Shown here: in pieces, positions 1 to 63,069 of the stretch
Numbering within the stretch: the first letter of the stretch is position 1
Layout of the letters: each line of letters starts with the position of its first letter
Virus record (IMG/VR): IMGVR_UViG_3300037657_000271
Span: 1 to 63,069 of that record
DNA length: 63,069 bases
From: a virus
Taxonomy: Duplodnaviria > Caudoviricetes
Strand: one strand, 5' to 3'
Made by a program: the position numbers and the translations under genes
The notes under the pieces: generated by a model
What the model saw: only the letters and a program-made list of their open reading frames with translations
What the model was told of the DNA's origin: nothing
The model's database searches: none

Positions 1-1455
1 TTATGGGATGCGTATGGTTTTCCCGGTCTGGAGCTTGGTTTTCGATGAAAACCCGTTTAAATCACGAATGGACGCTTGGGAAACCTTGAATTTCTTGGCG
101 ACTCCCCCCAGGGTGTCACCACGTTTCACCGTGTAACTTCGGCTTTTTGCCAGTTTTGCTTTTCTGCGTTTTTCGGCGGCTGCTTTTTTGGCGGCTCGAG
201 CTCTCTCTTCGGCTTCTTTTTGTTCGATGAAACTGAAATAGGCAAAATCCTTGCCGGTTTCGATGTTGGTTTCCAGGTAATCCCTGACTCCTTGATAAAT
301 GCTTTGAGCCAGCCGTTGTTGCGATTGGGGGTTCTTGAGATGCACCACATCCTCGGGATTTGAGGTATAACCCAGCTCAAGCAAAACCGACGGGAGGGAT
401 AAGGAGTGGAGGACTTTGAAACCGGCACGTTTCACGCCACGGGTTGGAAGCCCGGGAACGGCGTTTCCCATACTGGCATTGACCTTCCCTGCCAGCACTC
501 CGCTTTGATACATGATTTCGGCTTGTTTGTTCAGGATTTCGCCTTTGGGAAGAGCTTCGGAGTGGGTTTGGGCGACGCCGCCGACTTCATCCTGGCTGTT
601 TTCCAGTTCGGCCACCAGGTTTTCGGCTTGGCCGACCGCCCCTTTGTATGATTCGTAGTAGACTTCGATGCCTCGGATCGCCTTTTTCCGGTTGTAGTTG
701 ACATGAACGCTGACAAATGCGTCCGCCCCGAGTCGTTCCGCCATTTTTGATCTTTCGTCCAGAGGGATGATGTAGTCGGCCGATCGGGTCAAAATGGCGT
801 GATAGCGGGGATCACGATCGAAATAGGCTTTCACCAGATGGGCAAAGCGCAGAACATAGTCTTTCTCGATGATGCCATTGTGACGGGCACCGGGATCCTC
901 GCCACCGTGCCCTGGATCGATAACGACGATCCTGATGTTCTTGGACTTGAGTTTTCGAACTTCATTGAGTTCGTTTTCCCGCCGGCGTTGAACCATCTGC
1001 ACGGATTCGCTGAGGAAGATTACGATTCGGTCAGGTTTGTAAAGATTTTTGGGGAGGAAAAAGGTGCGCTGTCTGATTCCGGCCGGAATTCGGAAATACA
1101 CCCGAACGGACTTATCATCCCGTTCCTGGACAGTCAAGGCTTTGATGAATTGGTTATACAACGGATAGCTTTGTCGTCCCGGTCGGAAGGAGCACATGGC
1201 GACGTCGAAAAAGTAGGTTCCGTCGGGCAATGCGTTCACCGGGGCAATACGTGGGACTTCATTCAGGTCAATAACAATCTGGGCTTCTTCGGGGCTTTGC
1301 CAGAACCGGATATCCGTGATTCGAAGGTCTTCCTGGGCGATGGCCTGACCGGCAAAAAGGCTGAACAACAAAAAAAGGAGGAACAGGCGCGGGAAGTCGG
1401 TGACTCGAAGACGGTTCAGCATTGCACGTGATGTCCTATGGATTTCTCCATTCAT
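1..1455 (-). CDS. N-acetylmuramoyl-L-alanine amidase (AMIN + Amidase_3 + LysM), host gene
   Basis: Signal peptide, AMIN-like N-domain, VVIDPGHGGEDPGA, EKD, SVH and LLELGY Zn-amidase motifs, C-terminal LysM (YTVKRGDTL). Start uncertain (1422/1455/1500). Confidence 0.92.
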   Translation of the reverse strand: MNGEIHRTSRAMLNRLRVTDFPRLFLLFLLFSLFAGQAIAQEDLRITDIRFWQSPEEAQIVIDLNEVPRIAPVNALPDGTYFFDVAMCSFRPGRQSYPLYNQFIKALTVQERDDKSVRVYFRIPAGIRQRTFFLPKNLYKPDRIVIFLSESVQMVQRRRENELNEVRKLKSKNIRIVVIDPGHGGEDPGARHNGIIEKDYVLRFAHLVKAYFDRDPRYHAILTRSADYIIPLDERSKMAERLGADAFVSVHVNYNRKKAIRGIEVYYESYKGAVGQAENLVAELENSQDEVGGVAQTHSEALPKGEILNKQAEIMYQSGVLAGKVNASMGNAVPGLPTRGVKRAGFKVLHSLSLPSVLLELGYTSNPEDVVHLKNPQSQQRLAQSIYQGVRDYLETNIETGKDFAYFSFIEQKEAEERARAAKKAAAEKRRKAKLAKSRSYTVKRGDTLGGVAKKFKVSQASIRDLNGFSSKTKLQTGKTIRIP

Positions 1456-1888
1456 GGGAACTGAGTATAACAAAGACGGCTTCCGATTGAAAGAGGGCAA
1501 TCGGGTTTCGCCTTAACAGATTCCATCATTCCTTTCGGCGTTTCCGGCCGAATTCCTTAACGATTCACCTCGTGGATTCTTTGGTCGGTCTGGAAAAAAC
1601 GGTTGGACCGGGTTTTCCCTCCTCCGGAATTTCGGAGATGGGGTGTGGTGGAAATGGCGCTCCGGAAAATGGGGAATCTCAGATAGGCCGGGAGGACACA
1701 TTGAACACTTTTCCCGTATCTGAACCAGAGAAGGGAGTTGAAACGACCGCCGGATTTTCCCAGGTTACGAAAAGCAGTCTGCTCTGACTCTCTATCCCAA
1801 ATAAGCCCTGGTTCCGGATGTTCTGATAAGAAATGAGGAAGGGGGGAAAAGTCGAATCAGCATGGGGAGTTTTCCTGAAGTTTTCCCG

Positions 1889-1917
1889 TTGACTTTGTCC
1901 AGGTTTCGTTGTAAAAT
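1889..1917 (+). promoter_or_regulatory. sigma70-type promoter of tRNA-Leu
   Basis: TTGACT-17 bp-TAAAAT ending 13 nt upstream of the tRNA. Confidence 0.7.
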
Positions 1918-1930
1918 TAATACCTCAAAC

Positions 1931-1992
<62 letters not shown>

Positions 1993-2011
<19 letters not shown>

Positions 2012-3492
2012 CCGACCGTATACGCACGTCGTTCCGAAAGGGGCGACGTGAGTATTTTTAGGTGGTCTTTATGGACCTCCACCCGGAGTTGAAGGGCGTG
2101 AAAAACCTCTTTCAACTCCGGTTCGCCGGCAGACGAAAGCTCTCGCTTTACCAGAGCAATGATTTCCTCGATATCCCCAATGGGCAATTCCGAACAATCC
2201 TCAGGAATCTGAGGAATCTCATCCAGGGCCTTTTGTTGCCGGTCCTTTTCCTGTCTGAATTCCTCCAACTTTCCCACCACGAGGTTTCGGGGAATGTCCC
2301 CCTTGGCCAATTCATCCAGCATGACCGATATTTTCTGGTCCACCTGGGCTATTCTTTTCCTGATGACCCCCGCTTCAACTTGAGTCTTCTTTCTCGTTAT
2401 CTCCTGGTTGGCGGCAAACTCTTTGAGAACACTTTCAATCGTTTTTCGGTTCAGGTGGTTCTGGAGAATTTCATTCCTGATGGCGTCGACAATCGCCGAC
2501 TCTTCCGGCCGGTTTTGGTTTTCGCAAAGGTGCCGGTGGCGATTGGCACAACATAGGCGGAACTCCCCCCGCGTTATCCCCCGAACAATATAGGGAGCCC
2601 CGCAAACTCCACAAAAGATCAATCCGGAAAGAGGGTGGGGGCTTCCTGAAAGTCTGGGAGTTTGTTTTGCATTGGCCGCCAATCGGGCCTGAACCTTATT
2701 CCACGTTTCCTCATCAATAATTCTGGGGGCCGCACCCTCCGAAATAACGGTACCACTTTTCGAGCGCCAAACCAGATTACCGCGATAGGTTTCATACCTG
2801 AGAAGTTGGAAGAGAGCCCCCTGGCTCCATGCCTTGGCTTTCCGGGGACGGAACCCCCTTGCAGTCAGTTCGGTAATGGCCTTCTTCAAGCCGAATCCAT
2901 TTGCCATCATGTCGAAGAGATTCTGGACCACGATCGCTTCTTCTTCCTGAATGACGAGAACTGTTCGCTCTTTCCCGGTGGCCTGGTCGATTACCCGTTT
3001 ATTCTGATACCCATAAGGGGCAGTCCCACCGCATCGAAAACCCTTTTTGGTATTGGTGATCATTCCCGACCTGGTTTCCATGGCCAGATTTTCTGAATAA
3101 AACGCCGCCACGGCCTCAATGATGACTTCGAGGAGCCGGCCGGTTGTAGAATCGGTGTCAATGTCCTCCCGGGCGGAAATGACTTTGATGCCCTGCCGGC
3201 GGAGCATCGTCTTGTAGACCCGGGAAACAGTGACATCGCGGGCGAAACGATCATACTTCCTGACCATGAGAACATCCCACGGGCGGGGAGTTTTCTTCGA
3301 ATCGGCAATCATCCGCTGAAATTCCGGGCGGTTTTCAACCTTCCCGCTTTGAGCGGTATCAACGTACTCGGTAACGATCTGACTTTCAGGCCAAAGCCGG
3401 ACAGCCTTTTCCGTGCATTCCGCCCGCTGGGTCTCTATCGTCGCGTCATCTTGGTTGTCCGAAGAATAGCGGAGATACAATGCGATTTTCAC
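1993..3492 (-). CDS. Large serine recombinase (prophage integrase); 3' end overlaps the tRNA
   Basis: YLRYSS catalytic motif, RPEFQRMI, DRFAR, recombinase domain, LSGLIFCGVCG zinc ribbon, coiled coil. Confidence 0.95.
2025..2059 (+). terminator. Hairpin/terminator downstream of tRNA-Leu, inside the integrase CDS
   Basis: CACGTCGTTCC-GAAA-GGGGCGACGTG followed by AGTATTTTT. Confidence 0.55.
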
Positions 3493-3515
3493 AAGAACAC
3501 TACTTATCCCTCAAC

Positions 3516-4691
3516 CTACGTCCCTGGTTGAAGAGAAGCCGTATCATCATCCAGCAATCGAAAATCGGTTATATGATCGATTCGCCCCATTCGAATTCCT
3601 CTTTGAAAATTGCCACACACTCTGATGTAACCAAGGCCTTGTTTGTGCGCCTGAAGAGCAAGTTCATACATACTTGCGTCAAGATTGACCCGGGCTTTTA
3701 ATGCCTCTCCGGCTTCACGGTCCAGAAGAGAAAGAATAACCTCTCCAGCCCTGTTACCATCTTCTCCAACATCACCGTTAAGGCTTTCCACCGTTCCAAC
3801 AAACATTTGGGGCGTATCCATCTCCTTACTTGGCCTTAAAAGCCCGGCAACTTTTTCAATAACTGGAAAATACTCCACAGGAAACGCCACACAAGCAGGG
3901 GTATTGTTTGGTAGTTCCAGATCCCTTGGACTTCCCCATTGTGCTTTCAATTCCAGTTTTCCATCATCCGGAGGTTGCATGCGCAAAAGGGCATCGCAAA
4001 GATTCCATGTGATGGACTTTCCTTCTGTTCCGTCTTTTTCAATTACCCGATCAACGCTATTTTCCTCGATTCCTTTGATTAACCGACTGGTAGCGGTCAT
4101 CAACAAACGTGTTGCCTTTCGCACAAATGGTTCTTCGGTAGGGAGCGGAGGTGCCTCCTTTTCCACGGAAAATAGAGGACAAACAATTTTTATCACATAG
4201 CTTCCATGCTCAGTTTGTCCCGATCGACAATTTTTAATAAGTTGTTCAGCAGGTCCACGGCTCATTCTTGGGTGATGCCTTGCCGGTTTTACAACTGAAC
4301 ACGCAGCCGCCAAAAGAGCTTTTTTTGCCCCCTCTCTCAAGGCAATATCATCCAAAAAGGGGACTTCTCCCATTCTGGAATCTGGCGATGAAATTCTGAA
4401 TCGAAGTACATCGGAATCAACACAATGCAAATCCGACAATACGGAGAGCAGATCTCTTTCTTCAATTGCACTCAGCCTGTTGGCGACTTCTAACATGGCA
4501 TCGCCAAACCCCGGAATTTCGGAATCCATAGGGATGTGTAGTTGTTTAAGCGGAATTTCGGGATGGGCAAGTACCCAAATCCGACCCTTGACCCCCTCAA
4601 CCGATTTCCACTTTCGGGCTTCCCCATATTGCTTAACAGAAAGAGGTTTCAGGCCAAGGGCCAGTTTTAAGAGCTGCTGTTTAGCCTGCAT
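3516..4691 (-). CDS. Hypothetical protein, DUF4365 partner (candidate defence protein)
   Basis: 391-aa ORF with AGGAGG RBS, overlapping the DUF4365 stop; C-terminal OB-like segment. Confidence 0.7.
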   Translation of the reverse strand: MQAKQQLLKLALGLKPLSVKQYGEARKWKSVEGVKGRIWVLAHPEIPLKQLHIPMDSEIPGFGDAMLEVANRLSAIEERDLLSVLSDLHCVDSDVLRFRISSPDSRMGEVPFLDDIALREGAKKALLAAACSVVKPARHHPRMSRGPAEQLIKNCRSGQTEHGSYVIKIVCPLFSVEKEAPPLPTEEPFVRKATRLLMTATSRLIKGIEENSVDRVIEKDGTEGKSITWNLCDALLRMQPPDDGKLELKAQWGSPRDLELPNNTPACVAFPVEYFPVIEKVAGLLRPSKEMDTPQMFVGTVESLNGDVGEDGNRAGEVILSLLDREAGEALKARVNLDASMYELALQAHKQGLGYIRVCGNFQRGIRMGRIDHITDFRLLDDDTASLQPGT

Positions 4692-5214
4692 AGCGTATGT
4701 CCTCCTGTTGGGCAATTCTGAGAAACAAATCGCTCAAGCCCTCTGGGGAAAAAACCTGTGTTTTCGGCAAATACACCGTTTGCCCGGTTGAGTTGGCAGT
4801 TTCGGGAGCTCCTATAAGACTAACCCAATAGGCGCATTTTTGCAAAATCAATTGTGTTGGTGTGTGCTGAAGCCATTTTTCTTTGTTTTTTGGTAAAAAA
4901 AGAACAACAAGCAACTTTGGAGGCAGAGCAGTTTCAGCTCTCAAAACATTGTAACGGTCAACATTGTCCAGAAAATATGGGTATCTTCCATCAATTTCCT
5001 CCACCTCTTTTGTGGTTGCTTTAAGTTGAATGTTTATGGTGATATCCGTTAAAAACGCATTGGAGGAGAATTCCTTAACCTGATGCAAATTTGCATCTAT
5101 TCCAGCGTTGTCAAACTGCCTTGCAGCAACCTGGCAACCGGCCCCAATTTTGGCCGCAACGGCATGGAGATACGCATAACTCAACTCTGATTCGATGTCT
5201 TGATCGGTCATCAT
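4681..5214 (-). CDS. DUF4365 family PD-(D/E)xK-like nuclease-fold protein
   Basis: ELSYAYLHAVAA...DNAGID...IQLKAT...LLVVLFLP...CAYWVSL pattern. Confidence 0.8.
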   Translation of the reverse strand: MMTDQDIESELSYAYLHAVAAKIGAGCQVAARQFDNAGIDANLHQVKEFSSNAFLTDITINIQLKATTKEVEEIDGRYPYFLDNVDRYNVLRAETALPPKLLVVLFLPKNKEKWLQHTPTQLILQKCAYWVSLIGAPETANSTGQTVYLPKTQVFSPEGLSDLFLRIAQQEDIRYAG

Positions 5215-5273
5215 TTATTTCATATCTCCTGCTGGGATTCTCTGAAGGGAAATTGGCCTGATTGGGTCACCCA

Positions 5274-5714
5274 TCACCGCTCCTCCATGATATCCAGGAG
5301 GAATGCTTTTTCCGTTTTCAAATGCTCTGCCAAGGCAAACTGGCAATGAACAAGCTCCTCAAAAGTATCAACAAGATGTTGCCGAAGATCGTCGATTGCC
5401 TGCCAATCCTCGTCGCCGACTCCAATCAGATCAAGATCCTGGAACTCGGCAAACCATTGATCCTCTTCAAAATAGACGGTGATGGTGATTTCTCGCTTCA
5501 ATCGATACTCTTGGGATTTAAGATTCCCAAGTTTCTCTTCTCTGGATGAATGCAACAAGAGAATCCTTTTTCTGGAAAGAAACAGCCCACTCGTGAGGAA
5601 TTTTCTCCATGATAGCAGAAATTGGGGTTTCTTGTAAGTTCCGAATTCTTTGCATGGTATCATTGATCCTTCGTTTTCCACCCAAGTGGCCACATTCAAA
5701 GGATTTTTTGACAT
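5274..5714 (-). CDS. Hypothetical protein with HicB-like C-terminal fold
   Basis: ITVYFEEDQWFAEFQDLDLIGVGDEDWQAIDDL resembles the HicB partial RNase H fold; start uncertain. Confidence 0.45.
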   Translation of the reverse strand: MSKNPLNVATWVENEGSMIPCKEFGTYKKPQFLLSWRKFLTSGLFLSRKRILLLHSSREEKLGNLKSQEYRLKREITITVYFEEDQWFAEFQDLDLIGVGDEDWQAIDDLRQHLVDTFEELVHCQFALAEHLKTEKAFLLDIMEER

Positions 5715-5715
5715 T

Positions 5716-6855
5716 TTACTCCTTCCTCCACTTGCCTAGCTGGCCAGTCTTCAAGACCTTCACAAGTCGTGGACCCATTTCTTCTGGAAGTTGCTTTTCC
5801 CCTGAAGTAGAGAAATGGCACTCTGAACATTGAACTCTGATTTTATTTGTGTCCCTCTCTGAAACCAATAATTCATGGGAATTACATCTTGGACAAGCCA
5901 TCATCCAAGAGGAAATGATCTTGCGAATATCCTGTATTGAAGCAAGTTTTTTCCGTCTCAGGTGACTTTTAACCTCATGAAAACCATTGTTCACTTGATT
6001 TTTACGGAAATGCAATGGAACAAAAGAAAAAAAATCGGTTTCAACCTTTTGTTTGAGCCTGTCATGAGAATCGGAAGGCTCCATTCCATGATGGAATAAA
6101 CAAAGAGAAACTAGATTCTCTTGAATGTGGCTTCCACCTTTTGAGATTGGAATTACATGATGAATGTGAAGTGGAAGTCTATTTGGACAACCCGTTACTT
6201 GGCAGGTGTGCCTATCGCGCTCCAATACCTTTGCCCTAAGTTCTTCCCAAAACGGGGGATAACCTGGCCAATGTTGAAAAATGAAAAGAATTTTTCGGTC
6301 AGAATCTGATAGATAGGCTGAATTAAGAAAAGAAAAAAGATTGGGTTTTGGTTCCTCGGGGAAGTTTCGTGAAAAATTTTCCTGCTCATTTTTAATCAAA
6401 ACCTTTTTGTTTTTTTCAAAATCAATTGAACAGACGATTGAGAAAACAACAAAAACGAGAAAACCAGGGAAGAGAAAAGAAAGAAGAAAAAAGATACATC
6501 CGAAAAATGGTCCGGAATAAGGTTCTTGTTTTATTTTTTCAATTTTTTTATTGAGAAGTTCAATGTTTTCGTCCCTTAATTTGGTTCTCGCGAGATACTC
6601 TCTTCTTTGAAATTCATATTTTTCGGGATATTGAATTGTTGAAATATTATTCAGACAGCAAACGCAAAGAGGGGTCCTGTCAGAAAGAAATATCATTTCT
6701 TGAGAAATAAGCCCACAAAAAAAACAGGTTGCATGCCCCCGTCTTATGTCATCTAGTGAAAAATAGTTTTTTTGCTTTTCGAGGATTCCATCAATATTCA
6801 CCCTTGCCAAAAGGCTTTTTGGAGAATAAGCTGCAAAAAAATCTGTTGAGGTCAA
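5716..6855 (-). CDS. Membrane-anchored HNH endonuclease
   Basis: Hydrophobic segment (FFGCIFFLLSFLFPGFLVFVVFSIVC), WEELRAKVLERD..CQ..C...HIHHVIPISKGGSH..NLVSLC..H HNH motif, terminal CxxC pairs; AT-rich. Confidence 0.8.
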   Translation of the reverse strand: MTSTDFFAAYSPKSLLARVNIDGILEKQKNYFSLDDIRRGHATCFFCGLISQEMIFLSDRTPLCVCCLNNISTIQYPEKYEFQRREYLARTKLRDENIELLNKKIEKIKQEPYSGPFFGCIFFLLSFLFPGFLVFVVFSIVCSIDFEKNKKVLIKNEQENFSRNFPEEPKPNLFSFLNSAYLSDSDRKILFIFQHWPGYPPFWEELRAKVLERDRHTCQVTGCPNRLPLHIHHVIPISKGGSHIQENLVSLCLFHHGMEPSDSHDRLKQKVETDFFSFVPLHFRKNQVNNGFHEVKSHLRRKKLASIQDIRKIISSWMMACPRCNSHELLVSERDTNKIRVQCSECHFSTSGEKQLPEEMGPRLVKVLKTGQLGKWRKE

Positions 6856-6946
6856 AGCGCCTAATCCACGGTCGGCCGACCAGTAATTTTTAAAAGTTGG
6901 TTGGGATGAATTGCACTACCACTCCCGAAATTTTTAGTTCGGAATT

Positions 6947-7771
6947 TTAAAACTCTTGTTTGGACAGAATCACGCGGCCCACAAGAACCAGATTGTTGAC
7001 CTGCTCTCCAACGAGAATAATAGGCTCAACCATAGGATTATCTGGCTTCAAGATAATGGTATCATCAGCCCGGTAAAACCTCTTCAGTGTGAATTCATCG
7101 AATGGCCCGAGTTTGGTCACGTAAACCTTTCCGTTCACGGGAGCTCGATCCGCTTCGACAATCACCAGGTCGCCGGGGTTGATTCGCGGGGTCATGGAGT
7201 CGCCCTTTACTATCAGGCCGAAGAGCCTTCGCCCCTTTGCCTCAAATTCCGGCATGTAATAATGCCCGATCGGCTCTCCGGAAATTTCCTCTGGGGGGCC
7301 GGCGGGAATCTTCCCAAAGATCGGGATCGGGATAGTCTTCTGGACGTTGGCTGGGTTGCGGTTCAATTGATCCAAAGGATCAATGAGATCTAGAGGGGAA
7401 ACACCCAACAACACGGCAATTTCTTTTACTTCATTTTCACTGGGCAAAACCCGGCCAATTTCCCAGTGTTGGAATTTTTCCCGACTGATGTTCGCCATTT
7501 TCATGAGTTCTTTCCGGCTCAATTGTGCGCTTATCAAAAATAAGTCGACCTTTCTGACAAAGCTCGACCTAATTGGATTGTCTGAGATGAGTTCGTCTGG
7601 GGGGATTTCCAAGGCATGAGCAATCTTTTCAATGGTCTCTGGGTCCGGAGTAGAACGCTCAGTAAGCCAATTTGTGATGTCGTATGGCTTACGATTAATT
7701 TTTTCGGCCAATTCCGAATTTTTAACTGTTTTCCTTTTTAAAACCTCTCGAAGTCGTGTTCCAAAGCTCAA
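6947..7771 (-). CDS. CI-like repressor: two XRE HTH domains + S24 peptidase
   Basis: Two HTH repeats, IPAG cleavage site, VKGDSM serine and TLKR lysine motifs. Confidence 0.9.
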   Translation of the reverse strand: MSFGTRLREVLKRKTVKNSELAEKINRKPYDITNWLTERSTPDPETIEKIAHALEIPPDELISDNPIRSSFVRKVDLFLISAQLSRKELMKMANISREKFQHWEIGRVLPSENEVKEIAVLLGVSPLDLIDPLDQLNRNPANVQKTIPIPIFGKIPAGPPEEISGEPIGHYYMPEFEAKGRRLFGLIVKGDSMTPRINPGDLVIVEADRAPVNGKVYVTKLGPFDEFTLKRFYRADDTIILKPDNPMVEPIILVGEQVNNLVLVGRVILSKQEF

Positions 7772-7805
7772 TCAAAAACTCCTAGCAAAAAATGCAAAAA
7801 ACCTG

Positions 7806-7834
7806 TTGACTTAGATAGCAATTTTTGCTATCTT
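7806..7834 (+). promoter_or_regulatory. Early lytic promoter overlapped by a palindromic operator
   Basis: TTGACT-17-TATCTT; AGATAGCAA-TTT-TTGCTATCT (7813-7833) spans the spacer and -10. Confidence 0.8.
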
Positions 7835-7989
7835 AAAGACATAAGCGAACCGCCGGAGAATCTCCGGACCTGACAATCTAAAGATACTCTGCGCGGCCGC
7901 TGTTTGCAAGTTCTTTCTTAATTAGGTTTTCCGGGACAAGCGGGCCGCGAATCAGCAAAACCTGCCACTCGCAAGGGTGGTTAGTTTTT

Positions 7990-8039
7990 GAGAACCCCTC
8001 CAAGGTTGCTTGTCCCAACCAAGGAGGGGTTCTCTTTTT
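7990..8039 (+). terminator. Intrinsic terminator/attenuator in the early leader
   Basis: GAGAACCCCTCC..GGAGGGGTTCTC stem followed by TTTTT. Confidence 0.7.
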
Positions 8040-8068
8040 ACCAATGCGTAGCTTGAAAGGAGACATGG

Positions 8069-8266
8069 ATGGTTAAGCGAGTCGAAATTTTCCATATCCA
8101 AGGCATCGGTAGTGTTTCCATCACCCATGACAGCATCAAACTTTTGGATGGCGTTTTGAAAATGGTTTTCGGGCAGAAAAGCTTTGTAAGTTCGAATCAT
8201 TCCTTGATGGATTCCATAGCCTCATCAACCGCGACCACCAGTGATTTGAGATTGCGGAGGGAATAA
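8069..8266 (+). CDS. Small hypothetical phage protein
   Basis: GGAG RBS; first ORF after the leader. Confidence 0.55.
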   Translation: MVKRVEIFHIQGIGSVSITHDSIKLLDGVLKMVFGQKSFVSSNHSLMDSIASSTATTSDLRLRRE

Positions 8267-8443
8267 ATGAATCTGAAGATTGGTCCGGTTCCCTTGAGTC
8301 TTGCGGAAATATCCAGGAAGAACCCGGCCTTGAGAGCGGAGAGCGTGATCGAGGAAGTCAAGCGGCTTCATAAAACCGGGAAGTTGACCCCGATCTTTGA
8401 CGAGCAAGACGGGGTAAAGGTCTGCCTCTGGAGGCGGAAATGA
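8267..8443 (+). CDS. Small hypothetical protein (58 aa)
   Basis: GGAGG RBS, abuts the upstream stop; MNLKIGPVPLSLAEISRK... Confidence 0.5.
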   Translation: MNLKIGPVPLSLAEISRKNPALRAESVIEEVKRLHKTGKLTPIFDEQDGVKVCLWRRK

Positions 8444-8565
8444 AATCAAGAAAAAAGGTTCTACCAATTGTTTGGGTCACCCGGCCTACGGTGGAACAGG
8501 AAAAGGAAATGGTCAAGGTCCTGCTGAAGAGGGTCCTTGCCAGAAGGGAAACAAAGCAATCATGA
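8440..8565 (+). CDS. Small basic hypothetical protein (41 aa)
   Basis: ATGA overlap, GGAGG RBS; MKSRKKVLPIVWVTRP... Confidence 0.45.
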   Translation: MKSRKKVLPIVWVTRPTVEQEKEMVKVLLKRVLARRETKQS

Positions 8566-8699
8566 GGACCGCGCATTGTGGCGTTGGGAGCGAAGGTCAG
8601 AGAAATGACCGCTCCGGCGGAATGGTTCCGCTCAGGGAGATCGCGCCTCCCGTCCTCGCTGGTAGGCCGAAAGGTCTGGTTCCGGCGGGGCAACCCGCT
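8563..8699 (+). ncRNA. Putative tRNA-like structured ncRNA plus two GNRA hairpins
   Basis: Hand-folded cloverleaf closed by TGAGGAC/GTCCTCG with four internal arms, then AGGCC-GAAA-GGTCT and GGCGGG-GCAA-CCCGCT. Confidence 0.5.
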
Positions 8700-8705
8700 C
8701 TATTT

Positions 8706-8778
8706 GTCCCCGTGGTCCAGTGGAGTGGACGCCGCCCTGTCACGGCGGAAATCGCAGGTTCGATCCCTGTCGGGGACG
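8706..8778 (+). tRNA. tRNA-Asp(GTC), phage-encoded
   Basis: GTCCCCG/CGGGGAC acceptor stem, CCGCC-CTGTCAC-GGCGG anticodon arm, GGTTCGATCCC. Confidence 0.93.
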
Positions 8779-8821
8779 CTGATCCTCTTTTCGCCCGGAG
8801 TTTCCCGGGCACTGAAAGAAC

Positions 8822-9424
8822 ATGGTCATGAATTTGGATTTAATTCTTCTGCAGAAGCACATAGGTGAAGTCCCATCGGCAAGAAGAAGGGCTCCCAGGG
8901 TTTTCAAGGACCCCAAGGGCTACCTCTTCTTCTATGGCTATACACCTGAAAGAAGGAAGGTTTTCATTCATAGGGTGGTAGCCGAGATGAAGATTGGGAG
9001 AACCCTTTTCAAAAATGAGGCGGTTCATCACGTAGACCAGGATAAGGAAAACAACTCGTGGGAAAACCTTGAAATAATGACCCGAAAGGATCATGCAAAA
9101 CATCATTCCAAAGAAATTGAATTTTGGAAAGGAAGCCCAAGACATAAAAAAGAGGAAAGAAGTATGGACCCAAAACGGGGAAAGATGACCGAGCGGTTAA
9201 TGGTACCGGGCTGTAAACCCGACACGCGAAAGCGTTACGAAGGTTCGAATCCTTTTCTTTCCAATGCAGAGGCGCTAAACGGTGACTGGGCCAGTTGTGG
9301 TGGCCGGCAGCGAATCAACGAACTCAAAAGACACCGTGACCGCCGGGAGAGACCGGCACTTAAAAGATCACCCACAGATAGGAGGCGTGGCCCCGGCCAA
9401 CGGACGGGGCGCTTGGGGGAATAG
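8822..9424 (+). CDS. HNH homing endonuclease (HNH_3-like); ORF runs through tRNA-Tyr
   Basis: KVFIHRVVAE...VHHVDQDKENNSWENLEIMTRKDHAKHH. Confidence 0.8.
   Translation: MVMNLDLILLQKHIGEVPSARRRAPRVFKDPKGYLFFYGYTPERRKVFIHRVVAEMKIGRTLFKNEAVHHVDQDKENNSWENLEIMTRKDHAKHHSKEIEFWKGSPRHKKEERSMDPKRGKMTERLMVPGCKPDTRKRYEGSNPFLSNAEALNGDWASCGGRQRINELKRHRDRRERPALKRSPTDRRRGPGQRTGRLGE
9179..9263 (+). tRNA. tRNA-Tyr(GTA), phage-encoded
   Basis: GGAAAGA/TCTTTCC acceptor stem, CTGTAAA anticodon loop, long variable arm, GGTTCGAATCC. Confidence 0.92.
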
Positions 9425-9487
9425 CTCAACTGGAAGAGTACCTGGCTCCAAACCAGGATGCTGAGGGTTCAAGTCCTTCTTCCCCCG
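9415..9487 (+). tRNA. tRNA-Trp(CCA), phage-encoded
   Basis: GGGGGAA/TTCCCCC acceptor stem, CCTGG-CTCCAAA-CCAGG anticodon arm, GGTTCAAGTCC. Confidence 0.93.
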
Positions 9488-9617
9488 ATGGTCAGCCGGT
9501 GGTATCAGGGGCCTGATACCGGCCTCAAACAACGCTAGCCCTGAAGCCGGTGTGAACCCGGCGGAAACAAAACAATGGAGGAATCATGGAAGAACAATCA
9601 AAGGTGAACAAAAAACC

Positions 9618-10103
9618 ATGACAAAACCGCTGGATTCATTCATGAGGCTTCAAAAAGCCATGACCGAAACGCATGAGCGATGGAAAAAGCCAACCCCTCT
9701 TTTCCCTTCTGCGAACATGCTTACCGGAGTGGAATCCGGTCGCGGCATCCAGGCCATTTTGGATCAGGCAAAAACCCGAAGGGATTTAATCCTGGAGAGT
9801 CTCGGGGTCGACAGTTTTTTCCGATTTCCTGAAATCTGGACTCCCCCGGAACTCTCAAAACCCCAGGAAATCCCCACCTATTCATTTCCTGCTCTCGAAG
9901 AGAAGGGGATCTTTTTTCGCCGTTGGGCAAATTTAACCATGAAGGAGAAACCCATGGAACGTACCCGTCAAAAGGAGCTCAAAGTGGTGGCCGAAAAAAT
10001 CATGGAATTGCTTTTGGAGGCCAAAGTCAAAGGGGGCGAAGGTTGCTACGTAAAACGTCTGGTCGAAAACGACTTCAATATGCTGATTGAGGCGAACGAA
10101 TGA
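9618..10103 (+). CDS. Hypothetical phage protein
   Basis: ORF in the early operon, ATGA-coupled to the next gene. Confidence 0.55.
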   Translation: MTKPLDSFMRLQKAMTETHERWKKPTPLFPSANMLTGVESGRGIQAILDQAKTRRDLILESLGVDSFFRFPEIWTPPELSKPQEIPTYSFPALEEKGIFFRRWANLTMKEKPMERTRQKELKVVAEKIMELLLEAKVKGGEGCYVKRLVENDFNMLIEANE

Positions 10104-10552
10104 ACACCAACACACTCAGCAGAGTCCCCCAGGTCGGTTGGCCCAAGACCTTCCTCATCAGAGACGGCAACTTGTATTTTGTGGTCACTTCAGATGGAAA
10201 GAAATACACTCGGGCTAAGGTTCACATCCCAATTCCTTCCCTTTCGGTGAAAAGCAGGCCACTCATTTGCGGAATGCTTACCGGTGGTCCTCTCCGAGTG
10301 GAAGCCACGGTTGAGGTCCGGAAAGGCGATGTTTTCGACCTGAAGGTCGGGATCCATCAGGCGGTCCTTGCCGCGAAAAGACGGATGGTTTCCGCCTGGG
10401 AAAGTCAGGTGCAGAAGGCCAGGAAAAATTTCCGGGGCGCGGTTTTCGCCGGCAAGATTATGAATAAGAATCCGTTTGCCAAGGATGCCATCCTTCCTCT
10501 GGCCCTTTGTCCTCCGGAAGAAAACGATTTCCACGCCGAAGAAATGGCATAA
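10100..10552 (+). CDS. Hypothetical phage protein
   Basis: Coupled ORF with GAGG RBS. Confidence 0.65.
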   Translation: MNTNTLSRVPQVGWPKTFLIRDGNLYFVVTSDGKKYTRAKVHIPIPSLSVKSRPLICGMLTGGPLRVEATVEVRKGDVFDLKVGIHQAVLAAKRRMVSAWESQVQKARKNFRGAVFAGKIMNKNPFAKDAILPLALCPPEENDFHAEEMA

Positions 10553-10577
10553 GGAGATCCGAACAACGATGTGCAAT

Positions 10578-10754
10578 TTATCGGGGGTTTATCCCAGCTT
10601 CTTCCTTCAACTGCTCAATGAAGGTTGGGATATCCGAAACATGAATTTCTATTGAGCTTTCCTCCCCCATCCCATTTTCCTGGGTAATCAGGAGAATCAT
10701 AGCCTTTTCGTCCAGCTTAAAAGTGGTTTTCATGCGGGCTTCCATAGTTTTCAT
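10578..10754 (-). CDS. Small antisense-orientation protein (58 aa)
   Basis: MKTMEARMKTTFKLDEKAMILLITQE...; GGAGG RBS; exactly fills a gap between plus-strand genes. Confidence 0.55.
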   Translation of the reverse strand: MKTMEARMKTTFKLDEKAMILLITQENGMGEESSIEIHVSDIPTFIEQLKEEAGINPR

Positions 10755-10777
10755 AAAAATTGCCTCCGGAGGTAAAT

Positions 10778-10969
10778 ATGATCGTTCAGTTTCGAAGAAT
10801 GTATGAAGTAGATCCTGAGTTTATCAAGGGTAGCGTTTTGGACCCCAAAACCGGGAAAGAATTGTTCGCATTTTCCAGGGAAACCTTTTCGACTCTAATG
10901 ACTCGGATCGAAAGAGAAATACCAGGAAAAAGCATTCTTTTCAAGAAAATTCCGTTCTCCCCAAAATAG
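10778..10969 (+). CDS. Hypothetical phage protein
   Basis: GGAGGT RBS before ATG. Confidence 0.6.
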   Translation: MIVQFRRMYEVDPEFIKGSVLDPKTGKELFAFSRETFSTLMTRIEREIPGKSILFKKIPFSPK

Positions 10970-10986
10970 CACGTCAAGGAGCAAGC

Positions 10987-11211
10987 ATGGAGACTAACGC
11001 CAAGGACAAAAATGGGATCCAAACCGGAACCCTTTCCAATGAAGAGAAAGCCAATAGATTGTTGGCGCTCGGCATGCTCATGAAGGTGGCCGGGATCGAC
11101 GATCAAACCATCTCCGGTGAAGTCGGAATCCGGGTTGCCCCAATCGTTTATGGAAAGCATTTCATATGGTCCCAGATTTGGAACCTTGCCCTCGATACCC
11201 TCGAAAAATGA
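10987..11211 (+). CDS. Hypothetical phage protein
   Basis: AAGGAG RBS. Confidence 0.6.
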   Translation: METNAKDKNGIQTGTLSNEEKANRLLALGMLMKVAGIDDQTISGEVGIRVAPIVYGKHFIWSQIWNLALDTLEK

Positions 11212-11261
11212 ATCCCTGGGCTTCAGATTGCCCGGGGGAAACCTCCACACAGGAGACCCAC

Positions 11262-12386
11262 ATGGAAACCCAAAAATCCAATAACACCAAGGCTTTAGCA
11301 GGCAACATTCAGACGGTCCGCAATTTGCTGATTAAAATGAAAACGCAAATTGCCATGGCCCTCCCGAAACATCTGGACGTGGATCGCGTCATTCGTGTGG
11401 CGCTGACTTCCGTTAACCAAAACCCCCTCCTCTTGGAATGCACTCAAAAAAGTCTGATTGGAGCGATTGTTCAAAGCGCTCAGCTTGGCCTGGAAGTAGA
11501 CGGAATCCTTGGGCAAGCCTCCTTGGTTCCTTTCTGGAATTCCAAGAAAGGATGCCGGGAAGTTCAATTAATTCCAGGATACAAGGGCCTGATTTCCTTG
11601 GCCCGCCGGTCCGGGCTGGTTGAAGCCATCTATGCCCAGGTGGTTTATGAAAAGGAAAAATTTGAACTGGTCTACGGCATGGACCGGAAGTTGATCCATG
11701 TTCCCTTGCCGCCGAAGGAACGGGGAGCCGAAAAAAAGGGGGTGTATGCCGTTGCTTGCCTCAAAGATGGTACCAAACACTGGGAATTCCTTTGGGCAGA
11801 CGAAGCTGAGGAAGTGAAGCAATTTGCCCTCAAGTCAAACAAACGTCCGGGTATGTCCCCCTGGAACACCCACGAGGACGATATGTGGCGAAAAACGGCT
11901 ATTCGCCGGCTGTCCAAGTATTTGCCCCTTTCTCCCGAATTTCAGAAAGCCGCTTTCATTGATGAACAGGCCGACGCCGGGATTATGCATGATTTGGATG
12001 TCGGATCCATTGAAACCGAACTGGACACCGATCCACCCGATCCGCCTCATGCCCCGACCGACTCTCCGGAAGATTCTCCGGAAAATTCTTCGGAAAATTT
12101 CTCCACGTCTTTGGAACCTGAGTCAGAGCCCAACTCGACCGCATCCACCGCCACTGTTTCCCCCAAATTCACCTCGAGTACTCAAGAAACCAGTAAAAGC
12201 AGTAATCAAGGCAACGGTTCCTTTCCGTCGACTCTCGAAGAGGTCTTTCAAAACGCTGCTTTGTCCTTGCCTGCCATGGAAATCAGAGACTCCATGAAAA
12301 TGTCCTGGGGTCAACTCCGGGCCGATTCGGTAAAGCTTCAAGAATTCCTTTCCAAACTCCAACAACGGACGGAGGTGGCGGCATGA
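11262..12386 (+). CDS. recT: RecT-family single-strand annealing protein
   Basis: ALPKHLDVDRVIR..NPLLLECTQKSL..AQLGLE..LVPF..VQLIPGYKGLISLARRSG..MWRKTAIRRLSKYLPLS. Confidence 0.95.
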   Translation: METQKSNNTKALAGNIQTVRNLLIKMKTQIAMALPKHLDVDRVIRVALTSVNQNPLLLECTQKSLIGAIVQSAQLGLEVDGILGQASLVPFWNSKKGCREVQLIPGYKGLISLARRSGLVEAIYAQVVYEKEKFELVYGMDRKLIHVPLPPKERGAEKKGVYAVACLKDGTKHWEFLWADEAEEVKQFALKSNKRPGMSPWNTHEDDMWRKTAIRRLSKYLPLSPEFQKAAFIDEQADAGIMHDLDVGSIETELDTDPPDPPHAPTDSPEDSPENSSENFSTSLEPESEPNSTASTATVSPKFTSSTQETSKSSNQGNGSFPSTLEEVFQNAALSLPAMEIRDSMKMSWGQLRADSVKLQEFLSKLQQRTEVAA

Positions 12387-14245
12387 TTACCAACGTCTCA
12401 ACCAAGAATTTCCGTGGCCGCGAAGCCCTTTCCCTCAACCTCTTTGCCCGTACCAACCTCAAAGGGCCTTCCGGATCGGGAAAGAGCCTGATTCGGCACG
12501 CGATTGAAATTTCCCTGTCCGGTCACGCCGGAACCGGAAAAAAGCCCTCCGCCATTCTGGCCATGGCAACGGATGCCTCTTGCGAAATTTCTATCCAGGC
12601 CGGTGACCACATTCTGACCAGAACCTTTGAGGCCAACGGCACGGAGGGAAAGCAGTCCATCATTCTGAACGGTTTCAAAACCGACGTGAAGAAGCTGAGT
12701 CTCCCCGCCGATTTGGCCATTCCCACGGAGGGGATTCACCCCTCGGAATTCCTGGGACTCTCGGGTGACAAACGGGCGGAGTGGTTGTTTTCCGCTTTGT
12801 CCTCGGATACCGCAACTATGACGATCGGCCCGAAAGATTTTCCGAAGCCGCCGGCATGGCTGAAGGGGGTCATGCCGTTCGCTCAATTTTTTGCGGAGTT
12901 GGACAAGCGCTTAAAAGCCGATGCCGAGGAAGAAAAACGATGTCTGGCTAACCTCCAGCGACTTATGGGAATCGCAGAAGATCTCCCGGCCGGAACCGAA
13001 TCGGAGTGGCGGGAAAAATTGGCCGTCGCCGAAAAGGCCCTGGACACCGCTATCAAGGAACATGCGGGGGCGGAAAAGATGAAAGAGATGGCTTCCGTGA
13101 AGGAAGACCATATCAAGAATCTCAACACCGACATCAACCTCACCGCCTTGAAAATCCACAAAACGCAAGACAAAATTGACCTCTCCCGGAAACGGCTGGA
13201 AACTGCTTTTGATGAGCTGGTTGAGTTGGGCCTGGAAGCCAGATCCCCGACTGGTGAGGTTGAGCGGATTGAGCGCGAAACATCCAATGCTCGGAACGAA
13301 CTGGCCGCCAAGAACGCTCAAATGGAAAACCTGGAACACCGGCTGGAGAAGCTGAAAGGCGGAATTTGCCCGATCTGCGAAACCGCCGTTTCCAACCTAA
13401 AGCCCATCCTGGGGGAAATGGAATTCGAGTTGAAAGGCCTTCAGGGACAAACTCACGTTTTATCTGATCGGCTGACACGTCTTCTTTCTGATCAGAACAA
13501 ATTTAGACGCGGTATTGATCTCCAAAAAGAAATCAAGGACATCGAGCTTGCCATCAAGGTGGATTCCGATGGGTTGAAATCATACAAGAAAACCTTGGAG
13601 CGCTTTGAAGACGGACTTAAGGTGGCCCGGGAATCCTTCCAGGGCATACCTGACCTGAGCAAATACGAGAAAACCGAGGAGGCCGCCCGTCAGAAGAAAA
13701 GCACCATCGCGGAAACCCTGGCCAAATTCACCGCTCTTTCTGGTGTCCGGACCCAGAAAGCAAAAGCCGAGGCCGACCGCTCCAAGCTGGTCGACGCCAT
13801 TTCCCTTGGAAAAGAGTTGAAGTCTCAGGCCAAAGACATTCGGAACAAAAGACTGGAAAATCTTGTGTCTCCCTTCCGCCTTCCGCTGGAGAAGCTGGTA
13901 GCAGAATGTTTCCCCGGCAATGTCGCCTATTTGGAACTGTTCGATTCCAAGGAGAACATTTCCCTGGATTTTGGCCTTGAGGCGGGAAAGAAACGTCGAT
14001 CTTTCGAAGTGCTCTCCGGCGGAGAGCGGGCGGTTTTTCTGGCCGCGGTGATTGGAGCCATCCAAACCATTCGTTGCGGTTCTCCGAAACTCTGTCTGGC
14101 CGAGTTGGCGGAAGCTGATGACAACCTTTTTCAGCGTTTCTCCCTCGCCGTGGAAAAGATCGGATTCGAGCAGGTTATCATAGCCAGTTGCCACGGCAAA
14201 GATCTACCTGGTTGGATTAACATCGATATGGGAGCCGTCGCATGA
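12383..14245 (+). CDS. Rad50/SbcC-like ABC ATPase with coiled coil and zinc hook
   Basis: Walker A GPSGSGKS, central CPIC within a coiled coil, LSGGE signature. Confidence 0.8.
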   Translation: MITNVSTKNFRGREALSLNLFARTNLKGPSGSGKSLIRHAIEISLSGHAGTGKKPSAILAMATDASCEISIQAGDHILTRTFEANGTEGKQSIILNGFKTDVKKLSLPADLAIPTEGIHPSEFLGLSGDKRAEWLFSALSSDTATMTIGPKDFPKPPAWLKGVMPFAQFFAELDKRLKADAEEEKRCLANLQRLMGIAEDLPAGTESEWREKLAVAEKALDTAIKEHAGAEKMKEMASVKEDHIKNLNTDINLTALKIHKTQDKIDLSRKRLETAFDELVELGLEARSPTGEVERIERETSNARNELAAKNAQMENLEHRLEKLKGGICPICETAVSNLKPILGEMEFELKGLQGQTHVLSDRLTRLLSDQNKFRRGIDLQKEIKDIELAIKVDSDGLKSYKKTLERFEDGLKVARESFQGIPDLSKYEKTEEAARQKKSTIAETLAKFTALSGVRTQKAKAEADRSKLVDAISLGKELKSQAKDIRNKRLENLVSPFRLPLEKLVAECFPGNVAYLELFDSKENISLDFGLEAGKKRRSFEVLSGGERAVFLAAVIGAIQTIRCGSPKLCLAELAEADDNLFQRFSLAVEKIGFEQVIIASCHGKDLPGWINIDMGAVA

Positions 14246-15972
14246 CCATGACCCCAGCGCAAGTAAAGGCCATTGAGAGCATGGCTCCTGCAATTTCCGT
14301 GATAGCGGGGGCCGGCTCCGGGAAAACCCGGGTCATGGTAGAACACGTTCGGCGCTTACTGGAAAAGGGGGCGTTTCCTGAGGAAATTCTGGTTTTGACG
14401 TTCACGCGAAAAGCCGGAAACGAACTGAAAGACCGCCTCCTTCAACTCCCTCACATGGACCCCCACACGGTTCGACGGATCTGGTGTGGCACTTTTCACG
14501 CGATTTCCTACCGGATTTTGCGCCAATATGGTGCTCAGATCGGATACAAGAACAACGAGGATGAACAGATCACCATCGTTTCCCCGGAAGATGCGGAAAT
14601 GGTCTGGAAGATGGCGGTTGCCGCATACGGGAAAAAGATTCCGGTCAGGGAACTGGAAAATGCCAGGCTGGAATATGCCCATCGTGGCACCCAGCCGGAA
14701 GACTTGGATTTCAAGCGTATCTTCTCGGATTACCGTTCCCGCTTGCGCGAATGCAATGCACTTGATTTTGACCTTCTCCTTTTGGAGGTGTTTCGCCTCT
14801 TCGATCAGTATCCGCCTGCTCTTGAGTATTTTCGTGTCCGTTTCAAATACGTCCTGGTAGACGAGTATCAGGACACCGACACCGTTCAATACAATTTGCA
14901 TGAACGGATTGGGCCCCAGCATCTTTTCGCTGTGGGAGACCCCCGGCAGAGCATTTACTCCTTTCGCGGCGCGGAAGTCTCCATCATTGAGAACTTTCAA
15001 AAAGATCACCCGGGAGGGGAGCTCCTTCATTTGGCGGAATGCTTCCGTTGTGGGAAACCCATTGTTAAAGCCGCCAACAAACTGATTGCTCACAACGGGC
15101 CGTTCGAACCCATGGTTCCAATGATTGAAGACGGAAAAACTGAAGTTTATCCAGGGGGCCCGCTGGAAATTGCTCAATTCCTGGATAACAAAACCACGGA
15201 TAATTGGAATCAAATTGCCGTTATTGCCAGGACTCACCGTGTCCTGCAGAACGTGGAAATGTTTCTTACTCGGAAGGGAATTCCGGTGAATCGGATCGGA
15301 AAAGCCACTGCCGGGTTGGAGGATTCCTACGAGTGGAAAAATATCCACCGGCTGCTCAAACTGGCTGCCAACAAATATGATTCTATTGCCTTTTTGGCTG
15401 CCAGGAAAACGCTGGGCATTACCGACGAAGCTCTGGAGGAAATCCGTCATCTGGCAATCGCAAACGGGGAATGTTTGCGGGATTCATTTCGTCGGTTTGT
15501 GTTTCCCCCGGGGGAAGGAGTTTTCTGGCAGACCATTTTCGGCAATCTTTTTGACCGTGAAGACATTGCCAATCTTCCCGTTCTCACCGCCATCCAGGGC
15601 ATTTACCTGTCTCTACCGCTTCTCTATTCCAAAGAATTTGACGCCCAGCTTGCGGAATACATTCGTTCCGCCGGCATGGAGGACGCCACCGTAAAAAATT
15701 GGCTTGAATGGGTGGCAACGCGGGATATTCATTCCGAGTTGGAGAAGAAGGAAACACCAAACGCCGTCACCTTGATCACCGCCCACGCTTCTAAGGGTTT
15801 GGAGTGGGAGTGGGTCATTCTCGCCGGTTTCGATGAGGGGCTTTTCCCTTCCCGCGGGGAAATCAACGAGGAACGCCGTCTAGCCTATGTTGCCATGACA
15901 AGAGCCCGGGCCAGGCTGACGGTTTTCACCGAAAAGAGACCCAGCCGGTTTATTGAGGAGGCAGAGCTGTGA
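14242..15972 (+). CDS. UvrD/PcrA-family SF1 helicase
   Basis: AGAGSGKT, LTFTRKA, GTFH, VDEYQD, VGDPRQSIYSFRGA, TAHASKGLEW, EERRLAYVAMTRA. Confidence 0.95.
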   Translation: MTMTPAQVKAIESMAPAISVIAGAGSGKTRVMVEHVRRLLEKGAFPEEILVLTFTRKAGNELKDRLLQLPHMDPHTVRRIWCGTFHAISYRILRQYGAQIGYKNNEDEQITIVSPEDAEMVWKMAVAAYGKKIPVRELENARLEYAHRGTQPEDLDFKRIFSDYRSRLRECNALDFDLLLLEVFRLFDQYPPALEYFRVRFKYVLVDEYQDTDTVQYNLHERIGPQHLFAVGDPRQSIYSFRGAEVSIIENFQKDHPGGELLHLAECFRCGKPIVKAANKLIAHNGPFEPMVPMIEDGKTEVYPGGPLEIAQFLDNKTTDNWNQIAVIARTHRVLQNVEMFLTRKGIPVNRIGKATAGLEDSYEWKNIHRLLKLAANKYDSIAFLAARKTLGITDEALEEIRHLAIANGECLRDSFRRFVFPPGEGVFWQTIFGNLFDREDIANLPVLTAIQGIYLSLPLLYSKEFDAQLAEYIRSAGMEDATVKNWLEWVATRDIHSELEKKETPNAVTLITAHASKGLEWEWVILAGFDEGLFPSRGEINEERRLAYVAMTRARARLTVFTEKRPSRFIEEAEL

Positions 15973-16379
15973 TTAAGGAAAAAGCCATTGTGGCGTTTGC
16001 CCATCGTGCGACGGTTGAAATGAACAACTTTGGTATTTCTCTTGATGATGAGTTTTTTGCACTTCGGAATGCACTTCTGAACGAAAAAACTCCCACCCCA
16101 AAGGTTTCAAATCCGAACCGAATCCCTTATAAGTCTTTTCTGGTGGGACTTTTCAGAGAAGAAAAAACGGCCTTTCGCAAGAAGGCTGTGCTTGTCTATC
16201 GGGCCTATGTTCGGGATTATCAACCGGGTTGGCAAGGTTTTATCGGAACGTTCAAGGTTTCGGCCAGAACTGGTGATGAAGCGAAAAGAATCGCAATAAC
16301 ACACGCAAAGGAAGATCGGCTTTCCGAGCTTGAAATGCTTCCATTCCCCGGCATGACAGTTATCACGGAAAAATTATGA
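15969..16379 (+). CDS. Hypothetical phage protein
   Basis: GTGA-coupled ORF. Confidence 0.6.
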   Translation: MIKEKAIVAFAHRATVEMNNFGISLDDEFFALRNALLNEKTPTPKVSNPNRIPYKSFLVGLFREEKTAFRKKAVLVYRAYVRDYQPGWQGFIGTFKVSARTGDEAKRIAITHAKEDRLSELEMLPFPGMTVITEKL

Positions 16380-16484
16380 GAAAGTTCATTTTCTGGTTCT
16401 GCCTGTTCCTCCAGGTCTTCGGATTCGCCAAGTTTTCTTGGCTGTGGGTTGCTCTGGCCTATTCCTGGTATCCGGAGGACAAAA

Positions 16485-17027
16485 ATGAAAGCAAGTAGCC
16501 TGCTGGTGCTCATCTTCTTTCTTGGGGCGTCCTCTCTTAACGGGCAGACCGTCTCCTATCGCGGCCAGGGCATTATCTATTGCGCGTCCTTTACCGCCCC
16601 GCTACCTGTGGTCATCCATAACGATTCCCCGAACGACCTTTGGATTAAGCGAGACGGTAAAATCGTTGCCCAGCTTCCCATCGAAGCCCCAAATGCGAAG
16701 AAGCTGGAGGGGCAACCCTATGGCCCGCCGCCGACAAATGGATCTATCGTTAGTCTTCAGACGATAAAGGCGGCTGCTTTCGAGGTAATAAAAGAACAAC
16801 TTGGGACCGTATTCATACGGCAGGATACGGTTTTTCAGCAAATTTATGAAAACAAAATCATCAGCAAGCGAACAGTTGAATTCCCCGGACACAACGAAAA
16901 ATACGTCCTTTTCGATTGGACGCTTATCGCGACCGCTTGGCTGGCGGTGTATATGTCCCGTCTGTTGGGGTGGATTTATCATGCCTATCAGGTTGGTTGC
17001 TACCTGAGCAGGAGTCCAAAATCATGA
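16485..17027 (+). CDS. Exported/membrane protein
   Basis: GGAGG RBS, N-terminal signal peptide, C-terminal hydrophobic helix. Confidence 0.65.
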   Translation: MKASSLLVLIFFLGASSLNGQTVSYRGQGIIYCASFTAPLPVVIHNDSPNDLWIKRDGKIVAQLPIEAPNAKKLEGQPYGPPPTNGSIVSLQTIKAAAFEVIKEQLGTVFIRQDTVFQQIYENKIISKRTVEFPGHNEKYVLFDWTLIATAWLAVYMSRLLGWIYHAYQVGCYLSRSPKS

Positions 17028-17500
17028 GCCACACAACAATTTGGAGAGTTTATAAAACCAAGGCCAGACCAGCAAAGGAATTTTCAAATTCATGGCGTTC
17101 TGCCCCTCCGTTGTGGGATTTCATGGCAAAAAAATACCTCGGTTGGGATTCTTGGTTTGGGCGCACGTCAGAGTTGCAAAAGCTGTGGGATTTGTGCGGA
17201 GACGAACGGGTTCCCGAACACTTCCGCCTGACTATGCAGATGACAATGGACCGGGTTTTTGTTCGGTGTGATCGTGTGATAGAGGTGGCCAAAGCCATGA
17301 CACAAGTCGGGAATGAACTTCCCATCTCAAATCATTGGCGGGGAATTGCGGCTTTTTTGGAAAACGAAAAACCAGCGCCGCGGCAACTTGGCTGGGGGAT
17401 AGGTTGCACTTCTGTAAGCGATCCCTGGGGGGGGGAATTTAAGGGAAATTGTACGGAAATCAAATTCGGAAACAAAGATATCGGGGGTAAAAAACGATGA
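17024..17500 (+). CDS. Hypothetical phage protein
   Basis: ATGA-coupled, AGGAG RBS. Confidence 0.65.
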   Translation: MSHTTIWRVYKTKARPAKEFSNSWRSAPPLWDFMAKKYLGWDSWFGRTSELQKLWDLCGDERVPEHFRLTMQMTMDRVFVRCDRVIEVAKAMTQVGNELPISNHWRGIAAFLENEKPAPRQLGWGIGCTSVSDPWGGEFKGNCTEIKFGNKDIGGKKR

Positions 17501-18300
17501 ACACAACCCAAATCGAAGTTGCCCTCCTTCGGAAATTCCCCGCGCCGGAATATGCCACCATTCTTCAGGTCCGAAGCAGTACGGGAGCATCATGGCAAAT
17601 CCGAACCGCAGATGTGATTTCCATGAGCTTGTGGCCTTCTCGTGGACTTGAACTGACCGGCTTCGAAATCAAGGCTTCCCGAACTGACTGGCTGAAGGAG
17701 CTGAAAGAAGCCGCGAAAGCAGAACGCATCTATAAATACTGCGACCGTTGGTATCTGGTTGTGGGAGACAAGTCCATTGTTCAACCCGGTGAACTTCCAC
17801 CAACCTGGGGACTGATGATCCCCCGCGGGGAAAACCTGATCGTTTCCGTGGAAGCTCCAAAACTTGAACCCGTACAGATTTCTCGGGTGTTTTTGGCTGC
17901 GCTCATCCGCCGGATCACCTCTGGCCAGAGCGTTTCAGGCGAAATGATGGAGCAAATAAGGAAATCGGAGCACTCTCGGGCAAAAGCGGCCCTGGATAAA
18001 GTTATTGATCAATTCAAAGAGACCGTTCGAAAGGACTTCAATCGCGAAAACGACCTCCTGAAAGAAGCCATCAAGGAATTTGAAGATCGATCTGGAATAA
18101 AATTTCAACCGTGGGAAATGGGCAGAATCGGAATGGCGGTCCACATCATTCGAAAAAAAGGCGTTTCCGAGGTCCTGAAAAGCCTGAACAACATTTCATC
18201 AGCCATGGACAGCTTCCGAACTCAAACGGAGGAGGCAACCAAGGCCCTGACCGTATCGTTACAGGAAAACAAGCTGGAGGAGGAAAATCACTTTGCCTAA
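17497..18300 (+). CDS. MmcB-like PD-(D/E)xK nuclease-fold protein
   Basis: RTADVISMSLWPSRGLELTGFEIKASRTDWLKEL..KAE..YCDRWYLV. Confidence 0.75.
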   Translation: MNTTQIEVALLRKFPAPEYATILQVRSSTGASWQIRTADVISMSLWPSRGLELTGFEIKASRTDWLKELKEAAKAERIYKYCDRWYLVVGDKSIVQPGELPPTWGLMIPRGENLIVSVEAPKLEPVQISRVFLAALIRRITSGQSVSGEMMEQIRKSEHSRAKAALDKVIDQFKETVRKDFNRENDLLKEAIKEFEDRSGIKFQPWEMGRIGMAVHIIRKKGVSEVLKSLNNISSAMDSFRTQTEEATKALTVSLQENKLEEENHFA

Positions 18301-18724
18301 TTTGAACCAGGTGTTTTTGATGGGAAACCTAACCCGGGATCCCGAACTGAAGTACACGCCCCAGGGGACGGCAGTATGTAATTTCTCCCTGGCCGTCAAT
18401 CGGTCCTTCAAAGGAGCGGATGGAAACCAGAAAAAGGAAGTTATCTTCGTCCCCATCGTGATTTGGGGAAAAATCGGAGAAAACTGTTCCAAGTATCTGT
18501 CCAAGGGATCGGCCGCCCACGTCCAAGGTCGGCTTTCAATCCGGGAATATGAAAAGGATGGGCAGAAGCGCCGCATCACGGAAATTATCGCCACCTGGGT
18601 TGAATTTTTAGGATCCCCCCGGCGTGACGATAACGGATCCGGAAACGGAGGATCCAACGGAGATCATTACCAATCCGAAGGCGGCGGTTACGATTCCGGC
18701 CCGGATGATGAGGTTCCATTCTAA
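18293..18724 (+). CDS. ssb: Single-stranded DNA-binding protein
   Basis: LNQVFLMGNLTRDPELKYTPQG; acidic DDEVPF tail. Confidence 0.97.
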   Translation: MPNLNQVFLMGNLTRDPELKYTPQGTAVCNFSLAVNRSFKGADGNQKKEVIFVPIVIWGKIGENCSKYLSKGSAAHVQGRLSIREYEKDGQKRRITEIIATWVEFLGSPRRDDNGSGNGGSNGDHYQSEGGGYDSGPDDEVPF

Positions 18725-19065
18725 TGTCTAACAGCGAACTTGAAGCCGCCATGGAATTTCATATCAGAGCCGTTGGTCTCCCTATGCCGGTACGGGAGTT
18801 TAAATTCTACCCCGGCCGAAATTTTCGTGCCGATTTTGCCTGGCCGGGACAAAAGCTCCTCCTCGAAGTTGAGGGTGGGGGCTTTGTCGAGGGCCGGCAC
18901 AACAGAGGGGTGGGAATGCAGAAGGATTGCGAAAAATACAATTTGGCCGCTCTTGCCGGTTGGATGGTTCTCCGGGTCACCGATCACCACATCAGTACCG
19001 GCAAGGCCATTTCCTGGCTTGAGGAAGCGTTGAAGCTCAAAGGAGAGAACCATGCCAATCAATGA
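18724..19065 (+). CDS. DUF559/Vsr-like endonuclease (possible resolvase)
   Basis: REFKF..RNFRADFAWP..LLLEVEGG..GRH..DCEKYNLAALAGWMVLR. Confidence 0.8.
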   Translation: MSNSELEAAMEFHIRAVGLPMPVREFKFYPGRNFRADFAWPGQKLLLEVEGGGFVEGRHNRGVGMQKDCEKYNLAALAGWMVLRVTDHHISTGKAISWLEEALKLKGENHANQ

Positions 19066-19921
19066 AATCGAAGTTCCGGGAACATCAATCAATTTCCGCA
19101 TATTCAAAACCGGTCCCATGAACTTTAGAGCCGTGGTCAAGAAAATGTTGGCCGAGGAAGAACAGTTCTCCGTGGAACCTGAAAACCCCGGGTATCACGA
19201 TATCGACTTCAACGCCCATGGAATCCGCGGATACTACTCCTTGGTTGAGCCGTTTGAGGTTGAACATCTCGTGGACGGGATCATGACCAAAACCCTTCTG
19301 AAAAAAGTGGAGAGTTGTGAATTCCACATTACTCGTGAGGCCGTGTACGTTACGGGAAAGACGGGACCACAGAAGATTTTTGAGCGAAGTTTGGCCGGGT
19401 TATCCGGATATGGAACCAGCGGAGTAGAGTTTGACTTTCATGAGCTTCAGCAGCTCCAAGAGCGTTTGGCCTTGGTTAAGGGAATCTCCCTGACCAACCC
19501 CCGGACCCACGATGTTCGGAAAGTGAAGTTGTCGGGGAAGATCGAGAGCTATACCGATTGCAACGTCATCGATACTCGAAATCATTTTATTGAGTCCGTG
19601 CAGGGGACCGTAGAAACTCCACTTGGACCCATGACAATTACAGTGGGACGCCGGGGGACTATTCGCCTTGGGGTTCGCCGGGGTTTTATCCTCACCACGG
19701 ATGTCCTGGACTGGATCATGAAGTTGATCCAAAAAGACCAGGTTCCCGATAATGTGTTGCCAGACCACGCCAACGAAGATGAGGACAATGAGGGGGAGGA
19801 ATCCCTTCGCGAAGGTTTGGCCAATTTGAAAAAGCAGGGCGTCACAGTGACGGTGGTCAACGGATCGTTAGGTAAAACCATCTTGCCGACTCAGAAAACC
19901 CAGGATGGAGGACCGTCGTGA
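19052..19921 (+). CDS. Hypothetical phage protein
   Basis: 289-aa ORF with AGGAG RBS. Confidence 0.7.
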   Translation: MPINEIEVPGTSINFRIFKTGPMNFRAVVKKMLAEEEQFSVEPENPGYHDIDFNAHGIRGYYSLVEPFEVEHLVDGIMTKTLLKKVESCEFHITREAVYVTGKTGPQKIFERSLAGLSGYGTSGVEFDFHELQQLQERLALVKGISLTNPRTHDVRKVKLSGKIESYTDCNVIDTRNHFIESVQGTVETPLGPMTITVGRRGTIRLGVRRGFILTTDVLDWIMKLIQKDQVPDNVLPDHANEDEDNEGEESLREGLANLKKQGVTVTVVNGSLGKTILPTQKTQDGGPS

Positions 19922-20427
19922 TCAGCCAAATGACTTTGGTGAATGAGATTTTCCGGTTGCTGGCAAAGCATGGCCACAAGGAATTGAACGTTCGACAGAT
20001 GGACGCGGTGATTGCAGGAGTAAACACGATTTTGAAAGATTTGAAAACCCTATATACCCCGGCCTCACCAGACATAGGGCTCAAGAAATGGCTAGAATCT
20101 GATGATGCTGGACTTTCCAGCAAGTTTATGGCCTGCATCCTTGCCGGTGGGCCCCCCGCGGAAAACAACCATCCTCATGATCCCGACGATTTTGTCAGGT
20201 GTTTGAAATTTCTGCGGGCCGTACCTGATTGCCTGCCGTTGATCACCATGGCCATGTGTGGTCCGGTTTGGGCCGGTCTGGTGGAAAAATGGAATGTGAT
20301 TGCCAGTCTTTTACAAGAAGAAGTGCCGGGGGCTTTACGTGGAAAACCCGGGAAGGCTCCCCGCACCTATGCTCTCATGCAAACTATCATTGCCGAAGGC
20401 CAAGAAAAGGAAGGTCAGAAAAAGTGA
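19918..20427 (+). CDS. Hypothetical phage protein
   Basis: WL..D.GLSS..M..HPHDPDDF.RC pattern typical of small phage proteins. Confidence 0.7.
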   Translation: MISQMTLVNEIFRLLAKHGHKELNVRQMDAVIAGVNTILKDLKTLYTPASPDIGLKKWLESDDAGLSSKFMACILAGGPPAENNHPHDPDDFVRCLKFLRAVPDCLPLITMAMCGPVWAGLVEKWNVIASLLQEEVPGALRGKPGKAPRTYALMQTIIAEGQEKEGQKK

Positions 20428-20870
20428 GCTTAAAAGAAATAATCAACGAAAACATGAAACTCGTGAACTCGGACGAATTCCTTTTGGAACATGCGGAACA
20501 AATCAATCGGCATATTTCCAAGGCGTTTTTTATGCGGGGCGCAAAAGCTACTGAAGAAGCTTTCAACTTTTTGCGTCGGTTTTCCCTGGTTGAAATATTG
20601 GCCGCTCGCGAATTGCTTCTTTCTGAAGCACGGAGACAAACCATTCTTTCCAGTCTGCCACCGGTGCAATTTGATAACCCGGCCGTGTTTACCGAGTCTC
20701 ACGCCGCCGCTATTTTCTCCCTAATTCATTTTGATCCCATTGGGAAGGAAGGTTTTACGCTCATCACTGCCGGCCAAGGTAAGGCCCTTGTGGTGGTGAA
20801 ACAACCCGACCAGGCAATTCCCTCGGCAAAATCCGAGGAATCTCGTCCGGATCAGGACGCGAAAGCATAG
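20424..20870 (+). CDS. Hypothetical phage protein
   Basis: GTGA-coupled ORF. Confidence 0.6.
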   Translation: MSLKEIINENMKLVNSDEFLLEHAEQINRHISKAFFMRGAKATEEAFNFLRRFSLVEILAARELLLSEARRQTILSSLPPVQFDNPAVFTESHAAAIFSLIHFDPIGKEGFTLITAGQGKALVVVKQPDQAIPSAKSEESRPDQDAKA

Positions 20871-20929
20871 AGGGATAGGCCGGGGGCGCAGGGAACTCCC
20901 TCCCCGGAAATCCTGAAAAAGGAGGTTAG

Positions 20930-21751
20930 ATGCAAAAAACCAAGATTGAATGGGCGGATTGTGTTGTAAATCCTGTAGTGGGCTGCACCAAGATTTCCAT
21001 TGGCTGTAAAAATTGTTACGCCGAGAAGATGGCTCATCGTCTGGCTCATAATCCCCTAATCACCGGGTATGAAGATGTGGTAGATGCGGATGGCCGGTGG
21101 ACCGGGAAGGTAACCTTTCGCGAGGGACAACTTCTTCTTCCTGCCAAGCTAAGAAAACCATGTCGAATTTTTGTCTGTTCCATGGGGGATTTATTTCATG
21201 AAAATGTTCACCCCAATTGGATCATGAAGGTTTTGGTCATGGCTGAGAAAAATCCCAAGCACACTTTTCTCATCCTTACCAAAAGACCGGACCGTGCTTT
21301 AACGCAATTCGGAAATTGGGGATTGCTTCCAGAAGTCAACGGTATGACAGGAAGTGGGGAACGGCTTCCGGGAAATATTTGGTTTGGCGTCACCGCCGAG
21401 ACCCAGGAGGAATACAATCGGCGCGTTCCCATCCTCATGCAAATTCCAGCTTCGACTCGTTTTGTGTCCATTGAGCCAATGTTGGGCAAGGTTCGGGTCA
21501 AGGCCTTTTGCCAGCATTGCCAAGGCTTTTTAATCGATTCATTGGGACCGACATGCGGGACTTGTCACAGAGAAACCGTGCTTCCTGATTGGATCATCTG
21601 CGGAGCTGAAACCGGTCCCCGAAAGCGGACGATGCAAACAACCTGGGCTACAGATTTGGAGCATCAATGCAAAAAGGCGGGTATTCCCTTTTTCTTTAAG
21701 AAATTCTCCGATGGACTTCCCGGCGGGATGCCAAGGGAGTTCCCCGAATGA
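20930..21751 (+). CDS. Phage Gp37/Gp68 (DUF5131) family protein
   Basis: TKIEWAD..NPVVGCTKISIGCKNCYAE..IFVCSMGDLFH..LTKRP..FVSIEPMLG..DWIICGAETG. Confidence 0.92.
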   Translation: MQKTKIEWADCVVNPVVGCTKISIGCKNCYAEKMAHRLAHNPLITGYEDVVDADGRWTGKVTFREGQLLLPAKLRKPCRIFVCSMGDLFHENVHPNWIMKVLVMAEKNPKHTFLILTKRPDRALTQFGNWGLLPEVNGMTGSGERLPGNIWFGVTAETQEEYNRRVPILMQIPASTRFVSIEPMLGKVRVKAFCQHCQGFLIDSLGPTCGTCHRETVLPDWIICGAETGPRKRTMQTTWATDLEHQCKKAGIPFFFKKFSDGLPGGMPREFPE

Positions 21752-22143
21752 TTATCCTTATAGATTTCGGTCCTTATGGGAAAACCTTGTTCCTGAAATT
21801 TTTGTCTAAATTAACTTCAATAAAGCTCAAACTCAAGGTGGTCATGGTTCATGCATGCCGGAGTTTTCCGGTGTTTTTGGATGAATCCCAGGTGTTGTTA
21901 GAAGAAGCGAAGGCGTTTCAGGATCGCTTTGCTGAAATCTATGGTGCGCCCGTGGCCCCGTCGGACTTTCCGAGAGACGCTACCGATCTTCGGGAAATGT
22001 TGTGGTTCTGGTTCGCCCCCAAGTTCCCTTGGGAGATTTCCCCTAATGTCCACGCAAAAGGATGGAAACGCTTTCGGATTGCTACCCCGCGAGAGCCGCA
22101 GGCAAAATCAGAGGAGGAATGCCAAGATGATCTGCAAAGCTGA
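21748..22143 (+). CDS. Hypothetical phage protein
   Basis: ATGA-coupled ORF. Confidence 0.5.
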   Translation: MIILIDFGPYGKTLFLKFLSKLTSIKLKLKVVMVHACRSFPVFLDESQVLLEEAKAFQDRFAEIYGAPVAPSDFPRDATDLREMLWFWFAPKFPWEISPNVHAKGWKRFRIATPREPQAKSEEECQDDLQS

Positions 22144-22603
22144 TTTCTCCCCTTGTCGGACCTGGCGGTATTCCTTGCATCGAATCTGGGATGAAAACAA
22201 AGATCTGGTGGCCTTCATCGGGCTTAATCCGTCCACGGCAGATGAAACCCAGGACGATCCAACGGTACGCAGGTGTTGCGGGTTTGTCAAAAAATGGGGC
22301 TTTGGCGGGCTGGTGATGCTCAACTTATTTGCCTTCCGGGCCACTGACCCGAAGCAAATGAAGGCCGCCGCCGATCCTGTTGGTCCGAAAAATGATGAGG
22401 CCCTGGTCTGTTACACGAAAAACCGCTTGGTTGTTTGTGCGTGGGGATGCAACGGCCTGTTCCGCGATCGTCACCGGAAAGTCCTGGATCTCCTGGGGGG
22501 CCGACGAAAACTTCTGTGCCTGGAGCTGACCAAAGATCACCTTCCGAAACATCCCCTCTATCTCCGGGCTGATCTTGTGCCCTTTGCAATGCCCACCGAG
22601 TAG
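22127..22603 (+). CDS. DUF1643 family protein
   Basis: FSPCRTWRYSL.R.W..FIGLNPSTADE..DDPTVRRC..NLFAFRATDP..AWG..PKHPLY. Confidence 0.92.
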   Translation: MICKADFSPCRTWRYSLHRIWDENKDLVAFIGLNPSTADETQDDPTVRRCCGFVKKWGFGGLVMLNLFAFRATDPKQMKAAADPVGPKNDEALVCYTKNRLVVCAWGCNGLFRDRHRKVLDLLGGRRKLLCLELTKDHLPKHPLYLRADLVPFAMPTE

Positions 22604-22614
22604 GAAAATGAAGA

Positions 22615-22848
22615 GTGAAACATACCTGTCGAGGGTGTTTAGGGTGGGAAAGACTCATGGTTAGAGGCCAATGGGTCACCAACTGCCGGGACCGGAATAG
22701 TCCCCATTTTGGAAAATGCCCACCCTTTGCCGCCTGCAGGGAATGGAAACCTAGATTTCAGAAAAAACCGCAACTCCCAAAACATCAACCGATTCAGCGG
22801 GTTTTCTGGCAATTGATGTATCCCCAACCAAAGGAGATCGCTTTGTAA
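22615..22848 (+). CDS. Small Cys-rich hypothetical protein
   Basis: CxxC..C..C pattern; coupled to the rep gene. Confidence 0.55.
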   Translation: MKHTCRGCLGWERLMVRGQWVTNCRDRNSPHFGKCPPFAACREWKPRFQKKPQLPKHQPIQRVFWQLMYPQPKEIAL

Positions 22849-23774
22849 TGCCACGATACAGAACTATCAAACCGGAATTCTGGGATGACCCTTTGGTTGC
22901 GAATCTTCCTCCTTTGGCAAGACTTCTTTTTATTGGTACCTGGAACTTCGCGGATGACTATGGAGTAATCCTCGGGGACCCGGTTTGGCTTCGGTCAAAG
23001 ATCTTCCCCTTCGACGATTCCCTGAGAGGGAAGGAATTCATGGATTTGATTTCCGCCCTTGGGGAGGCCCGGATGTTAATACCTCTGACCTGGAGTGGGA
23101 CGAGCTATTACAAAATCCGCACCTTCCAAGAACACCAGCGAGTCGATAAACCAGGCGAACGATCTATTCCGGAAGATGTTGAAACGGAACTCTTGGCCCG
23201 GGCCGGATACCGGCTTTCCGGTAAATCTCTTGAAAACATTCGTGAACCATTCTTGGAACATTCGGAGAATATTCCAAGAACGTTCGTCGAGGATTCGGCG
23301 AATGATCCAGGAACGTTCGACGAACGTTCTTCGCTAGAGAGGAAGAGAGAGGAAAAGAAAGGAAAAGAAAGGAGAGTAGTAGAAGAAGAAGAAGCCCATC
23401 TACTTCCAGAACTTCCACCACTTCCACCGGATGAACCTACCGCGATTGACGGGACCGTCGATCAGAATGCTCTGGCTGTCGCTCTGGGAGGTTGCGGTTT
23501 CCAGGTGGGACAGGTCGAGGTGATCATTTGGCAAAGCCTCCAAAGTCATGGCTGTTCCCTGGATGATCTGAAAAGCGCAAAGGAGAATTTGTTGAATCGC
23601 AAAAAGCCAATATCTATCACTTCCCTAAGGAATCAACTGCTTCAAAAAAGGATTATCGAAGAAAAGGATTTGCGTTTGGCCCAAGAAAAAAAATCACGCG
23701 ACAAGCCTTTCGACGCAATGGAGTTTTTGAAGACAAGGAGAGCCAAACGAGATGGCCAACCAGAGCACAATTGA
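22848..23774 (+). CDS. Phage replication initiator (lambda O analogue)
   Basis: PRYRTIKPEFWDD..ARLLFIGTWNFADDYG N-domain; internal iterons. Confidence 0.85.
   Translation: MPRYRTIKPEFWDDPLVANLPPLARLLFIGTWNFADDYGVILGDPVWLRSKIFPFDDSLRGKEFMDLISALGEARMLIPLTWSGTSYYKIRTFQEHQRVDKPGERSIPEDVETELLARAGYRLSGKSLENIREPFLEHSENIPRTFVEDSANDPGTFDERSSLERKREEKKGKERRVVEEEEAHLLPELPPLPPDEPTAIDGTVDQNALAVALGGCGFQVGQVEVIIWQSLQSHGCSLDDLKSAKENLLNRKKPISITSLRNQLLQKRIIEEKDLRLAQEKKSRDKPFDAMEFLKTRRAKRDGQPEHN
23232..23394 (+). repeat. Putative replication origin: about 9 iterons plus a purine tract
   Basis: GAAnnTTC-like palindromes at ~11-bp spacing (GAACATTC, GAATATTC, GAACGTTC x3), followed by an A/G-rich tract. Confidence 0.7.
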
Positions 23775-24366
23775 AGATGTTTTTGCCTTGGTGTTTTTCA
23801 AGTTTCCCGGGCGACGTTTTAAAAGCGCCGAAGAAGCTGGGGTGGTTACCCAAATGTGGGAAAAACTATATGCCCCTGTTCCTGACGGAGCCTTGAAGGC
23901 TGCAACTGAACGATTTATTGCCAGGACCGAAAAGATTTTTCCTGACGACGATCCGTTTTCGATGATCCTGAACATGGCTGATCCCCAGCTGCTAGAAACG
24001 GCTGGAGATTGTCAAGAAATCGTGACAACTGCCGTGTCAAGGTTCGGGATGTATCGCGCCGACGAAGCCATGACGTGGATTGAAAGCCGAAGTAAGCTGG
24101 TTGCATCAGCAGTCCGAAGGATAGGATTTCTTGAATACTGCAAATCAGAAGAACCTGAAATCACAAGAGGGCAGTTACGCCGGTACTTTGAGGCGGAAAA
24201 GGCCCGAGCCGAAAGCATGGGATTTATTGTCGAGTCCGCGGCCGACCAATTGAACGCGGGAAGGGTTGATCAGTTGCCCGGTTCAGAATCTTCGAAGGTC
24301 CTTTCGATCGTGGACCGGATTTCCGGGAAATTGACGCTTTCGGGGAAAAAAATGGAGACAGCATGA
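23752..24366 (+). CDS. Putative helicase loader/inhibitor-like replication protein
   Basis: Directly follows rep; W..L...D..LK.A..R.I..T...FP pattern and AV..G..EYC..E.....QL..YF tail. Confidence 0.55.
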   Translation: MANQSTIEDVFALVFFKFPGRRFKSAEEAGVVTQMWEKLYAPVPDGALKAATERFIARTEKIFPDDDPFSMILNMADPQLLETAGDCQEIVTTAVSRFGMYRADEAMTWIESRSKLVASAVRRIGFLEYCKSEEPEITRGQLRRYFEAEKARAESMGFIVESAADQLNAGRVDQLPGSESSKVLSIVDRISGKLTLSGKKMETA

Positions 24367-24791
24367 TTTACGATGAATGCCCATGGGCAAAGATACCCGA
24401 CTTGAAGGATCGAAACAATCCGAAAACAGTTTCCTTTGCACGTCGGGCCTGGGAGCGTGAAAAACAACGAAAAGGTCTTCTGGCGTATTGCGACGAAGAG
24501 ACGTTCGAGGAGTGGCTTGAAAGGCGGCTTGATGGGCTTGACATGGATCGAGTCCAAAGACACTTGGCAAGACGACAGCTTCTAGCCAAAGGATGGAGAG
24601 CTGTACGAGACGGTTTCTTTAAGTTACCCCAGGAAATCAAAATAGCTGTTAAGCAACGTTTTGCCGAATTTATAGGTCCGAAAACGCCTGCAAGTCTCCG
24701 GTATTTGATTAACCAAACGATCCTTGATCAGTTTTGGACGTTCGGGCAAAGCTTTGTCCTTGGTCAACTAGCAGTAATGGATGCCGCATGA
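24363..24791 (+). CDS. Hypothetical phage protein
   Basis: ATGA-coupled ORF. Confidence 0.65.
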   Translation: MIYDECPWAKIPDLKDRNNPKTVSFARRAWEREKQRKGLLAYCDEETFEEWLERRLDGLDMDRVQRHLARRQLLAKGWRAVRDGFFKLPQEIKIAVKQRFAEFIGPKTPASLRYLINQTILDQFWTFGQSFVLGQLAVMDAA

Positions 24792-24967
24792 TTACAAAGC
24801 TAACTGCCTTTATTTATCACTGGAAGGGAGAAAGTGTGATGGATTTCCGCAACGCAAGTTGGTGGGACGTTACCGAACGGCATTACGTTTTTGGGATTTG
24901 TGTTTGGACATCGAAATACCGATCCCGTGACCCCATGCCAGGATGTCCATGGTGGGAGGGAAAATAG
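24788..24967 (+). CDS. Small hypothetical protein
   Basis: ATGA-coupled ORF. Confidence 0.45.
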   Translation: MITKLTAFIYHWKGESVMDFRNASWWDVTERHYVFGICVWTSKYRSRDPMPGCPWWEGK

Positions 24968-24969
24968 GT

Positions 24970-25212
24970 ATGTCAGATTACGAGCACATTTCCCAAAAGA
25001 TTCGAAAAGCCAGAAAGAAGCATGTCTGCATTTGGTGCGGAGATGGAATCATCCCGGGTGAAGAATATGTTGATAGGGTTTATCGCTGGGAGGGGGAATT
25101 CACGGCCGATAAAATGCATCCCGAATGTCACCGGGCGATGCAGGATTCTGATGAAGCCTGCGAGGGTTTTGAGCCCTTTCAACATAAGCGAGGCAGCAAT
25201 GACGAATCATGA
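24970..25212 (+). CDS. Small zinc-binding hypothetical protein
   Basis: KARKKHVCIWCG..I.PGE.Y..HPEC motif. Confidence 0.7.
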   Translation: MSDYEHISQKIRKARKKHVCIWCGDGIIPGEEYVDRVYRWEGEFTADKMHPECHRAMQDSDEACEGFEPFQHKRGSNDES

Positions 25213-25789
25213 AATTCCCCCCAAGGTTATCGATTTAATCAAGAAGATCCGCGAGCTATCTGAGCGCGGGGTTGCTGGTGAAGCTGAAGCAGCAACGCGC
25301 AAATTGAACGAAATCCTGGCCAAATACAAGGTTTCCCTGGACGATATCGCGGCCAAAGCCGTGAAGACGTTCCCTTTTGTATACAAGGGAGAATGGGAGC
25401 GTAAGTTAATTATTCAGTGCTATACCACTTTGAACTATGGGCCGAAAATCTTGGTTTCCAGCTTCCGCCGACATGGCGCAAAGAGGGCCAAAGCCAATGT
25501 CATCGGTTTGGATATGACCACCGAACAATACGTGGATTTGTCCGGAATGATCGACTTTTACAAGGTCACCTGGGCGCTGGAGGTCAAGCGGCTCTTTTCC
25601 GCTTTCATTCACCGACACAACCTGTTTCCACCGGATTCCGAAGCAGATCCAACGCACTGTGATCCCGCCGAATTGTTGAGGGTCATGGCAATAATGCGCG
25701 GTCTTGGGGAGAAGTCATACCAAAAGCCGCTGGCCATGATTGAGCAAGGAAAAGAAAATCTGACCGGGCCGGTGGGCCCGGGGAAATAA
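25199..25789 (+). CDS. DUF2786-like protein
   Basis: IDLIKKIRELSERGVAGEAEAATRKL..KY. Confidence 0.7.
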   Translation: MTNHEIPPKVIDLIKKIRELSERGVAGEAEAATRKLNEILAKYKVSLDDIAAKAVKTFPFVYKGEWERKLIIQCYTTLNYGPKILVSSFRRHGAKRAKANVIGLDMTTEQYVDLSGMIDFYKVTWALEVKRLFSAFIHRHNLFPPDSEADPTHCDPAELLRVMAIMRGLGEKSYQKPLAMIEQGKENLTGPVGPGK

Positions 25790-25824
25790 AAAAAAGAAAA
25801 AGTCATAAAAGGAATCGAAAAATC

Positions 25825-26178
25825 ATGATAACCAAAAAGACTTGTATTGAAATTTGGACTGCCTACAACGAAATTGAGGTTGGGCTTGAAACCCTTGAAA
25901 ATCTTGAAGAGGCGATAAAAGATGGACGGCAACCAGATCTTCGTGATGGATTCGGGCGGGCTTTGTCCTTAATGCTTGGTTATGGCGATCTTTCATCCCG
26001 GAGAAGCTTGTGTAATGTTCGCCCGGAATTAGCGGCTTCAGTTATTCGGGCGCATATTGCAGACCAAAGGCGAAGACTTGTTGAAGCAAACGAACGGGCA
26101 AGAATTGAAATCGACCAAATCAAATGTCAGGAGGAGTCGGGGGAAGAAAATAAAGATGATTGGGTAGCAGTTAAATAG
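25825..26178 (+). CDS. Hypothetical phage protein
   Basis: ORF in operon. Confidence 0.65.
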   Translation: MITKKTCIEIWTAYNEIEVGLETLENLEEAIKDGRQPDLRDGFGRALSLMLGYGDLSSRRSLCNVRPELAASVIRAHIADQRRRLVEANERARIEIDQIKCQEESGEENKDDWVAVK

Positions 26179-26180
26179 CC

Positions 26181-26387
26181 ATGAAAGCAACCAAAAACTG
26201 TTCTTGCTGTGAATACTGGCGTAGCAGAGGCAACAAGAAACCGGGAGTCCTGATTCCCAACGGGACCGGAAAGTGCATTCGCCCAGAGGGTCATTGTAAT
26301 CCCGAGATCGTAAAGGGGAAGATTGGGGAAGGCCTGGTAACCACGAAAATGGTAAAAGAAAGGAAAGAAAAAGTCATTCCGCTCTAA
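26181..26387 (+). CDS. Small Cys-rich hypothetical protein
   Basis: CxxC..C..C. Confidence 0.5.
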   Translation: MKATKNCSCCEYWRSRGNKKPGVLIPNGTGKCIRPEGHCNPEIVKGKIGEGLVTTKMVKERKEKVIPL

Positions 26388-26401
26388 TTGTCCTGGCGGG
26401 T

Positions 26402-26430
26402 TTTCCAAATTTTCCCCCTCTAATGTGAGG
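26402..26430 (+). promoter_or_regulatory. Putative late promoter motif, copy 1 (variant)
   Basis: TTTCCAAA..GTGAGG with 17-nt spacer, upstream of terS. Confidence 0.45.
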
Positions 26431-26437
26431 AGATGTT

Positions 26438-27010
26438 ATGGGAAAAGCCATCGATTGGGAAGGTATTGAGCGGGAATACCGCGCCGGTCAACTCTCCGTT
26501 CGTGAGATTGGGAGGCAATTTGGCATCTCCGAGACCGCGATAAGAAAGAAAGCGGGAAAATCCCGGTGGGAAAGGGATCTTTCCGCGAGAGTCCGGGAAA
26601 AGGTTCGCACTGAACTGGTTCGCAGAGAAGTTCGCAAAGACGCGTCTAATGACCGTGAGATTGTGTCTGAAGCTGCTGCAAGAGTCGTTTCTTTAGTCCT
26701 TGATCATCGAAAAGACATCGCCAAACTCAGGGAGCTTGAGCAAAAGTTTTTGGACGAACTGAACGCCCAGCCGACAAAATTATACCTTACCCAATTTCAG
26801 GGCATTATTGTTGAAAAAGAAGTGGGTTTGACCATTACGGAAAAATCTACGGCTCTTCATAATTTAGCAACGGTCCAAGCTCGCCGGATTCAACTTGAAC
26901 GTCAAGCTTTCAACCTGGAAGACAGGCATGACCCCAACCCGGGGGCTGGTGTGAAGACAAAAGAGGAGCGTGACGCGATTGTCGCGGCGTACTCTATCGC
27001 CGACGATTGA
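26438..27010 (+). CDS. terS: Terminase small subunit
   Basis: DWEGIEREYRAGQLSVREIG..GISETAIRK.A..W.RDL HTH; immediately precedes terL. Confidence 0.85.
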   Translation: MGKAIDWEGIEREYRAGQLSVREIGRQFGISETAIRKKAGKSRWERDLSARVREKVRTELVRREVRKDASNDREIVSEAAARVVSLVLDHRKDIAKLRELEQKFLDELNAQPTKLYLTQFQGIIVEKEVGLTITEKSTALHNLATVQARRIQLERQAFNLEDRHDPNPGAGVKTKEERDAIVAAYSIADD

Positions 27011-28988
27011 ACCTCCTTCTCCTGAAGATCTCGCTTTTTCTCGACTGATTTGTTTTGGGAGATACATAAATCCGGATTTTATTCATCCCTGGCACATTCG
27101 CCTTTTGGCCAGGAAGCTGGAGGAGGCCGAAAAGTTTGGTGGCCGGCGAATCATCATTGCCGTTCCCCCCCGCCACGGGAAAAGTTTTTTGGGTTCCCAG
27201 CTTTTCCCGCCCTGGTTTTTAGGCCGGAATCCGTCGAAGTACATCATCTCGGTTTCCTACGGAGATGAGCTTGCCTTGGATATGGGTCGAGTGGTCCGCA
27301 ACTACATGAAGGACCCAAATTATCTCAGGGTTTTTCCTGGCGTTGCGCTGGCAAGGGATTCCACCTCAAGCGGTCGATTTAACACTGCTCAGGGTGGTGC
27401 CTATTTTGCTGCTGGCGTTGGGGGGCCGATCACTGGACGTGGAGCCCATGTCCTTATTGCTGATGACACCATTAAAAATTGGAAAGAGGCCCAAAGTAAG
27501 GTTGTTCGAAAGCATTTAATCAATTGGTTTCTGTCCACGGCATTTTCGCGCCTGCAGAAGGGTGGATCGGTGATCCTGATAAATACCCGGTGGCACGATG
27601 AGGATCTGGCCGGATATCTACTAAAACACGATAAAGGCAACGATTGGGAAGAAATTGTTTTACCTGCGCTGAACGAAAATGATGAAGCTCTGGTTCCAGA
27701 ATTTTTTTCTGCTATCGATCTGATTAAAATCCGGAAAACGCTTGGTTCCAGAATTTTTGCCCCCCTTTATCAGGGCCGCCCACAACCGGAAGAGGGAGGT
27801 ATTATTAAAAAGACCTGGTTTAAGCGATACTCCACCCTCCCGGTTTCCCGCCCTTTGCGGATCGTGCAATCCTGGGATACCGCTGTGAAAGATGATCAGC
27901 TTAATGATTACTCTGTCTGTACTACTTGGTGGGAGTTTTTTGGCAAATACTTTCTCATAGATGTTCTGAGAGGTCGATGGGCATATCCGGACCTCAAGCG
28001 GGAGGTCCGTGGGCATCAAAAGAAGCACAAGCCAGACGTGATTTTGATCGAGGATAAGGGGTCCGGATCCACCTTGATCCAGGAAATGCAAATTGATGAC
28101 CATGCACCTGTCCTTGCTATTACCCCAACCGATTCCAAGCTGGTTCGTTTTGTCCGGGCAAGCCCGAGAATTGAAGCCGGTATGGTTTTTTTACCGGAGG
28201 AAGCTTCTTGGCTTGCTGAATACGAAAGTGAGTTGGTGGGATTTCCCACAATGGAACATGATGACCAGGTGGATTCAACGTCTCAGGCATTAGATTATAT
28301 GAGTAGAATCTTTTTTTCCGGCCTTGCCTGGGAAGAGTTGTCTGCGTCAATCGAACTCATGGGTCATTGGGATTTTTATGCCTCGGTATTTTGGCGGCAT
28401 GATCTGCGGATGTGTGCTGTTTTGTATTTCGGAGTTTCGGAGGACCGAACAGTATTTGTTTTTGCGGAAGAGGCCCATTCTCAGGTTCTTCCGAAGGTTG
28501 TTGCAGAACGGATTTTATCCAGGCAAAAAATGCTTCCGCCATCGGCAACCGATAAGAACACGCGCAAAACCTTTCACTTCGTTTTGGGAAATCCGGATTT
28601 GTGGGCAAAACGCGGAGTTGGTGATTCAACCGCCCAGCAATTTGCCGATTCAGGTGTTTATCTACGCCAAGGATACGATGACCAAAGGCAGGGGCTTATA
28701 CGAGTGAGAGAATATCAGGATGCAGGGAAATTGAAAATATCTCCAGATTGTCGGTTTTTGATCACCAGTTTAAAAACCCTCATTAGGCAGGAGAAAGACC
28801 AAGAAAAGGCTGATTCGGATAATTTGACACTGGGCCGCTTTATTGACGCGCTATGGAACTTTTTGTTGTCTCGGCCTCTTTCCTCAGATGTTCCGAAAGA
28901 AGAGCCGGTTTTTCCTGACAATAAATCCAGACGCGCTTTTGAAGCCCTCCAAGCACTGAGAAAAGCCAGGAAAAACACGGGAATCTAA
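26970..28988 (+). CDS. terL: Terminase large subunit with an extra C-terminal degenerate nuclease domain
   Basis: PPRHGKS Walker A, ITGRGAH.LIADD, TRWHDEDL, YQGRP, SWDTA, IEDKGSG, HDDQVDS. Confidence 0.95.
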   Translation: MTRLSRRTLSPTIEPPSPEDLAFSRLICFGRYINPDFIHPWHIRLLARKLEEAEKFGGRRIIIAVPPRHGKSFLGSQLFPPWFLGRNPSKYIISVSYGDELALDMGRVVRNYMKDPNYLRVFPGVALARDSTSSGRFNTAQGGAYFAAGVGGPITGRGAHVLIADDTIKNWKEAQSKVVRKHLINWFLSTAFSRLQKGGSVILINTRWHDEDLAGYLLKHDKGNDWEEIVLPALNENDEALVPEFFSAIDLIKIRKTLGSRIFAPLYQGRPQPEEGGIIKKTWFKRYSTLPVSRPLRIVQSWDTAVKDDQLNDYSVCTTWWEFFGKYFLIDVLRGRWAYPDLKREVRGHQKKHKPDVILIEDKGSGSTLIQEMQIDDHAPVLAITPTDSKLVRFVRASPRIEAGMVFLPEEASWLAEYESELVGFPTMEHDDQVDSTSQALDYMSRIFFSGLAWEELSASIELMGHWDFYASVFWRHDLRMCAVLYFGVSEDRTVFVFAEEAHSQVLPKVVAERILSRQKMLPPSATDKNTRKTFHFVLGNPDLWAKRGVGDSTAQQFADSGVYLRQGYDDQRQGLIRVREYQDAGKLKISPDCRFLITSLKTLIRQEKDQEKADSDNLTLGRFIDALWNFLLSRPLSSDVPKEEPVFPDNKSRRAFEALQALRKARKNTGI

Positions 28989-29024
28989 AGATTTCCAAAA
29001 CATCTCCCCCCAAAAGGGAGATGC

Positions 29025-31100
29025 ATGGATTTCGACACCATAGGTAGCTCAGGGAAAATCCTCGGAAAGAGAATAGAGAAAACCGAGGATCTTGTTCTTT
29101 GGGTCAAGCAACAAAAAAGCCGGGAACGACTGAGAAACCGGAAAATTTGGCTCGATCAAATTCTGAACATTCTGGCTTTTCACGGAATCAAGGATTTTAC
29201 CGTAACCGATCAACTGGCCTTTACTCGCAGATTGAGCCCTGAACAGCGAAAAATGCTGGATTCGGTTTCCGTGAATTTTGTTCAACCCCACGTCCGGACT
29301 CTGGTTGCAAAGCTGAATAAGGCCCGTCCCCTTCTTGAGTGTGTGCCGTCAACCAGTGATGAGGACGATGTTCAGGCCGCAAAAATTGGGGACAAGCTTC
29401 TCGAATCCGAATGGCAAAGTCAGGGGATGACATTGAAGCGCATCCAACTGACTACTTGGTTGGGCGCTACCGGGAACGCCTTCGTTCACCAATATTTTGA
29501 CCGAAACGCCGGACCGCTCAATCATGGAACTCCTGTCGGGAAAATTCAAAGCCGGGTTCTCAACCTGTTTAAAGTAGTGGTGGAGCCTAATCGGTCGGAT
29601 ATTGAAGACTGCCGATGGGTCATCTTTTCGGAAAAAATCCCCTGCGACCAAATTATGGAGCTGTATGGGGATGTCTACCGCGAAAGGACAGGCGAAGAGC
29701 TGGTTTTACGCGGTGGGACTTCCGTGTTGGAAGATACCGGAGATAGCGTCACCAACAGCTATTTATCAATTATTGGGCTTGGTGATTCGGGTCTTCAAAC
29801 CGATCCCGACTTCATTGAGATTGACACCATCTATCATCTCCCAACCAAGTGGTATCCACGTGGATTTTATGCTGTTGTTGCCAACCGTCGCGTAATTCAC
29901 GTAGAGGACTATCCCTATCTGTTTTTGGGGCGACTGCCAATACTGCACTACCGAGAAATCGCTGCTCCATGGCGGTTTTATGGGGATACGTCATGTAGCG
30001 AAGTTGTAAAAATTGAAGAAAACTATATCCGTTTGCGAAAAGCGGAGCGTGATTACCACCTGGATGGGTTGAATCACGTGTGGTTGCGAAAACGTGGGAC
30101 AAAAACCACGGATGAAGAGCTGCTTTCCACTCAAAACCGCATCGTCGACTACGATGGCGACAAAGCTCCCGAACGGATCCCAGGAGTTCAGGCTCCGGGC
30201 TCGATTTTTAACAGTCTACAGATGACTTTTAAGGAGTTGGAGCGGGCATCCGGGATGAGTGATGCTTCCCGCTCCATTGTTCCAAGTGGCGTTTCTTCCG
30301 GGAGAGCGTTGCTTGCCCTGCAAGAACAAGACGAAACACGCCTGGGTATCACGGTTCAGATGATGGAGCATGAGGATCAGAAGTGGGGGCAAAATTCTCT
30401 CCTAATGGGGAAAACGTATTACTCAGAAAAGCGGAGATACGCCATATCCGGCGACTCTTTGGCCGGCGGAGTGTGGTTTTTTGATCGCGCTGAGCTGAGG
30501 AATACGCAAGATGTCAGGGTTGTTCCTGGCTCCGCGTTGCCTCAGAACAAATATGCCAAGCAGGAGACCGTCATTCAAATGTTTGGCCAAGGAATTCTGG
30601 GCGTACCGATGTCTGAGGAAGCCCAGGTCCGTGCCCGGAGAATGCTGGAATTCGGCCTGGTTGAAGATCTTCATGACGATGACGCGGTTCATGAACAAGT
30701 GGCCGAAAAAGAAAATCAGGCCATGATCTCTATGGCAAATCAGGCTATGCAGGTCACCCAGGGGAATCCCATGGCGATTCAAGCTTTTCTCCCACAAATC
30801 GTCATGCCGGTTCGGAGATACGACAAGCATTTGATTCACGTCCGCAATCACATGCGACGGATCAACATGATGGGGGTTGTAGACAACCCAATTCTTTATG
30901 AGGCCATGGCAATCCATCTTGATCAACACATGATGGCGCTTCAGCCTCCCCCGCAACCAATGGTTACTCCCGAAGCCGCGGCAACGGCTGGAAATCAGCA
31001 AGAACAGGGAGGATCCGCGGGTCCTCAAAATAATTTCCAAAACCAAACACCCCAGGGTGAAGGTGGGCCACAGCTCACCCCTGGAGATTTTCAAAGTTAA
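29025..31100 (+). CDS. Portal protein
   Basis: 691 aa after terL; VN.VQP.V..LVAKL, P.TSDEDD..AA, SGRAL..LQEQD, Q/P-rich tail. Confidence 0.85.
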   Translation: MDFDTIGSSGKILGKRIEKTEDLVLWVKQQKSRERLRNRKIWLDQILNILAFHGIKDFTVTDQLAFTRRLSPEQRKMLDSVSVNFVQPHVRTLVAKLNKARPLLECVPSTSDEDDVQAAKIGDKLLESEWQSQGMTLKRIQLTTWLGATGNAFVHQYFDRNAGPLNHGTPVGKIQSRVLNLFKVVVEPNRSDIEDCRWVIFSEKIPCDQIMELYGDVYRERTGEELVLRGGTSVLEDTGDSVTNSYLSIIGLGDSGLQTDPDFIEIDTIYHLPTKWYPRGFYAVVANRRVIHVEDYPYLFLGRLPILHYREIAAPWRFYGDTSCSEVVKIEENYIRLRKAERDYHLDGLNHVWLRKRGTKTTDEELLSTQNRIVDYDGDKAPERIPGVQAPGSIFNSLQMTFKELERASGMSDASRSIVPSGVSSGRALLALQEQDETRLGITVQMMEHEDQKWGQNSLLMGKTYYSEKRRYAISGDSLAGGVWFFDRAELRNTQDVRVVPGSALPQNKYAKQETVIQMFGQGILGVPMSEEAQVRARRMLEFGLVEDLHDDDAVHEQVAEKENQAMISMANQAMQVTQGNPMAIQAFLPQIVMPVRRYDKHLIHVRNHMRRINMMGVVDNPILYEAMAIHLDQHMMALQPPPQPMVTPEAAATAGNQQEQGGSAGPQNNFQNQTPQGEGGPQLTPGDFQS
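31034..31062 (+). promoter_or_regulatory. Putative late promoter motif, copy 2
   Basis: TTTCCAAAACCAAACACCCCAGGGTGAAG upstream of scaffold/capsid. Confidence 0.6.
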
Positions 31101-31112
31101 GGAGAAAAATTG

Positions 31113-32354
31113 ATGGAGACCCAAAACGCATCGGTATCGGCGCAACCCACACCTGCGCCGGCCACTCATCCCAATCCCCCTTCGGGGCCAGGTCAGGCAA
31201 CGGAAACACAGGTTCCTTCGGGAACGAATGTTCCTGCGAATCCGAATTCGGAGCCGACCAACGCGGAGCGACAAACCCGCGAATTTTTGGAAAAGTCGCA
31301 TACCTTGAACGACAATTGGCGGGCCCGGGCTTTTGGACAGGCGAAACAAGAACGCCCGCCACAACCCCACCCCGATTTTTTTCAAGGTCAGAATAATCAG
31401 CCGCCAACCAATTCGCCGGAAGCTTCGCCACAAACTCCGCAGTTGGGTGACGTTCCCGCCGGTAATCCTTCCACGCCGGGGAATACTCCGGCTGTTTCAA
31501 CCGATGTCGGACAGCCAACCCAACCGGTGGCATCAGCCGAAAAACCTCCCGAATCTTCTGCGCCTGTTTCCTACAAGTTCAACCTGAATGGTTTTGAGGC
31601 GGAATATTCGCGAGACGAGGTTCATCAGGCGCTTCAGTATGCCGTTGCCGCTCATTCCCGCGAATCCGAAATTCAACAGCGTGAGAATCAAATCCAAACG
31701 CTGTACCGGCAGGTGCAAGAGCTTGAAAATCACCCCGACATGCAAATGCTGCGGATGATCCAGAGTGACAAGGAACTTCGGAACAAGATCAAAACCGCCT
31801 TACAGCAAGAGGCACCCCAAGCGGCTGTTAAACAAGATTTTGCCGAACGGGATCATCAGGTTCAAACCTTGTTGGATCGGATTACCGGCCTTGAAAATAC
31901 TCTGAAAACGCAAAGCGAACAGGCCGCGGCGAATGCCAAAAAACGGCAAGAAGCTGAAGAGGCTTCTGCTCGTGACCATCAAAATCGTCAATTTATTGCC
32001 GACGTCAACGCCCGGGTTCAACCCCTTGCCCAGCAATACGAAATCCCGCCGGAAGTTCTCGACGGGATCGGGTGGCGGGCCTATCAAGCAGTATTGGCAA
32101 AAGCGCTACCGCCTACGGTTGATGGCATTTCCGGATTTTTCCTCCAGGAATTCCAGAAACATCAGGCGTTTTTGGGTGCCCAGGTGGAAAAGGTCAGAGG
32201 TCAGTACCTCCAGGAAAAGAACCGTGCGCCGGTTCCGCCTCCGCCATCCGGCGGAGTTCCCGTGATTGCTCCTCGGCCGTCCGGAAATTGGAACAAAACC
32301 AGAGAGGCTGCGACTGCCTATCTGGAGGCTTTCGACCGAATGGGGCAACGATAA
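31113..32354 (+). CDS. Putative scaffolding protein
   Basis: Between portal and capsid; disordered N-terminus, coiled coils. Confidence 0.7.
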   Translation: METQNASVSAQPTPAPATHPNPPSGPGQATETQVPSGTNVPANPNSEPTNAERQTREFLEKSHTLNDNWRARAFGQAKQERPPQPHPDFFQGQNNQPPTNSPEASPQTPQLGDVPAGNPSTPGNTPAVSTDVGQPTQPVASAEKPPESSAPVSYKFNLNGFEAEYSRDEVHQALQYAVAAHSRESEIQQRENQIQTLYRQVQELENHPDMQMLRMIQSDKELRNKIKTALQQEAPQAAVKQDFAERDHQVQTLLDRITGLENTLKTQSEQAAANAKKRQEAEEASARDHQNRQFIADVNARVQPLAQQYEIPPEVLDGIGWRAYQAVLAKALPPTVDGISGFFLQEFQKHQAFLGAQVEKVRGQYLQEKNRAPVPPPPSGGVPVIAPRPSGNWNKTREAATAYLEAFDRMGQR

Positions 32355-32413
32355 ACACGGAATTCCGCCGCTGATTTGCGGCGATAACGATACTCAGGAG
32401 GAAAAACAAAGTT

Positions 32414-33643
32414 ATGGCCGACGAAATCAACTATAAGGCGGCAATGGAAGGCGTCTTGAAAGACGTGTATCTGGGAACGATTCGTGATCAGTTCCCCTAT
32501 GGACGTGTTCTCGATTCCTTGTTGGAAAACAACAGCGAGGACTTTGACGGCCTGCAAGGCGTTGTGTCCATTCGGCTGTCTCCCCCCGGGGGAGTCGGTT
32601 ACCGGTCTGAGGATACCGGTGGAGCATCCAGCGCTCTGCCTGATTCCATTCGCCAGACCGTGAAACACGCATACATCCCGATGGCATATTTGTATGCGAC
32701 TTTCGCCATCTCCGGTCCGTATCTTGCCTCCGGCAAAACGACCGCCGGGGCATTCGCGAAACCCATCCAAGATGAAATGGAGCAACTTTCCGAGGCAATT
32801 CGGAAGTATGCCAATGTTTACAACTTCTTGGATGGCTCCGGAGCCTTGGCCAAGATTACCGCCATCGATGGGACCACAATCACCGTCGATCGCTGGTGTC
32901 CCCTGTTCGAAGATACCCGGAAAATCGATTCGTTTACCGCAAAGTCGGACGGAAGCCAACACCTGGATGGAGCAACGATTTCTTCCCCCGATCCGGAAAA
33001 TCTGCAATTTGATGTTGACGCTATTGGCACGGCCGCCGTCGACGATTTCATTTTTGTGGATGGCACTCGCGGAGTTGCTCAGATGGGTCTTACCGGAATC
33101 GTTGATGACGGCACCTTTCTTTCCACTCACCAGGGGGTGTCCCGAACGGATAACTGGAGATGGCGCGGGCTTAAACTGCACAACAACGGTGTGGCCAGAA
33201 AGCTCACGGAAAAACTCCTTACCCAGGCCATTGCGGTGGCTCGGTCTCGCGGAATCAATCCCGACCTGATTGTTGGAACCGCGTTTCAGATGGCCGATTT
33301 GTGCGAAGAGCTTCAGCTTCAACGCCGCTTTGTCAATCCGGAGAAGAAACTCGCGGGTGGATTGCGGGCGCTCGAATTCAACGGCGTCGATTTCACCGAC
33401 GATATGGACGCTCCTCCGGGATACACCTGGATGTTGACGAAAAAGGATCTGGCCTTTTTCGTGCTCAAAATGCTCCACTGGATGCAGGAAGACGGCGCGA
33501 TTTTGTCTCGTGTGAAAGATTCCCATGGCCGCAAGGATTCCTACGAGGGAACCCTGTGCATGTATCGGGAATTGGCGTCCTATCGCAACAACAGTCATAT
33601 CCGGATTGAGGATCTGGAGGAAAACAAACCGATCGGGTTCTGA
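32414..33643 (+). CDS. Major capsid protein
   Basis: 409 aa, strong AGGAGG RBS, position after scaffold; LKDVY..I.DQ, GDG/LDGSG.LA, GL.GIVDDG patterns. Confidence 0.85.
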   Translation: MADEINYKAAMEGVLKDVYLGTIRDQFPYGRVLDSLLENNSEDFDGLQGVVSIRLSPPGGVGYRSEDTGGASSALPDSIRQTVKHAYIPMAYLYATFAISGPYLASGKTTAGAFAKPIQDEMEQLSEAIRKYANVYNFLDGSGALAKITAIDGTTITVDRWCPLFEDTRKIDSFTAKSDGSQHLDGATISSPDPENLQFDVDAIGTAAVDDFIFVDGTRGVAQMGLTGIVDDGTFLSTHQGVSRTDNWRWRGLKLHNNGVARKLTEKLLTQAIAVARSRGINPDLIVGTAFQMADLCEELQLQRRFVNPEKKLAGGLRALEFNGVDFTDDMDAPPGYTWMLTKKDLAFFVLKMLHWMQEDGAILSRVKDSHGRKDSYEGTLCMYRELASYRNNSHIRIEDLEENKPIGF

Positions 33644-33680
33644 TCTTGGGTCTCCTCGTGTGGATAGTCCCGGCTATCAA

Positions 33681-33712
33681 GAAGGCTCGGGCCGGGCGTT
33701 GTCCGGGCCTTC
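33681..33712 (+). terminator. Hairpin after the capsid gene
   Basis: GAAGGCTCGGGC/GTCCGGGCCTTC stem; weak U tract. Confidence 0.4.
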
Positions 33713-33737
33713 ATTCTATCAACTGAAAGGGTAAAAA

Positions 33738-34019
33738 ATGAAACTTCCCAATAAAATCGGACCATATGTTGTTACCCCAAAGGGTAGCGTGAACAAAAAC
33801 CGCCAGTATTCGGGTTGTGAGCCGGATATCGTTTTCGATTCCAGCGCGGAAACGGTCAAGGTGAATCTCAAAGCGAACGGGCCCGAAATTTTGCTTTTTA
33901 TCGCCGGGCATCTTCTGCAGGACAGTAAATTGACGGATTTGGCGACCAGTCTGAAGGCGAATCCGAATCCGAAAGCGAAAGTCCCCGAAAAGAATCACTC
34001 CAAGCCCAAGAAGGAGTAG
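33738..34019 (+). CDS. Hypothetical protein
   Basis: ORF after the capsid gene. Confidence 0.6.
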   Translation: MKLPNKIGPYVVTPKGSVNKNRQYSGCEPDIVFDSSAETVKVNLKANGPEILLFIAGHLLQDSKLTDLATSLKANPNPKAKVPEKNHSKPKKE

Positions 34020-34022
34020 TCC

Positions 34023-34472
34023 GTGATTACTCCACGTCACATTGAGGAGACCCTGAAGAAACGGTGGCCCATGTTGTTTCTTTGTTGGAACCCAGACCGA
34101 AAACGGTTTGAGGTTTGGGAACGATTCACCAATGGAGCGTCTGATGACACAAGAAAAATCATGGACTATCAAAACCATGATGGGACTGCGTTACCAGTCG
34201 TGTCCGATACCCTGATTGATTTGATCAACCGGGCGGATACGCGGAAGTGGCCGCTGAAAGATCGGTTGAAGTTGTGGAAGAAAAAGAGTCAAGAAGAGGT
34301 TGAGGCTGTTCGGAAAAAGAACCGCGATTTCACGGAATCCGTTTTGATTGAAGATTATCGCTATATCAACGGCATTCCAACGTTTTTCATGGATCCCCGC
34401 TCCATGCCTCAATGGAAATCCACATTCACGCCTTATCAGGAAAAAATCCTTCGCCGGGATGGACACATTTAA
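34023..34472 (+). CDS. Hypothetical protein
   Basis: AGGAG RBS, GTG start. Confidence 0.65.
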   Translation: MITPRHIEETLKKRWPMLFLCWNPDRKRFEVWERFTNGASDDTRKIMDYQNHDGTALPVVSDTLIDLINRADTRKWPLKDRLKLWKKKSQEEVEAVRKKNRDFTESVLIEDYRYINGIPTFFMDPRSMPQWKSTFTPYQEKILRRDGHI

Positions 34473-35119
34473 TGGCTGCGTTGACTCGATCTCAAATCAT
34501 CGCCAAGTTCGACAAATACCTTTTACAAGGATCGGTTGATGATTTGTGGGATTTCGAGGAAAAAAATGATGCATTCCATAATGCCCTGGACATCATCAGC
34601 GATGAAATCATCAATAACAATCTCCCGTACTACCAAGAGTTCGACCTCGAACTGACGCTTGGAACCGATGGGCGATATGCTCTTCCATCCAGGTGTCGGA
34701 CCGTTATGAACCTTTGGGATAACGATGGTAACGCTATCCATCAACTCAATCCCAAGCATCGGAAACAGGGAAACCAGCATCTTCCCGTGGAAGGATTTTG
34801 CTTGATCAACCATAAGGTAATGTTGCTCAACTTCAATTCCAACCCGGCTGTCCTTTATGCCGACGTGGCCAACTTTCCCACCTACATCGGTGATTGGGAT
34901 GGCACGGCGGATTTGGACGAGGATGCCTTTAAACCAGAACCGCCTTTAGATTCGGAGCGTGGGGCGCGGTTGATTGCCAAGGTAATGAGAGTTTTGGCTC
35001 AAGTAAAAGACGAATCGGTTTCCGAAGCTCAACAGGCGGAAATCACTTCGTTGGTAACGGTATTCGCGTCCCGATTAGGCGGAATGGTCAAAACGGGACT
35101 GAAAATCATAGGTACATGA
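34472..35119 (+). CDS. Putative head-tail adaptor
   Basis: Size and position; MAALTRSQII..W..EE..DA..NAL..G...YALPS pattern. Confidence 0.55.
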   Translation: MAALTRSQIIAKFDKYLLQGSVDDLWDFEEKNDAFHNALDIISDEIINNNLPYYQEFDLELTLGTDGRYALPSRCRTVMNLWDNDGNAIHQLNPKHRKQGNQHLPVEGFCLINHKVMLLNFNSNPAVLYADVANFPTYIGDWDGTADLDEDAFKPEPPLDSERGARLIAKVMRVLAQVKDESVSEAQQAEITSLVTVFASRLGGMVKTGLKIIGT

Positions 35120-35129
35120 GGAGAAAACC

Positions 35130-35576
35130 ATGAAGGGCTCAAGAATGGAAAAAATCAATGGGGAAAGTCATGGGTGGCCCGATGTTCTGCCCAAACTACC
35201 CCCGAGTTTTGCACGTCACGCCAGGGTATGTGCGGGCAAACCGAACCCGGAAGATATGATGCCGATCCAACCGGTGTCTGACCAGAATGAAATGATTCAG
35301 CGGCTCTTGAAGGAAAACGAGGGGCTGAAAAAGGGCTACTCCGAACTCCGGGAAGGTGTCGGCAACCAAACGCTTCCCCCGGAACACTTCAAAGTCATTG
35401 CTCAACAGGCGGAAAAGATTTCCGTTTTGGAACGAAAACTCGATGATGTGGGGCAGGCCAACTTGGATTTGATGGACCGGATGAGCAAGTTGGCGGACGT
35501 GATGGAAGCCATGCTTGAAAATAAAAAACCCAAGCGAGGGAGTCAGGTAGCAGAACATGCTGGAGCCCAGTCGTAA
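35130..35576 (+). CDS. Hypothetical coiled-coil protein
   Basis: GAGGAG RBS. Confidence 0.6.
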   Translation: MKGSRMEKINGESHGWPDVLPKLPPSFARHARVCAGKPNPEDMMPIQPVSDQNEMIQRLLKENEGLKKGYSELREGVGNQTLPPEHFKVIAQQAEKISVLERKLDDVGQANLDLMDRMSKLADVMEAMLENKKPKRGSQVAEHAGAQS

Positions 35577-35751
35577 ATTCCAGGATGAAGGCCTGAATGT
35601 TGAACTCCGCCGGATCTATGGTTTGCTTTCAAAGCTGATCCGGCGGGTTGTTTCTGCCCCGAATAAGCCTTCGAATCCTGAAACGGGAACGGTTTATTGC
35701 TATGGTGGGTCCCGCGAAATGTGGGACGGATCAAGTTGGACGCCGTTCTGA
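35557..35751 (+). CDS. Small virion-associated hypothetical protein
   Basis: P.NPETG.VY..WDGSSW motif seen in small tail proteins. Confidence 0.55.
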   Translation: MLEPSRKFQDEGLNVELRRIYGLLSKLIRRVVSAPNKPSNPETGTVYCYGGSREMWDGSSWTPF

Positions 35752-37361
35752 TGCTTTTGCCTCTTTTCAGGAAACGAATTCGCAAAGCTCCAGTATCCAC
35801 GGATTGGATTAAGGAGTGGGGTGGGGTCATCCAAGAGGCTTCCCCCGACAAGGTTCCTCCGGGAATGTTTTTGGACCTTCTCAATTATGAAATTGATGAA
35901 CGCGGGGGGTTAACCCCTCGAACGGGAATGGGGCTCTTTTCCACCAAGCAAACTCCGGATGGCAGACCAATTAGAAGCACTTTTGCAGCCGATTTTGATG
36001 GCGCAATACGGCACTTGGTAGCCACCGACCAAAATGTTTACGAGTTTGTTTTTTCAACAGATTCCTGGACTTCGATTTACACCATTCCCGGGGGAACCAA
36101 AAAAATGCTGTTTGCCATGTTGAACAGCTCTTTTGCGCCTGTAGTTGTTTTTGGCAATGGGTTTATCGATTTAAAAATGTGGGACGGAACAACCGTTTCA
36201 GACTGCAATGCTTCTGATGCTCCCAAGGGTAGACCGGTTGCTTTTAAAAACTATCTGGCTGTTTTTGATATCCCCAATGCTCCAGGCAAGTGCCAGTTTA
36301 CCTATTATTCAGGGGATCCTACGGCATGGGCGCTTGGAGGAGTCGAGAAATACATTGAAGTCCAAGGGAAAATAACCAGTTTATATCCATTTGTTGGCGG
36401 ATTGCTGGTTTTCACGGAGTCCCGCACCTCAATCTTTGCCGGTGATCCAAATTATCCCGAAGGAGTTCAACACTTATCAGAAACCACGGGGTGTTGGTGT
36501 CATGAGTCGGTAGCCGATTGTGGGGGTATTCTGACCTGGCTGTCACGTGCAGGTCCGGAAGCATGGACCGGCGGCGGCATGTTCCCGAGTGAACACCTGG
36601 GGAAACCGGTGCGCGAAGGAGCTTCCAATATTGCCGTGGATATTGGAAGAATTGCCTGGGATCAAACAAACAGTATGTGCGGTTTGTATATTCCTGAACA
36701 AAACGCTTATTTTCTGAGCGTTCAACTAAGGTATCCCGTGGGGGGAGTTCCATACAATCGTCTGTATAAATACGATTTCGAGTATCAGGCGTGGTTTCCT
36801 TGGGATACCGAGGTCACTTGTATGTGTGTGGTTCCTTCTCCGATTTCGGGCCAGGCCGGCAAGCAAATCATGATTTCGGGGACGTCTCGTGGAGCTTTGA
36901 GATATGCCGCTGAATCGGAATTTATAGACCGGGAAATTGTCTCAGCAAATGACTCAGAATACACCTATTCCGCCCGGTTGGGAGATTGGGCTATGGGTAG
37001 CCCAGACCGGGAAAAGTTTCTGCAGGCAATCACTTTAGGCACCACCGGAATCATCAAAAATATCCCCTTGGGAAATCGAACTTTGAATATGAATGTTCGT
37101 GGGGATTTTGATCGGGTAGTCAAATCAACCGAGAACATCAGCGTTTCTGGATCGGGATTTGTGCTGGATTTCAGCCGACTTGATACGGATACCCTGGGAG
37201 ATCCATATCGGTTCTTTCACGCCAGAAAACCAACCAGATTGAGAACGAAGCATATTGGAGTGGTTTTTTCCGGTTCGGGAAAATCAAACGCCATCCCCAT
37301 CAATAGTTTGGGGGTTGAATTCGTAACTGGTGTTTCACGAAAAGTTTTGATCGGAGGATAA
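35751..37361 (+). CDS. Putative podovirus tail nozzle/stabilisation protein (beta-propeller)
   Basis: GG......P......L.NYEIDERGGLTPRTG, TGC...SV, beta-rich 536 aa. Confidence 0.7.
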   Translation: MLLPLFRKRIRKAPVSTDWIKEWGGVIQEASPDKVPPGMFLDLLNYEIDERGGLTPRTGMGLFSTKQTPDGRPIRSTFAADFDGAIRHLVATDQNVYEFVFSTDSWTSIYTIPGGTKKMLFAMLNSSFAPVVVFGNGFIDLKMWDGTTVSDCNASDAPKGRPVAFKNYLAVFDIPNAPGKCQFTYYSGDPTAWALGGVEKYIEVQGKITSLYPFVGGLLVFTESRTSIFAGDPNYPEGVQHLSETTGCWCHESVADCGGILTWLSRAGPEAWTGGGMFPSEHLGKPVREGASNIAVDIGRIAWDQTNSMCGLYIPEQNAYFLSVQLRYPVGGVPYNRLYKYDFEYQAWFPWDTEVTCMCVVPSPISGQAGKQIMISGTSRGALRYAAESEFIDREIVSANDSEYTYSARLGDWAMGSPDREKFLQAITLGTTGIIKNIPLGNRTLNMNVRGDFDRVVKSTENISVSGSGFVLDFSRLDTDTLGDPYRFFHARKPTRLRTKHIGVVFSGSGKSNAIPINSLGVEFVTGVSRKVLIGG

Positions 37362-37369
37362 TCGATATC

Positions 37370-37951
37370 ATGCGAAGGCTTGCGCTCATTTTGATTTTTT
37401 GGTTTTTGATTTCAGGCGGTTGCGCGTTCGCCGCCACTCCGGCAAAGCCGTATCCGGATGTCACCACCGGAGATACGTTAACTTCCACCTGGTTGATGGG
37501 ATACTTCAACACGCTGTTCAATTGGGCGCAAGAAACCAATGCTTCAGTGACCTCGCTGATCGGCGGGATTACCAGTCAAAACGCATTTTTAACAGCCAGC
37601 CTTACGGTTACTTTGGCAACTTCTTCCACGCCGCTTATTTGGGATGCTTCCGGGCTTGGCTATGTTCCGATGCAGGGATCCGGGGCAATGATTTTCGACG
37701 GTTTGGTTGTAGCTGTTGCTTCAAACTCGGGTGGAACGGCTGGTTTCAAAGTATTGGGAACCATAACCAACAATGCAACTGGCACGTTTCTTTCGGAAGA
37801 TGAAGTTCAAATTTATTGGAACGATATTCCCGATTTCGAATTTATCAGTGACATTGCTACGCCTGGTCGGTATGTTGGCGCGGCATCAAGCCCAGCTTAT
37901 GTCACTATTCGTGGTCAGTTTCGGTTCCTGGAAGTGCTGCCAAACTTCTAA
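37370..37951 (+). CDS. Tail fibre/adaptor-like protein with signal peptide
   Basis: MRRLALILIFWFLISGGCAFA followed by TTGDTLTSTWLMGYFNTL. Confidence 0.6.
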   Translation: MRRLALILIFWFLISGGCAFAATPAKPYPDVTTGDTLTSTWLMGYFNTLFNWAQETNASVTSLIGGITSQNAFLTASLTVTLATSSTPLIWDASGLGYVPMQGSGAMIFDGLVVAVASNSGGTAGFKVLGTITNNATGTFLSEDEVQIYWNDIPDFEFISDIATPGRYVGAASSPAYVTIRGQFRFLEVLPNF

Positions 37952-37964
37952 TACCTCCCCGAAA

Positions 37965-37994
37965 TTCCCAAGTTTCCTTCCCCCAGGGTGAAGA
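37965..37994 (+). promoter_or_regulatory. Putative late promoter motif, copy 3
   Basis: TTCCCAAG..CCCCAGGGTGAAGA with 18-nt spacer. Confidence 0.55.
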
Positions 37995-38009
37995 TAGTTG
38001 GGGGAATTC

Positions 38010-38324
38010 ATGCCTACATTCGAAGATTGGGTAGCAGTTTATAAGCGGGAATCACCGTTTCCCTTTGATCCGGACAGCGGATTTGAACGTCGTTTTATTC
38101 CGGAAAAGGGATTCCTGACATTTCAAATTCAACCCGATCACGAGTGTCTCTTTATCCAAGAAATATGCGGCGACATGCGGTACTGGATGGACGTTGCCCG
38201 CGCTGAAGCAAAGAAAGCGGGCATGAAACGAATCATGGGGGTTAGCCGGCGAAACCCCCTGGCCGTGGCTCGACTACTCTCCGTGAATTTCGTGGGCCAC
38301 ATTTTCTCTTCGGAGGTGAAGTAA
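38010..38324 (+). CDS. GNAT-like small protein
   Basis: GFLTF..LFIQEICGD..W...A.K.G.KRI...SRRNP; position before the ejection genes. Confidence 0.5.
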   Translation: MPTFEDWVAVYKRESPFPFDPDSGFERRFIPEKGFLTFQIQPDHECLFIQEICGDMRYWMDVARAEAKKAGMKRIMGVSRRNPLAVARLLSVNFVGHIFSSEVK

Positions 38325-40456
38325 TGGGTAGCGTAGGTGGAGCAATTGTCGGGCCATTGGTTGGCGGTCTGGCTGGAAAAATGTTTGGGGGAAGCAAGGG
38401 CAGTGATGCGGGCGACTATGCCGCTGCTCCAACTCAAACTCCTGACCAGACGGAATTGTCAGCTTTCGTTAAGCCGTATCTTACCGGGTGGATGAAAGAG
38501 CCTCCAAAGCTGCAAACTTCTCCCTTGTCGCAAACCAAAATCACCGTGGGAGGAAACAATCTTTCCGGATCGATGTTTCCTTCAGCAAGCCAATCGCAAT
38601 CTTCCAGCGTTGGGGGAGCGAACGCATTAAATCCTTTTAGCATGATGCCGGGGTTTGACAGCTTTTCCAAAATGTTTTCTTCTCCCACGCAAAGTGCAAC
38701 GCAGCAAAATCAAAATTCCCAACAGACCCAGACCACAAAAAGCCCTTACGGGGATTTGGCGTCAAAGCTTACGGCAAATTCAAGCGCTTGGTCACCGGAA
38801 ACGCAGCAAATCTACAGTGCGGTTCCAGGTGCCCAGCAATCCGGCTTTTTTGCCAATGGCAGGTATTTTGGTGCCAAGGGCGGTGGCCGTGCAGGAATGG
38901 CTGAAACGGGAAATTATCAACAAACCGGCGCTCCGTATATTGATCCTGTTACGAAACAAGCGGTCGTTAAAGTATCTCACGCGTCCGGTCAGCTTCCCGA
39001 TAAAATCGTGCCATACCTCGGGGACGTTGCGGGGGTTCAGTCGGGGGGGCAGGGTGCCGAAGAAACAAAATACGGGTTTCAGGGCGCTCAGGGGCTTAAT
39101 GGATACAGCCCGAATGTTTCCACCAGCCAATCACAAAATTGGTTGAATATCCCCAATATTCCCGGGTTAACCTCTACCTACGGCGCGGAGGGCGGCTTTC
39201 AGAACAACACGAATTGGATGGACGCCATTTCCAGTCTCGCCAATCCCCTGAACTACACAGACCAAATCAAGAACCTATCTCGGCCATTCGATCAAACTGG
39301 GATGATTAACGAAGCCTTTGCCCCCATTACCGATCGATCAGCGGAAATCGCCAAAATCGGACAAGCAATCAACCTCGATCCTAACAGCCTTGAGCAGTTA
39401 TCTGAACAAAAAATCCGTGAAGGCATGGAACGGAAGCTTCAGGAGGGGTATACCGCGGATTATCTCAAAGAACTGACGGCGGCCGGTGTTGATCCCTTGA
39501 AGGACGCATACGATGAAGCGCTTAAGCAGGCCGGTGAAGATTATAACCGGATGAACATGAAGGCCTCGGGGTTTGAGTTTGGGAAGAAATTTGGCCAGGA
39601 ATCCGATTCCATCACCACCAATTATTTGAAAAATATCGCCGATGTCGCGCGAGATGTAAGCCTTCGGGGCGCGGAAGCCGCGCGTGAAGACAGATTCCGA
39701 AATGCCTCCTTGCAGGATTCAATGGTTGATCGTGGTGTCAGTCTTTCCGGTCGTCAGCAAGATCAGCAATTGCAAATCGAACAGCTTAACCGGCAATATG
39801 CCGCCCAAGGATATGATTTGGCTCAACGTCAGGAGCTTATTGCGCGCGACCTGGCCCAAGGAAAACTCCAGGCATTTACCGACCAGGATGTTCGGAACCG
39901 GGCGCTTGAAGAGGGATCGCTTGATAGGCTTATGCAGCAGGATCTCACCAATAAAGATTTGTTGGGGAAATCAATTCAAATGGGATCCCAGCAAGATCAG
40001 AGCAATGAAGCCAACCGCCAATGGTGGGCTGGAATGCGTGATGATCAGAAGCGATACGACCAACAATCAGAGCAAAGTAACTGGCAAAATCAGCTTGGAC
40101 TCGCACAATGGTTGTCAGGTCGTGAAGATGACCTGACCAAATACAATCAAGGCCTTGACCTGGAGCTTCAGAAATCCAACATCGGATATCAACAGGACGC
40201 TCTCAACGCCATTTTGAGTTTTATCTCAGGGCAAAACCCGATTGCCAGCAATATGCAATCCAATTACTGGAATGCCCAAAACATGGCTGCCAATAATCAA
40301 GCCCAGGATAACGCCGCCATAAGCCAAATTGCCAAGGCGTTTTCCAATGGATTTGGGAACAGCAACAAAAATCCGGTGGTAAGCCCTGCATCCACGGCTG
40401 GGAACTACATGAATGCCATTGCGGGATTATCGGGGATTCCCGGAACTTGGAGTTAA
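38324..40456 (+). CDS. Putative DNA ejection/internal virion protein
   Basis: G/A-rich hydrophobic N-terminus, Q/N/S-rich helical body. Confidence 0.6.
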   Translation: MGSVGGAIVGPLVGGLAGKMFGGSKGSDAGDYAAAPTQTPDQTELSAFVKPYLTGWMKEPPKLQTSPLSQTKITVGGNNLSGSMFPSASQSQSSSVGGANALNPFSMMPGFDSFSKMFSSPTQSATQQNQNSQQTQTTKSPYGDLASKLTANSSAWSPETQQIYSAVPGAQQSGFFANGRYFGAKGGGRAGMAETGNYQQTGAPYIDPVTKQAVVKVSHASGQLPDKIVPYLGDVAGVQSGGQGAEETKYGFQGAQGLNGYSPNVSTSQSQNWLNIPNIPGLTSTYGAEGGFQNNTNWMDAISSLANPLNYTDQIKNLSRPFDQTGMINEAFAPITDRSAEIAKIGQAINLDPNSLEQLSEQKIREGMERKLQEGYTADYLKELTAAGVDPLKDAYDEALKQAGEDYNRMNMKASGFEFGKKFGQESDSITTNYLKNIADVARDVSLRGAEAAREDRFRNASLQDSMVDRGVSLSGRQQDQQLQIEQLNRQYAAQGYDLAQRQELIARDLAQGKLQAFTDQDVRNRALEEGSLDRLMQQDLTNKDLLGKSIQMGSQQDQSNEANRQWWAGMRDDQKRYDQQSEQSNWQNQLGLAQWLSGREDDLTKYNQGLDLELQKSNIGYQQDALNAILSFISGQNPIASNMQSNYWNAQNMAANNQAQDNAAISQIAKAFSNGFGNSNKNPVVSPASTAGNYMNAIAGLSGIPGTWS

Positions 40457-40463
40457 TAACAAT

Positions 40464-41363
40464 ATGAACTTTCTACGCGCTTTGGGAGCAATCGCGGCCG
40501 GAATGGGTGAGGGCCAAAACGAAAAACAACAACGAGATTTTCTCGAACGGCAACGGGCTTTTCAGGAAGAAAAGCAAGCCCGGGACCGCCAACAGTGGAT
40601 AGCGGAAGATATGCTCCGGCCGCGGCGCATTCAAGAAGAATTGGCCAAACATGATCTTGAGGCCAAACAACGGGAACAAAAGATGGTGGATTTGGAGCCG
40701 GCCATGAGCCCCAAATTTAACCTGACGGGGTTGCCAGGTGCGGAACTGCTCAATAGCCTTCAGCGGTCCTTTGGAATTACTCAGCCTGATCCGTCCGGGA
40801 TGACGGTTGGGCAGAAAAGAAACCTGGATTTGTTTTCCGAAAAGCTTGATCAGCGAAACAAATCCTCCCTTGATCGACAGGAACAGGGTAAATCCCTTCA
40901 ATTTTTGTTGGAAGGATTTCGGGAAAATGCCCGAAGAGCAAGACTTGGACTCGACCCGATTGCGTGGGATCCCGAGTCCATGCCTGAGCAGTATCGGTCC
41001 ATTTTGGCTCAATCTGCCGAAATTCCGCCGGCGGAAAAAAAGGCCAAACCAGGACCAAAGTCTTTGATGGAAAAAGTGGCGGAAACAACCGCTCTGACAA
41101 AGGCAAGGACGGCGGCAAAGCTTTCTTCAAAAGGGGCGGCGTCTGTCAGTGATGCGGAAAAAAACATCCTTCAAGGTGAATTGGCTGCCTTAAAAAGACA
41201 GCGTGCAGCGGGGGACATCTCCGATCAGGAATTTCGTAAAAGAGTTTACGCTTTATATCCCAATGAAGATGCCGCGGCCAAAGAAGCCGCCGTAAGAGAG
41301 CGGTTAGGCCGGGCAATGAACCCGGCGTTAAGAGCCGGATTGGAACGAAAAATAGCCCCGTAA
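40464..41363 (+). CDS. Putative ejection protein
   Basis: MNFLRALGAIAAGMGEG followed by a coiled coil. Confidence 0.55.
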   Translation: MNFLRALGAIAAGMGEGQNEKQQRDFLERQRAFQEEKQARDRQQWIAEDMLRPRRIQEELAKHDLEAKQREQKMVDLEPAMSPKFNLTGLPGAELLNSLQRSFGITQPDPSGMTVGQKRNLDLFSEKLDQRNKSSLDRQEQGKSLQFLLEGFRENARRARLGLDPIAWDPESMPEQYRSILAQSAEIPPAEKKAKPGPKSLMEKVAETTALTKARTAAKLSSKGAASVSDAEKNILQGELAALKRQRAAGDISDQEFRKRVYALYPNEDAAAKEAAVRERLGRAMNPALRAGLERKIAP

Positions 41364-41372
41364 GGAGTTTTT

Positions 41373-42341
41373 ATGCCGTCATTATTCTTCAAGAACAAGC
41401 AGGATCCAAACCTTCCGTTTTCTAGCCAGTTTGATGAGATCAATTCTGGGAGGAAACCCTTCGATTCACAGTCAGCTTCCCAACCAATTCCCGAAGGAAA
41501 CAACCCATTGTCCGCCTTGGCAGAATTGGCGCAACGATATCGTGATGAACGCAATCCCGAATACTTCCAAGCGGTCGAACAGCTCCGGAGCAAAAACAGC
41601 ATAGGATACGGAAATGATTCCGCTGAAGCCGTATTTTCCCCGTATGCCGGTCAGGGAAAAAGCTTCTTTTCTCCCAAAGACCCGGCCAATATGTCCGCTT
41701 CTTTCCAGGGACCCCAGGCTTCTGCTTCGAGCTCAATGGCAATGGGAATTACCCGTCCAACCAGTGGAACGGCAACGATGGGATTACCTGGTGATCCCCC
41801 GGCAAATCCTTCGACCACCTGGACGGGGCAAACCCTGTACAGTGAGTCGGGAAAGCCGGGAATGCCGGAATCATCTTTGGAACTTGCATCGGGAAACCCT
41901 TTGCCAACTGCCCGACCATCGCTTCCCGGGATGCCCCAAAAGCCGTCTCTCCCCGGGTTTAACCGAATTTTTCAGAGTTCTCTTAACGCGCCTCAAGTCT
42001 TTGGTCAGGGCTCAGAAAGCATGTTAAATGGACTGGAAAAGGTTATTGGGATGATGGGGGAACAGCCTGGACCCGCTGATCAGATGGCCCCAATGAGTCC
42101 GAAACCCGAACCCGATTTTTTCCAAGCCAATAAACCTCCCGAACAAAATCCCACCGGATTTGGGGGAAGTGGCAGGGAAAGCGGTTTGGGCCTGGGTTCA
42201 TCGTTGGCCCCTTCATCAAATGTTTCCGCTCCGGATTTTCGAACAATGCTTGAGCGAATTGATGCTGCCATCAAAAGCCGTATGGGATCGGTGAATCAAT
42301 CCGCCATGCAACCCAAAGGCTATTTAACCGGAGTCCGATGA
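41373..42341 (+). CDS. Low-complexity P/S/G-rich hypothetical virion protein
   Basis: AAGGAG RBS; fills the gap before the giant gene. Confidence 0.6.
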   Translation: MPSLFFKNKQDPNLPFSSQFDEINSGRKPFDSQSASQPIPEGNNPLSALAELAQRYRDERNPEYFQAVEQLRSKNSIGYGNDSAEAVFSPYAGQGKSFFSPKDPANMSASFQGPQASASSSMAMGITRPTSGTATMGLPGDPPANPSTTWTGQTLYSESGKPGMPESSLELASGNPLPTARPSLPGMPQKPSLPGFNRIFQSSLNAPQVFGQGSESMLNGLEKVIGMMGEQPGPADQMAPMSPKPEPDFFQANKPPEQNPTGFGGSGRESGLGLGSSLAPSSNVSAPDFRTMLERIDAAIKSRMGSVNQSAMQPKGYLTGVR

Positions 42342-42362
42342 TTTTTTTCAAGGAGTAACATT

Positions 42363-45300
42363 ATGTCCTCTCCGCTGTTTCAGCGTTTTGCCCTGCCTGT
42401 TTTTGAGAGTCCGGAGTATAACTCCAAGCCCTGGGAAGAACAAAAGGAACTCAGCAAAAACATCATTACCCAATACGAAAGCGCGGGGGGAACGGTTGAT
42501 GATTATTTGGCTGATGCCGATGAATATTTCTCGGCAAAGCCGGTTGCCCTTCCAAAGCCTACCACCAGCCAAGGGAAGGCAAGCATTCATAAGTTTATTC
42601 GAAGCGTTCCCGGATTTCTTGAGCTTCCGGAATCTTCACGAAATAACATTGCCAGGGATTTTGATTCGGATCGCGCCAGTTTCCAGGAAGCATTTTCGCG
42701 GGAACTTGAAAAAATGGATCAAGAGGTTCCTCCGACTGGGGCGATGGGGGTGGAATTCAAGGACAAGCCAAGCCTTCTCCGGGATGCGATTACCCCAGTA
42801 AAGGAGGGAGTTCGGGCGATGGTCCGTGCTCCTCTTCAAATGCCGGGACAATTGACGGAAGTTCTGGGGAAACTTTCAAAGGCCACAACTGGTTATGGTG
42901 ATCTTGCCATTACGTCCGGGAATGAAGCGGCAAGGTTTTTTGATGACCCGTTTTCCATCCCCGGGAAAGCTGTGGAAGCATTTGGGGACATCGGCAAGGA
43001 AACGGTAGGGTATGGAGATGCCGTAAGATCCCTTGGGCAAAAATTACAAAACATTCTTCCCCCAGAAGATATTACCGATCCGACACTCGGGGAGACTTCG
43101 CGCTTTTTAACCTCCTTGGCGGAGCCTCTTGGCTCAGGTGTTGGTTCATCTCTGGGAATGCTGAAAAGCGGGGCAGCCATCGGGCGGGCAGTCACACCGT
43201 CTTTAAAGTCTGGAATTCAGGCTTTACCGGGCGGCCAAAAGGCTATCGACGCCCTTCGACCGCTCCTGGAAAAGATTACTCCAGCCGGATCAACTCCAAC
43301 TGACGTGGCCGCTCAGTTGGCGGGTTCGTATCCGGTCAGCGCCCTCCTTCAGACTGGAGAAGGAATTGACGCGTTGGAAGCTCATCCGGAAACAAAAAAG
43401 ACGAATCCCCTATGGGCTCTCCTGCCTGGAATGGCAACGGCAATGGTTGATACGCCTCTTGCCATGGCGTTGACTGGCAAAGCCAAGCTTCCCAATCCTG
43501 TTCAAAAAGTCATGGACGGATTTGGTGTCCCGGGAAAAACCGCCTTAATGATGGGATCGGAAGGACTGGAAGAAGGCGGGCAAAAACTGGGTACAGAGAT
43601 GACGCCCTATATGGCCATGGGCCGCCTTCCAACCTCTCAGGAGTTTCTGAAACTTTTGGAAGAAAAGGTTGCTCCTGAAGCAATGGGCGGAATGCTGTCC
43701 GGGCCGGTTCTGGGTGCCGGTCATCTTTTCGAAAAAGAACAGAATCAACAAAAATCGGATGGGGAACAGGTCCCTCCATCGGCTTCAACACCAACTCCTC
43801 CAATCCTCACCCCGGAACTTTTTGCCCAAATGAAATCTTCTTTTGGCAATCCAACAGATGGAACGACCTTCGACCTTGGCAAGTGGAAGGAAGCGATGCA
43901 AGAAGTACCGGTACAAGAACCCCAAGAAGAAAACATCATCTCCGAAGCTGTTCGACAATCCCAAACTCTGGAAGAGGCCCAGGCAAAAATCAAAAATGCT
44001 TATTCCGGCATCTACGGGGCAAACACCCAACAGCCGCCTTCTCCTATTGTTGATCAATCTCCCCAGCCAGAGCAAGGGGTTGGTATCATTCAAGAAACCA
44101 GAGAGATAAAGGACCTCAAGAGCGAACTGAAAGAACTTGCGGAAGCCTGGAAAAGTCTGAAGGTTGCGGGACAAGGCGTTACTGATCCGGCCGGAAAAGA
44201 GCAGATTCAAAATATGCTTCAGGCTCTGTCGGCAAAAGGGAAGCCTATTAAGGCTCAGATTGAAAGCCGTGGGCAAATTGAAGCTCGGATCAAAAGCATT
44301 CAGGAGGAGCAAAAACAGCTTGAGGTGGCCATGGCTGCCGCTCAGAATAACGCCATTGCCCGAAGAACAATTAAGAAGCGAATAGCAGATAACCAGCGAA
44401 TGATTGAGGGGCTATCTTCGGGACAAATTAACGTTACGGAACGTCAGGCCGATTTGCTGTCGAAGGATCCTATGATCGGTCAGCCAGCCGAAGCAACACC
44501 CACCTTGAAGGCTTTGGCTCTACTTGATCAGATGGATCTAAAAGCGCAAGACAGAAAGCCAAAAATTGAACCGCCAAAACCGCTTTCTGTCGCCGATTTC
44601 CCCCTTTTAAGCGCCATTCGAGGAATGGGCGGAATTCGAAAATCGACAGGCGAAAATGGCGGAGAATATGATGCTTCGATAAAAGCGCTGGAAGAGGCTG
44701 GATTCAAGGCGACACCCGATATTTTTCGCGCCATTAATGGCACTGGAAAACTTGCCCCGGATCGCATGGCAAATCAACTTTTTGACGCCGGGCTAATTCC
44801 CGAAAATTCTCCCGAAACAATGTGGAACGCCCTGCGGTCTGAAGTCCTCGGCTTGGCAAGATCAAGAAAGGAAGCCAAGTCCGAGAAAAACCGCCTGGCC
44901 GAAGAGGAATTACGCCAACAAGATTGGGAAAATAACCAAAGCGAACCGGTTACCGCCGGCACGCTTTCCCGCGGTGACCAATTTACCATTCAGGGGGAAA
45001 AATACCGAGTGATTGATGAGGGTGACAGTGCCCTCAAACTGAAGGACGGCATTGAGTTTTGGATGCCTTACGACGCCACGATGCCCGATGGAACGATCAG
45101 AATCGACAGAGGCTCTTTGGCAAAAGAAACTTCCAAACCCGGGCCCGCTTCCGTTGACAAAACTCCGGTTACCGAACCCACTTTTGAAGACATGGCAACC
45201 ATGGACGCTCTTGATGAGCAATGGGGGGAACTTGGGCAAAAACCAAGCCCAAACGAACCGAAAACCAACGCTCAAAAAGCGGTGGAGTATTTCAGCATGC

Positions 45301-48300
45301 TTGATGGTCAGGAAGTTCCGAAGCCCATTTTATCCAAACAGAAAACATTTGAGGATTTGGAGAAGGGGATTCAACCATCATTTGATGATCTGCAATCCAC
45401 GCCCCCTTCTCAAACTCAAAAAATATTGCCCGACCAGGTTCAAAATCCCGAAATTTCCGGAATATCAAAAAGTGTTGGGGTTATTCCAGCCGAAAGAGCT
45501 CTCCCGTTTGTTCCTCAGGTGGATGTCGAATTGGAGGAAATGGTTTCCTCGGGGGCTTTTGACCGGCAAACCGCCCAAAAAACCAGGGAGGTTGGGGCCG
45601 CTCCGGTAAATGAATCGCTGGGAGTGGATGATTCGGTTTCATCCAATCTCTCAAAAAAAGAGCTTGAAAGGATGGTGGATGCCAAGGAAGCTCTTGATGT
45701 CGAAGGTAAACTGGCAAGCGTAGTCACCACTGATTTTGAAATTCTGAATCTGGCCGGCATGAACTCAGTTTATGGTGATCAGGGGTCAAACCGGATGATT
45801 TCCAGAATCTTGAACCGGATCCGGGAACGGGTGAACACGGAGCTGGCTGAAGATTACCCTGACTCAAAATACTATTTCAACCTTTGGCACATGGGAGGCC
45901 CGGCCTTCAGGATGAATTTGGTGGCAGACTCTCCCGTTGCAAAATTTATGGACAGTGTTATGGACAATGTTCAGCGAGACATTTCGGAGCTGCAAGGACA
46001 AATAGCCGCCCCCGACATTAAAACCGGCCAACCGGTAAAATTGGCAGATGTTAAACACTCAAAGGATTTGACGAAGAGTGGAACCGGGGTTATGTTTGCT
46101 TTACTCCCCGTTGACACAAAAGAAGAGATTGGTTCGGTTTTTGCCGACAATAAGGCCAATCTCCAAAAACAAGGAGGGCAAGATGACCTTGTCAAAAGAT
46201 GGAAAGCAGGAGCCAATCCAGACGAGATCGTTCGACTCACTCAGCTCGTGGGAAAAACAATTCGTGGAGGAGTTGAGAGCATCGAGAGAATTGACGGACG
46301 AAGAGTGGGTGGAACTGGACAAGAGAATCGACAAGGCCCTGGAAAAGCCACTGAACGAGTTGAGCCAAATCCTCGAAGCCGCCGGGTTTCCCCGCCGAAA
46401 ATAGACGATGTAGCTAAAGCTCTTGGCCTGTCAGACGATCAGGTCAAAGCGCTTTGGGACCGCGGGGTTTTTCGGATCGACTCATCCTATGGTCTTTTGG
46501 ACTCTCGCAATCAAAAAGCCGCCAAAGCTATGTTCACCAATATTTCCGAGATGGCCCGTATTGCAGGAAAACCCATGTCTTTGGTTATGATCGACCATGC
46601 CGGGATTTCCGCCTCCAACAAAATCTTTGCCGAAGAGCTTGGGGAGTCCCAGGGCAAGAAAGTTACCGAAGCCATTGTTCGAAAGTCCCTGGAAATGGTT
46701 GATATCGTATTAGAAGAAGCTGGAACCACGATTCAAAAAATGCGGGTGGGGGGGGATGAAAACTTAGGGTTTTCGACTCTGACCCCCAAAGATGCAACCA
46801 AAGCTATGAATCGAGCCGCAAAGCGAATCAAGGAACGATTTGCGGAACACGGGTTTGACGCCCTTCCAAACCTCAAACCAGAAAAAACCCCGTACCAAGA
46901 AACTTGGGGCCCAGGGATCTATTTTTCCGTGATTCCGATCGACGGAAAAACCACCTTCGAGGAAGCAATGGACAAGGCCGGAATCGGTGTGGAGCTTGCC
47001 AAGGAGGCGGTTATTGAAGAGGCAAAAGCCTTCATTGAAAAACGCCAACAGGAGCAAGAAAAAGCGCTTGCCGCTTCAAAGGGAAAAATTGAAAAACTTG
47101 GGGGACCGGATCTCATTTCCCGGAAAAAGGTTCTGACGTTCCTCGAAAAGGTTTTTCCCGTCACCGAAGAGGAAGTTCAGCTTTGGTGGGATGGTGGCGA
47201 TTTGGGGGAAAAGAAAAACCGAATTGCCCAGGCTGCGGTTGATTACCAAGCGGACATTGAACACGCACTAATGGAGGGGGCAGGAGCGGAAGCGGTGGAC
47301 TTGTTGGCCCGCGCTTTGACGGATATTAAAATCCCGTCACGCCGCCCACGGTTTTCCCGCCAGGAAAGGGAAACATCAGCCAAGGGAAAGGACGATGACA
47401 ATGCCGTGCATTCTTTATCCAAGCGGACTGAGAATCAGTTTCGCCGACCCGGAAACCGAGGAGGAACGGAAGGAGATGCGGGATCGAGTAGAACGCGTGA
47501 AAGAGGCGTGGAGGGAAGCGATCAAGAACGGCTTGGACGCCTCGAAGTGTCCTTATCAGTTGAAGAGCGGGACAAAGGATACCTCGGAAGCCTGAAAGCG
47601 ATTGAAACTCCAACCGTTTCACAGGCGTTGATTCGTGACGCTTTCCAGGATCTCTTTGGAAAACGAGTTATCTTTTTTGATGATAACTCCCCGGTTGCCA
47701 AGAAACGTGGCGGGCGGTCGGTAATGAACGGCGCTGTTTTAACCGATGATTCCGACACCATTTATATTGCGACTTCCGCCGCGCATCCGGGGATGGTTGT
47801 TGCCGGTCATGAGCTGCTTCATACCATTCGAATGGATGATGCTGATCTTTACGATCAACTTTTGGAGGCAATAACCCCACAAATCAAGGATACCACCAGA
47901 TTCAAGGAGACTATGACCCGGAGAGGGCAAACGAACCTTTCGGAGTCTCAAATTGTTGAAGAGCTCTTGGGTGATTTCCTGGGTGATCGAATGGGTACTC
48001 GAGATTTCTGGAACAATCTGTCTCAAAAAAATCCAACTCTGTTCGAGCGTGTTGCCGGTGCCTTTCGTCGGTTCTGCGACCTGATACGGGGTTGGTTTTC
48101 CCGGCAACCCAATTATCAGTCCGATCAGTATTTTCGGGATATTCAGGCTGCATCGGAGGTTGCGGAGAGGGTTGTAGCGGAATACGCTCAGAGAAAACGA
48201 AATGCCCGATCTCAAACCGGAGTTGGAAAGTTCCTGAATGCCATGGAGGACCGGTTTCCCGGAGAAAAAGAGACCGAAACCGAAGCTGCTCGGTCCAGAT

Positions 48301-51300
48301 TTTCGTATGCGGGTGAAAAGTCCCTGAAAAATCTTCCGGCAAAAGAGGAGAAAATCAAAAAAAACAATCTTGAAGTGGCCAAAAAAATGGATGTTTCCAA
48401 CATGGATACGGAAAAAATCCGCCTTGCAACTGGCTGGTTCAAGGGGCCATATGATGGGAAATGGCGGTATGAAGTTGATGACTCTTCGGCAAGCCTGACC
48501 GAAACCTTCCAAAACCTGAAAAACAACAAGATTGTGAAGCTTGAAAAAGTGTTGTCTCATCCCAAATTGTTTAAAGCCTATCCCTGGATGCGGGAAGTGT
48601 TGTTTGTCTCTGATGGGGAAATGTCTCCCGGTTCCGCCCTTTTTAGCCCAGGCCTTGGAAAGCACGGCCAAATTACAATGTCTGACAAGTTCCCCATTGG
48701 CAAAAATGGCAACCTTTTTTCGGACGAAAAGATTACTCTTCTTCATGAAATTCAACACGCTATCCAAAGCAATGAAGGCTTTGCACGCGGGGGAAGCCTT
48801 GCTCACGCCGCAATGGAAAAGAACGCTGCCAGAAAGGAATACCTCCTTTGGGGTGACGCTTTTTCTCTGAAAACGTGGGCCGAAGAAAACAACCTGGGAA
48901 TTCGGGAGGCGGTAAAACCTCTCGAAAACTACTTCGGGGATGAGCTTCTTGATCCAGAAGGAGCTATCAATCTGGCCGAGTCGTTTAGCCGGGAAACCTT
49001 GGCAGAAAGAGCCGAAACAGCAAAGAGCAAAATGAGCGGAGACGATATTGACCTTTATCGCCGCCATGCCGGCGAAATCGAATCCCGAGATGTTGAGGAT
49101 CGAGCCGGCCTGAACGAAAAAGAAAGAAAAGAATACGAACCGTTTTCTTCCGCCGATGTATCCCCTGAAGATGCCATTGTAAGGTTTGGGTCCAATGATT
49201 CTGCCAAAATCGGAGATATCCAAGCCAATGCTCCAAACATTCGGTTTTCCCGGAAGGATTCTGCCAAAATTGAAGATGTCCAAAACAAAACTCCTGAAGA
49301 AGCACAAAAAGAATATCTTGGTGAACCGCTAAAGGTTCCGGAAGTCACCATGCAAGACATTGTTGAAACTGCCAAAGGAAAAAAGACCCGGGAGATCACC
49401 GAAGCCATTCCGGCCATGACCCCCAAGGACAAATCATTTCTGGAAAAACTGGGAGGGATGCTTGGAACACTGGGCCAGGGGTTTGTTTCCCTTGTGGGGC
49501 CATTGGCGTCTGAAGTATCCGAGGCCAGGGCCAAAGAGTTGGGCGTAGAAAAAAACAAGCTAGATCTCCACGCTTTGAAACAATGGCTTGAATCATTGCG
49601 GGGAAAAGTCATGGGAGAAATAGAAGAAGCACTGATGCGTGCCCATATCAACGCCGAGTCCGATAAAATGGTGAAATGGATTGAAGAGTCGACTTCTCCT
49701 GGAGACTTCCGCGATTTTATTTTGGACAAATACCGCCGAATCGTCTACCCATGGCACGCTTTCGGAGCCATTCAGCGGAAATTGTTCTTGATTGCTGAGC
49801 GGGTCTATTGGGATGGGGCCAAAATTGCCCCCAGTCCTGGATTTCGTGTGGAAAAAGTGGAGAAAAAGACCAAATCCGATGGGAGCGTGTACTTGGAAAA
49901 ATCCTACCAATACCAGCAGGACGTTTCCCCTGACCTGGTGATGGAAAATTTCCAGGCACTTCCTCAGTGGGCACAAGAGGCAATCACCGCCAGAGCCCAA
50001 CACAACGAAACGTTCCGCAAAGAATTGGTGGAAAAGAAAATCCCTGAACGAATTCAGAAAAACGAAGTTCAGACGCGGATTGTGGAAGCCCAAATCGCCG
50101 AGGCCGAGCAACGCTTGGTTGATCTGGAATCCATGCCGGATGCAGATAAATCCGAAGGGGTCATTGAGGCCATTAAAAAACAGAGCAACAAACTTAAATC
50201 CCTGCGTCGCGACTGGGGAAAGCTCCAAACTCAGCTACGGTTGGATCGGGATAACCGCGGGCATTATGGATACGTCCATCACTATGGATATCCAACCGAG
50301 ATCATGGGTGAGGCCACGGAAGGGACACCCCCGGTCATCAAGCCGGGAACGGCTGAATGGTATGATGCGGTTCCCCCTTCCTGGAAATATCGCCAGGGAA
50401 CTCGCGGATATCGTGACGTTTCTTTGGTGGAAGCAGATTTGATGCAACGTCGCGGGGAAACTCGGGCGGAATTCGAAAACAAACTGCTTTTGGAGATCGA
50501 GGATACCTATGGGGTCAACGCGGAAGACTACCGAGAGAACAAGGAGGAATGGGACGCCCGGGCCGGGAACAAAGGCTGGGCCGCCATCGATTCCCTTGAT
50601 AAAAAAGACGCTCAGGGGAATCCTCTCAAACTTATGCTTCCTGGGGACGTATACCGCACCTATTTCAATGTGCGCCATCCCGAAGGGAACACCACGTTGG
50701 GCGCGGAAGCCGCAAAGGTGTTTGAAGCACTTGACTCCCTGACCGGGCCGATGAATGAAGCCCTGTTGTGGCATCCCACCAAATTTTTCCGCGATATCCT
50801 TTCCGGACCAATCCATGTCATGGAGTTCATTCGGGATTATGGCACTCGCAACATGAACGATCCCGGGAAGGTGGCCGCGATGATTCCCGCCGCTTGGGAT
50901 GCCTTGAAAAAAGCGTATTCTCCGATTGCTCCCGACGTTTGGCGAAAGTATTCCCCGGGAACTCTTCGAGAGTTTTCGGAGAGTCTGTACTTTCAGAAAG
51001 ACCGAGAACCCGGCGTGATCGTTCGTGGGCTTGACCGGCTTAGTCGAGCGGTTTCCGAGTTTCCTATTGGGTCAGTATTAGCCCAGGTTTTCCGCACGGT
51101 AAATCTTGCCGGGGCTGGGGACATTCCCCTTCGCCGCTTCTTCACGATCCTCGGGGAGAACCTGGCCGACCAAGAAAAGCTGACCGGAGCCGAGCGCGAA
51201 AAGTTCATTCAGAACATGGTTTCCCAATACGGCTTCGACACCAAAAATCTGACCCCGGGACTGGCATTTTTCAGGGGCCTGGATGAAAGCCGGGCCTCAA

Positions 51301-52442
51301 AAATTATGGGTACGGCCTCCAGAGCAATCGCTCCGTTTTTCGGGTATCCCTTTTTGGCCGCCAAGTCCATGCTGATCGATCCGTTTTATCGCGGACTTCC
51401 CGATGTGGCTCAGGGAGGCAGAAAAGCAATGTTGGAGGGACTGACACCGGAGGCGCAAAAACAACTTCTTTCCGGATCATCCGAAATTCTGCGCCCGGTG
51501 TTGTGGGGGTTGCTTGCCATGGCCGCCCACGGCTGGGATGACGATGACGAAACGGTAGCCGGCAATCTTCAGGGATTGGAGAATCTTAATCCATTGGCGA
51601 GAACGATCGGGCGAATTCGAGTCGGAGCAAATGAAAAGGGCGAAAGCTGGTTATCGACCAAAGGCTACGGCATAGCAGGATTGGCTGATGCTATGGTTGA
51701 GGCTCTGTTTTCCGACAAGGATAAATCGGTAAGCGATCTGGCCGCCGAGGTTATTTCCGTCAGTCCGAATTTGCAGGTATTCCTGCATGGGATTGGATTT
51801 CCAAGCCCCTACTCGAAACGGACGCCTTTCAAAAACATCCTGGCACAATATCTCACGACGATCATTCTTCCCCAGGTGATTAGGGCAGGACCCGACATGG
51901 CCAAATACTTGTCCCTTGCCATGGATGACAAAACTATCCCCAATCGCGAGAAAATGAGCCTGGTTCAAACGATCTTGAGTCAGTTCGGTGTTCCGGCAAA
52001 AGTTCAGGAAAGTTTGGGGACTGGGCCGGTTCCTCGCCGACAGACCAAAGACAATAAAATGATCGAGCTGGATCCCACCATTGAGATCATCAAACTACTT
52101 GGACCCAATATCCGGCATATTCCCTATACCCTGTCTGCTTCTGAAGCTGGTGAGGCTATGACTACGCTGGACATTATGAAAGAAAAATCGGCCAAGGCTC
52201 ACAAATACCTTTCCGCGCAATGGGGGCAGGGTTTGAGTTCGCAAAAGGCGGCTGAAAAAATCGGATTGTCCCGGGCAATGGAATTCCGCCAGGCTCTTGA
52301 GCAAATTGATATGGATATCGCCGATCGGGAACGTCGCTTGCCCAAAGCCATTATGAACCTTCCAGAGCCATATCGGCAAGCTGCGGACATTAAAAGCAAA
52401 AAGCGGCGGGAAAGTTTCTTGGATTACCTCGACAAAGAATAG
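42363..52442 (+). CDS. Giant polyvalent internal virion protein (two GGDEF-like domains, zincin MPTase-like, LPD23-like)
   Basis: 3359 aa; WHMGGPAF and RVGGDEN; GHELLH..EELLGD; IRLATGWFKGPYDGKWRYEVDD and LLHEIQHAIQ..EGFARGG. Confidence 0.85.
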   Translation: MSSPLFQRFALPVFESPEYNSKPWEEQKELSKNIITQYESAGGTVDDYLADADEYFSAKPVALPKPTTSQGKASIHKFIRSVPGFLELPESSRNNIARDFDSDRASFQEAFSRELEKMDQEVPPTGAMGVEFKDKPSLLRDAITPVKEGVRAMVRAPLQMPGQLTEVLGKLSKATTGYGDLAITSGNEAARFFDDPFSIPGKAVEAFGDIGKETVGYGDAVRSLGQKLQNILPPEDITDPTLGETSRFLTSLAEPLGSGVGSSLGMLKSGAAIGRAVTPSLKSGIQALPGGQKAIDALRPLLEKITPAGSTPTDVAAQLAGSYPVSALLQTGEGIDALEAHPETKKTNPLWALLPGMATAMVDTPLAMALTGKAKLPNPVQKVMDGFGVPGKTALMMGSEGLEEGGQKLGTEMTPYMAMGRLPTSQEFLKLLEEKVAPEAMGGMLSGPVLGAGHLFEKEQNQQKSDGEQVPPSASTPTPPILTPELFAQMKSSFGNPTDGTTFDLGKWKEAMQEVPVQEPQEENIISEAVRQSQTLEEAQAKIKNAYSGIYGANTQQPPSPIVDQSPQPEQGVGIIQETREIKDLKSELKELAEAWKSLKVAGQGVTDPAGKEQIQNMLQALSAKGKPIKAQIESRGQIEARIKSIQEEQKQLEVAMAAAQNNAIARRTIKKRIADNQRMIEGLSSGQINVTERQADLLSKDPMIGQPAEATPTLKALALLDQMDLKAQDRKPKIEPPKPLSVADFPLLSAIRGMGGIRKSTGENGGEYDASIKALEEAGFKATPDIFRAINGTGKLAPDRMANQLFDAGLIPENSPETMWNALRSEVLGLARSRKEAKSEKNRLAEEELRQQDWENNQSEPVTAGTLSRGDQFTIQGEKYRVIDEGDSALKLKDGIEFWMPYDATMPDGTIRIDRGSLAKETSKPGPASVDKTPVTEPTFEDMATMDALDEQWGELGQKPSPNEPKTNAQKAVEYFSMLDGQEVPKPILSKQKTFEDLEKGIQPSFDDLQSTPPSQTQKILPDQVQNPEISGISKSVGVIPAERALPFVPQVDVELEEMVSSGAFDRQTAQKTREVGAAPVNESLGVDDSVSSNLSKKELERMVDAKEALDVEGKLASVVTTDFEILNLAGMNSVYGDQGSNRMISRILNRIRERVNTELAEDYPDSKYYFNLWHMGGPAFRMNLVADSPVAKFMDSVMDNVQRDISELQGQIAAPDIKTGQPVKLADVKHSKDLTKSGTGVMFALLPVDTKEEIGSVFADNKANLQKQGGQDDLVKRWKAGANPDEIVRLTQLVGKTIRGGVESIERIDGRRVGGTGQENRQGPGKATERVEPNPRSRRVSPPKIDDVAKALGLSDDQVKALWDRGVFRIDSSYGLLDSRNQKAAKAMFTNISEMARIAGKPMSLVMIDHAGISASNKIFAEELGESQGKKVTEAIVRKSLEMVDIVLEEAGTTIQKMRVGGDENLGFSTLTPKDATKAMNRAAKRIKERFAEHGFDALPNLKPEKTPYQETWGPGIYFSVIPIDGKTTFEEAMDKAGIGVELAKEAVIEEAKAFIEKRQQEQEKALAASKGKIEKLGGPDLISRKKVLTFLEKVFPVTEEEVQLWWDGGDLGEKKNRIAQAAVDYQADIEHALMEGAGAEAVDLLARALTDIKIPSRRPRFSRQERETSAKGKDDDNAVHSLSKRTENQFRRPGNRGGTEGDAGSSRTRERGVEGSDQERLGRLEVSLSVEERDKGYLGSLKAIETPTVSQALIRDAFQDLFGKRVIFFDDNSPVAKKRGGRSVMNGAVLTDDSDTIYIATSAAHPGMVVAGHELLHTIRMDDADLYDQLLEAITPQIKDTTRFKETMTRRGQTNLSESQIVEELLGDFLGDRMGTRDFWNNLSQKNPTLFERVAGAFRRFCDLIRGWFSRQPNYQSDQYFRDIQAASEVAERVVAEYAQRKRNARSQTGVGKFLNAMEDRFPGEKETETEAARSRFSYAGEKSLKNLPAKEEKIKKNNLEVAKKMDVSNMDTEKIRLATGWFKGPYDGKWRYEVDDSSASLTETFQNLKNNKIVKLEKVLSHPKLFKAYPWMREVLFVSDGEMSPGSALFSPGLGKHGQITMSDKFPIGKNGNLFSDEKITLLHEIQHAIQSNEGFARGGSLAHAAMEKNAARKEYLLWGDAFSLKTWAEENNLGIREAVKPLENYFGDELLDPEGAINLAESFSRETLAERAETAKSKMSGDDIDLYRRHAGEIESRDVEDRAGLNEKERKEYEPFSSADVSPEDAIVRFGSNDSAKIGDIQANAPNIRFSRKDSAKIEDVQNKTPEEAQKEYLGEPLKVPEVTMQDIVETAKGKKTREITEAIPAMTPKDKSFLEKLGGMLGTLGQGFVSLVGPLASEVSEARAKELGVEKNKLDLHALKQWLESLRGKVMGEIEEALMRAHINAESDKMVKWIEESTSPGDFRDFILDKYRRIVYPWHAFGAIQRKLFLIAERVYWDGAKIAPSPGFRVEKVEKKTKSDGSVYLEKSYQYQQDVSPDLVMENFQALPQWAQEAITARAQHNETFRKELVEKKIPERIQKNEVQTRIVEAQIAEAEQRLVDLESMPDADKSEGVIEAIKKQSNKLKSLRRDWGKLQTQLRLDRDNRGHYGYVHHYGYPTEIMGEATEGTPPVIKPGTAEWYDAVPPSWKYRQGTRGYRDVSLVEADLMQRRGETRAEFENKLLLEIEDTYGVNAEDYRENKEEWDARAGNKGWAAIDSLDKKDAQGNPLKLMLPGDVYRTYFNVRHPEGNTTLGAEAAKVFEALDSLTGPMNEALLWHPTKFFRDILSGPIHVMEFIRDYGTRNMNDPGKVAAMIPAAWDALKKAYSPIAPDVWRKYSPGTLREFSESLYFQKDREPGVIVRGLDRLSRAVSEFPIGSVLAQVFRTVNLAGAGDIPLRRFFTILGENLADQEKLTGAEREKFIQNMVSQYGFDTKNLTPGLAFFRGLDESRASKIMGTASRAIAPFFGYPFLAAKSMLIDPFYRGLPDVAQGGRKAMLEGLTPEAQKQLLSGSSEILRPVLWGLLAMAAHGWDDDDETVAGNLQGLENLNPLARTIGRIRVGANEKGESWLSTKGYGIAGLADAMVEALFSDKDKSVSDLAAEVISVSPNLQVFLHGIGFPSPYSKRTPFKNILAQYLTTIILPQVIRAGPDMAKYLSLAMDDKTIPNREKMSLVQTILSQFGVPAKVQESLGTGPVPRRQTKDNKMIELDPTIEIIKLLGPNIRHIPYTLSASEAGEAMTTLDIMKEKSAKAHKYLSAQWGQGLSSQKAAEKIGLSRAMEFRQALEQIDMDIADRERRLPKAIMNLPEPYRQAADIKSKKRRESFLDYLDKE

Positions 52443-52443
52443 T

Positions 52444-52473
52444 TTTCCAAAAATAAACCCTCCAGGGTGAAGA
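52444..52473 (+). promoter_or_regulatory. Putative late promoter motif, copy 4
   Basis: TTTCCAAAAATAAACCCTCCAGGGTGAAGA. Confidence 0.6.
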
Positions 52474-52502
52474 AACCAAACTTTGCTCAGGAGGGTATTT
52501 TT

Positions 52503-52949
52503 ATGCTTCGGAAAATCTTTGCCATTTTGCTGGTTGTGACCCTTTCGGTTTTGATCCCGATCAAAGTCGATGCGGCGGCCGCTACCGCTTCCGTTTGGAT
52601 TGCGACTCCCACGGCCATGGTTGAGACCCGGGATGCCATGGATGGATATCCCGAGCAACCCCTGGCCTATGACGATGTGACCACCACGACCACCACGGCG
52701 TCTACCACGTCCGTCAGTCTTACCGCGGCCACTGGCCGCAAGCTCATGAGTGTCTACGTCAACGGAACCGGGGAATTGTGGATGAACCCAGGAGGGTCCA
52801 CCGCCGTCCTGAGTTCCGGAATCAAGATCACGGATCGTCTGGAAGACATTCCCATCAACGCGAACTGCCCGGTCAGTTTCATCGCCAGCACCACCGACTT
52901 CACCTACACGACGGTCGAATACCAGGTCCGACAGAAGCCCAACCGGTAA
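52503..52949 (+). CDS. Structural-region protein with signal peptide
   Basis: MLRKIFAILLVVTLSVLIPIKVDA; Thr-rich beta body. Confidence 0.65.
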   Translation: MLRKIFAILLVVTLSVLIPIKVDAAAATASVWIATPTAMVETRDAMDGYPEQPLAYDDVTTTTTTASTTSVSLTAATGRKLMSVYVNGTGELWMNPGGSTAVLSSGIKITDRLEDIPINANCPVSFIASTTDFTYTTVEYQVRQKPNR

Positions 52950-52970
52950 TCCACGGAAAGGAGAAACCAC

Positions 52971-53675
52971 ATGAAAACCCTGAATAAACCGAGAGTCATG
53001 GCCATTTTGATGGTCATGGTTTTCCTGGCTTTCACCGGATGGGCGGAGACAGCCAAGGGACCCAAAATGGGTCCTCTCCCCATCACTCGCGGAGGAACGG
53101 GAGCGACAACGGCCGCGGCGGCTCGGACGGCTCTTGGAGTATCCGACTCCACTTCGACCACGGCCTATGTGGATCAGTCGATCGAGACTCACAGTCTTGA
53201 TAGCTCCAGTCATGGCTGTGATACTGTGGCATCTGCTTCGGCCTTGGCTCTCAAAGCCGACGTCAACGGGTCTGGTTCGGAACGCTTCCAGGCCAACGTT
53301 TTTTATGGTGGCGGGCTTGGTCATGAATTGACCAACGGTGATTCTGTTCTGGCGTCTGCCGGTTCTCTCGTCACCATAAGCACCACAAGCGGAAAGTTTG
53401 CGATTACCACCACCGGGGGATATCCCGATGGGGTTTTGTTTGCGGATACCGCAACCAACACGGCCGGATATGTCCTGATGGCAGGAGTGGCTCACAACAT
53501 CATTGTTCCCGGCAATGCCACGAGCGGTGACTATATTTTCATCGACGGCACCACTGCGGGCGCGGCTTCAACCACCGCGAATCCTCCGCAGACTGCCACC
53601 GAAACGTGGCAATACATTGGCCGTTGCATTCTGACCACCACCACCGGAACTACGTCAATCATCATCAACCGATAA
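52971..53675 (+). CDS. Fibre/decoration-like protein with signal peptide
   Basis: Signal peptide, LPITRGGTGATTAAAARTALGV fibre motif, cement-like C-domain. Confidence 0.7.
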   Translation: MKTLNKPRVMAILMVMVFLAFTGWAETAKGPKMGPLPITRGGTGATTAAAARTALGVSDSTSTTAYVDQSIETHSLDSSSHGCDTVASASALALKADVNGSGSERFQANVFYGGGLGHELTNGDSVLASAGSLVTISTTSGKFAITTTGGYPDGVLFADTATNTAGYVLMAGVAHNIIVPGNATSGDYIFIDGTTAGAASTTANPPQTATETWQYIGRCILTTTTGTTSIIINR

Positions 53676-53689
53676 TCGGGAGGACCGCC

Positions 53690-54661
53690 ATGAAGCGAAC
53701 CGTATTTCTGGCCGTAGTTTTGGCGGTCACTCTGTTTTCCCCCGCTCTTTTGAACGCGGCTGAAAACGCAACCAATACCTGGACAGGGGCTTATGCAACT
53801 GCGCCAACCGGACTGAACAACCACTTGGCGACTCAACCGTATCCGCTGATTTCCGGGAACCCCCCCTTGTTTTTTGTAAATGAAGCCAGTAAAACGGCTC
53901 AAGTGGTCTCTCATGAAAATCCCTTGCCCGCGGTTGGAACCTTTTCCATTTCTTCTTTCAATATTTATGAGCTTGATGGACTCGCCACATGGGGGGCACT
54001 TGATCTTTTGCGGCAAGTAAAAGTAAACCTTGCCTCTTTCACGGCTCCCCTTCCGGCCGGAGAGAACACGATTGGCTCTATCGGGGCAATTGTTGATCCA
54101 TTGCCATCAGGAACGAACATCCTTGGATTGACGGGCATCGACCAGACAACCCCCGGAGTGACAAATGGGATTCAGCCTGCTTCGGATGCGCTTGGTTCAG
54201 CGTCCTCAAACACAGTTGCTCCCCTCGGAGTTCAAATCCTCGTTTCGGACAACACCGATTTGCAGCGTGTTTTGGCTCCCATCATCCTGGGAGATGGGGT
54301 TAACGGAAACAATATGTTGGCCGTTGGCGGCTGGGTCTGGAATGGAACTACCTGGGATAGGGCTCCTGGAAATTCATCCGGCGCATACGTCATTGAACGA
54401 CCGTATCAGGTGGCATCAACAACTATCGGAACGATTACCACGGCGGTTTATACCATCACCTGGGTTTCCGGGGTTCAGGAGGCTGATTTTTGCCTGACCG
54501 AAACGGATAAGGAGGTTTGGCTGAAGCTGGGTGGGGATGACCCAGCGGTTCTTAACGGTAGGCCTATCCGATCAAATTTCAGCCTTAAGAGGATAAATCC
54601 CTCGGAAGTCGCGAAATTGATTGCCAGTGAATCTATCGGCTTCTGTCTCATTCAGAGGTAA
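53690..54661 (+). CDS. Structural-region protein with signal peptide
   Basis: MKRTVFLAVVLAVTLFSPALLNA; LPAGENTIG/LPSGTNILG repeats; WNGTTWDR. Confidence 0.65.
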   Translation: MKRTVFLAVVLAVTLFSPALLNAAENATNTWTGAYATAPTGLNNHLATQPYPLISGNPPLFFVNEASKTAQVVSHENPLPAVGTFSISSFNIYELDGLATWGALDLLRQVKVNLASFTAPLPAGENTIGSIGAIVDPLPSGTNILGLTGIDQTTPGVTNGIQPASDALGSASSNTVAPLGVQILVSDNTDLQRVLAPIILGDGVNGNNMLAVGGWVWNGTTWDRAPGNSSGAYVIERPYQVASTTIGTITTAVYTITWVSGVQEADFCLTETDKEVWLKLGGDDPAVLNGRPIRSNFSLKRINPSEVAKLIASESIGFCLIQR

Positions 54662-54664
54662 GCC

Positions 54665-55417
54665 ATGACCATGAAAAATGTTTGGCGAACCATCATTCTC
54701 TTGCTGGGGTCTATGGCGTGTTTGGCGTTCGGATCGGACTCGTTTGAAGTCGATTCCGGTTACGATCCAAACGCGGCCCGAAAAAGTGCGGTTGGGATTA
54801 ACCCTGAAATTTGGCGGGCGGCCCTGGATGTTTTCAACAAAGCCGAAGTTTCCGCCGCAATAGCAACTGAAACGGTTGATAGGCAAGCGGCAATTGCAAC
54901 TGTTTCCGCTGAGATTGCCGCTCATATCGCCTCATCCGGAGCGGATGTGCATGGACTTGGAAACTATTCAACCACGGTTGATACGGTGGCCTCCCTCACG
55001 CTTCTGGAAGATTTCGTCACGCAGAGCATTGCCACGGCCGTATCTTCAATACCCGGAGCGGCTACGTCTGGTGATGAGGTATTGATCGAAACCGCCACCA
55101 CAACTTATTACCTACCGTTCGACGGCTCGACGGCGGTTTTCTCGATTTCGTCGGGGTCGGTATCCATCGCGGAATATTGGGTCACCGCTCAGGCAAGTAG
55201 CACGGCAAGCGCATTAACCGTGAGGTTGTTTGCCACGTATGACGGTTTCAACGGGACGCTAAACCTAATTGAATCGTCTGCGGAAATCATTCAGGATCGG
55301 AACGCCGATGCCTGGACAATTTACACGGACGCGGATGGTCATGTCGTTGCCTCGGTTCCATCCACTGTGCGGGCGCAGGTGCTAAAGACTGAAATCACAA
55401 CTATGGAGGGTGATTGA
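54665..55417 (+). CDS. Fibre-like protein with signal peptide
   Basis: MKNVWRTIILLLGSMACLAFG; AIATE..DRQAAIA..AAHIA..VHG coiled-coil fibre pattern. Confidence 0.6.
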   Translation: MTMKNVWRTIILLLGSMACLAFGSDSFEVDSGYDPNAARKSAVGINPEIWRAALDVFNKAEVSAAIATETVDRQAAIATVSAEIAAHIASSGADVHGLGNYSTTVDTVASLTLLEDFVTQSIATAVSSIPGAATSGDEVLIETATTTYYLPFDGSTAVFSISSGSVSIAEYWVTAQASSTASALTVRLFATYDGFNGTLNLIESSAEIIQDRNADAWTIYTDADGHVVASVPSTVRAQVLKTEITTMEGD

Positions 55418-55962
55418 TGATACGATCTGAAAAACTGGTTTGCTTGGTTGCCATGCTGCTCTGCTTGGTCTCGACCACGGGGTTTGGTGCCTCGGGGATG
55501 AACCTGAGAAATGGGCTGCTGAAAGCCGGCGGCACCTATGTTGACGCCGCGACGACTACAAAGATTGTTTGCAACAGTGCGGTTGAGACTGCATGCGGGT
55601 TTGGAACAGCCACCACTGACGTTTTGGGGGAATACGACGGGGTTGCAACATTTACTGCGGTGGCAAACAAGGATGTCTTGTTTGTTATCGGCGCGGAGCA
55701 TGGCGGTGCAACTTCGGGGTCGGGACTGTTGAATGAACACCAATTCATCAACGCAAAGCTGAACGGCGCGTATTTTGGGGGAAACAAGGCCGGATATTGT
55801 CTTGCCCAACTATCCACCACACGGTCTATGCAAGACCACGTGGTCATCCCGATGCGACTAAACAAGGGCGATCAGGTATCATTTATCTATTATCAGTCTT
55901 GCGGGGCGGCCATCAGCGTTTCGTTCTCTTTGCGAATTTACCTCATGAAAAATAACCCATAG
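55417..55962 (+). CDS. Fibre-tip-like protein with signal peptide
   Basis: LVCLVAMLLCLVSTTGFG; C-terminal MRLNKGDQVSF (C1q-like). Confidence 0.6.
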   Translation: MIRSEKLVCLVAMLLCLVSTTGFGASGMNLRNGLLKAGGTYVDAATTTKIVCNSAVETACGFGTATTDVLGEYDGVATFTAVANKDVLFVIGAEHGGATSGSGLLNEHQFINAKLNGAYFGGNKAGYCLAQLSTTRSMQDHVVIPMRLNKGDQVSFIYYQSCGAAISVSFSLRIYLMKNNP

Positions 55963-55975
55963 CCAGGAGTTCACC

Positions 55976-56395
55976 TTGTCCTCAGTCGAAGAAAAAGTTG
56001 GAGAGTTAAAAGGGCGTGCGGACGCTCACGATACCGTGTTGGCTGAGATAAAGACCGGGTTAAAAACGATTTTAACTGAACAGCGAAAGCTTCCCCAGCA
56101 AATTGTCAAAATTTCCCGGAAAATCGCCCGGGCGGAAATTTCAAAATCACAACAGCCGACTCAGCCGCCCCTACCGCCGCAACAGTCTCAACCGAACCAG
56201 CTGCACCAGCAAACTCAAACAACCCAGGCAAGTGCCCCCCCCCTTGATCTCACGATGTTGCAGAAGATTTTCATCGGGATCGGGTCTTTGGGAATGCTTT
56301 TGGGTGGAGCTTTTTATGGGTTTTCAGGGGCCTCACAAGAGGGTCCAAAACAACTCCAGGCACCGGTATCACAACAGCAGGGGGTTCGACCATGA
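55976..56395 (+). CDS. Coiled-coil + transmembrane protein (lysis cassette)
   Basis: AGGAG RBS; C-terminal TM IFIGIGSLGMLLGGAFYGF; precedes the endolysin. Confidence 0.6.
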   Translation: MSSVEEKVGELKGRADAHDTVLAEIKTGLKTILTEQRKLPQQIVKISRKIARAEISKSQQPTQPPLPPQQSQPNQLHQQTQTTQASAPPLDLTMLQKIFIGIGSLGMLLGGAFYGFSGASQEGPKQLQAPVSQQQGVRP

Positions 56396-56820
56396 TTCAG
56401 TTGCCACATACCATGATTCAGGCTGATTGGGACGATCTGAAACATTTTTCACGCAAGGAAAATTGGGGAGATCCCAACAGAATGGATGCTGAGTTAGTTC
56501 ACGCTCTGGATGACTTTCGCGCCTACGTTGGCCGACCGGTCATCATCCATTGTGGAACCCAGGGAACCCACACCGACGGAAGCGTTCATTATCTCGGGAA
56601 AGCTGTAGATATGCACGTCCACGGGATGCACGCTTTTGACGCTTTCATAGCCGCATCCCGATTTCCCGCGTTTCGGGGGATTGGACTTTACCTTGAGTGG
56701 AATAACCCCGGTCTCCACTTGGATAATCGGGATCTGCCCTTGGGCATCCGGGCTTTGTGGATGAAGAAAAATGGGGTCTACGTGGACATTTCAAGGGCGA
56801 ATCTCAAAGGATTTTTTTAG
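56392..56820 (+). CDS. Endolysin, peptidase M15 family
   Basis: HF...E..MD..LV..LD..R..P..I..SVHYLGKAVD..GIGLY..GLHLD. Confidence 0.85.
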   Translation: MIQLPHTMIQADWDDLKHFSRKENWGDPNRMDAELVHALDDFRAYVGRPVIIHCGTQGTHTDGSVHYLGKAVDMHVHGMHAFDAFIAASRFPAFRGIGLYLEWNNPGLHLDNRDLPLGIRALWMKKNGVYVDISRANLKGFF

Positions 56821-56877
56821 GCTGGAAACTTGTTCAAAAATACCTCTGGTTGAGGAAAAAAATACGTAGGAGGTTAC

Positions 56878-57339
56878 ATGCTTGAATTTCTGAAGTCGGT
56901 GTTTCATTGGTTGTCGGACCCAGCTCATTTTATGGCGACAGTCCAGCTTGTGCTTATCGTTGTCGTAAGCGCGATTCAGTTTTACAAATTGGTGCGCCGG
57001 TACCTACCTGCGGAAATCGCTCAAAAAACGGATAAGGTTGCCGAATTTATGTCCTGGGCGGTAAACAAATCGTTTACTACCGCTGAAGGCCTGGAGAAAA
57101 GCGGGCTTATCAGCAAAAGTTCCAAGTTGGGGGCATTCCTTGATCAGTTGGTTCTGGAGGCGAAGAAACACGATGTACAGTTGTCTCTTGAGGATGTTTT
57201 GAAGGCCAAGGCTCTGGCGGAAATCGAGGCTTTCAATAAAAAGGCTAACACCCCAGTGGCCGTCAGTTATGATTCACTCATACCCGAAGCCGGGAATGCC
57301 TTGGGAGCGAAGCCAAACCCTCCGGCCGCCCAAGGCTGA
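56878..57339 (+). CDS. Putative holin (LL-H-like)
   Basis: Single N-terminal TM followed by basic residues, AV...AE..K pattern; follows the endolysin. Confidence 0.65.
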   Translation: MLEFLKSVFHWLSDPAHFMATVQLVLIVVVSAIQFYKLVRRYLPAEIAQKTDKVAEFMSWAVNKSFTTAEGLEKSGLISKSSKLGAFLDQLVLEAKKHDVQLSLEDVLKAKALAEIEAFNKKANTPVAVSYDSLIPEAGNALGAKPNPPAAQG

Positions 57340-57375
57340 CCCTGCAAGTGGGGAAGCGTAATCAGTCCTTGGGCG
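57312..57375 (+). other. Putative -1 ribosomal frameshift signal
   Basis: G_CCA_AAC, 8-nt spacer, CGCCCAAGGCTGA..TCAG(T)CCTTGGGCG hairpin; the -1 frame is open to 57452. Confidence 0.5.
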
Positions 57376-57546
57376 TTCGCGTTCGAGACGCTTGGTTGAA
57401 AGTTCATCGAAAAGACAAAGATATTTCCGGCGAACTTCAAATTGATTTTTGATTTCCCGAACAATTCTTGAGAATGAGGTCCACATTCTCATTGATCGGC
57501 TTCAGGAGTCCGGAACTGCCCAGGACTATTACCGGTTAAACCATCT

Positions 57547-57580
57547 GCCTGCCGAGAAGATCGGCGGGCTTTGTTTTTTG
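57547..57580 (+). terminator. Intrinsic terminator ending the late operon
   Basis: GCCTGCCGA-GAAGA-TCGGCGGGC followed by TTTGTTTTTTT. Confidence 0.8.
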
Positions 57581-57614
57581 GTTGAGACGTGGCTTTCCGA
57601 GGAGGGGAAAATAG

Positions 57615-57815
57615 ATGTACGCTGATCGCGCGTGTCCGAAGTGTTGGCAAACTTTAGTGGTCAGGTCCGGGCCTTATTTGATTTACGATTGCCCCGATCC
57701 TGATTGTGGCTGGACATCGGAGCTTGAGCCATATCGTTATCCTCTAATTTCAGAAAAATCAAATCAAGCGCTTGCTGATACAGTTCGCCAAATCCAGGTA
57801 GACAAAGCTGTTTAA
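57615..57815 (+). CDS. Small zinc-ribbon protein
   Basis: GGAGG RBS; CPKC..CPDPDC. Confidence 0.55.
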   Translation: MYADRACPKCWQTLVVRSGPYLIYDCPDPDCGWTSELEPYRYPLISEKSNQALADTVRQIQVDKAV

Positions 57816-58284
57816 CGTTTGCCGTTTTCGATCCGCGGGGGTGCCTGGGGTTCGACTTGCTGGAAGGCCCCTTTTCATCCTTTTTCGGGCAGTTCTTTTC
57901 ACAAAAGAATTTTTCCTTTAAATCCGGTCTGCCCTGCAATATTTCCCAGAAACGTGCCATGTAAGCAAACTTGTCTTTGATTCCTTTAATGATGCGGGAA
58001 AGATCATGAATTTTAAGATTTGTTACTTCCTCGATTTCTTGAAGGCGCATTCCCGCCATCTTCAGGCGATAAATTTCCCGTTCAATATCGGATAGAGCGT
58101 GATAATGCGGAACGTCAAGCGATGGACCTTCTTCGGGTTGAATTTCAGTTGCTTGCCCAAGAAGCAGTTTTTTTTCCAGGGCAATGGTGCGCATGGGAAT
58201 TAACTTTGCTCCTCGGGTTTTCGTGCTACGAGGTTTGGGAGTTTTGTATCTGGAGCGTGGTTGGCCCTGGGTGGTTTTTTTCAT
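57661..58284 (-). CDS. Sigma-region-4/LuxR-like HTH protein (candidate late regulator)
   Basis: ALSDIEREIYRLKMAGMRLQEIEEVTNL..LSRIIKGIKDKF. Confidence 0.6.
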   Translation of the reverse strand: MKKTTQGQPRSRYKTPKPRSTKTRGAKLIPMRTIALEKKLLLGQATEIQPEEGPSLDVPHYHALSDIEREIYRLKMAGMRLQEIEEVTNLKIHDLSRIIKGIKDKFAYMARFWEILQGRPDLKEKFFCEKNCPKKDEKGPSSKSNPRHPRGSKTANVKQLCLPGFGELYQQALDLIFLKLEDNDMAQAPMSSHNQDRGNRKSNKART

Positions 58285-58297
58285 TCAATTTAATGGG

Positions 58298-58588
58298 TTA
58301 ATTTTTTGCTCGTCGGGTTCCCCCACAATATTCGCAAGGATGATTTTGTTGGGCCATGGCCCCGCACCCCCAGCACGTTTCGGGACTTGGATTGAGTGTG
58401 GGGGGGAAAGGTTGAGTAGAGTATTGGGCGCTTTGCGCAGCACGTAAGGCCGCCATCATGGCCGTTTCTCGTTGATTGTTTGCAAGTTGAGAATAAGAGA
58501 AAAAATCTCCCTGGGAGTTTTGCACCCCGCCTCTTTGCGGATGATCCAAATATCCCAGAGTTCCCATAAGCCCCATGATTCCATTCAT
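58298..58588 (-). CDS. Hypothetical protein with C-terminal zinc ribbon
   Basis: CWGCGA..CEYCG; ATGA-coupled. Confidence 0.65.
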   Translation of the reverse strand: MNGIMGLMGTLGYLDHPQRGGVQNSQGDFFSYSQLANNQRETAMMAALRAAQSAQYSTQPFPPTLNPSPETCWGCGAMAQQNHPCEYCGGTRRAKN

Positions 58589-58815
58589 CTGCGAATCCTC
58601 CAAATCATCCGGCGTCGACGCCGAAGGCCCAAATGACGTTTGAACGTGTTTTCAATGGCTTTCCAAAAATCGCGAGCTTTGCTGTTCAATTCCTTTTTAA
58701 AGGATGGCGGCCTTCGCTTCTTTTTCCCTCCAGGCCACCGCCGGGAAGTTTGAGCAAGCTCTTTTTTGGAGATGGTGAAGCTTCCCCGAAGCTCCCTGAG
58801 ATCAAGTCGATCCAT
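58585..58815 (-). CDS. Small basic protein
   Basis: ORF in a tight leftward operon. Confidence 0.5.
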   Translation of the reverse strand: MDRLDLRELRGSFTISKKELAQTSRRWPGGKKKRRPPSFKKELNSKARDFWKAIENTFKRHLGLRRRRRMIWRIRR

Positions 58816-58817
58816 GA

Positions 58818-59387
58818 TTACGCCGTCCTTTCAAAAACCACGAACCACCTGGCCCGGCCATTGCGCCCAGTTCCAACGGCAAAAACTCCTTTTTCAGAAG
58901 AGAGACCGGGAACGGGCCGAGGCCACAAGTAGTGAATGATTCCCACACGGCACCCGGGGGAAAGAACCTCCGTAGCACGTTTCAATAGCTGTTCAGGGGT
59001 CGGATAGACAGATTCACCCGGAGGATATTTTCTCGCGTCTTCTGGAGAATAGGGAGAATCAATCAAAATTCCTTTCCAAAAAAGTGGTTGCAGGAAGGGC
59101 AACCTTGCACCAAAACTTGGCCATTGTTTCCTCGCATCCAGCAAAAAATCAGGACAAACCGCGGGATCCAGATCAAGGGTAAAATCTTTGGAACCGAATC
59201 CCCCGGAATAGGGGTATTCCCGCGCCAACCCTCCGCAAACATGGAGAACAGGATCCTCAACAGAACAACCAAGCATGATCCTGGCTCTCTCCGGAAAACC
59301 CCCGAGATAACCCCCGTACCTCTTGTGTCCGTTCAGATACTTACATCGAGCAAGAAGCCAAACGTCTGAAATTGGGCGATAGCTCAT
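58818..59387 (-). CDS. Small amino-methyltransferase-like protein (putative DNA MTase)
   Basis: VLHVCGG (motif I-like), TLDLDP...PDFLLDAR, ILIDSPYS (DPPY variant). Confidence 0.7.
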   Translation of the reverse strand: MSYRPISDVWLLARCKYLNGHKRYGGYLGGFPERARIMLGCSVEDPVLHVCGGLAREYPYSGGFGSKDFTLDLDPAVCPDFLLDARKQWPSFGARLPFLQPLFWKGILIDSPYSPEDARKYPPGESVYPTPEQLLKRATEVLSPGCRVGIIHYLWPRPVPGLSSEKGVFAVGTGRNGRARWFVVFERTA

Positions 59388-59509
59388 CGGTGATTATCCA
59401 TGGATGACAAAACCGCCCAGAGCAAAAGAGCCCGTGGGCGGTTCATGGAAACAATGAATTGCTGGTATGCGCATACCAGCAGGGACAACAAAGCGCTTGG
59501 TTTGTTCAT
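59384..59509 (-). CDS. 41-aa hydrophobic leader peptide coupled to the MTase
   Basis: AGGAG RBS, MNKPSALLSLLVCAYQQFIVSMNRPRALLLWAVLSSMDNHR, ATGA overlap with the MTase start. Confidence 0.45.
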   Translation of the reverse strand: MNKPSALLSLLVCAYQQFIVSMNRPRALLLWAVLSSMDNHR

Positions 59510-59578
59510 TTCAGTCTCCTTTTGGAGACCGAAAAGTCTGGTTGACGGTTACTGCTCTATTTGATTAAATAGATTACC

Positions 59579-61225
59579 CTATCCTTTAAAGGGAGTCAAG
59601 ATGGGAATTTTTTTTTGCGGTCCTGAGTTTCCGACCTTGAATCTGGAGTCGGGACGTCTGGGAATTGAACGGCGTGTGGATATGATAACTCCCGGGCTCC
59701 CGGCAATGAGACCGTTAGGACGGTCACCGAGAAAATCGGTGGCCGTTTCTATTTTTAGCACGTCCTTGCATACCCGAACCTTCAAGTGCAGGGTTTCCAG
59801 CAGTTCACGTAGTTGCCGGCCTTCCGAGACATTCAGGCGGTTTTTTAGAAGCCCGACAAAATCCCGAACATCGTTCTCAGAAACTTCAATAGCGGTGACC
59901 TTCCCCACCTTCTCCGGTAGTCTCTCGATGCTTCCTTTTATCTTCTCCCGAGAATCTGCCAGTTCCAGGAGTTTTCTCTTTACAACTTCCCGGGGAATAT
60001 CTCCCAGGTGAAGTTCGTCCATCAAATCGGATTCATGCTTCTGGGTGGCGGCCAACTGGCGTTGCTGTCGGGTCAGTTCTTCGGCATCGGTCTTGGCGCT
60101 GTCGCCAATTTCCTTTTTGTACAATTCGAGGGCCGTTCTCACGTTAGCCGGAGTAAGGATTTTTTCCAACAATACATCCTTCACTGAGCCGACAAGATCG
60201 ACTTCTTTTATGTGCCGCCGATTGCCGCAGGTGCGGGTGTCACGATGACTTCGGCACACCATATACCAGCCGCGATTGCCCGGGTTTGATCCGATAACGA
60301 AGCTTCCACCACACTCTCCGCAGACAATCATGCCTGCCAGGGGGTGTTGAGACTGCGAGACCGACCGTGGCCGCTGGCTGACATGGCAGCGAGCCAGACG
60401 GGCCTGAACGGTGGTCCAGGTTGCGTGATCCACCAGCACAGGAAGGGAGTTCGGAACACGAACCCAGGTAGCGGGGTCTTTTTCCATACGCCAGATGTTA
60501 GTGCCGATGTAAACTTCATGATGCAACATAAAACTGATTGTGTTAGGGGCCCAAGCTTTTGCCTTTCTGGGCTTTAAACCCTTTTCCCGGAGTTCGGCCA
60601 TAATCGTTTTTAACCTGGCCCCTTCCGAATATCGGTGGAAAATAAACCTCAGGACTGGGGATTCATCTTCATTGATTTCCAGGACTGTTCTCGTCTTCTG
60701 GGTTGCTGGATCGAAGACTCTCTTGTTTTTATAACCATATGGGGCTTCGCCACCACTCCGGAATCCGCGCCTTGTGTTTGTCGCTTGGCCGCTCTTTGTC
60801 TCGGCGGCCAGGTTTTTTGAATAAAACTCGGCAATACCTTCCAGCATGACTTCAAGGAGATTCCCTGCCGCCGTTTCACTGTCGATGGCTTCAAGTGCAG
60901 AAATAACTTTTATTCCATGGATTCGGAGTTTTAGTTTGTATTTTCTTGATACCTCGACATCCCGGGCAAAACGATCAAACTTTCGGACAATGATCACATC
61001 AAAGGACCGGGGCTTCCGCAGAGCTTCTTCAATCATCCTCTGAAAGGCAGGCCGATCTTCCACGCGACCGGACTGGGCTTCCTCCCGATAAATTTTCACA
61101 ACAGTTCCCTGAAGGGAATCCGCTTTGCGGGTGCATTCCTGAATCTGAGTTTCGATGGTCGCACTGTCCTGCTGCTCAGAAGAGAACCTGGCGTAAATGG
61201 CAACTCTACAAGATTTCTGATCCAT
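59579..61225 (-). CDS. Large serine recombinase of the second element
   Basis: YARFSS, RPAFQRMI, DRFAR, HPLAGMIVCGECG; clearly homologous to 1993-3492. Confidence 0.95.
   Translation of the reverse strand: MDQKSCRVAIYARFSSEQQDSATIETQIQECTRKADSLQGTVVKIYREEAQSGRVEDRPAFQRMIEEALRKPRSFDVIIVRKFDRFARDVEVSRKYKLKLRIHGIKVISALEAIDSETAAGNLLEVMLEGIAEFYSKNLAAETKSGQATNTRRGFRSGGEAPYGYKNKRVFDPATQKTRTVLEINEDESPVLRFIFHRYSEGARLKTIMAELREKGLKPRKAKAWAPNTISFMLHHEVYIGTNIWRMEKDPATWVRVPNSLPVLVDHATWTTVQARLARCHVSQRPRSVSQSQHPLAGMIVCGECGGSFVIGSNPGNRGWYMVCRSHRDTRTCGNRRHIKEVDLVGSVKDVLLEKILTPANVRTALELYKKEIGDSAKTDAEELTRQQRQLAATQKHESDLMDELHLGDIPREVVKRKLLELADSREKIKGSIERLPEKVGKVTAIEVSENDVRDFVGLLKNRLNVSEGRQLRELLETLHLKVRVCKDVLKIETATDFLGDRPNGLIAGSPGVIISTRRSIPRRPDSRFKVGNSGPQKKIPILTPFKG
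59696..59705 (+). repeat. attR core GCTCCCGGCA
   Basis: Identical to the tRNA 3' end 2002-2011; read in the same frame (AGS) in both integrases. Confidence 0.85.
59720..59756 (+). terminator. Terminator hairpin inside the second integrase
   Basis: ACGGTCACCGA-GAAAA-TCGGTGGCCGT followed by TTCTATTTTT. Confidence 0.6.
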
Positions 61226-61242
61226 AAATCCTCCGAGTAATG

Positions 61243-61635
61243 CTAAGCGTCTGGAGCCTGAAGTATGGTTACTACAGGGCAACGGCCCTTTCCGCGTTTT
61301 ACCGAAACAAGGTTAACCGTTTCAAGATCCTTCAACCCCCGGTAACCGGTGCTTCGACATATTGAAAACTCTTGGAGAAGGCCTGTGGTCAGCCTTACTG
61401 TCGCGGACATTTTCAAACCTGCTTTATACCAGAGAAGAAGTCCGAGTGCCAGTGCGTTTTTTCCCGCTAAAGCGGCAAAGGTCACCCAGTCCCAGGGGAT
61501 GGGGCGAAGGAACCTTTTGCCGAGAGGTATTTTCAGGGTGTAGTTGTTGCCGGGTTCCATAGCCGAGGCGGGCAAACCCGTTGTTTCTGACGAAATCTCC
61601 TCAATTTTAAACTTATGCGGTCTCATGACAATCAT
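61243..61635 (-). CDS. Winged-HTH protein
   Basis: PIPWDW..ALALGLLLW..RSTGYRGLKDLE..LVSVKR..GR.PVVT. Confidence 0.7.
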   Translation of the reverse strand: MIVMRPHKFKIEEISSETTGLPASAMEPGNNYTLKIPLGKRFLRPIPWDWVTFAALAGKNALALGLLLWYKAGLKMSATVRLTTGLLQEFSICRSTGYRGLKDLETVNLVSVKRGKGRCPVVTILQAPDA

Positions 61636-62052
61636 CCTTAATTTTTATTATAAGATATAAGAACAGGTGGTGTCTTTTGCATCAGGAATGATTCAGTTCC
61701 GCTCTATCTTGCGAATCCATTTCTTGGAGAATCTTCATCAGCATCCCCCAGATTGTTTTTCCGCGTTGGTCAGTGAAACGATCTGGAAACACCACTACTT
61801 TTGCCTCAGTTCTCAGCGGGAATCCTGCAAGAATTCATTTGTTTTGCCGCCAGGTAGATTTCGGCGCCCTTGCCGGCCATCTCCAGAATCTGAGTCATTG
61901 GCAGGGCCCGGAGGATATCGACGCAGGTCGATCTGGGGGCTTGACTTGTGTTGATTACAATGAGGTCAGTTGGCATTTTGTTCCTTTCTATGTTTCCGAA
62001 ATGGCGAGCCCGCCGGCACTGGACGCTGGCAGGCTCGCCGCAGGACGGTGAG

Positions 62053-63069
62053 TTAGCTGTTTCGAAGGTAGTTGCCGGCGGCGTCTTCCAAGGTGTGGGC
62101 TTCTTCCGGCGTCAGGCCTGCATCGGTGATCATCCGAGCGTCAGTCAAAGCCTGGGCAACGCCGAAGGCGGAAGGGTTGGGTTCGCGTGCGTAGGCCGCC
62201 ATGATGGCCGGAGCGAGCTTGGGCGACAACCCCGACGACCGCAGCAGTCTGTTGACGACGTCCTCGAAGTTGTCGATCGGCCGGCGGGTTGAGTCGACGA
62301 TGACCCGAGTGCTCTCCCGGATCAGATTCGGAACACTATGGAGTTTCTGGCCGAGGGTCTCCCAGACGTTCTGTTCGACGTTGCGGGTATGGCGGCGATG
62401 CAGGAGTTCACCGTCGTGGACTGGGGCTCGCATCCCATTCAAGCATATGAGCCGTTGGATCTTGACGTGAACCGCCAAGGAACAGTACCCGACGGCGCTG
62501 TTGATGATCTCAATGCCGCCGAAGAGGTCCCCGACCTAGCTGTGTCCGGACCGGAACTGCTGGCCAACCCCGAAGAAGAAGGCCGTGGTTCGTGAGGTGA
62601 TGGTCGACCGAAGGATGGGCAGATTTCCTTCCGACCCGGACAGGGCGTCGTGAAGGAAACCAGCAAGCTTCGCATCGCTGACGGCCTGGAAACCTGGCCC
62701 GACCAAGCCGACCAGGGTCCCATCAGCTTGGGTGACGAGTTCAAGGTCCCGGGTCGCTCGGATCTTGATCTCGCCTTCACCCCGGGTGAAGCGCAAGTTC
62801 ATCTGCAGCGCCCGCTCTTCCGGCGAGGCCCGCTCGAAATACTTGTCGAACTTCATCCCGAGCAGAGTTCCGATCTGCCGTTTCGACCAGTCATTCATCG
62901 CCAGCTTGCCGACACCGGGGACGACGATGTCCTGGGCTTCGTTCATCCGGAGACTGTCGAGGCTGACGACGGCTTCAAGCTGCCGACTTTCCCGGTCCTC
63001 CAGTTCCAGCACCAGATCGGCCAGCTTGTGACAAGGGGTCTTGAGGCGACCCCGAGTTACGAGTTCCAT
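62053..63069 (-). pseudogene. DUF932-like gene interrupted by one in-frame TAG (62536-62538)
   Basis: The two ORFs are in the same frame: ..RSGHS*VGDLFGGIEIINSAVGYCSL..RLICLNGM. Confidence 0.7.

Follow-up and report, generated by a model that had tools for sequence, protein, structure and literature searches.

Probable attP site within a phage serine integrase gene and C-terminal tail exchange at a tRNA-Leu(GAG) locus

Serine integrases need only short sites and no host factors, for which they are prized in genome engineering, and their natural targets have mostly been described as protein-coding genes. The enzymes of phiC31, Bxb1, A118/LI and SPbeta have a three-domain architecture with a coiled coil, and their palindromic attP sites have a short core and a non-palindromic central dinucleotide. 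Recombination of attP with attB by such enzymes runs in one direction and is reversed with the help of a directionality factor. As a rule, the outer (ZD) motifs of attB lie 5 bp closer to the centre than those of attP, according to the portion of PMC3783163 drawn on here. In the part of a survey of M. abscessus that we consulted, Int-S systems all disrupt ORFs (PMC8092301). Paracoccus phage vB_PamS_Pami6 appears in a table with a serine recombinase and with tRNA-Met(CAT) as the predicted place of integration (PMC6536676), so going by that entry the literature already contains a phage with such a recombinase at a tRNA gene.

The integrases of the fusellovirus SSV and of phage Mx8 are tyrosine recombinases whose genes span attP, and integration of SSV cuts the integrase gene in two. 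In Mx8 the integrase gene contains attP, and the C-terminal region of IntP is changed on integration, going by the relevant passage of PMC4383910 and the 1996 title cited there. In integration-dependent immunity, as outlined for BPs, Brujita and corynephage CyranoPS in the section consulted (10.64898/2026.10.29.762952), attB lies in a tRNA gene and attP in the 3' end of the repressor gene; recombination by a tyrosine integrase removes a C-terminal peptide that acts as a degradation tag.

We analysed a 63,069-nt stretch of DNA (the window; IMG/VR record IMGVR_UViG_3300037657_000271) that carries two large serine integrase genes, both on the minus strand: Int1 (1993-3492; 499 aa) and Int2 (59579-61225; 548 aa from ATG, extending to 61282 from TTG). 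The two are 41% identical and both contain the Resolvase, Recombinase and Zn_ribbon_recom domains (PF00239, PF07508 and PF13408), the three-domain architecture of the phiC31 group. PF00239, a resolvase-type catalytic domain with a serine nucleophile, matched Int1 and Int2 with an E value of 3e-29; R8, S10 and S11 of Int1 are invariant in 25 of 25 aligned sequences, and the four cysteines of the zinc ribbon are invariant as well. An AlphaFold2 model of Int2, built from the 25-sequence alignment, predicts long helices at residues 359-407 and 412-444, consistent with a coiled-coil insertion.

Between the integrases lies what is putatively the body of a prophage (2005-59696, about 57.7 kb), with cargo genes and genes for RecT, a helicase, a portal and tail-fibre-like proteins. 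It also holds an intact cI-like repressor gene (6947-7771, minus strand), three tRNAs (8706-9488), the large terminase (26970-28988), a 3,359-aa protein (42363-52442) and a DNA methyltransferase (58818-59387, minus strand); its structural genes end before 59400. Int2 forms the left end of a neighbouring element, the right end of which lies outside the window.

To the left stands an intact tRNA-Leu(GAG) gene (1931-2013, plus strand; ARAGORN), preceded by a sigma-70-like promoter (1889-1917, plus strand) that is a match to consensus only (TTGACT-17-TAAAAT, 10/12). The antisense of this tRNA supplies the last two codons and the stop of Int1, which ends ..VGAGSGT*, whereas Int2 runs ..LIAGS into a 38-aa tail ending ..TPFKG. 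Both endings had been proposed by an earlier, sequence-only reading of this DNA, and the tail matched the sequence given there exactly. The tail segment (59579-59695, minus strand; 38 codons and a stop) would be encoded by the right end of the phage next to Int1 (phage 1), and would belong to Int1 in the excised circle.

The 10-bp core GCTCCCGGCA occurs just twice when both strands of the window are searched, at 2002-2011 and 59696-59705, and is read as A-G-S in the same frame of Int1 and Int2. Joining the prophage ends yields an imperfect palindrome with 21 of 30 (also 21 of 35) positions symmetric about CT, the putative crossover dinucleotide at 2003-2004 and 59697-59698; none of 19 neighbouring centres scored above 11 of 30. 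A value of 21/35 was reached by 3 of 200,000 random chimeric junctions and by 5 of 62,997 native window positions. The dyad pairs a P arm at the right end of the prophage (59662-59696) with a P' arm (2005-2039) that encodes the last 12 or so Int1 residues before A-G-S. Within them, outer arms at 59667-59685 and 2016-2034 are inverted repeats matching at 14 of 19 positions, each 11 nt from CT. The core copies and their shared frame, the outer arms, an attP inside the integrase gene with crossover at CT, and the replacement of the C-terminal tail by an antisense-tRNA G-T-stop on integration, all claimed by the sequence-only reading, withstood this analysis. The rebuilt site has what is seen in the attP of large serine recombinases, namely an imperfect inverted repeat, a non-palindromic central dinucleotide and a short identity (10 bp) to attB. 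No direct repeat of at least 14 nt was found between the tRNA region and the rest of the window, so the long core of tyrosine-type systems is absent. An exact search of viral contigs with P arm plus core as query gave no match, and the assembled contigs of two runs showed neither a joint nor a loose end at 59698.

The other junctions are less symmetric. At the right junction as it now stands, made up of P arm and Int2 end, 14/35 positions are symmetric, five of them in the shared core, and at the junction of tRNA and Int2 end 9/35; set against 21/35, these values indicate that the partner of the P arm is the Int1 end rather than the Int2 end. On the bacterial side, the 3' part of the tRNA forms the B arm of attL. 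Identity between core and attB is 10 bp, and would be 14 bp if the native site goes on with CCGA, as do about half of 28 empty tRNA-Leu(gag) sites from related genomes. The attB rebuilt from tRNA and Int2 end has no dyad (9/35), and inspection by eye of the empty sites gave no clear second half-site downstream of the tRNA. The 5-bp inward shift of the phiC31-group rule is weakly seen: B against P' matched at 12/22, equalled by 897 of 20,000 random pieces, and B against P at 10/22, which is not significant.

The DNA at the crossover may also form RNA structure. Terminator-like hairpins with T-runs were scored by a terminator scan on the plus strand at 2025-2060, just after the tRNA and within the Int1 coding sequence, on its opposite strand (z -4.97; 0 of 200 shuffles as stable), and at 59718-59758 within the 3' coding sequence of Int2 (z -4.41). 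Hairpins of 10-14 bp were present in all six integrase 3' ends tested, with Z-scores from -2.7 to -5.8; shuffles as stable as the native hairpin numbered 0/200 in five ends and 3/200 in the sixth (L160). Compensatory changes affect 5 of 11 consensus pairs, and the alignment gives a covariation term close to zero (-0.03). By eye, a hairpin with T-run occupies the same place in most of the 28 empty sites, one of which (L268) is truncated by the end of its contig.

We consider it reasonably probable that a temperate phage (body at 2005-59696, about 57.7 kb) sits in the 3' end of tRNA-Leu(GAG), placed there by Int1, that its attP lies in the integrase gene, and that the exchange of tails is a by-product. 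The attP would span some 60-70 bp as an imperfect palindrome with CT in the middle. On the integrase strand this CT is the AG of a serine codon three codons ahead of the integrated stop; with CT inside this codon, the P' arm takes up roughly the final twelve codons of Int1. The P arm lies at the opposite end of the phage genome and would form about the first ten codons of the 38-codon tail. Strand exchange at CT would then replace the tail with G-T-stop from the antisense T-arm and leave the tRNA intact. The Int2 element would be a related element in tandem at the same site, and by sharing the site Int2 would have inherited the tail of phage 1. Phage 1 probably arrived second, an order that we infer, using as attB the junction of tRNA and Int2 end, in which the conserved tRNA half-site was kept.

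Set beside the described systems, the locus differs from the phiC31 group in having attP inside the integrase ORF, and from the M. abscessus Int-S systems, as far as the consulted part of that survey goes, in targeting a tRNA gene. Pami6 uses a different tRNA, the consulted part of its description contains neither an attP in the integrase gene nor a tail exchange, and the likeness is drawn from that description. The sequence-only reading had drawn two analogies. That with Mx8 holds for architecture, an attP core in the integrase ORF with a changed C-terminus, and breaks down for the enzyme, which in Mx8 is a tyrosine recombinase. Mx8 and SSV belong to another superfamily with other chemistry, whereas the present site would be cut with a 2-bp stagger in a palindrome; and in contrast to SSV only the last integrase residues change. 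The other analogy, with BPs-type repressors, fails: the cI-like repressor gene is intact and some 5 kb away from the crossover (2003-2004), and the gene that is altered here encodes a serine integrase, not the repressor of the published account. Membership of the Mx8 type was considered and set aside, as Pfam detects serine-recombinase domains only, which makes the locus an analogue.

A survey of homologous integrases, which the sequence-only reading had suggested, showed the in-gene attP to be a family trait. Among 25 homologues (36-61% identity, Int1 and Int2 included), 11 end in the G-T-stop of antisense tRNA-Leu(GAG) and 14 carry variable tails of 15-110 aa. In two relatives (L079 and L080), the integrase 3' end lies over antisense tRNA-Leu(gag) in the register seen in the window, and integrases with A-G-D in place of A-G-S match the tRNA acceptor variant of L268-L272. 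The long-tailed integrase of L160 has a dyad of 16/30 at the equivalent centre. The tail now on Int2 is of the Int1 lineage: it agrees at 11 of 21 positions with that of P0004, the closest relative of Int1 (61% identical), and the bodies of P0004 and Int2 are only 47% identical. The arrangement is not unique to this prophage, as 54 of 258 related serine-integrase ORFs have their end within a tRNA gene read in antisense; of 512 other long ORFs at the same loci, none does.

The sequence-only reading had further suggested that the tail may control directionality or stability. In a parallel to IntP/IntX of Mx8, the long Int1 of the free phage would be suited to integration or be unstable, and the short Int1 of the prophage would behave otherwise. 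Exchange of tails is genuine and found across the family; the tails are rich in proline and basic residues, and in none of the 14 long forms do they fall below 15 residues. Past the canonical arm length, beyond about ten codons, two sub-clades have short motifs in common (RY[RF][MF]PIP and IP..RRP..KV), which together with the lack of shorter tails would allow for selection on the peptide. One difference of 9 nt between the window and L160 in the P-arm region also stays in frame. Against a regulatory tail, the family as a whole has no common tail motif, and tails change faster than bodies: 13-24 of 29-30 aligned tail residues are conserved where bodies are 86% identical, and 10-12 of 23-25 in a more distant comparison (bodies 67-69%). 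The Int2 model is confident to about residue 494, with pLDDT below 50 at 500-513 and 526-548; the tail and the last 15 or so body residues are of low confidence. The first ten or so tail codons are also the P arm, and conservation there, such as TCATAWCCACA shared by the window and L160, can be explained at the level of DNA. One 'tail' (L079) is mere read-through of the tRNA, that of L160 continues into the antisense of the next gene, and the L159 integrase ends in G-T-stop at a place where just 20 nt resemble a tRNA and no tRNA is present. The ..TPFKG end is presumably not an ssrA-like tag, such tags ending in ..AA. Taken together, a regulatory module seems unlikely to us. Equally unlikely is a wider proposal, that a whole clade of large serine integrases targets tRNA genes with attP in the 3' end of the integrase gene itself and that integration switches the enzyme reversibly, through the tail, through convergent tRNA transcription to the in-ORF hairpin, or through both; the switch would help to set directionality or lysogen stability, and tandem elements would re-tail the integrase of their neighbour.

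Somewhat more doubtful still is control at the level of RNA. Here convergent tRNA transcripts would end at the hairpin in the integrase ORF, and antisense transcription or polymerase collision would lower integrase expression until excision. The promoter-like site, the convergence of tRNA and Int1 and the conservation of hairpin and T-run within the 3' coding region at six of six loci all speak for it, but the hairpin may merely restore termination of the tRNA, and the T-runs of L080 and L159 are weak. Such control would be compatible with the by-product reading.

We regard as very improbable, and disfavour, a single prophage with two integrases whose right end lies past the window, in which the copy at 59696 would be a site internal to Int2 that has not recombined. 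The Int2 element does run on past the right edge of the window, and Int2 with its tail is an intact ORF, but the P arm is symmetric with the Int1 end and the structural genes stop short of Int2. The tail also resembles that of P0004, as noted above. That the repeat reflects chance or coding homology between paralogues, with no role in recombination, is scarcely credible and disfavoured: exact 10-mers common to the 401-nt surroundings of the tRNA and the remainder of the window number 48 (about 23 expected), so the 10-mer repeat by itself is not significant, and A-G-S is conserved in homologues, but the dyad statistics mark the core as more than chance, L079 and L080 keep the same register with tRNA-Leu, and A-G-S and A-G-D co-vary with the acceptor stem.

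We return to the probable integration by Int1, with the tail swap as its by-product. The folded part of the integrase would stop about 17 residues short of the crossover, and the remaining DNA would be under selection as attP arms and as a replacement terminator hairpin on the tRNA strand. Given the divergence of the tails, their low-confidence model and the same DNA holding both attP arms and terminator-like hairpin, we infer that the swap is a structural by-product of packing attP, tRNA terminator and integrase 3' end together, with no dedicated switch.

Three functions would thus share about 70 bp: the attP arms, a substitute terminator for the tRNA and the C-terminus of the enzyme. The C-terminal form would tell whether a metagenomic integrase was sequenced from an integrated copy or from one that is free (or in tandem). 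A family that targets the conserved 3' end of a tRNA gene and leaves the tRNA intact would supply attB sites already present in many bacteria.

The window, a single contig of 63,069 bases, holds two large serine integrases on the − strand, Int1 (1993–3492) and Int2 (59579–61225/61282), which share Resolvase, Recombinase and Zn_ribbon_recom domains and have 41% identity across about 490 residues. Int1 overlaps a tRNA-Leu(gag) gene (1931–2013) by 21 nt. The proposed 10-bp att core was found in a search of the window at 2002 and 59696 and nowhere else, and in both integrases it reads in frame as A-G-S, as the sequence-only reading had described. Int1 terminates in A-G-S-G-T-stop, with the G-T-stop contributed by the antisense T-arm of the tRNA, and Int2 continues past A-G-S by the 38-residue tail that the same reading had given. 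The core repeat alone is unremarkable, as 48 shared 10-mers were counted against about 23 expected, and there is no longer direct repeat of the kind seen at a tyrosine-type site.

The decisive test of the site is symmetry. When the prophage ends were joined, 21 of 30 positions were symmetric about the CT dinucleotide within the core, and none of 19 neighbouring centres gave more than 11 of 30; the outer arms, each 11 nt from CT, matched at 14 of 19 positions as first reported. Extended to 35 positions, a symmetry of 21 was reached by only 3 of 200,000 random chimeric junctions and by 5 of 62,997 native positions. The P arm at the right end of the prophage showed this symmetry (21/35) with the end of Int1 and only 14/35 with the adjoining end of Int2; its partner is the Int1 end, not the Int2 end. 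We take the core and the exchange of tails to be real and the assignment of the site to be strong. The idea that the right end of the phage is a decayed copy of the tRNA 3′ half was rejected, because the local alignment score of 20 was no better than that of shuffled sequences (18.6 ± 3.4; 688 of 2,000 equal or better). An exact search of viral contigs for the P arm plus core returned no match. Contig-level data from two runs showed neither a joint nor a loose end at the core, which bears on excision neither way; one run, the probable source, has a single contig of 64,231 bases, and the other has short, 100%-identical fragments on either side of 59698.

Who owns the tail can be read from its relatives. 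The tail now on Int2 is identical at 11 of 21 residues to that of the homologous protein P0004, which is 61% identical to Int1 and only 47% identical to the Int2 body. This likeness, together with the attP dyad formed with the Int1 end, places the tail in the Int1 lineage, in agreement with the original proposal. If phage 1 were excised at CT, Int2 would be left ending in A-G-S-G-T-stop. The tail-coding segment also holds a run of eight T (59605–59620; A8 on the integrase strand), a possible slippage site able to alter tail length.

An amidase/LysM gene (1–1500) precedes the tRNA in the window. Between Int1 and a cI-like repressor with HTH and S24 domains (6947–7771) lies a low-GC block (3516–6855; GC 0.37–0.45) that encodes a DUF4365 protein, a 379-aa protein with an HNH-endonuclease domain and two ORFs without known function, and resembles accessory or defence cargo carried at the prophage's left end. 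Three tRNA genes (Asp-gtc, Tyr-gta and Trp-cca; 8706–9488) are found inside the prophage, adjoining the early region. A + strand run of phage genes encodes RecT, a helicase, the large terminase, the portal, a 3359-aa protein and tail-fibre-like proteins; the 3359-aa protein is a single ORF (42363–52442) within the virion-gene block. The final − strand block ends with a DNA methyltransferase gene (58818–59387). This gene and three small − strand ORFs (57661–59387 in all) have the orientation of Int1 and would lie directly downstream of it on the excised circle; integration parts them from Int1, and the present tandem array puts them downstream of Int2. Small ORFs beyond Int2 had no family matches, those in 62000–63069 matched nothing in Pfam and had a single weak match in PHROG, and GC content rises to 0.62 past ~62,000 compared with about 0.50 elsewhere. 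No right end was located for the Int2 element, as the window contains no second core-like site when up to three mismatches are allowed.

To place the two integrases, we drew a family of 25 members, Int1 and Int2 included, from a search of 5.8 billion proteins (36–61% identity). Members split at the A-G-[S/D] position: 11 stop right after G-T (Int1, P0005, P0009, P0011, P0012, P0014, P0020, P0021, P0022, P0123 and P0125) and 14 extend 15–110 residues further. The survey of homologues that had been proposed from the sequence thus shows tail exchange to be a family trait. Among 1.84 billion cluster representatives scanned, only about eight full-length family clusters scored above 650 bits, followed by a steep fall to 454 and 376 bits; P0127, a representative new to the set, is likewise long-tailed. 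In viral contigs, Int2 patterns had no match and relatives of Int1 reached at most 35% identity.

We examined the DNA of four relatives, and for comparison between genomes drew on those of L080 and L079. At two loci, L080 and L079, the 3′ end of the integrase lies over an antisense tRNA-Leu(gag) in exactly the register of the window; the L079 ORF reads through the tRNA because a T-loop variant abolishes the stop. Locus L160 carries the long-tail form, with a dyad of 16/30 at the equivalent centre and a tail that enters the antisense of the next gene. At L159 (4950–6561), the integrase G-T-stop is followed by just 20 nt of tRNA-Leu-like sequence and then by a second cI-like repressor. This locus is probably a further tandem array on that tRNA, formed by an element whose core differs. 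Where A-G-D replaces A-G-S, it corresponds to an acceptor variant of tRNA-Leu(gag) found in related genomes, and so the A-G-[S/D] codons track the host tRNA. Partial tRNA-like matches in two relatives' genomes (G001 and G002) were rejected as displaced fragments, as they are other tRNA-Leu isoacceptors. In P0013, the C-terminal segment is partly duplicated (..DTDMLSHG.. and ..DTDIVSAGD..), possibly a scar left by past recombination at this site.

A regulatory role for the tail, the other part of the original proposal, found no support. Tails change faster than bodies: where bodies were 86% identical, 13–24 of 29–30 aligned tail residues were identical, and where they were 67–69% identical, 10–12 of 23–25. 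No motif was common to all tails of the family. The P arm itself makes up roughly the first ten codons of the tail, and a DNA motif there is common to the window and L160. An AlphaFold2 model of Int2, built on the 25-sequence alignment, was of high confidence to about residue 494, with pLDDT below 50 at 500–513 and 526–548; on these low values, the last ~15 residues of the body and the tail look like a floppy appendage. Two features leave room for function: tail motifs of sub-clades reach past the canonical arm length, and the shortest tail among the long forms still has 15 residues. Tail exchange is a fact of sequence and a trait of the family; its regulatory meaning is unproven, and it is most likely a by-product.

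The 55 nt past the tRNA end, in the direction of the tRNA, contain strong hairpins of 10–14 bp at Int1, Int2, L080, L079, L159 and L160 (z-scores −2.7 to −5.8), and in five of these six loci none of 200 shuffles was as stable. The RNAalifold consensus has 11 pairs, five with compensatory changes, and a covariation term near zero. A simple scan placed terminator-like hairpins at 2025–2050 plus AGTATTTTTA for the Int1 copy and at 59718–59748 plus CTATTTTTAG for the Int2 copy. Of 30 tRNA-Leu(gag) loci compared within the family to which genome G001 belongs, only the two known to be occupied by an integrase differ; most of the remaining 28, inspected by eye, have a hairpin and T-run directly after the tRNA, and one is truncated at a contig edge. 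The phage would supply a replacement tRNA terminator, encoded opposite the last ~20 codons of its integrase.

A 10-nt motif that lies 12 nt from CT in the tRNA-side arm is also present in both attP arms, at 17 nt from the centre. This spacing fits, with weak statistics, the 5-bp shift of a motif between attB and attP described for serine integrases (PMC3783163): one comparison gave 12/22 (897 of 20,000 random pieces equal or better) and another 10/22, which was not significant. Inspection by eye of the Int2 end and of native sequences downstream of the tRNA revealed no second attB half-site. The tRNA half of attB is conserved and its downstream half varies among hosts, so the tRNA-plus-integrase junction of a resident element may still act as attB. 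Such reuse would account for tandem arrays and makes phage 1 more likely the later arrival of the two elements.

Two known kinds meet in this arrangement: prophages with a serine integrase, and integrases encoded by a gene that extends across attP. The latter include the Mx8 and SSV integrases (PMC4383910). Among the former, a survey of M. abscessus prophages describes every serine-integrase system as disrupting an ORF (PMC8092301), and one Paracoccus prophage is listed with a serine recombinase and a predicted tRNA-Met site (PMC6536676). CyranoPS has its att-in-gene switch in the repressor gene, whereas in the window the gene is a serine integrase. Full-text searches of main articles turned up no account of a tRNA-targeting serine integrase whose attP lies within the integrase gene, and the term 'tRNA' was absent from a large LSR discovery preprint by term search (10.1101/2021.11.05.467528).

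Beyond the close family, we collected 238 loci of more distant relatives (L001–L238) with 258 serine-integrase ORFs. Fifty-four of these ORFs terminate within, or at most 40 nt from, an antisense tRNA gene, compared with none of 512 other ORFs of at least 300 aa; they represent 46 distinct C-termini, some loci being near-duplicates. The tRNAs are tRNA-Met(cat) in 50 cases, tRNA-Arg(ccg) in two, and tRNA-Ala(cgc) and tRNA-Leu(gag) in one each, with overlaps, for example, at L093 (5574–5649), L209 (6623–6699), L101 (5585–5661) and L022 (7422–7497). Overlap lengths take a few fixed values, including 12, 19, 21, 29 and 43 nt. A T-arm-antisense peptide motif occurred in the last 60 residues of 17 of 140 full-length representatives of neighbouring clusters and in 7 of 980 control windows. 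The arrangement in the window appears to be part of a sizeable, little-described group of tRNA-targeting serine integrases.

Follow-up and report, generated by a model that had tools for sequence, protein, structure and literature searches.

Tandem divergent GGDEF-family domains, one degenerate and one with an intact catalytic set, in a giant, probably virion-delivered phage protein

Among the systems closest to the locus described here are the polyvalent proteins of Iyer et al. 2017 (PMC5512222), which are predicted to be injected and whose domains, as named in the text of that study, include GGDEF; in injected proteins, such a domain could interfere with host nucleotide signalling. An example given there is a protein from an Acetonema longum prophage with GGDEF, SWI2/SNF2, MTase, zincin peptidase and ART domains, and the peptidase domains of polyvalent proteins were proposed to process them autoproteolytically. 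The idea that GGDEF domains of injected polyvalent proteins disturb host nucleotide signalling, also put forward in the initial annotation of this DNA, is hence not new; a search of the full-text literature found no experimental test of a GGDEF module in giant, probably injected phage proteins. With regard to the chemistry, Hallberg et al. (PMC6456294) describe for GGDEF dimers that the third residue of the motif holds Mg on the NTP of its own protomer, and that the fourth, Glu, takes the proton from the 3'-OH of the NTP bound in the opposite half-site. To form one bond, a single protomer has to supply both the metal Asp and the Glu that acts as general base across the dimer, and changes at base-contacting positions can inactivate GGDEF enzymes (PMC6456294).

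The window analysed here is the whole stretch of 63,069 nt of a Caudoviricetes record (IMG/VR IMGVR_UViG_3300037657_000271). This element is a provirus that carries genes for a CI-like repressor, serine recombinases, terminase, portal and capsid. Its giant gene is co-oriented within the late block, with head genes before it and a tail-fibre-like gene after it:

26970..33643, + strand: head genes upstream of the giant ORF (PHROG)
26970-28988, + strand: large terminase (phrog_38, 3e-110)
29025-31100, + strand: portal (phrog_156, 6.8e-20)
32414-33643, + strand: major head protein (phrog_14242, 3.9e-44)
42363..52442, + strand: polyvalent protein P0001 holding the tandem GGDEF pair (ORF; Pfam LPD23 match)
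52971..53675, + strand: downstream gene with weak tail-fibre resemblance (phrog_11393, E 1e-4, and three further tail-fibre PHROGs)

The 193-, 710-, 316- and 322-aa genes that precede the giant gene had no match in PHROG or Pfam, and the order formed by them, the giant gene and the fibre-like gene recalls, as an impression, that of short-tailed phages. A tape-measure role for the giant gene was considered and set aside: neither this gene nor those around it matched a family of tape-measure, tube or sheath proteins, and the one tape-measure match obtained (phrog_8892, E 0.007) lies on a 235-aa ORF at 34412-35119.

Positions 42363..52442 form one unbroken ORF of 3359 aa, which contains every motif string quoted in the initial annotation: EILNLAGMNS at aa 1126 (nt 45738), WHMGGPAF at 1175, DSSYGLLDSR at 1373, LVMIDHAGISASN at 1407, RVGGDEN at 1461 and FEEAMDKA at 1532. 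The span 45700-47010 to which attention had been drawn corresponds to aa ~1113-1549 and takes in two domains, named A and B in the following list:

45660..46187, + strand: domain A, degenerate GGDEF-fold, aa 1100-1275 (AF2 model, VIA-align, Foldseek)
45738..45740, + strand: E1126 codon, in the column of the beta1 metal-binding Asp (MAFFT alignment with DgcZ)
45894..45908, + strand: GGPAF, aa 1178-1182, where GG[D/E]EF is expected; both catalytic carboxylates are gone
46188..46466, + strand: A-B linker of ~93 aa, aa 1276-1368, G/R/P/E-rich and predicted disordered (AF2 pLDDT)
46467..47015, + strand: domain B, GGDEF-fold with the catalytic set intact, aa 1369-1551 (VIA-align)
46593..46595, + strand: D1411 codon, beta1 metal-binding Asp of domain B (MAFFT alignment with DgcZ)
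46749..46763, + strand: GGDEN, aa 1463-1467, preceded by R1461, the signature motif in which D1465 takes the metal-binding and E1466 the general-base position, the final N replacing F (alignment; roles from PMC6456294)
47001..47003, + strand: K1547 codon, matching in the DgcZ alignment (...YEGKQTGRN) the Lys that is conserved in the C-terminal helix
47808..47822, + strand: HELLH, aa 1816-1820, first zincin-type HExxH motif (motif position)
48303..48497, + strand: LPD23 domain, aa 1981-2045 (Pfam PF18838, E 9.7e-14)
48744..48758, + strand: HEIQH, aa 2128-2132, second HExxH motif (motif position)

The LPD23 match reaches 51.3-53.7 bits against a cut-off of 27, and Pfam revealed no SNF2, MTase or ART domain in P0001. 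With a GGDEF pair, two HExxH motifs and LPD23, the protein presents the several unrelated enzymatic domains, together with an LPD in a very large phage polypeptide, that characterise polyvalent proteins. This assignment and the late/structural gene block agree with the carrier protein proposed in the initial annotation. A language-model match of the C-terminal 1109 aa to LPD38/LPD39 phage clusters is taken as a lead. A long antisense ORF also runs within the giant gene, most of which is accounted for by codon usage. On the basis of gene position and precedent, P0001 is probably delivered by the virion.

Detection of the GGDEF pair requires going beyond the Pfam family. Neither the whole P0001, nor either half, nor the 487-aa region of the pair matched Pfam GGDEF (PF00990) at E<=10, and a six-frame search of the whole record with the same family was also empty. 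In this line, a single-sequence phmmer search against the PDB gave only a chance match (E 1.4), whereas phmmer with aa 1100-1586 against 1.84 billion representatives returned four true relatives (P0002, P0003, P0005 and P0006), the last two at E values of 9e-6 and 4e-4, respectively. A further match, P0004, is a repeat protein in which 24 residues were matched six times; it was considered spurious and kept out of all alignments. Word-indexed homologue searches recovered P0001 itself or nothing, pattern scans for relatives in viral, genome and metagenome contigs were all empty, and tblastn/megablast found no match among phages and plasmids. Two of the relatives pass the Pfam GGDEF gathering score of 23.8 bits (P0005 with 37.7 and P0006 with 24.7 bits), whereas P0002 falls short with 17.0 bits. 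A profile of the five sequences matched a GGDEF structure of the PDB at E 1.6e-5 as its best GGDEF hit. All four matches at E<=1e-3 are GGDEF, and the 31 matches at E<=10 comprise 25 titled GGDEF or diguanylate cyclase, three with uninformative names and three unrelated proteins. A profile restricted to the three closest sequences reached a GGDEF structure only at E 0.024, its top match being a chance GGDEQ in a designed repeat protein. Among ESM Atlas neighbours, 23 of 30 fell in the Pfam set of the top match (GGDEF; top score 0.96), which serves as a lead only.

Structural models point in the same direction. AF2 prediction for residues ~1100-1560, the check proposed in the initial annotation, gave a palm/GGDEF fold across the entire domain in both A and B, all models being built on a 5-row alignment. 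Modelled alone on that alignment, domain A reached a pLDDT of 77.3 and a pTM of 0.69, and its comparison by VIA-align with 48,161 PDB representatives placed GGDEF proteins at ranks 1-32 (Z 14.1-10.9). The best superposition, with 5euh, has an rmsd of 2.5 A over 138 of 164 residues (Z 14.1), while the class III cyclases among the matches listed stay at Z <=10.3; Foldseek gave 70 matches at E<=1e-3, GGDEF foremost. The domain B model (model range 270-452) superposes on 6eib with Z 14.7 and an rmsd of 2.3 A over 141 of 157 residues, and all 50 of its best-listed VIA-align matches are GGDEF-domain proteins. The tandem model, on the other hand, is weak, with a mean pLDDT of 59.2, a pTM of 0.40, pLDDT below 50 over model residues 167-257 and 261-284, and an A-B interface lacking confidence. 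Identity of A and B to solved GGDEF domains is 9-20%. Altogether, the Pfam GGDEF scores of two bridging relatives, the matches of the family profile to GGDEF structures and the predicted folds lead to the conclusion that A and B are almost certainly true GGDEF homologues, which bears out the earlier proposal of tandem divergent GGDEF-like domains in the giant protein.

The two domains differ sharply in their catalytic residues, much as had been suggested. Domain A carries E1126 where the metal Asp sits in GGDEF enzymes and GGPAF instead of GGDEF, confirming the reported loss of acidic motif residues; lacking the metal-binding Asp and the GGDE carboxylates, it is, as read from its sequence, a catalytically dead pseudo-enzyme. 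It retains the Asn of the sugar face (N1134) and, near its C-terminus, the conserved Lys (K1269), with Q1273 at the Arg position in a gapped part of the alignment; because of N1134 and K1269, domain A may still bind a nucleotide. Domain B keeps, as had been noted, the metal-binding Asp and GGDE, and its MAFFT alignment with E. coli DgcZ shows the complete set of D1411, N1419, R1461, G1463-G1464-D1465-E1466 and K1547. It departs from active cyclases at three sites: the motif ends in N instead of F, the position of the Arg after Lys in the C-terminal helix is I1551 (again in a gapped region), and K1432 occupies the guanine-specifying position. In GGDEF domains, the Lys and the Arg of that helix contact phosphate. 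Guanine recognition appears altered in both domains, with the sugar-face Asn present (N1134, N1419) and the Watson-Crick-face Asp missing. The replacement of this base-specifying Asp in A and B (N1143; K1432) had been anticipated; of the residues then assigned to the GD position, those of domain A hold (S1142-N1143), whereas for domain B the TE reading (T1435-E1436) gives way to G1431-K1432, a placement that rests on the DgcZ alignment and the predicted helix register and is uncertain owing to a 4-residue insertion just upstream. The RxxD feedback/product-inhibition site is absent from both domains (GTTI and KYYF at -9..-6, read directly). Catalytic activity of domain B is rated at slightly better than even odds.

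The pair is conserved as a pair. Tandem domains are present in all four relatives, and three of them (P0002, P0003 and P0006) combine one dead and one live domain as P0001 does, while both are live in P0005. At the column of the beta1 metal Asp, P0002-A has S, P0003-A has E and domain 2 of P0006 has E. In P0006 the order is swapped, the window's domain B resembling its domain 1 (E 3.7e-7) and domain A its domain 2 (E 7e-6). In a tree of the individual domains, the B-type ones form a clade (SH-aLRT 99) which P0006 domain 1 joins at 84, and the A-type clade is supported at 80. D1411, R1461, GGDE and K1547 are kept in the B-type domains of all relatives at 24-28% overall identity. Moreover, the tandem module is the sole part common to P0001 and P0002 (one HSP, 1049-1568 against 687-1198, E 1e-43), and the pair transfers as one cassette among giant proteins otherwise unrelated. 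P0001 and P0003 both have the pair followed by the same HELLH region ~260-290 aa downstream, of which ~118 aa around HELLH are shared (BLAST 1744-1861 against 651-761, 37% identity, E 4.9e-20); P0002 has the pair and no HExxH.

The reading that we favour, with a probability of about 0.45, is that aa ~1100-1551 hold tandem, highly divergent GGDEF-family palm domains which, joined by a ~93-aa flexible linker, act as a cis one-bond enzyme in a delivered protein. In such an enzyme A and B would dock in cis like two diguanylate cyclase protomers, the Mg site of B would carry B's own NTP, and Glu1466 of B would activate the 3'-OH of an NTP held by A to form a single phosphodiester bond. Domain A could not catalyse the reciprocal bond, so the expected product would be a linear 5'-pppNpN; for a cyclic or longer one, the intermediate would have to rebind, as in Cas10. 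The base preference would be non-canonical. Probably packaged and entering the cell with the DNA, P0001 would bring in an unregulated enzyme at the very start of infection. That the A/B pair functions as a cis unit is by itself a tentative proposal, somewhat short of even odds. The intramolecular pseudo-heterodimer of the initial annotation gains indirect support from the tandem in four of four relatives, the dead/live combination in three of four, the movement as one cassette and the one-protomer bond chemistry described in PMC6456294, whereas the AF2 tandem, with its pTM of 0.40, provides no confident A-B interface. Its strongest form appears unlikely, namely that the dead/live pair is an obligate cis pseudo-heterodimer and mobile cassette which makes a linear 5'-triphosphate dinucleotide or oligonucleotide on entry, with non-guanine specificity, so that nucleotide-based immunity is jammed or pre-empted, or early phage transcription primed; P0005, having both domains intact, speaks against an obligatory dead partner.

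The complete catalytic set of domain B would suit a symmetric cyclase in which B pairs with the B of a second copy of P0001 to make a cyclic dinucleotide, A being a regulatory or nucleotide-sensing appendage comparable to the degenerate GGDEF of GGDEF-EAL proteins. Internal virion proteins are usually multi-copy, and P0005 carries two live domains. Canonical GGDEF enzymes are, in the account of PMC6456294, homodimers with one NTP site per monomer. Such an arrangement is nevertheless less probable than cis action, perhaps a minority option, for the heterotypic A-type/B-type pair is retained in each of the four sequences that have a dead domain, swapped order included, and its retention and transfer as a unit are hard to explain were A dispensable for catalysis; no dimerisation element was identified beside B. 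The three deviating substrate-contact positions of B would fit a nucleotide-binding module that synthesises nothing, either an NTP sensor of arrival in the cytoplasm which switches on the zincin-type peptidase for self-processing, or a binder of a host signal nucleotide. Degenerate GGDEF domains commonly serve as nucleotide receptors, and the common layout of pair and HELLH region in P0001 and P0003 fits the sensor, as does the autoproteolysis proposed for polyvalent-protein peptidases by Iyer et al. (PMC5512222). We regard this module as unlikely, since conservation of D1411, R1461, GGDE and K1547 in every B-type domain at such low identity argues for selection on catalysis, neither domain has an RxxD site for c-di-GMP binding, and P0002 has the pair without HExxH.

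The remaining alternative concerns delivery rather than chemistry, P0001 acting inside the infected or lysogenic cell, for instance by raising a cyclic dinucleotide late or from the prophage. It would be compatible with a provirus that encodes a CI-like repressor as well as serine recombinases and in which PHROG and Pfam gave no identity to the surrounding tail or internal-protein genes. It is the least probable of these explanations and quite improbable, as the gene lies co-oriented in the late block, between head genes and a tail-fibre-like gene, and the LPD23 domain and the LPD38-like end (a lead) are typical of proteins that the text of PMC5512222 predicts to be packaged.

A cis one-bond enzyme of this kind would mean that phages can bring their own nucleotide-synthesising enzyme at DNA entry, a matter of direct relevance to the conflict between phages and hosts in which CBASS, type III CRISPR and c-di-GMP signalling take part. 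Its strongest form would give the GGDEF fold a new catalytic mode and provide the first nucleotide-signal synthase delivered by a virion; should B be inactive, the pair would instead show a cyclase fold turned to nucleotide sensing within an ejected protein. The locus is a compact testable case, with one dead and one live domain in about 460 residues.

Compared with the polyvalent proteins of Iyer et al. 2017 (PMC5512222), P0001 is likewise a giant phage protein with GGDEF, zincin-type HExxH and LPD; its gene also lies among the late ones, injection is again the prediction, and the role proposed is in both cases interference with nucleotide signalling. The text of that study mentions a GGDEF domain, whereas P0001 has a dead-plus-live pair missed by Pfam, although its figures or online files may show tandems; what is new here is the conserved dead/live GGDEF pair, GGDEF domains of injected proteins having been predicted already. 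Canonical diguanylate cyclases (DgcZ, DosC, WspR, PleD; PF00990) share with P0001 the fold of both domains and, with B, the metal Asp, the sugar-face Asn, Arg-x-GGDE and Lys. In contrast with them, the pair lacks a sensor or dimerisation domain and the RxxD I-site, its guanine Asp is replaced, the motif of B ends in N, and there are two domains per chain, one of them dead. Hypr GGDEF enzymes (GacA, Bd0367), which make 3',3'-cGAMP, resemble P0001 in the replacement of the guanine Watson-Crick-face Asp together with an Asp as third motif residue. As described in PMC6456294, Hypr enzymes are homodimers under Rec regulation that carry Ser there, whereas P0001 has Lys in B and Asn in A, several relatives also having Asn. 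Neither A nor B combines that Ser with GGDEF, and since the residue is K1432 in B and N1143 in A, Hypr product specificity cannot be transferred to P0001.

A likeness in design is found in Cas10 of type III CRISPR and in the C1/C2 domains of mammalian adenylyl cyclase, which also have two palm/cyclase-fold domains per chain and a single catalytic site. Foldseek of the tandem model retrieved Cas10 chains among its top matches over ~500 columns (9arw_A at E 2.1e-6; range E 2e-6 to 2.5e-4), with an rmsd of 22-25 A, meaning that the separate domains match and the arrangement does not; membership of the pair in Cas10 was set aside on this ground. In addition, no Cas10 chain appears among the best 50 listed VIA-align matches of domain A and no Cas10 Pfam family matches P0001. 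Cas10 has further HD, zinc-binding and helical domains; P0001, unlike it, has no HD domain, and either of its domains on its own clearly resembles GGDEF (Z ~14) more than class III cyclases (Z <=10.3). The likeness to Cas10 and adenylyl cyclase is best read as an analogy of design and not as membership, and if the pair of P0001 works in cis, the GGDEF fold would be usable asymmetrically, as in Cas10 or the mammalian adenylyl cyclases.

The whole finding lies within one uninterrupted open reading frame (ORF) of a provirus record from IMG/VR (63,069 b), in the following surroundings:

26970-28988, large terminase, upstream of the giant ORF
29025-31100, portal, upstream
32414-33643, major head protein, upstream
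42363..52442, + strand, giant ORF, 3,359 aa
52971-53675, gene with weak tail-fibre matches, downstream

Every string by which the initial annotation had recognized tandem divergent GGDEF-like domains was found in this ORF at the place it had given (EILNLAGMNS starting at aa 1126, WHMGGPAF at 1175, DSSYGLLDSR at 1373, LVMIDHAGISASN at 1407, RVGGDEN at 1461 and FEEAMDKA at 1532), and the observation is real. The key columns of domains A (aa 1100-1275) and B (aa 1369-1551) were read from an alignment that set the ten domains of five proteins against E. coli DgcZ, represented by its GGDEF domain (from locus L001).

Key GGDEF positions in domains A and B
Metal-binding Asp, end of beta1: A, E1126; B, D1411
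Sugar-face Asn: A, N1134; B, N1419
Watson-Crick-face Asp: A, N1143; B, K1432
Arg before the motif: A, H1176; B, R1461
GG[D/E]EF: A, GGPAF; B, GGDEN (1463-1467)
Conserved C-terminal Lys: A, K1269; B, K1547
Arg, +4 from the conserved Lys: A, Q1273; B, I1551

This alignment bore out that A lacks the acidic motif residues and carries SN at the guanine-specifying GD position, and that B keeps the metal-binding Asp and GGDE. For the TE read at the GD position of B, alignment and predicted helix register lead instead to G1431-K1432, one helical turn off, an assignment made uncertain by a 4-residue insertion just upstream. The RxxD five residues upstream of the motif is absent from both domains; at positions -9 to -6, A reads KYYF and B reads GTTI.

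Direct detection of this kinship fails, since the Pfam GGDEF model had no match at E<=10 on the giant protein or its parts, and single-sequence phmmer against the PDB gave no GGDEF match. The relationship is nevertheless established by bridging relatives, profile matches and structure. When aa 1100-1586 were run by phmmer through all 1.84 billion cluster representatives, four real relatives were retrieved along with P0004, a spurious repeat protein that was dropped:

P0002, 4,661 aa, E 8.6e-38, Pfam GGDEF sub-threshold at 17.0 bits (cut-off 23.8)
P0003, 797 aa, E 2.5e-21, no Pfam GGDEF match
P0005, 1,903 aa, E 9e-6, Pfam GGDEF at 37.7 bits (cut-off 23.8)
P0006, 632 aa, E 4e-4, Pfam GGDEF at 24.7 bits (cut-off 23.8)

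The profile of all five sequences (A3) matched 31 PDB sequences at E<=10, comprising 25 GGDEF or diguanylate cyclase proteins by title, three with uninformative names and three unrelated (E>=0.3); at E<=1e-3 all four matches were GGDEF (best 1.6e-5), with both profile halves contributing. Restricting the profile to the three closest sequences (A2), a stricter control, left nine PDB matches, seven of them GGDEF but weak (best GGDEF E 0.024). Its top match was a chance resemblance, GGDEQ in a designed armadillo protein.

Structure prediction of the pair agreed with the initial annotation in giving a palm/GGDEF fold to both domains. The AF2 model of the whole pair region was of middling quality, at a mean pLDDT of 59.2 and pTM of 0.40, with a disordered linker and domain cores at 70-83. 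Domain B (model residues 270-452) superposed on solved GGDEF domains with Z 14.7 (rmsd 2.3 A, 141 residues), and the 50 matches listed are all proteins with a GGDEF domain, as their titles state for all but SadC, PA3702, ImcA and DosP, which are also such proteins. Domain A, modelled alone (pLDDT 77.3, pTM 0.69), was compared with 48,161 chains independently of Foldseek: ranks 1-32 were GGDEF proteins (Z 14.1-10.9), followed by GTP cyclohydrolase III (Z 10.4) and class III cyclases (<=10.3). Foldseek was concordant for the tandem model and domain A, and 23 of 30 ESM Atlas neighbours shared the Pfam set of the top match, GGDEF. Altogether, the GGDEF fold assignment for both domains is secure.

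All four relatives carry two GGDEF-like domains in tandem. In P0002 and P0003, as in the giant protein, the live domain is the second; domain 1 is dead, having S or E in place of the Asp and GGPN or GGPK as its motif. P0005 has both live (GGDEV), and P0006 a live domain 1 (GGDEL) and a dead domain 2 (E at the Asp position; GASRF). The domain order of P0006 is swapped, rather than the other domain having decayed, because BLAST pairs its domain 1 with B (E 3.7e-7) and its domain 2 with A (E 7e-6). A small tree of these domains unites the B-type domains of the giant protein, P0002 and P0003 with SH-aLRT 99 and attaches P0006 domain 1 to them at 84. Support is 80 for the group of A-type domains and 89 for the pairing of the two P0005 domains, and P0006 domain 2 sits on a long branch without resolved position. 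P0002, which has SNF2, methyltransferase and LPD38 domains, has only the tandem module in common with the giant protein (one HSP, E 1e-43), and P0003 the module plus the HELLH region; the pair thus moves as a cassette.

This HELLH zincin-type region (window 47592-47945; aa 1744-1861) matches the C-terminal part of P0003 at 37% identity (E 4.9e-20); GGDEF pair and peptidase thus go together in at least two proteins. By its domain content, the giant protein is polyvalent as Iyer et al. 2017 use the term, because the GGDEF pair is accompanied by LPD23 (aa 1981-2045; 51-54 bits, Pfam cut-off 27), one HExxH motif at aa 1816 and another at aa 2128 and, as a lead, an LPD38/LPD39-like end. This C-terminal third (window 49113-52439; aa 2251-3359) has no above-threshold Pfam match and clusters by language-model features with phage clusters holding LPD38 (100% of members) or LPD39 (28%); the C-terminal end of P0002 is a true LPD38 domain. 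An antisense ORF of 522 aa (window 47739-49307, -) occupies a 529-codon stop-free run within the giant gene, in its codon-aligned reverse frame. Codon-order shuffles (n=300) gave a longest antisense run of 289 on average (sd 73) and reached the observed length in 3 of 300; it is mostly a codon-usage effect and unlikely to be a gene.

Further features of the record are as follows:

1-1500 (-), Amidase_3 and LysM protein extending past the left record end; possibly an endolysin of the phage, possibly a cell-wall amidase of the host
1931-2013 (+), tRNA-Leu overlapping the 3' end of the left serine recombinase; may mark the attachment site
1993-3492 (-) and 59579-61282 (-), a large serine recombinase each (Resolvase, Recombinase, Zn_ribbon_recom), close to the two ends of the record
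5716-6855 (-), 379-aa protein with an HNH endonuclease motif, between repressor and recombinase
6947-7771 (-), CI/LexA-like repressor with two HTH regions and Peptidase_S24, which fits a temperate phage
8706-9488, three tRNA genes (Asp-GTC, Tyr-GTA, Trp-CCA) clustered within the early region of the phage
11166-15972 (+), recombination/replication block: RecT (406 aa), SMC_N-like protein (620 aa), UvrD-type helicase (576 aa)

The passages of Iyer et al. 2017 (PMC5512222) on these proteins argue that they are packaged and injected, explicitly count GGDEF among their domains, and give as example a giant Acetonema longum prophage protein that may interfere with host responses using similar nucleotides. 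Packaging and injection of the giant protein are predicted from that argument, the LPD domains and gene position; PHROG and Pfam identified no tail or internal-protein genes around its gene. The core interpretation of the initial annotation was thus already in print as a prediction. Full-text searches on polyvalent or phage-encoded GGDEF, diguanylate cyclase and virion listed no work in which a phage polyvalent GGDEF was tested experimentally. The titles and abstract openings listed for 'tandem GGDEF' describe no GGDEF-GGDEF pair, the one listed abstract using the phrase meaning tandem GGDEF-EAL. With its extreme divergence, the dead/live tandem cassette is a new variation on a known design class.

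Such a cassette makes a clear, testable mechanistic prediction. According to Hallberg et al. 2019 (PMC6456294), each monomer of a GGDEF enzyme has a single NTP site, where the third motif residue holds Mg on the beta/gamma phosphates of its own NTP; the fourth, a Glu, is positioned for deprotonating the 3'-OH of the NTP bound in the opposite half-site. If A and B docked like a cyclase dimer, they would have everything for one bond: B would supply the metal site, and E1466 would activate the 3'-OH of a nucleotide held by A, whose binding is plausible because A retains the nucleotide-contacting Asn and Lys. Catalytic residues for the reciprocal bond would be missing from the pair, and the expected product would be linear 5'-pppNpN. 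Loss of the base-reading Asp points to a preference that is not strictly for GTP; changes at this position can also abolish activity, according to the same paper (PMC6456294). Lacking both I-site and sensor domain, the enzyme would be under no regulation. By analogy with GGDEF dimers, the pair may work in cis through this one-bond mechanism; the tandem AF2 model has no confident A-B interface. Cyclic or longer products would need rebinding, as in Cas10, in which a live palm domain cooperates with a dead one.
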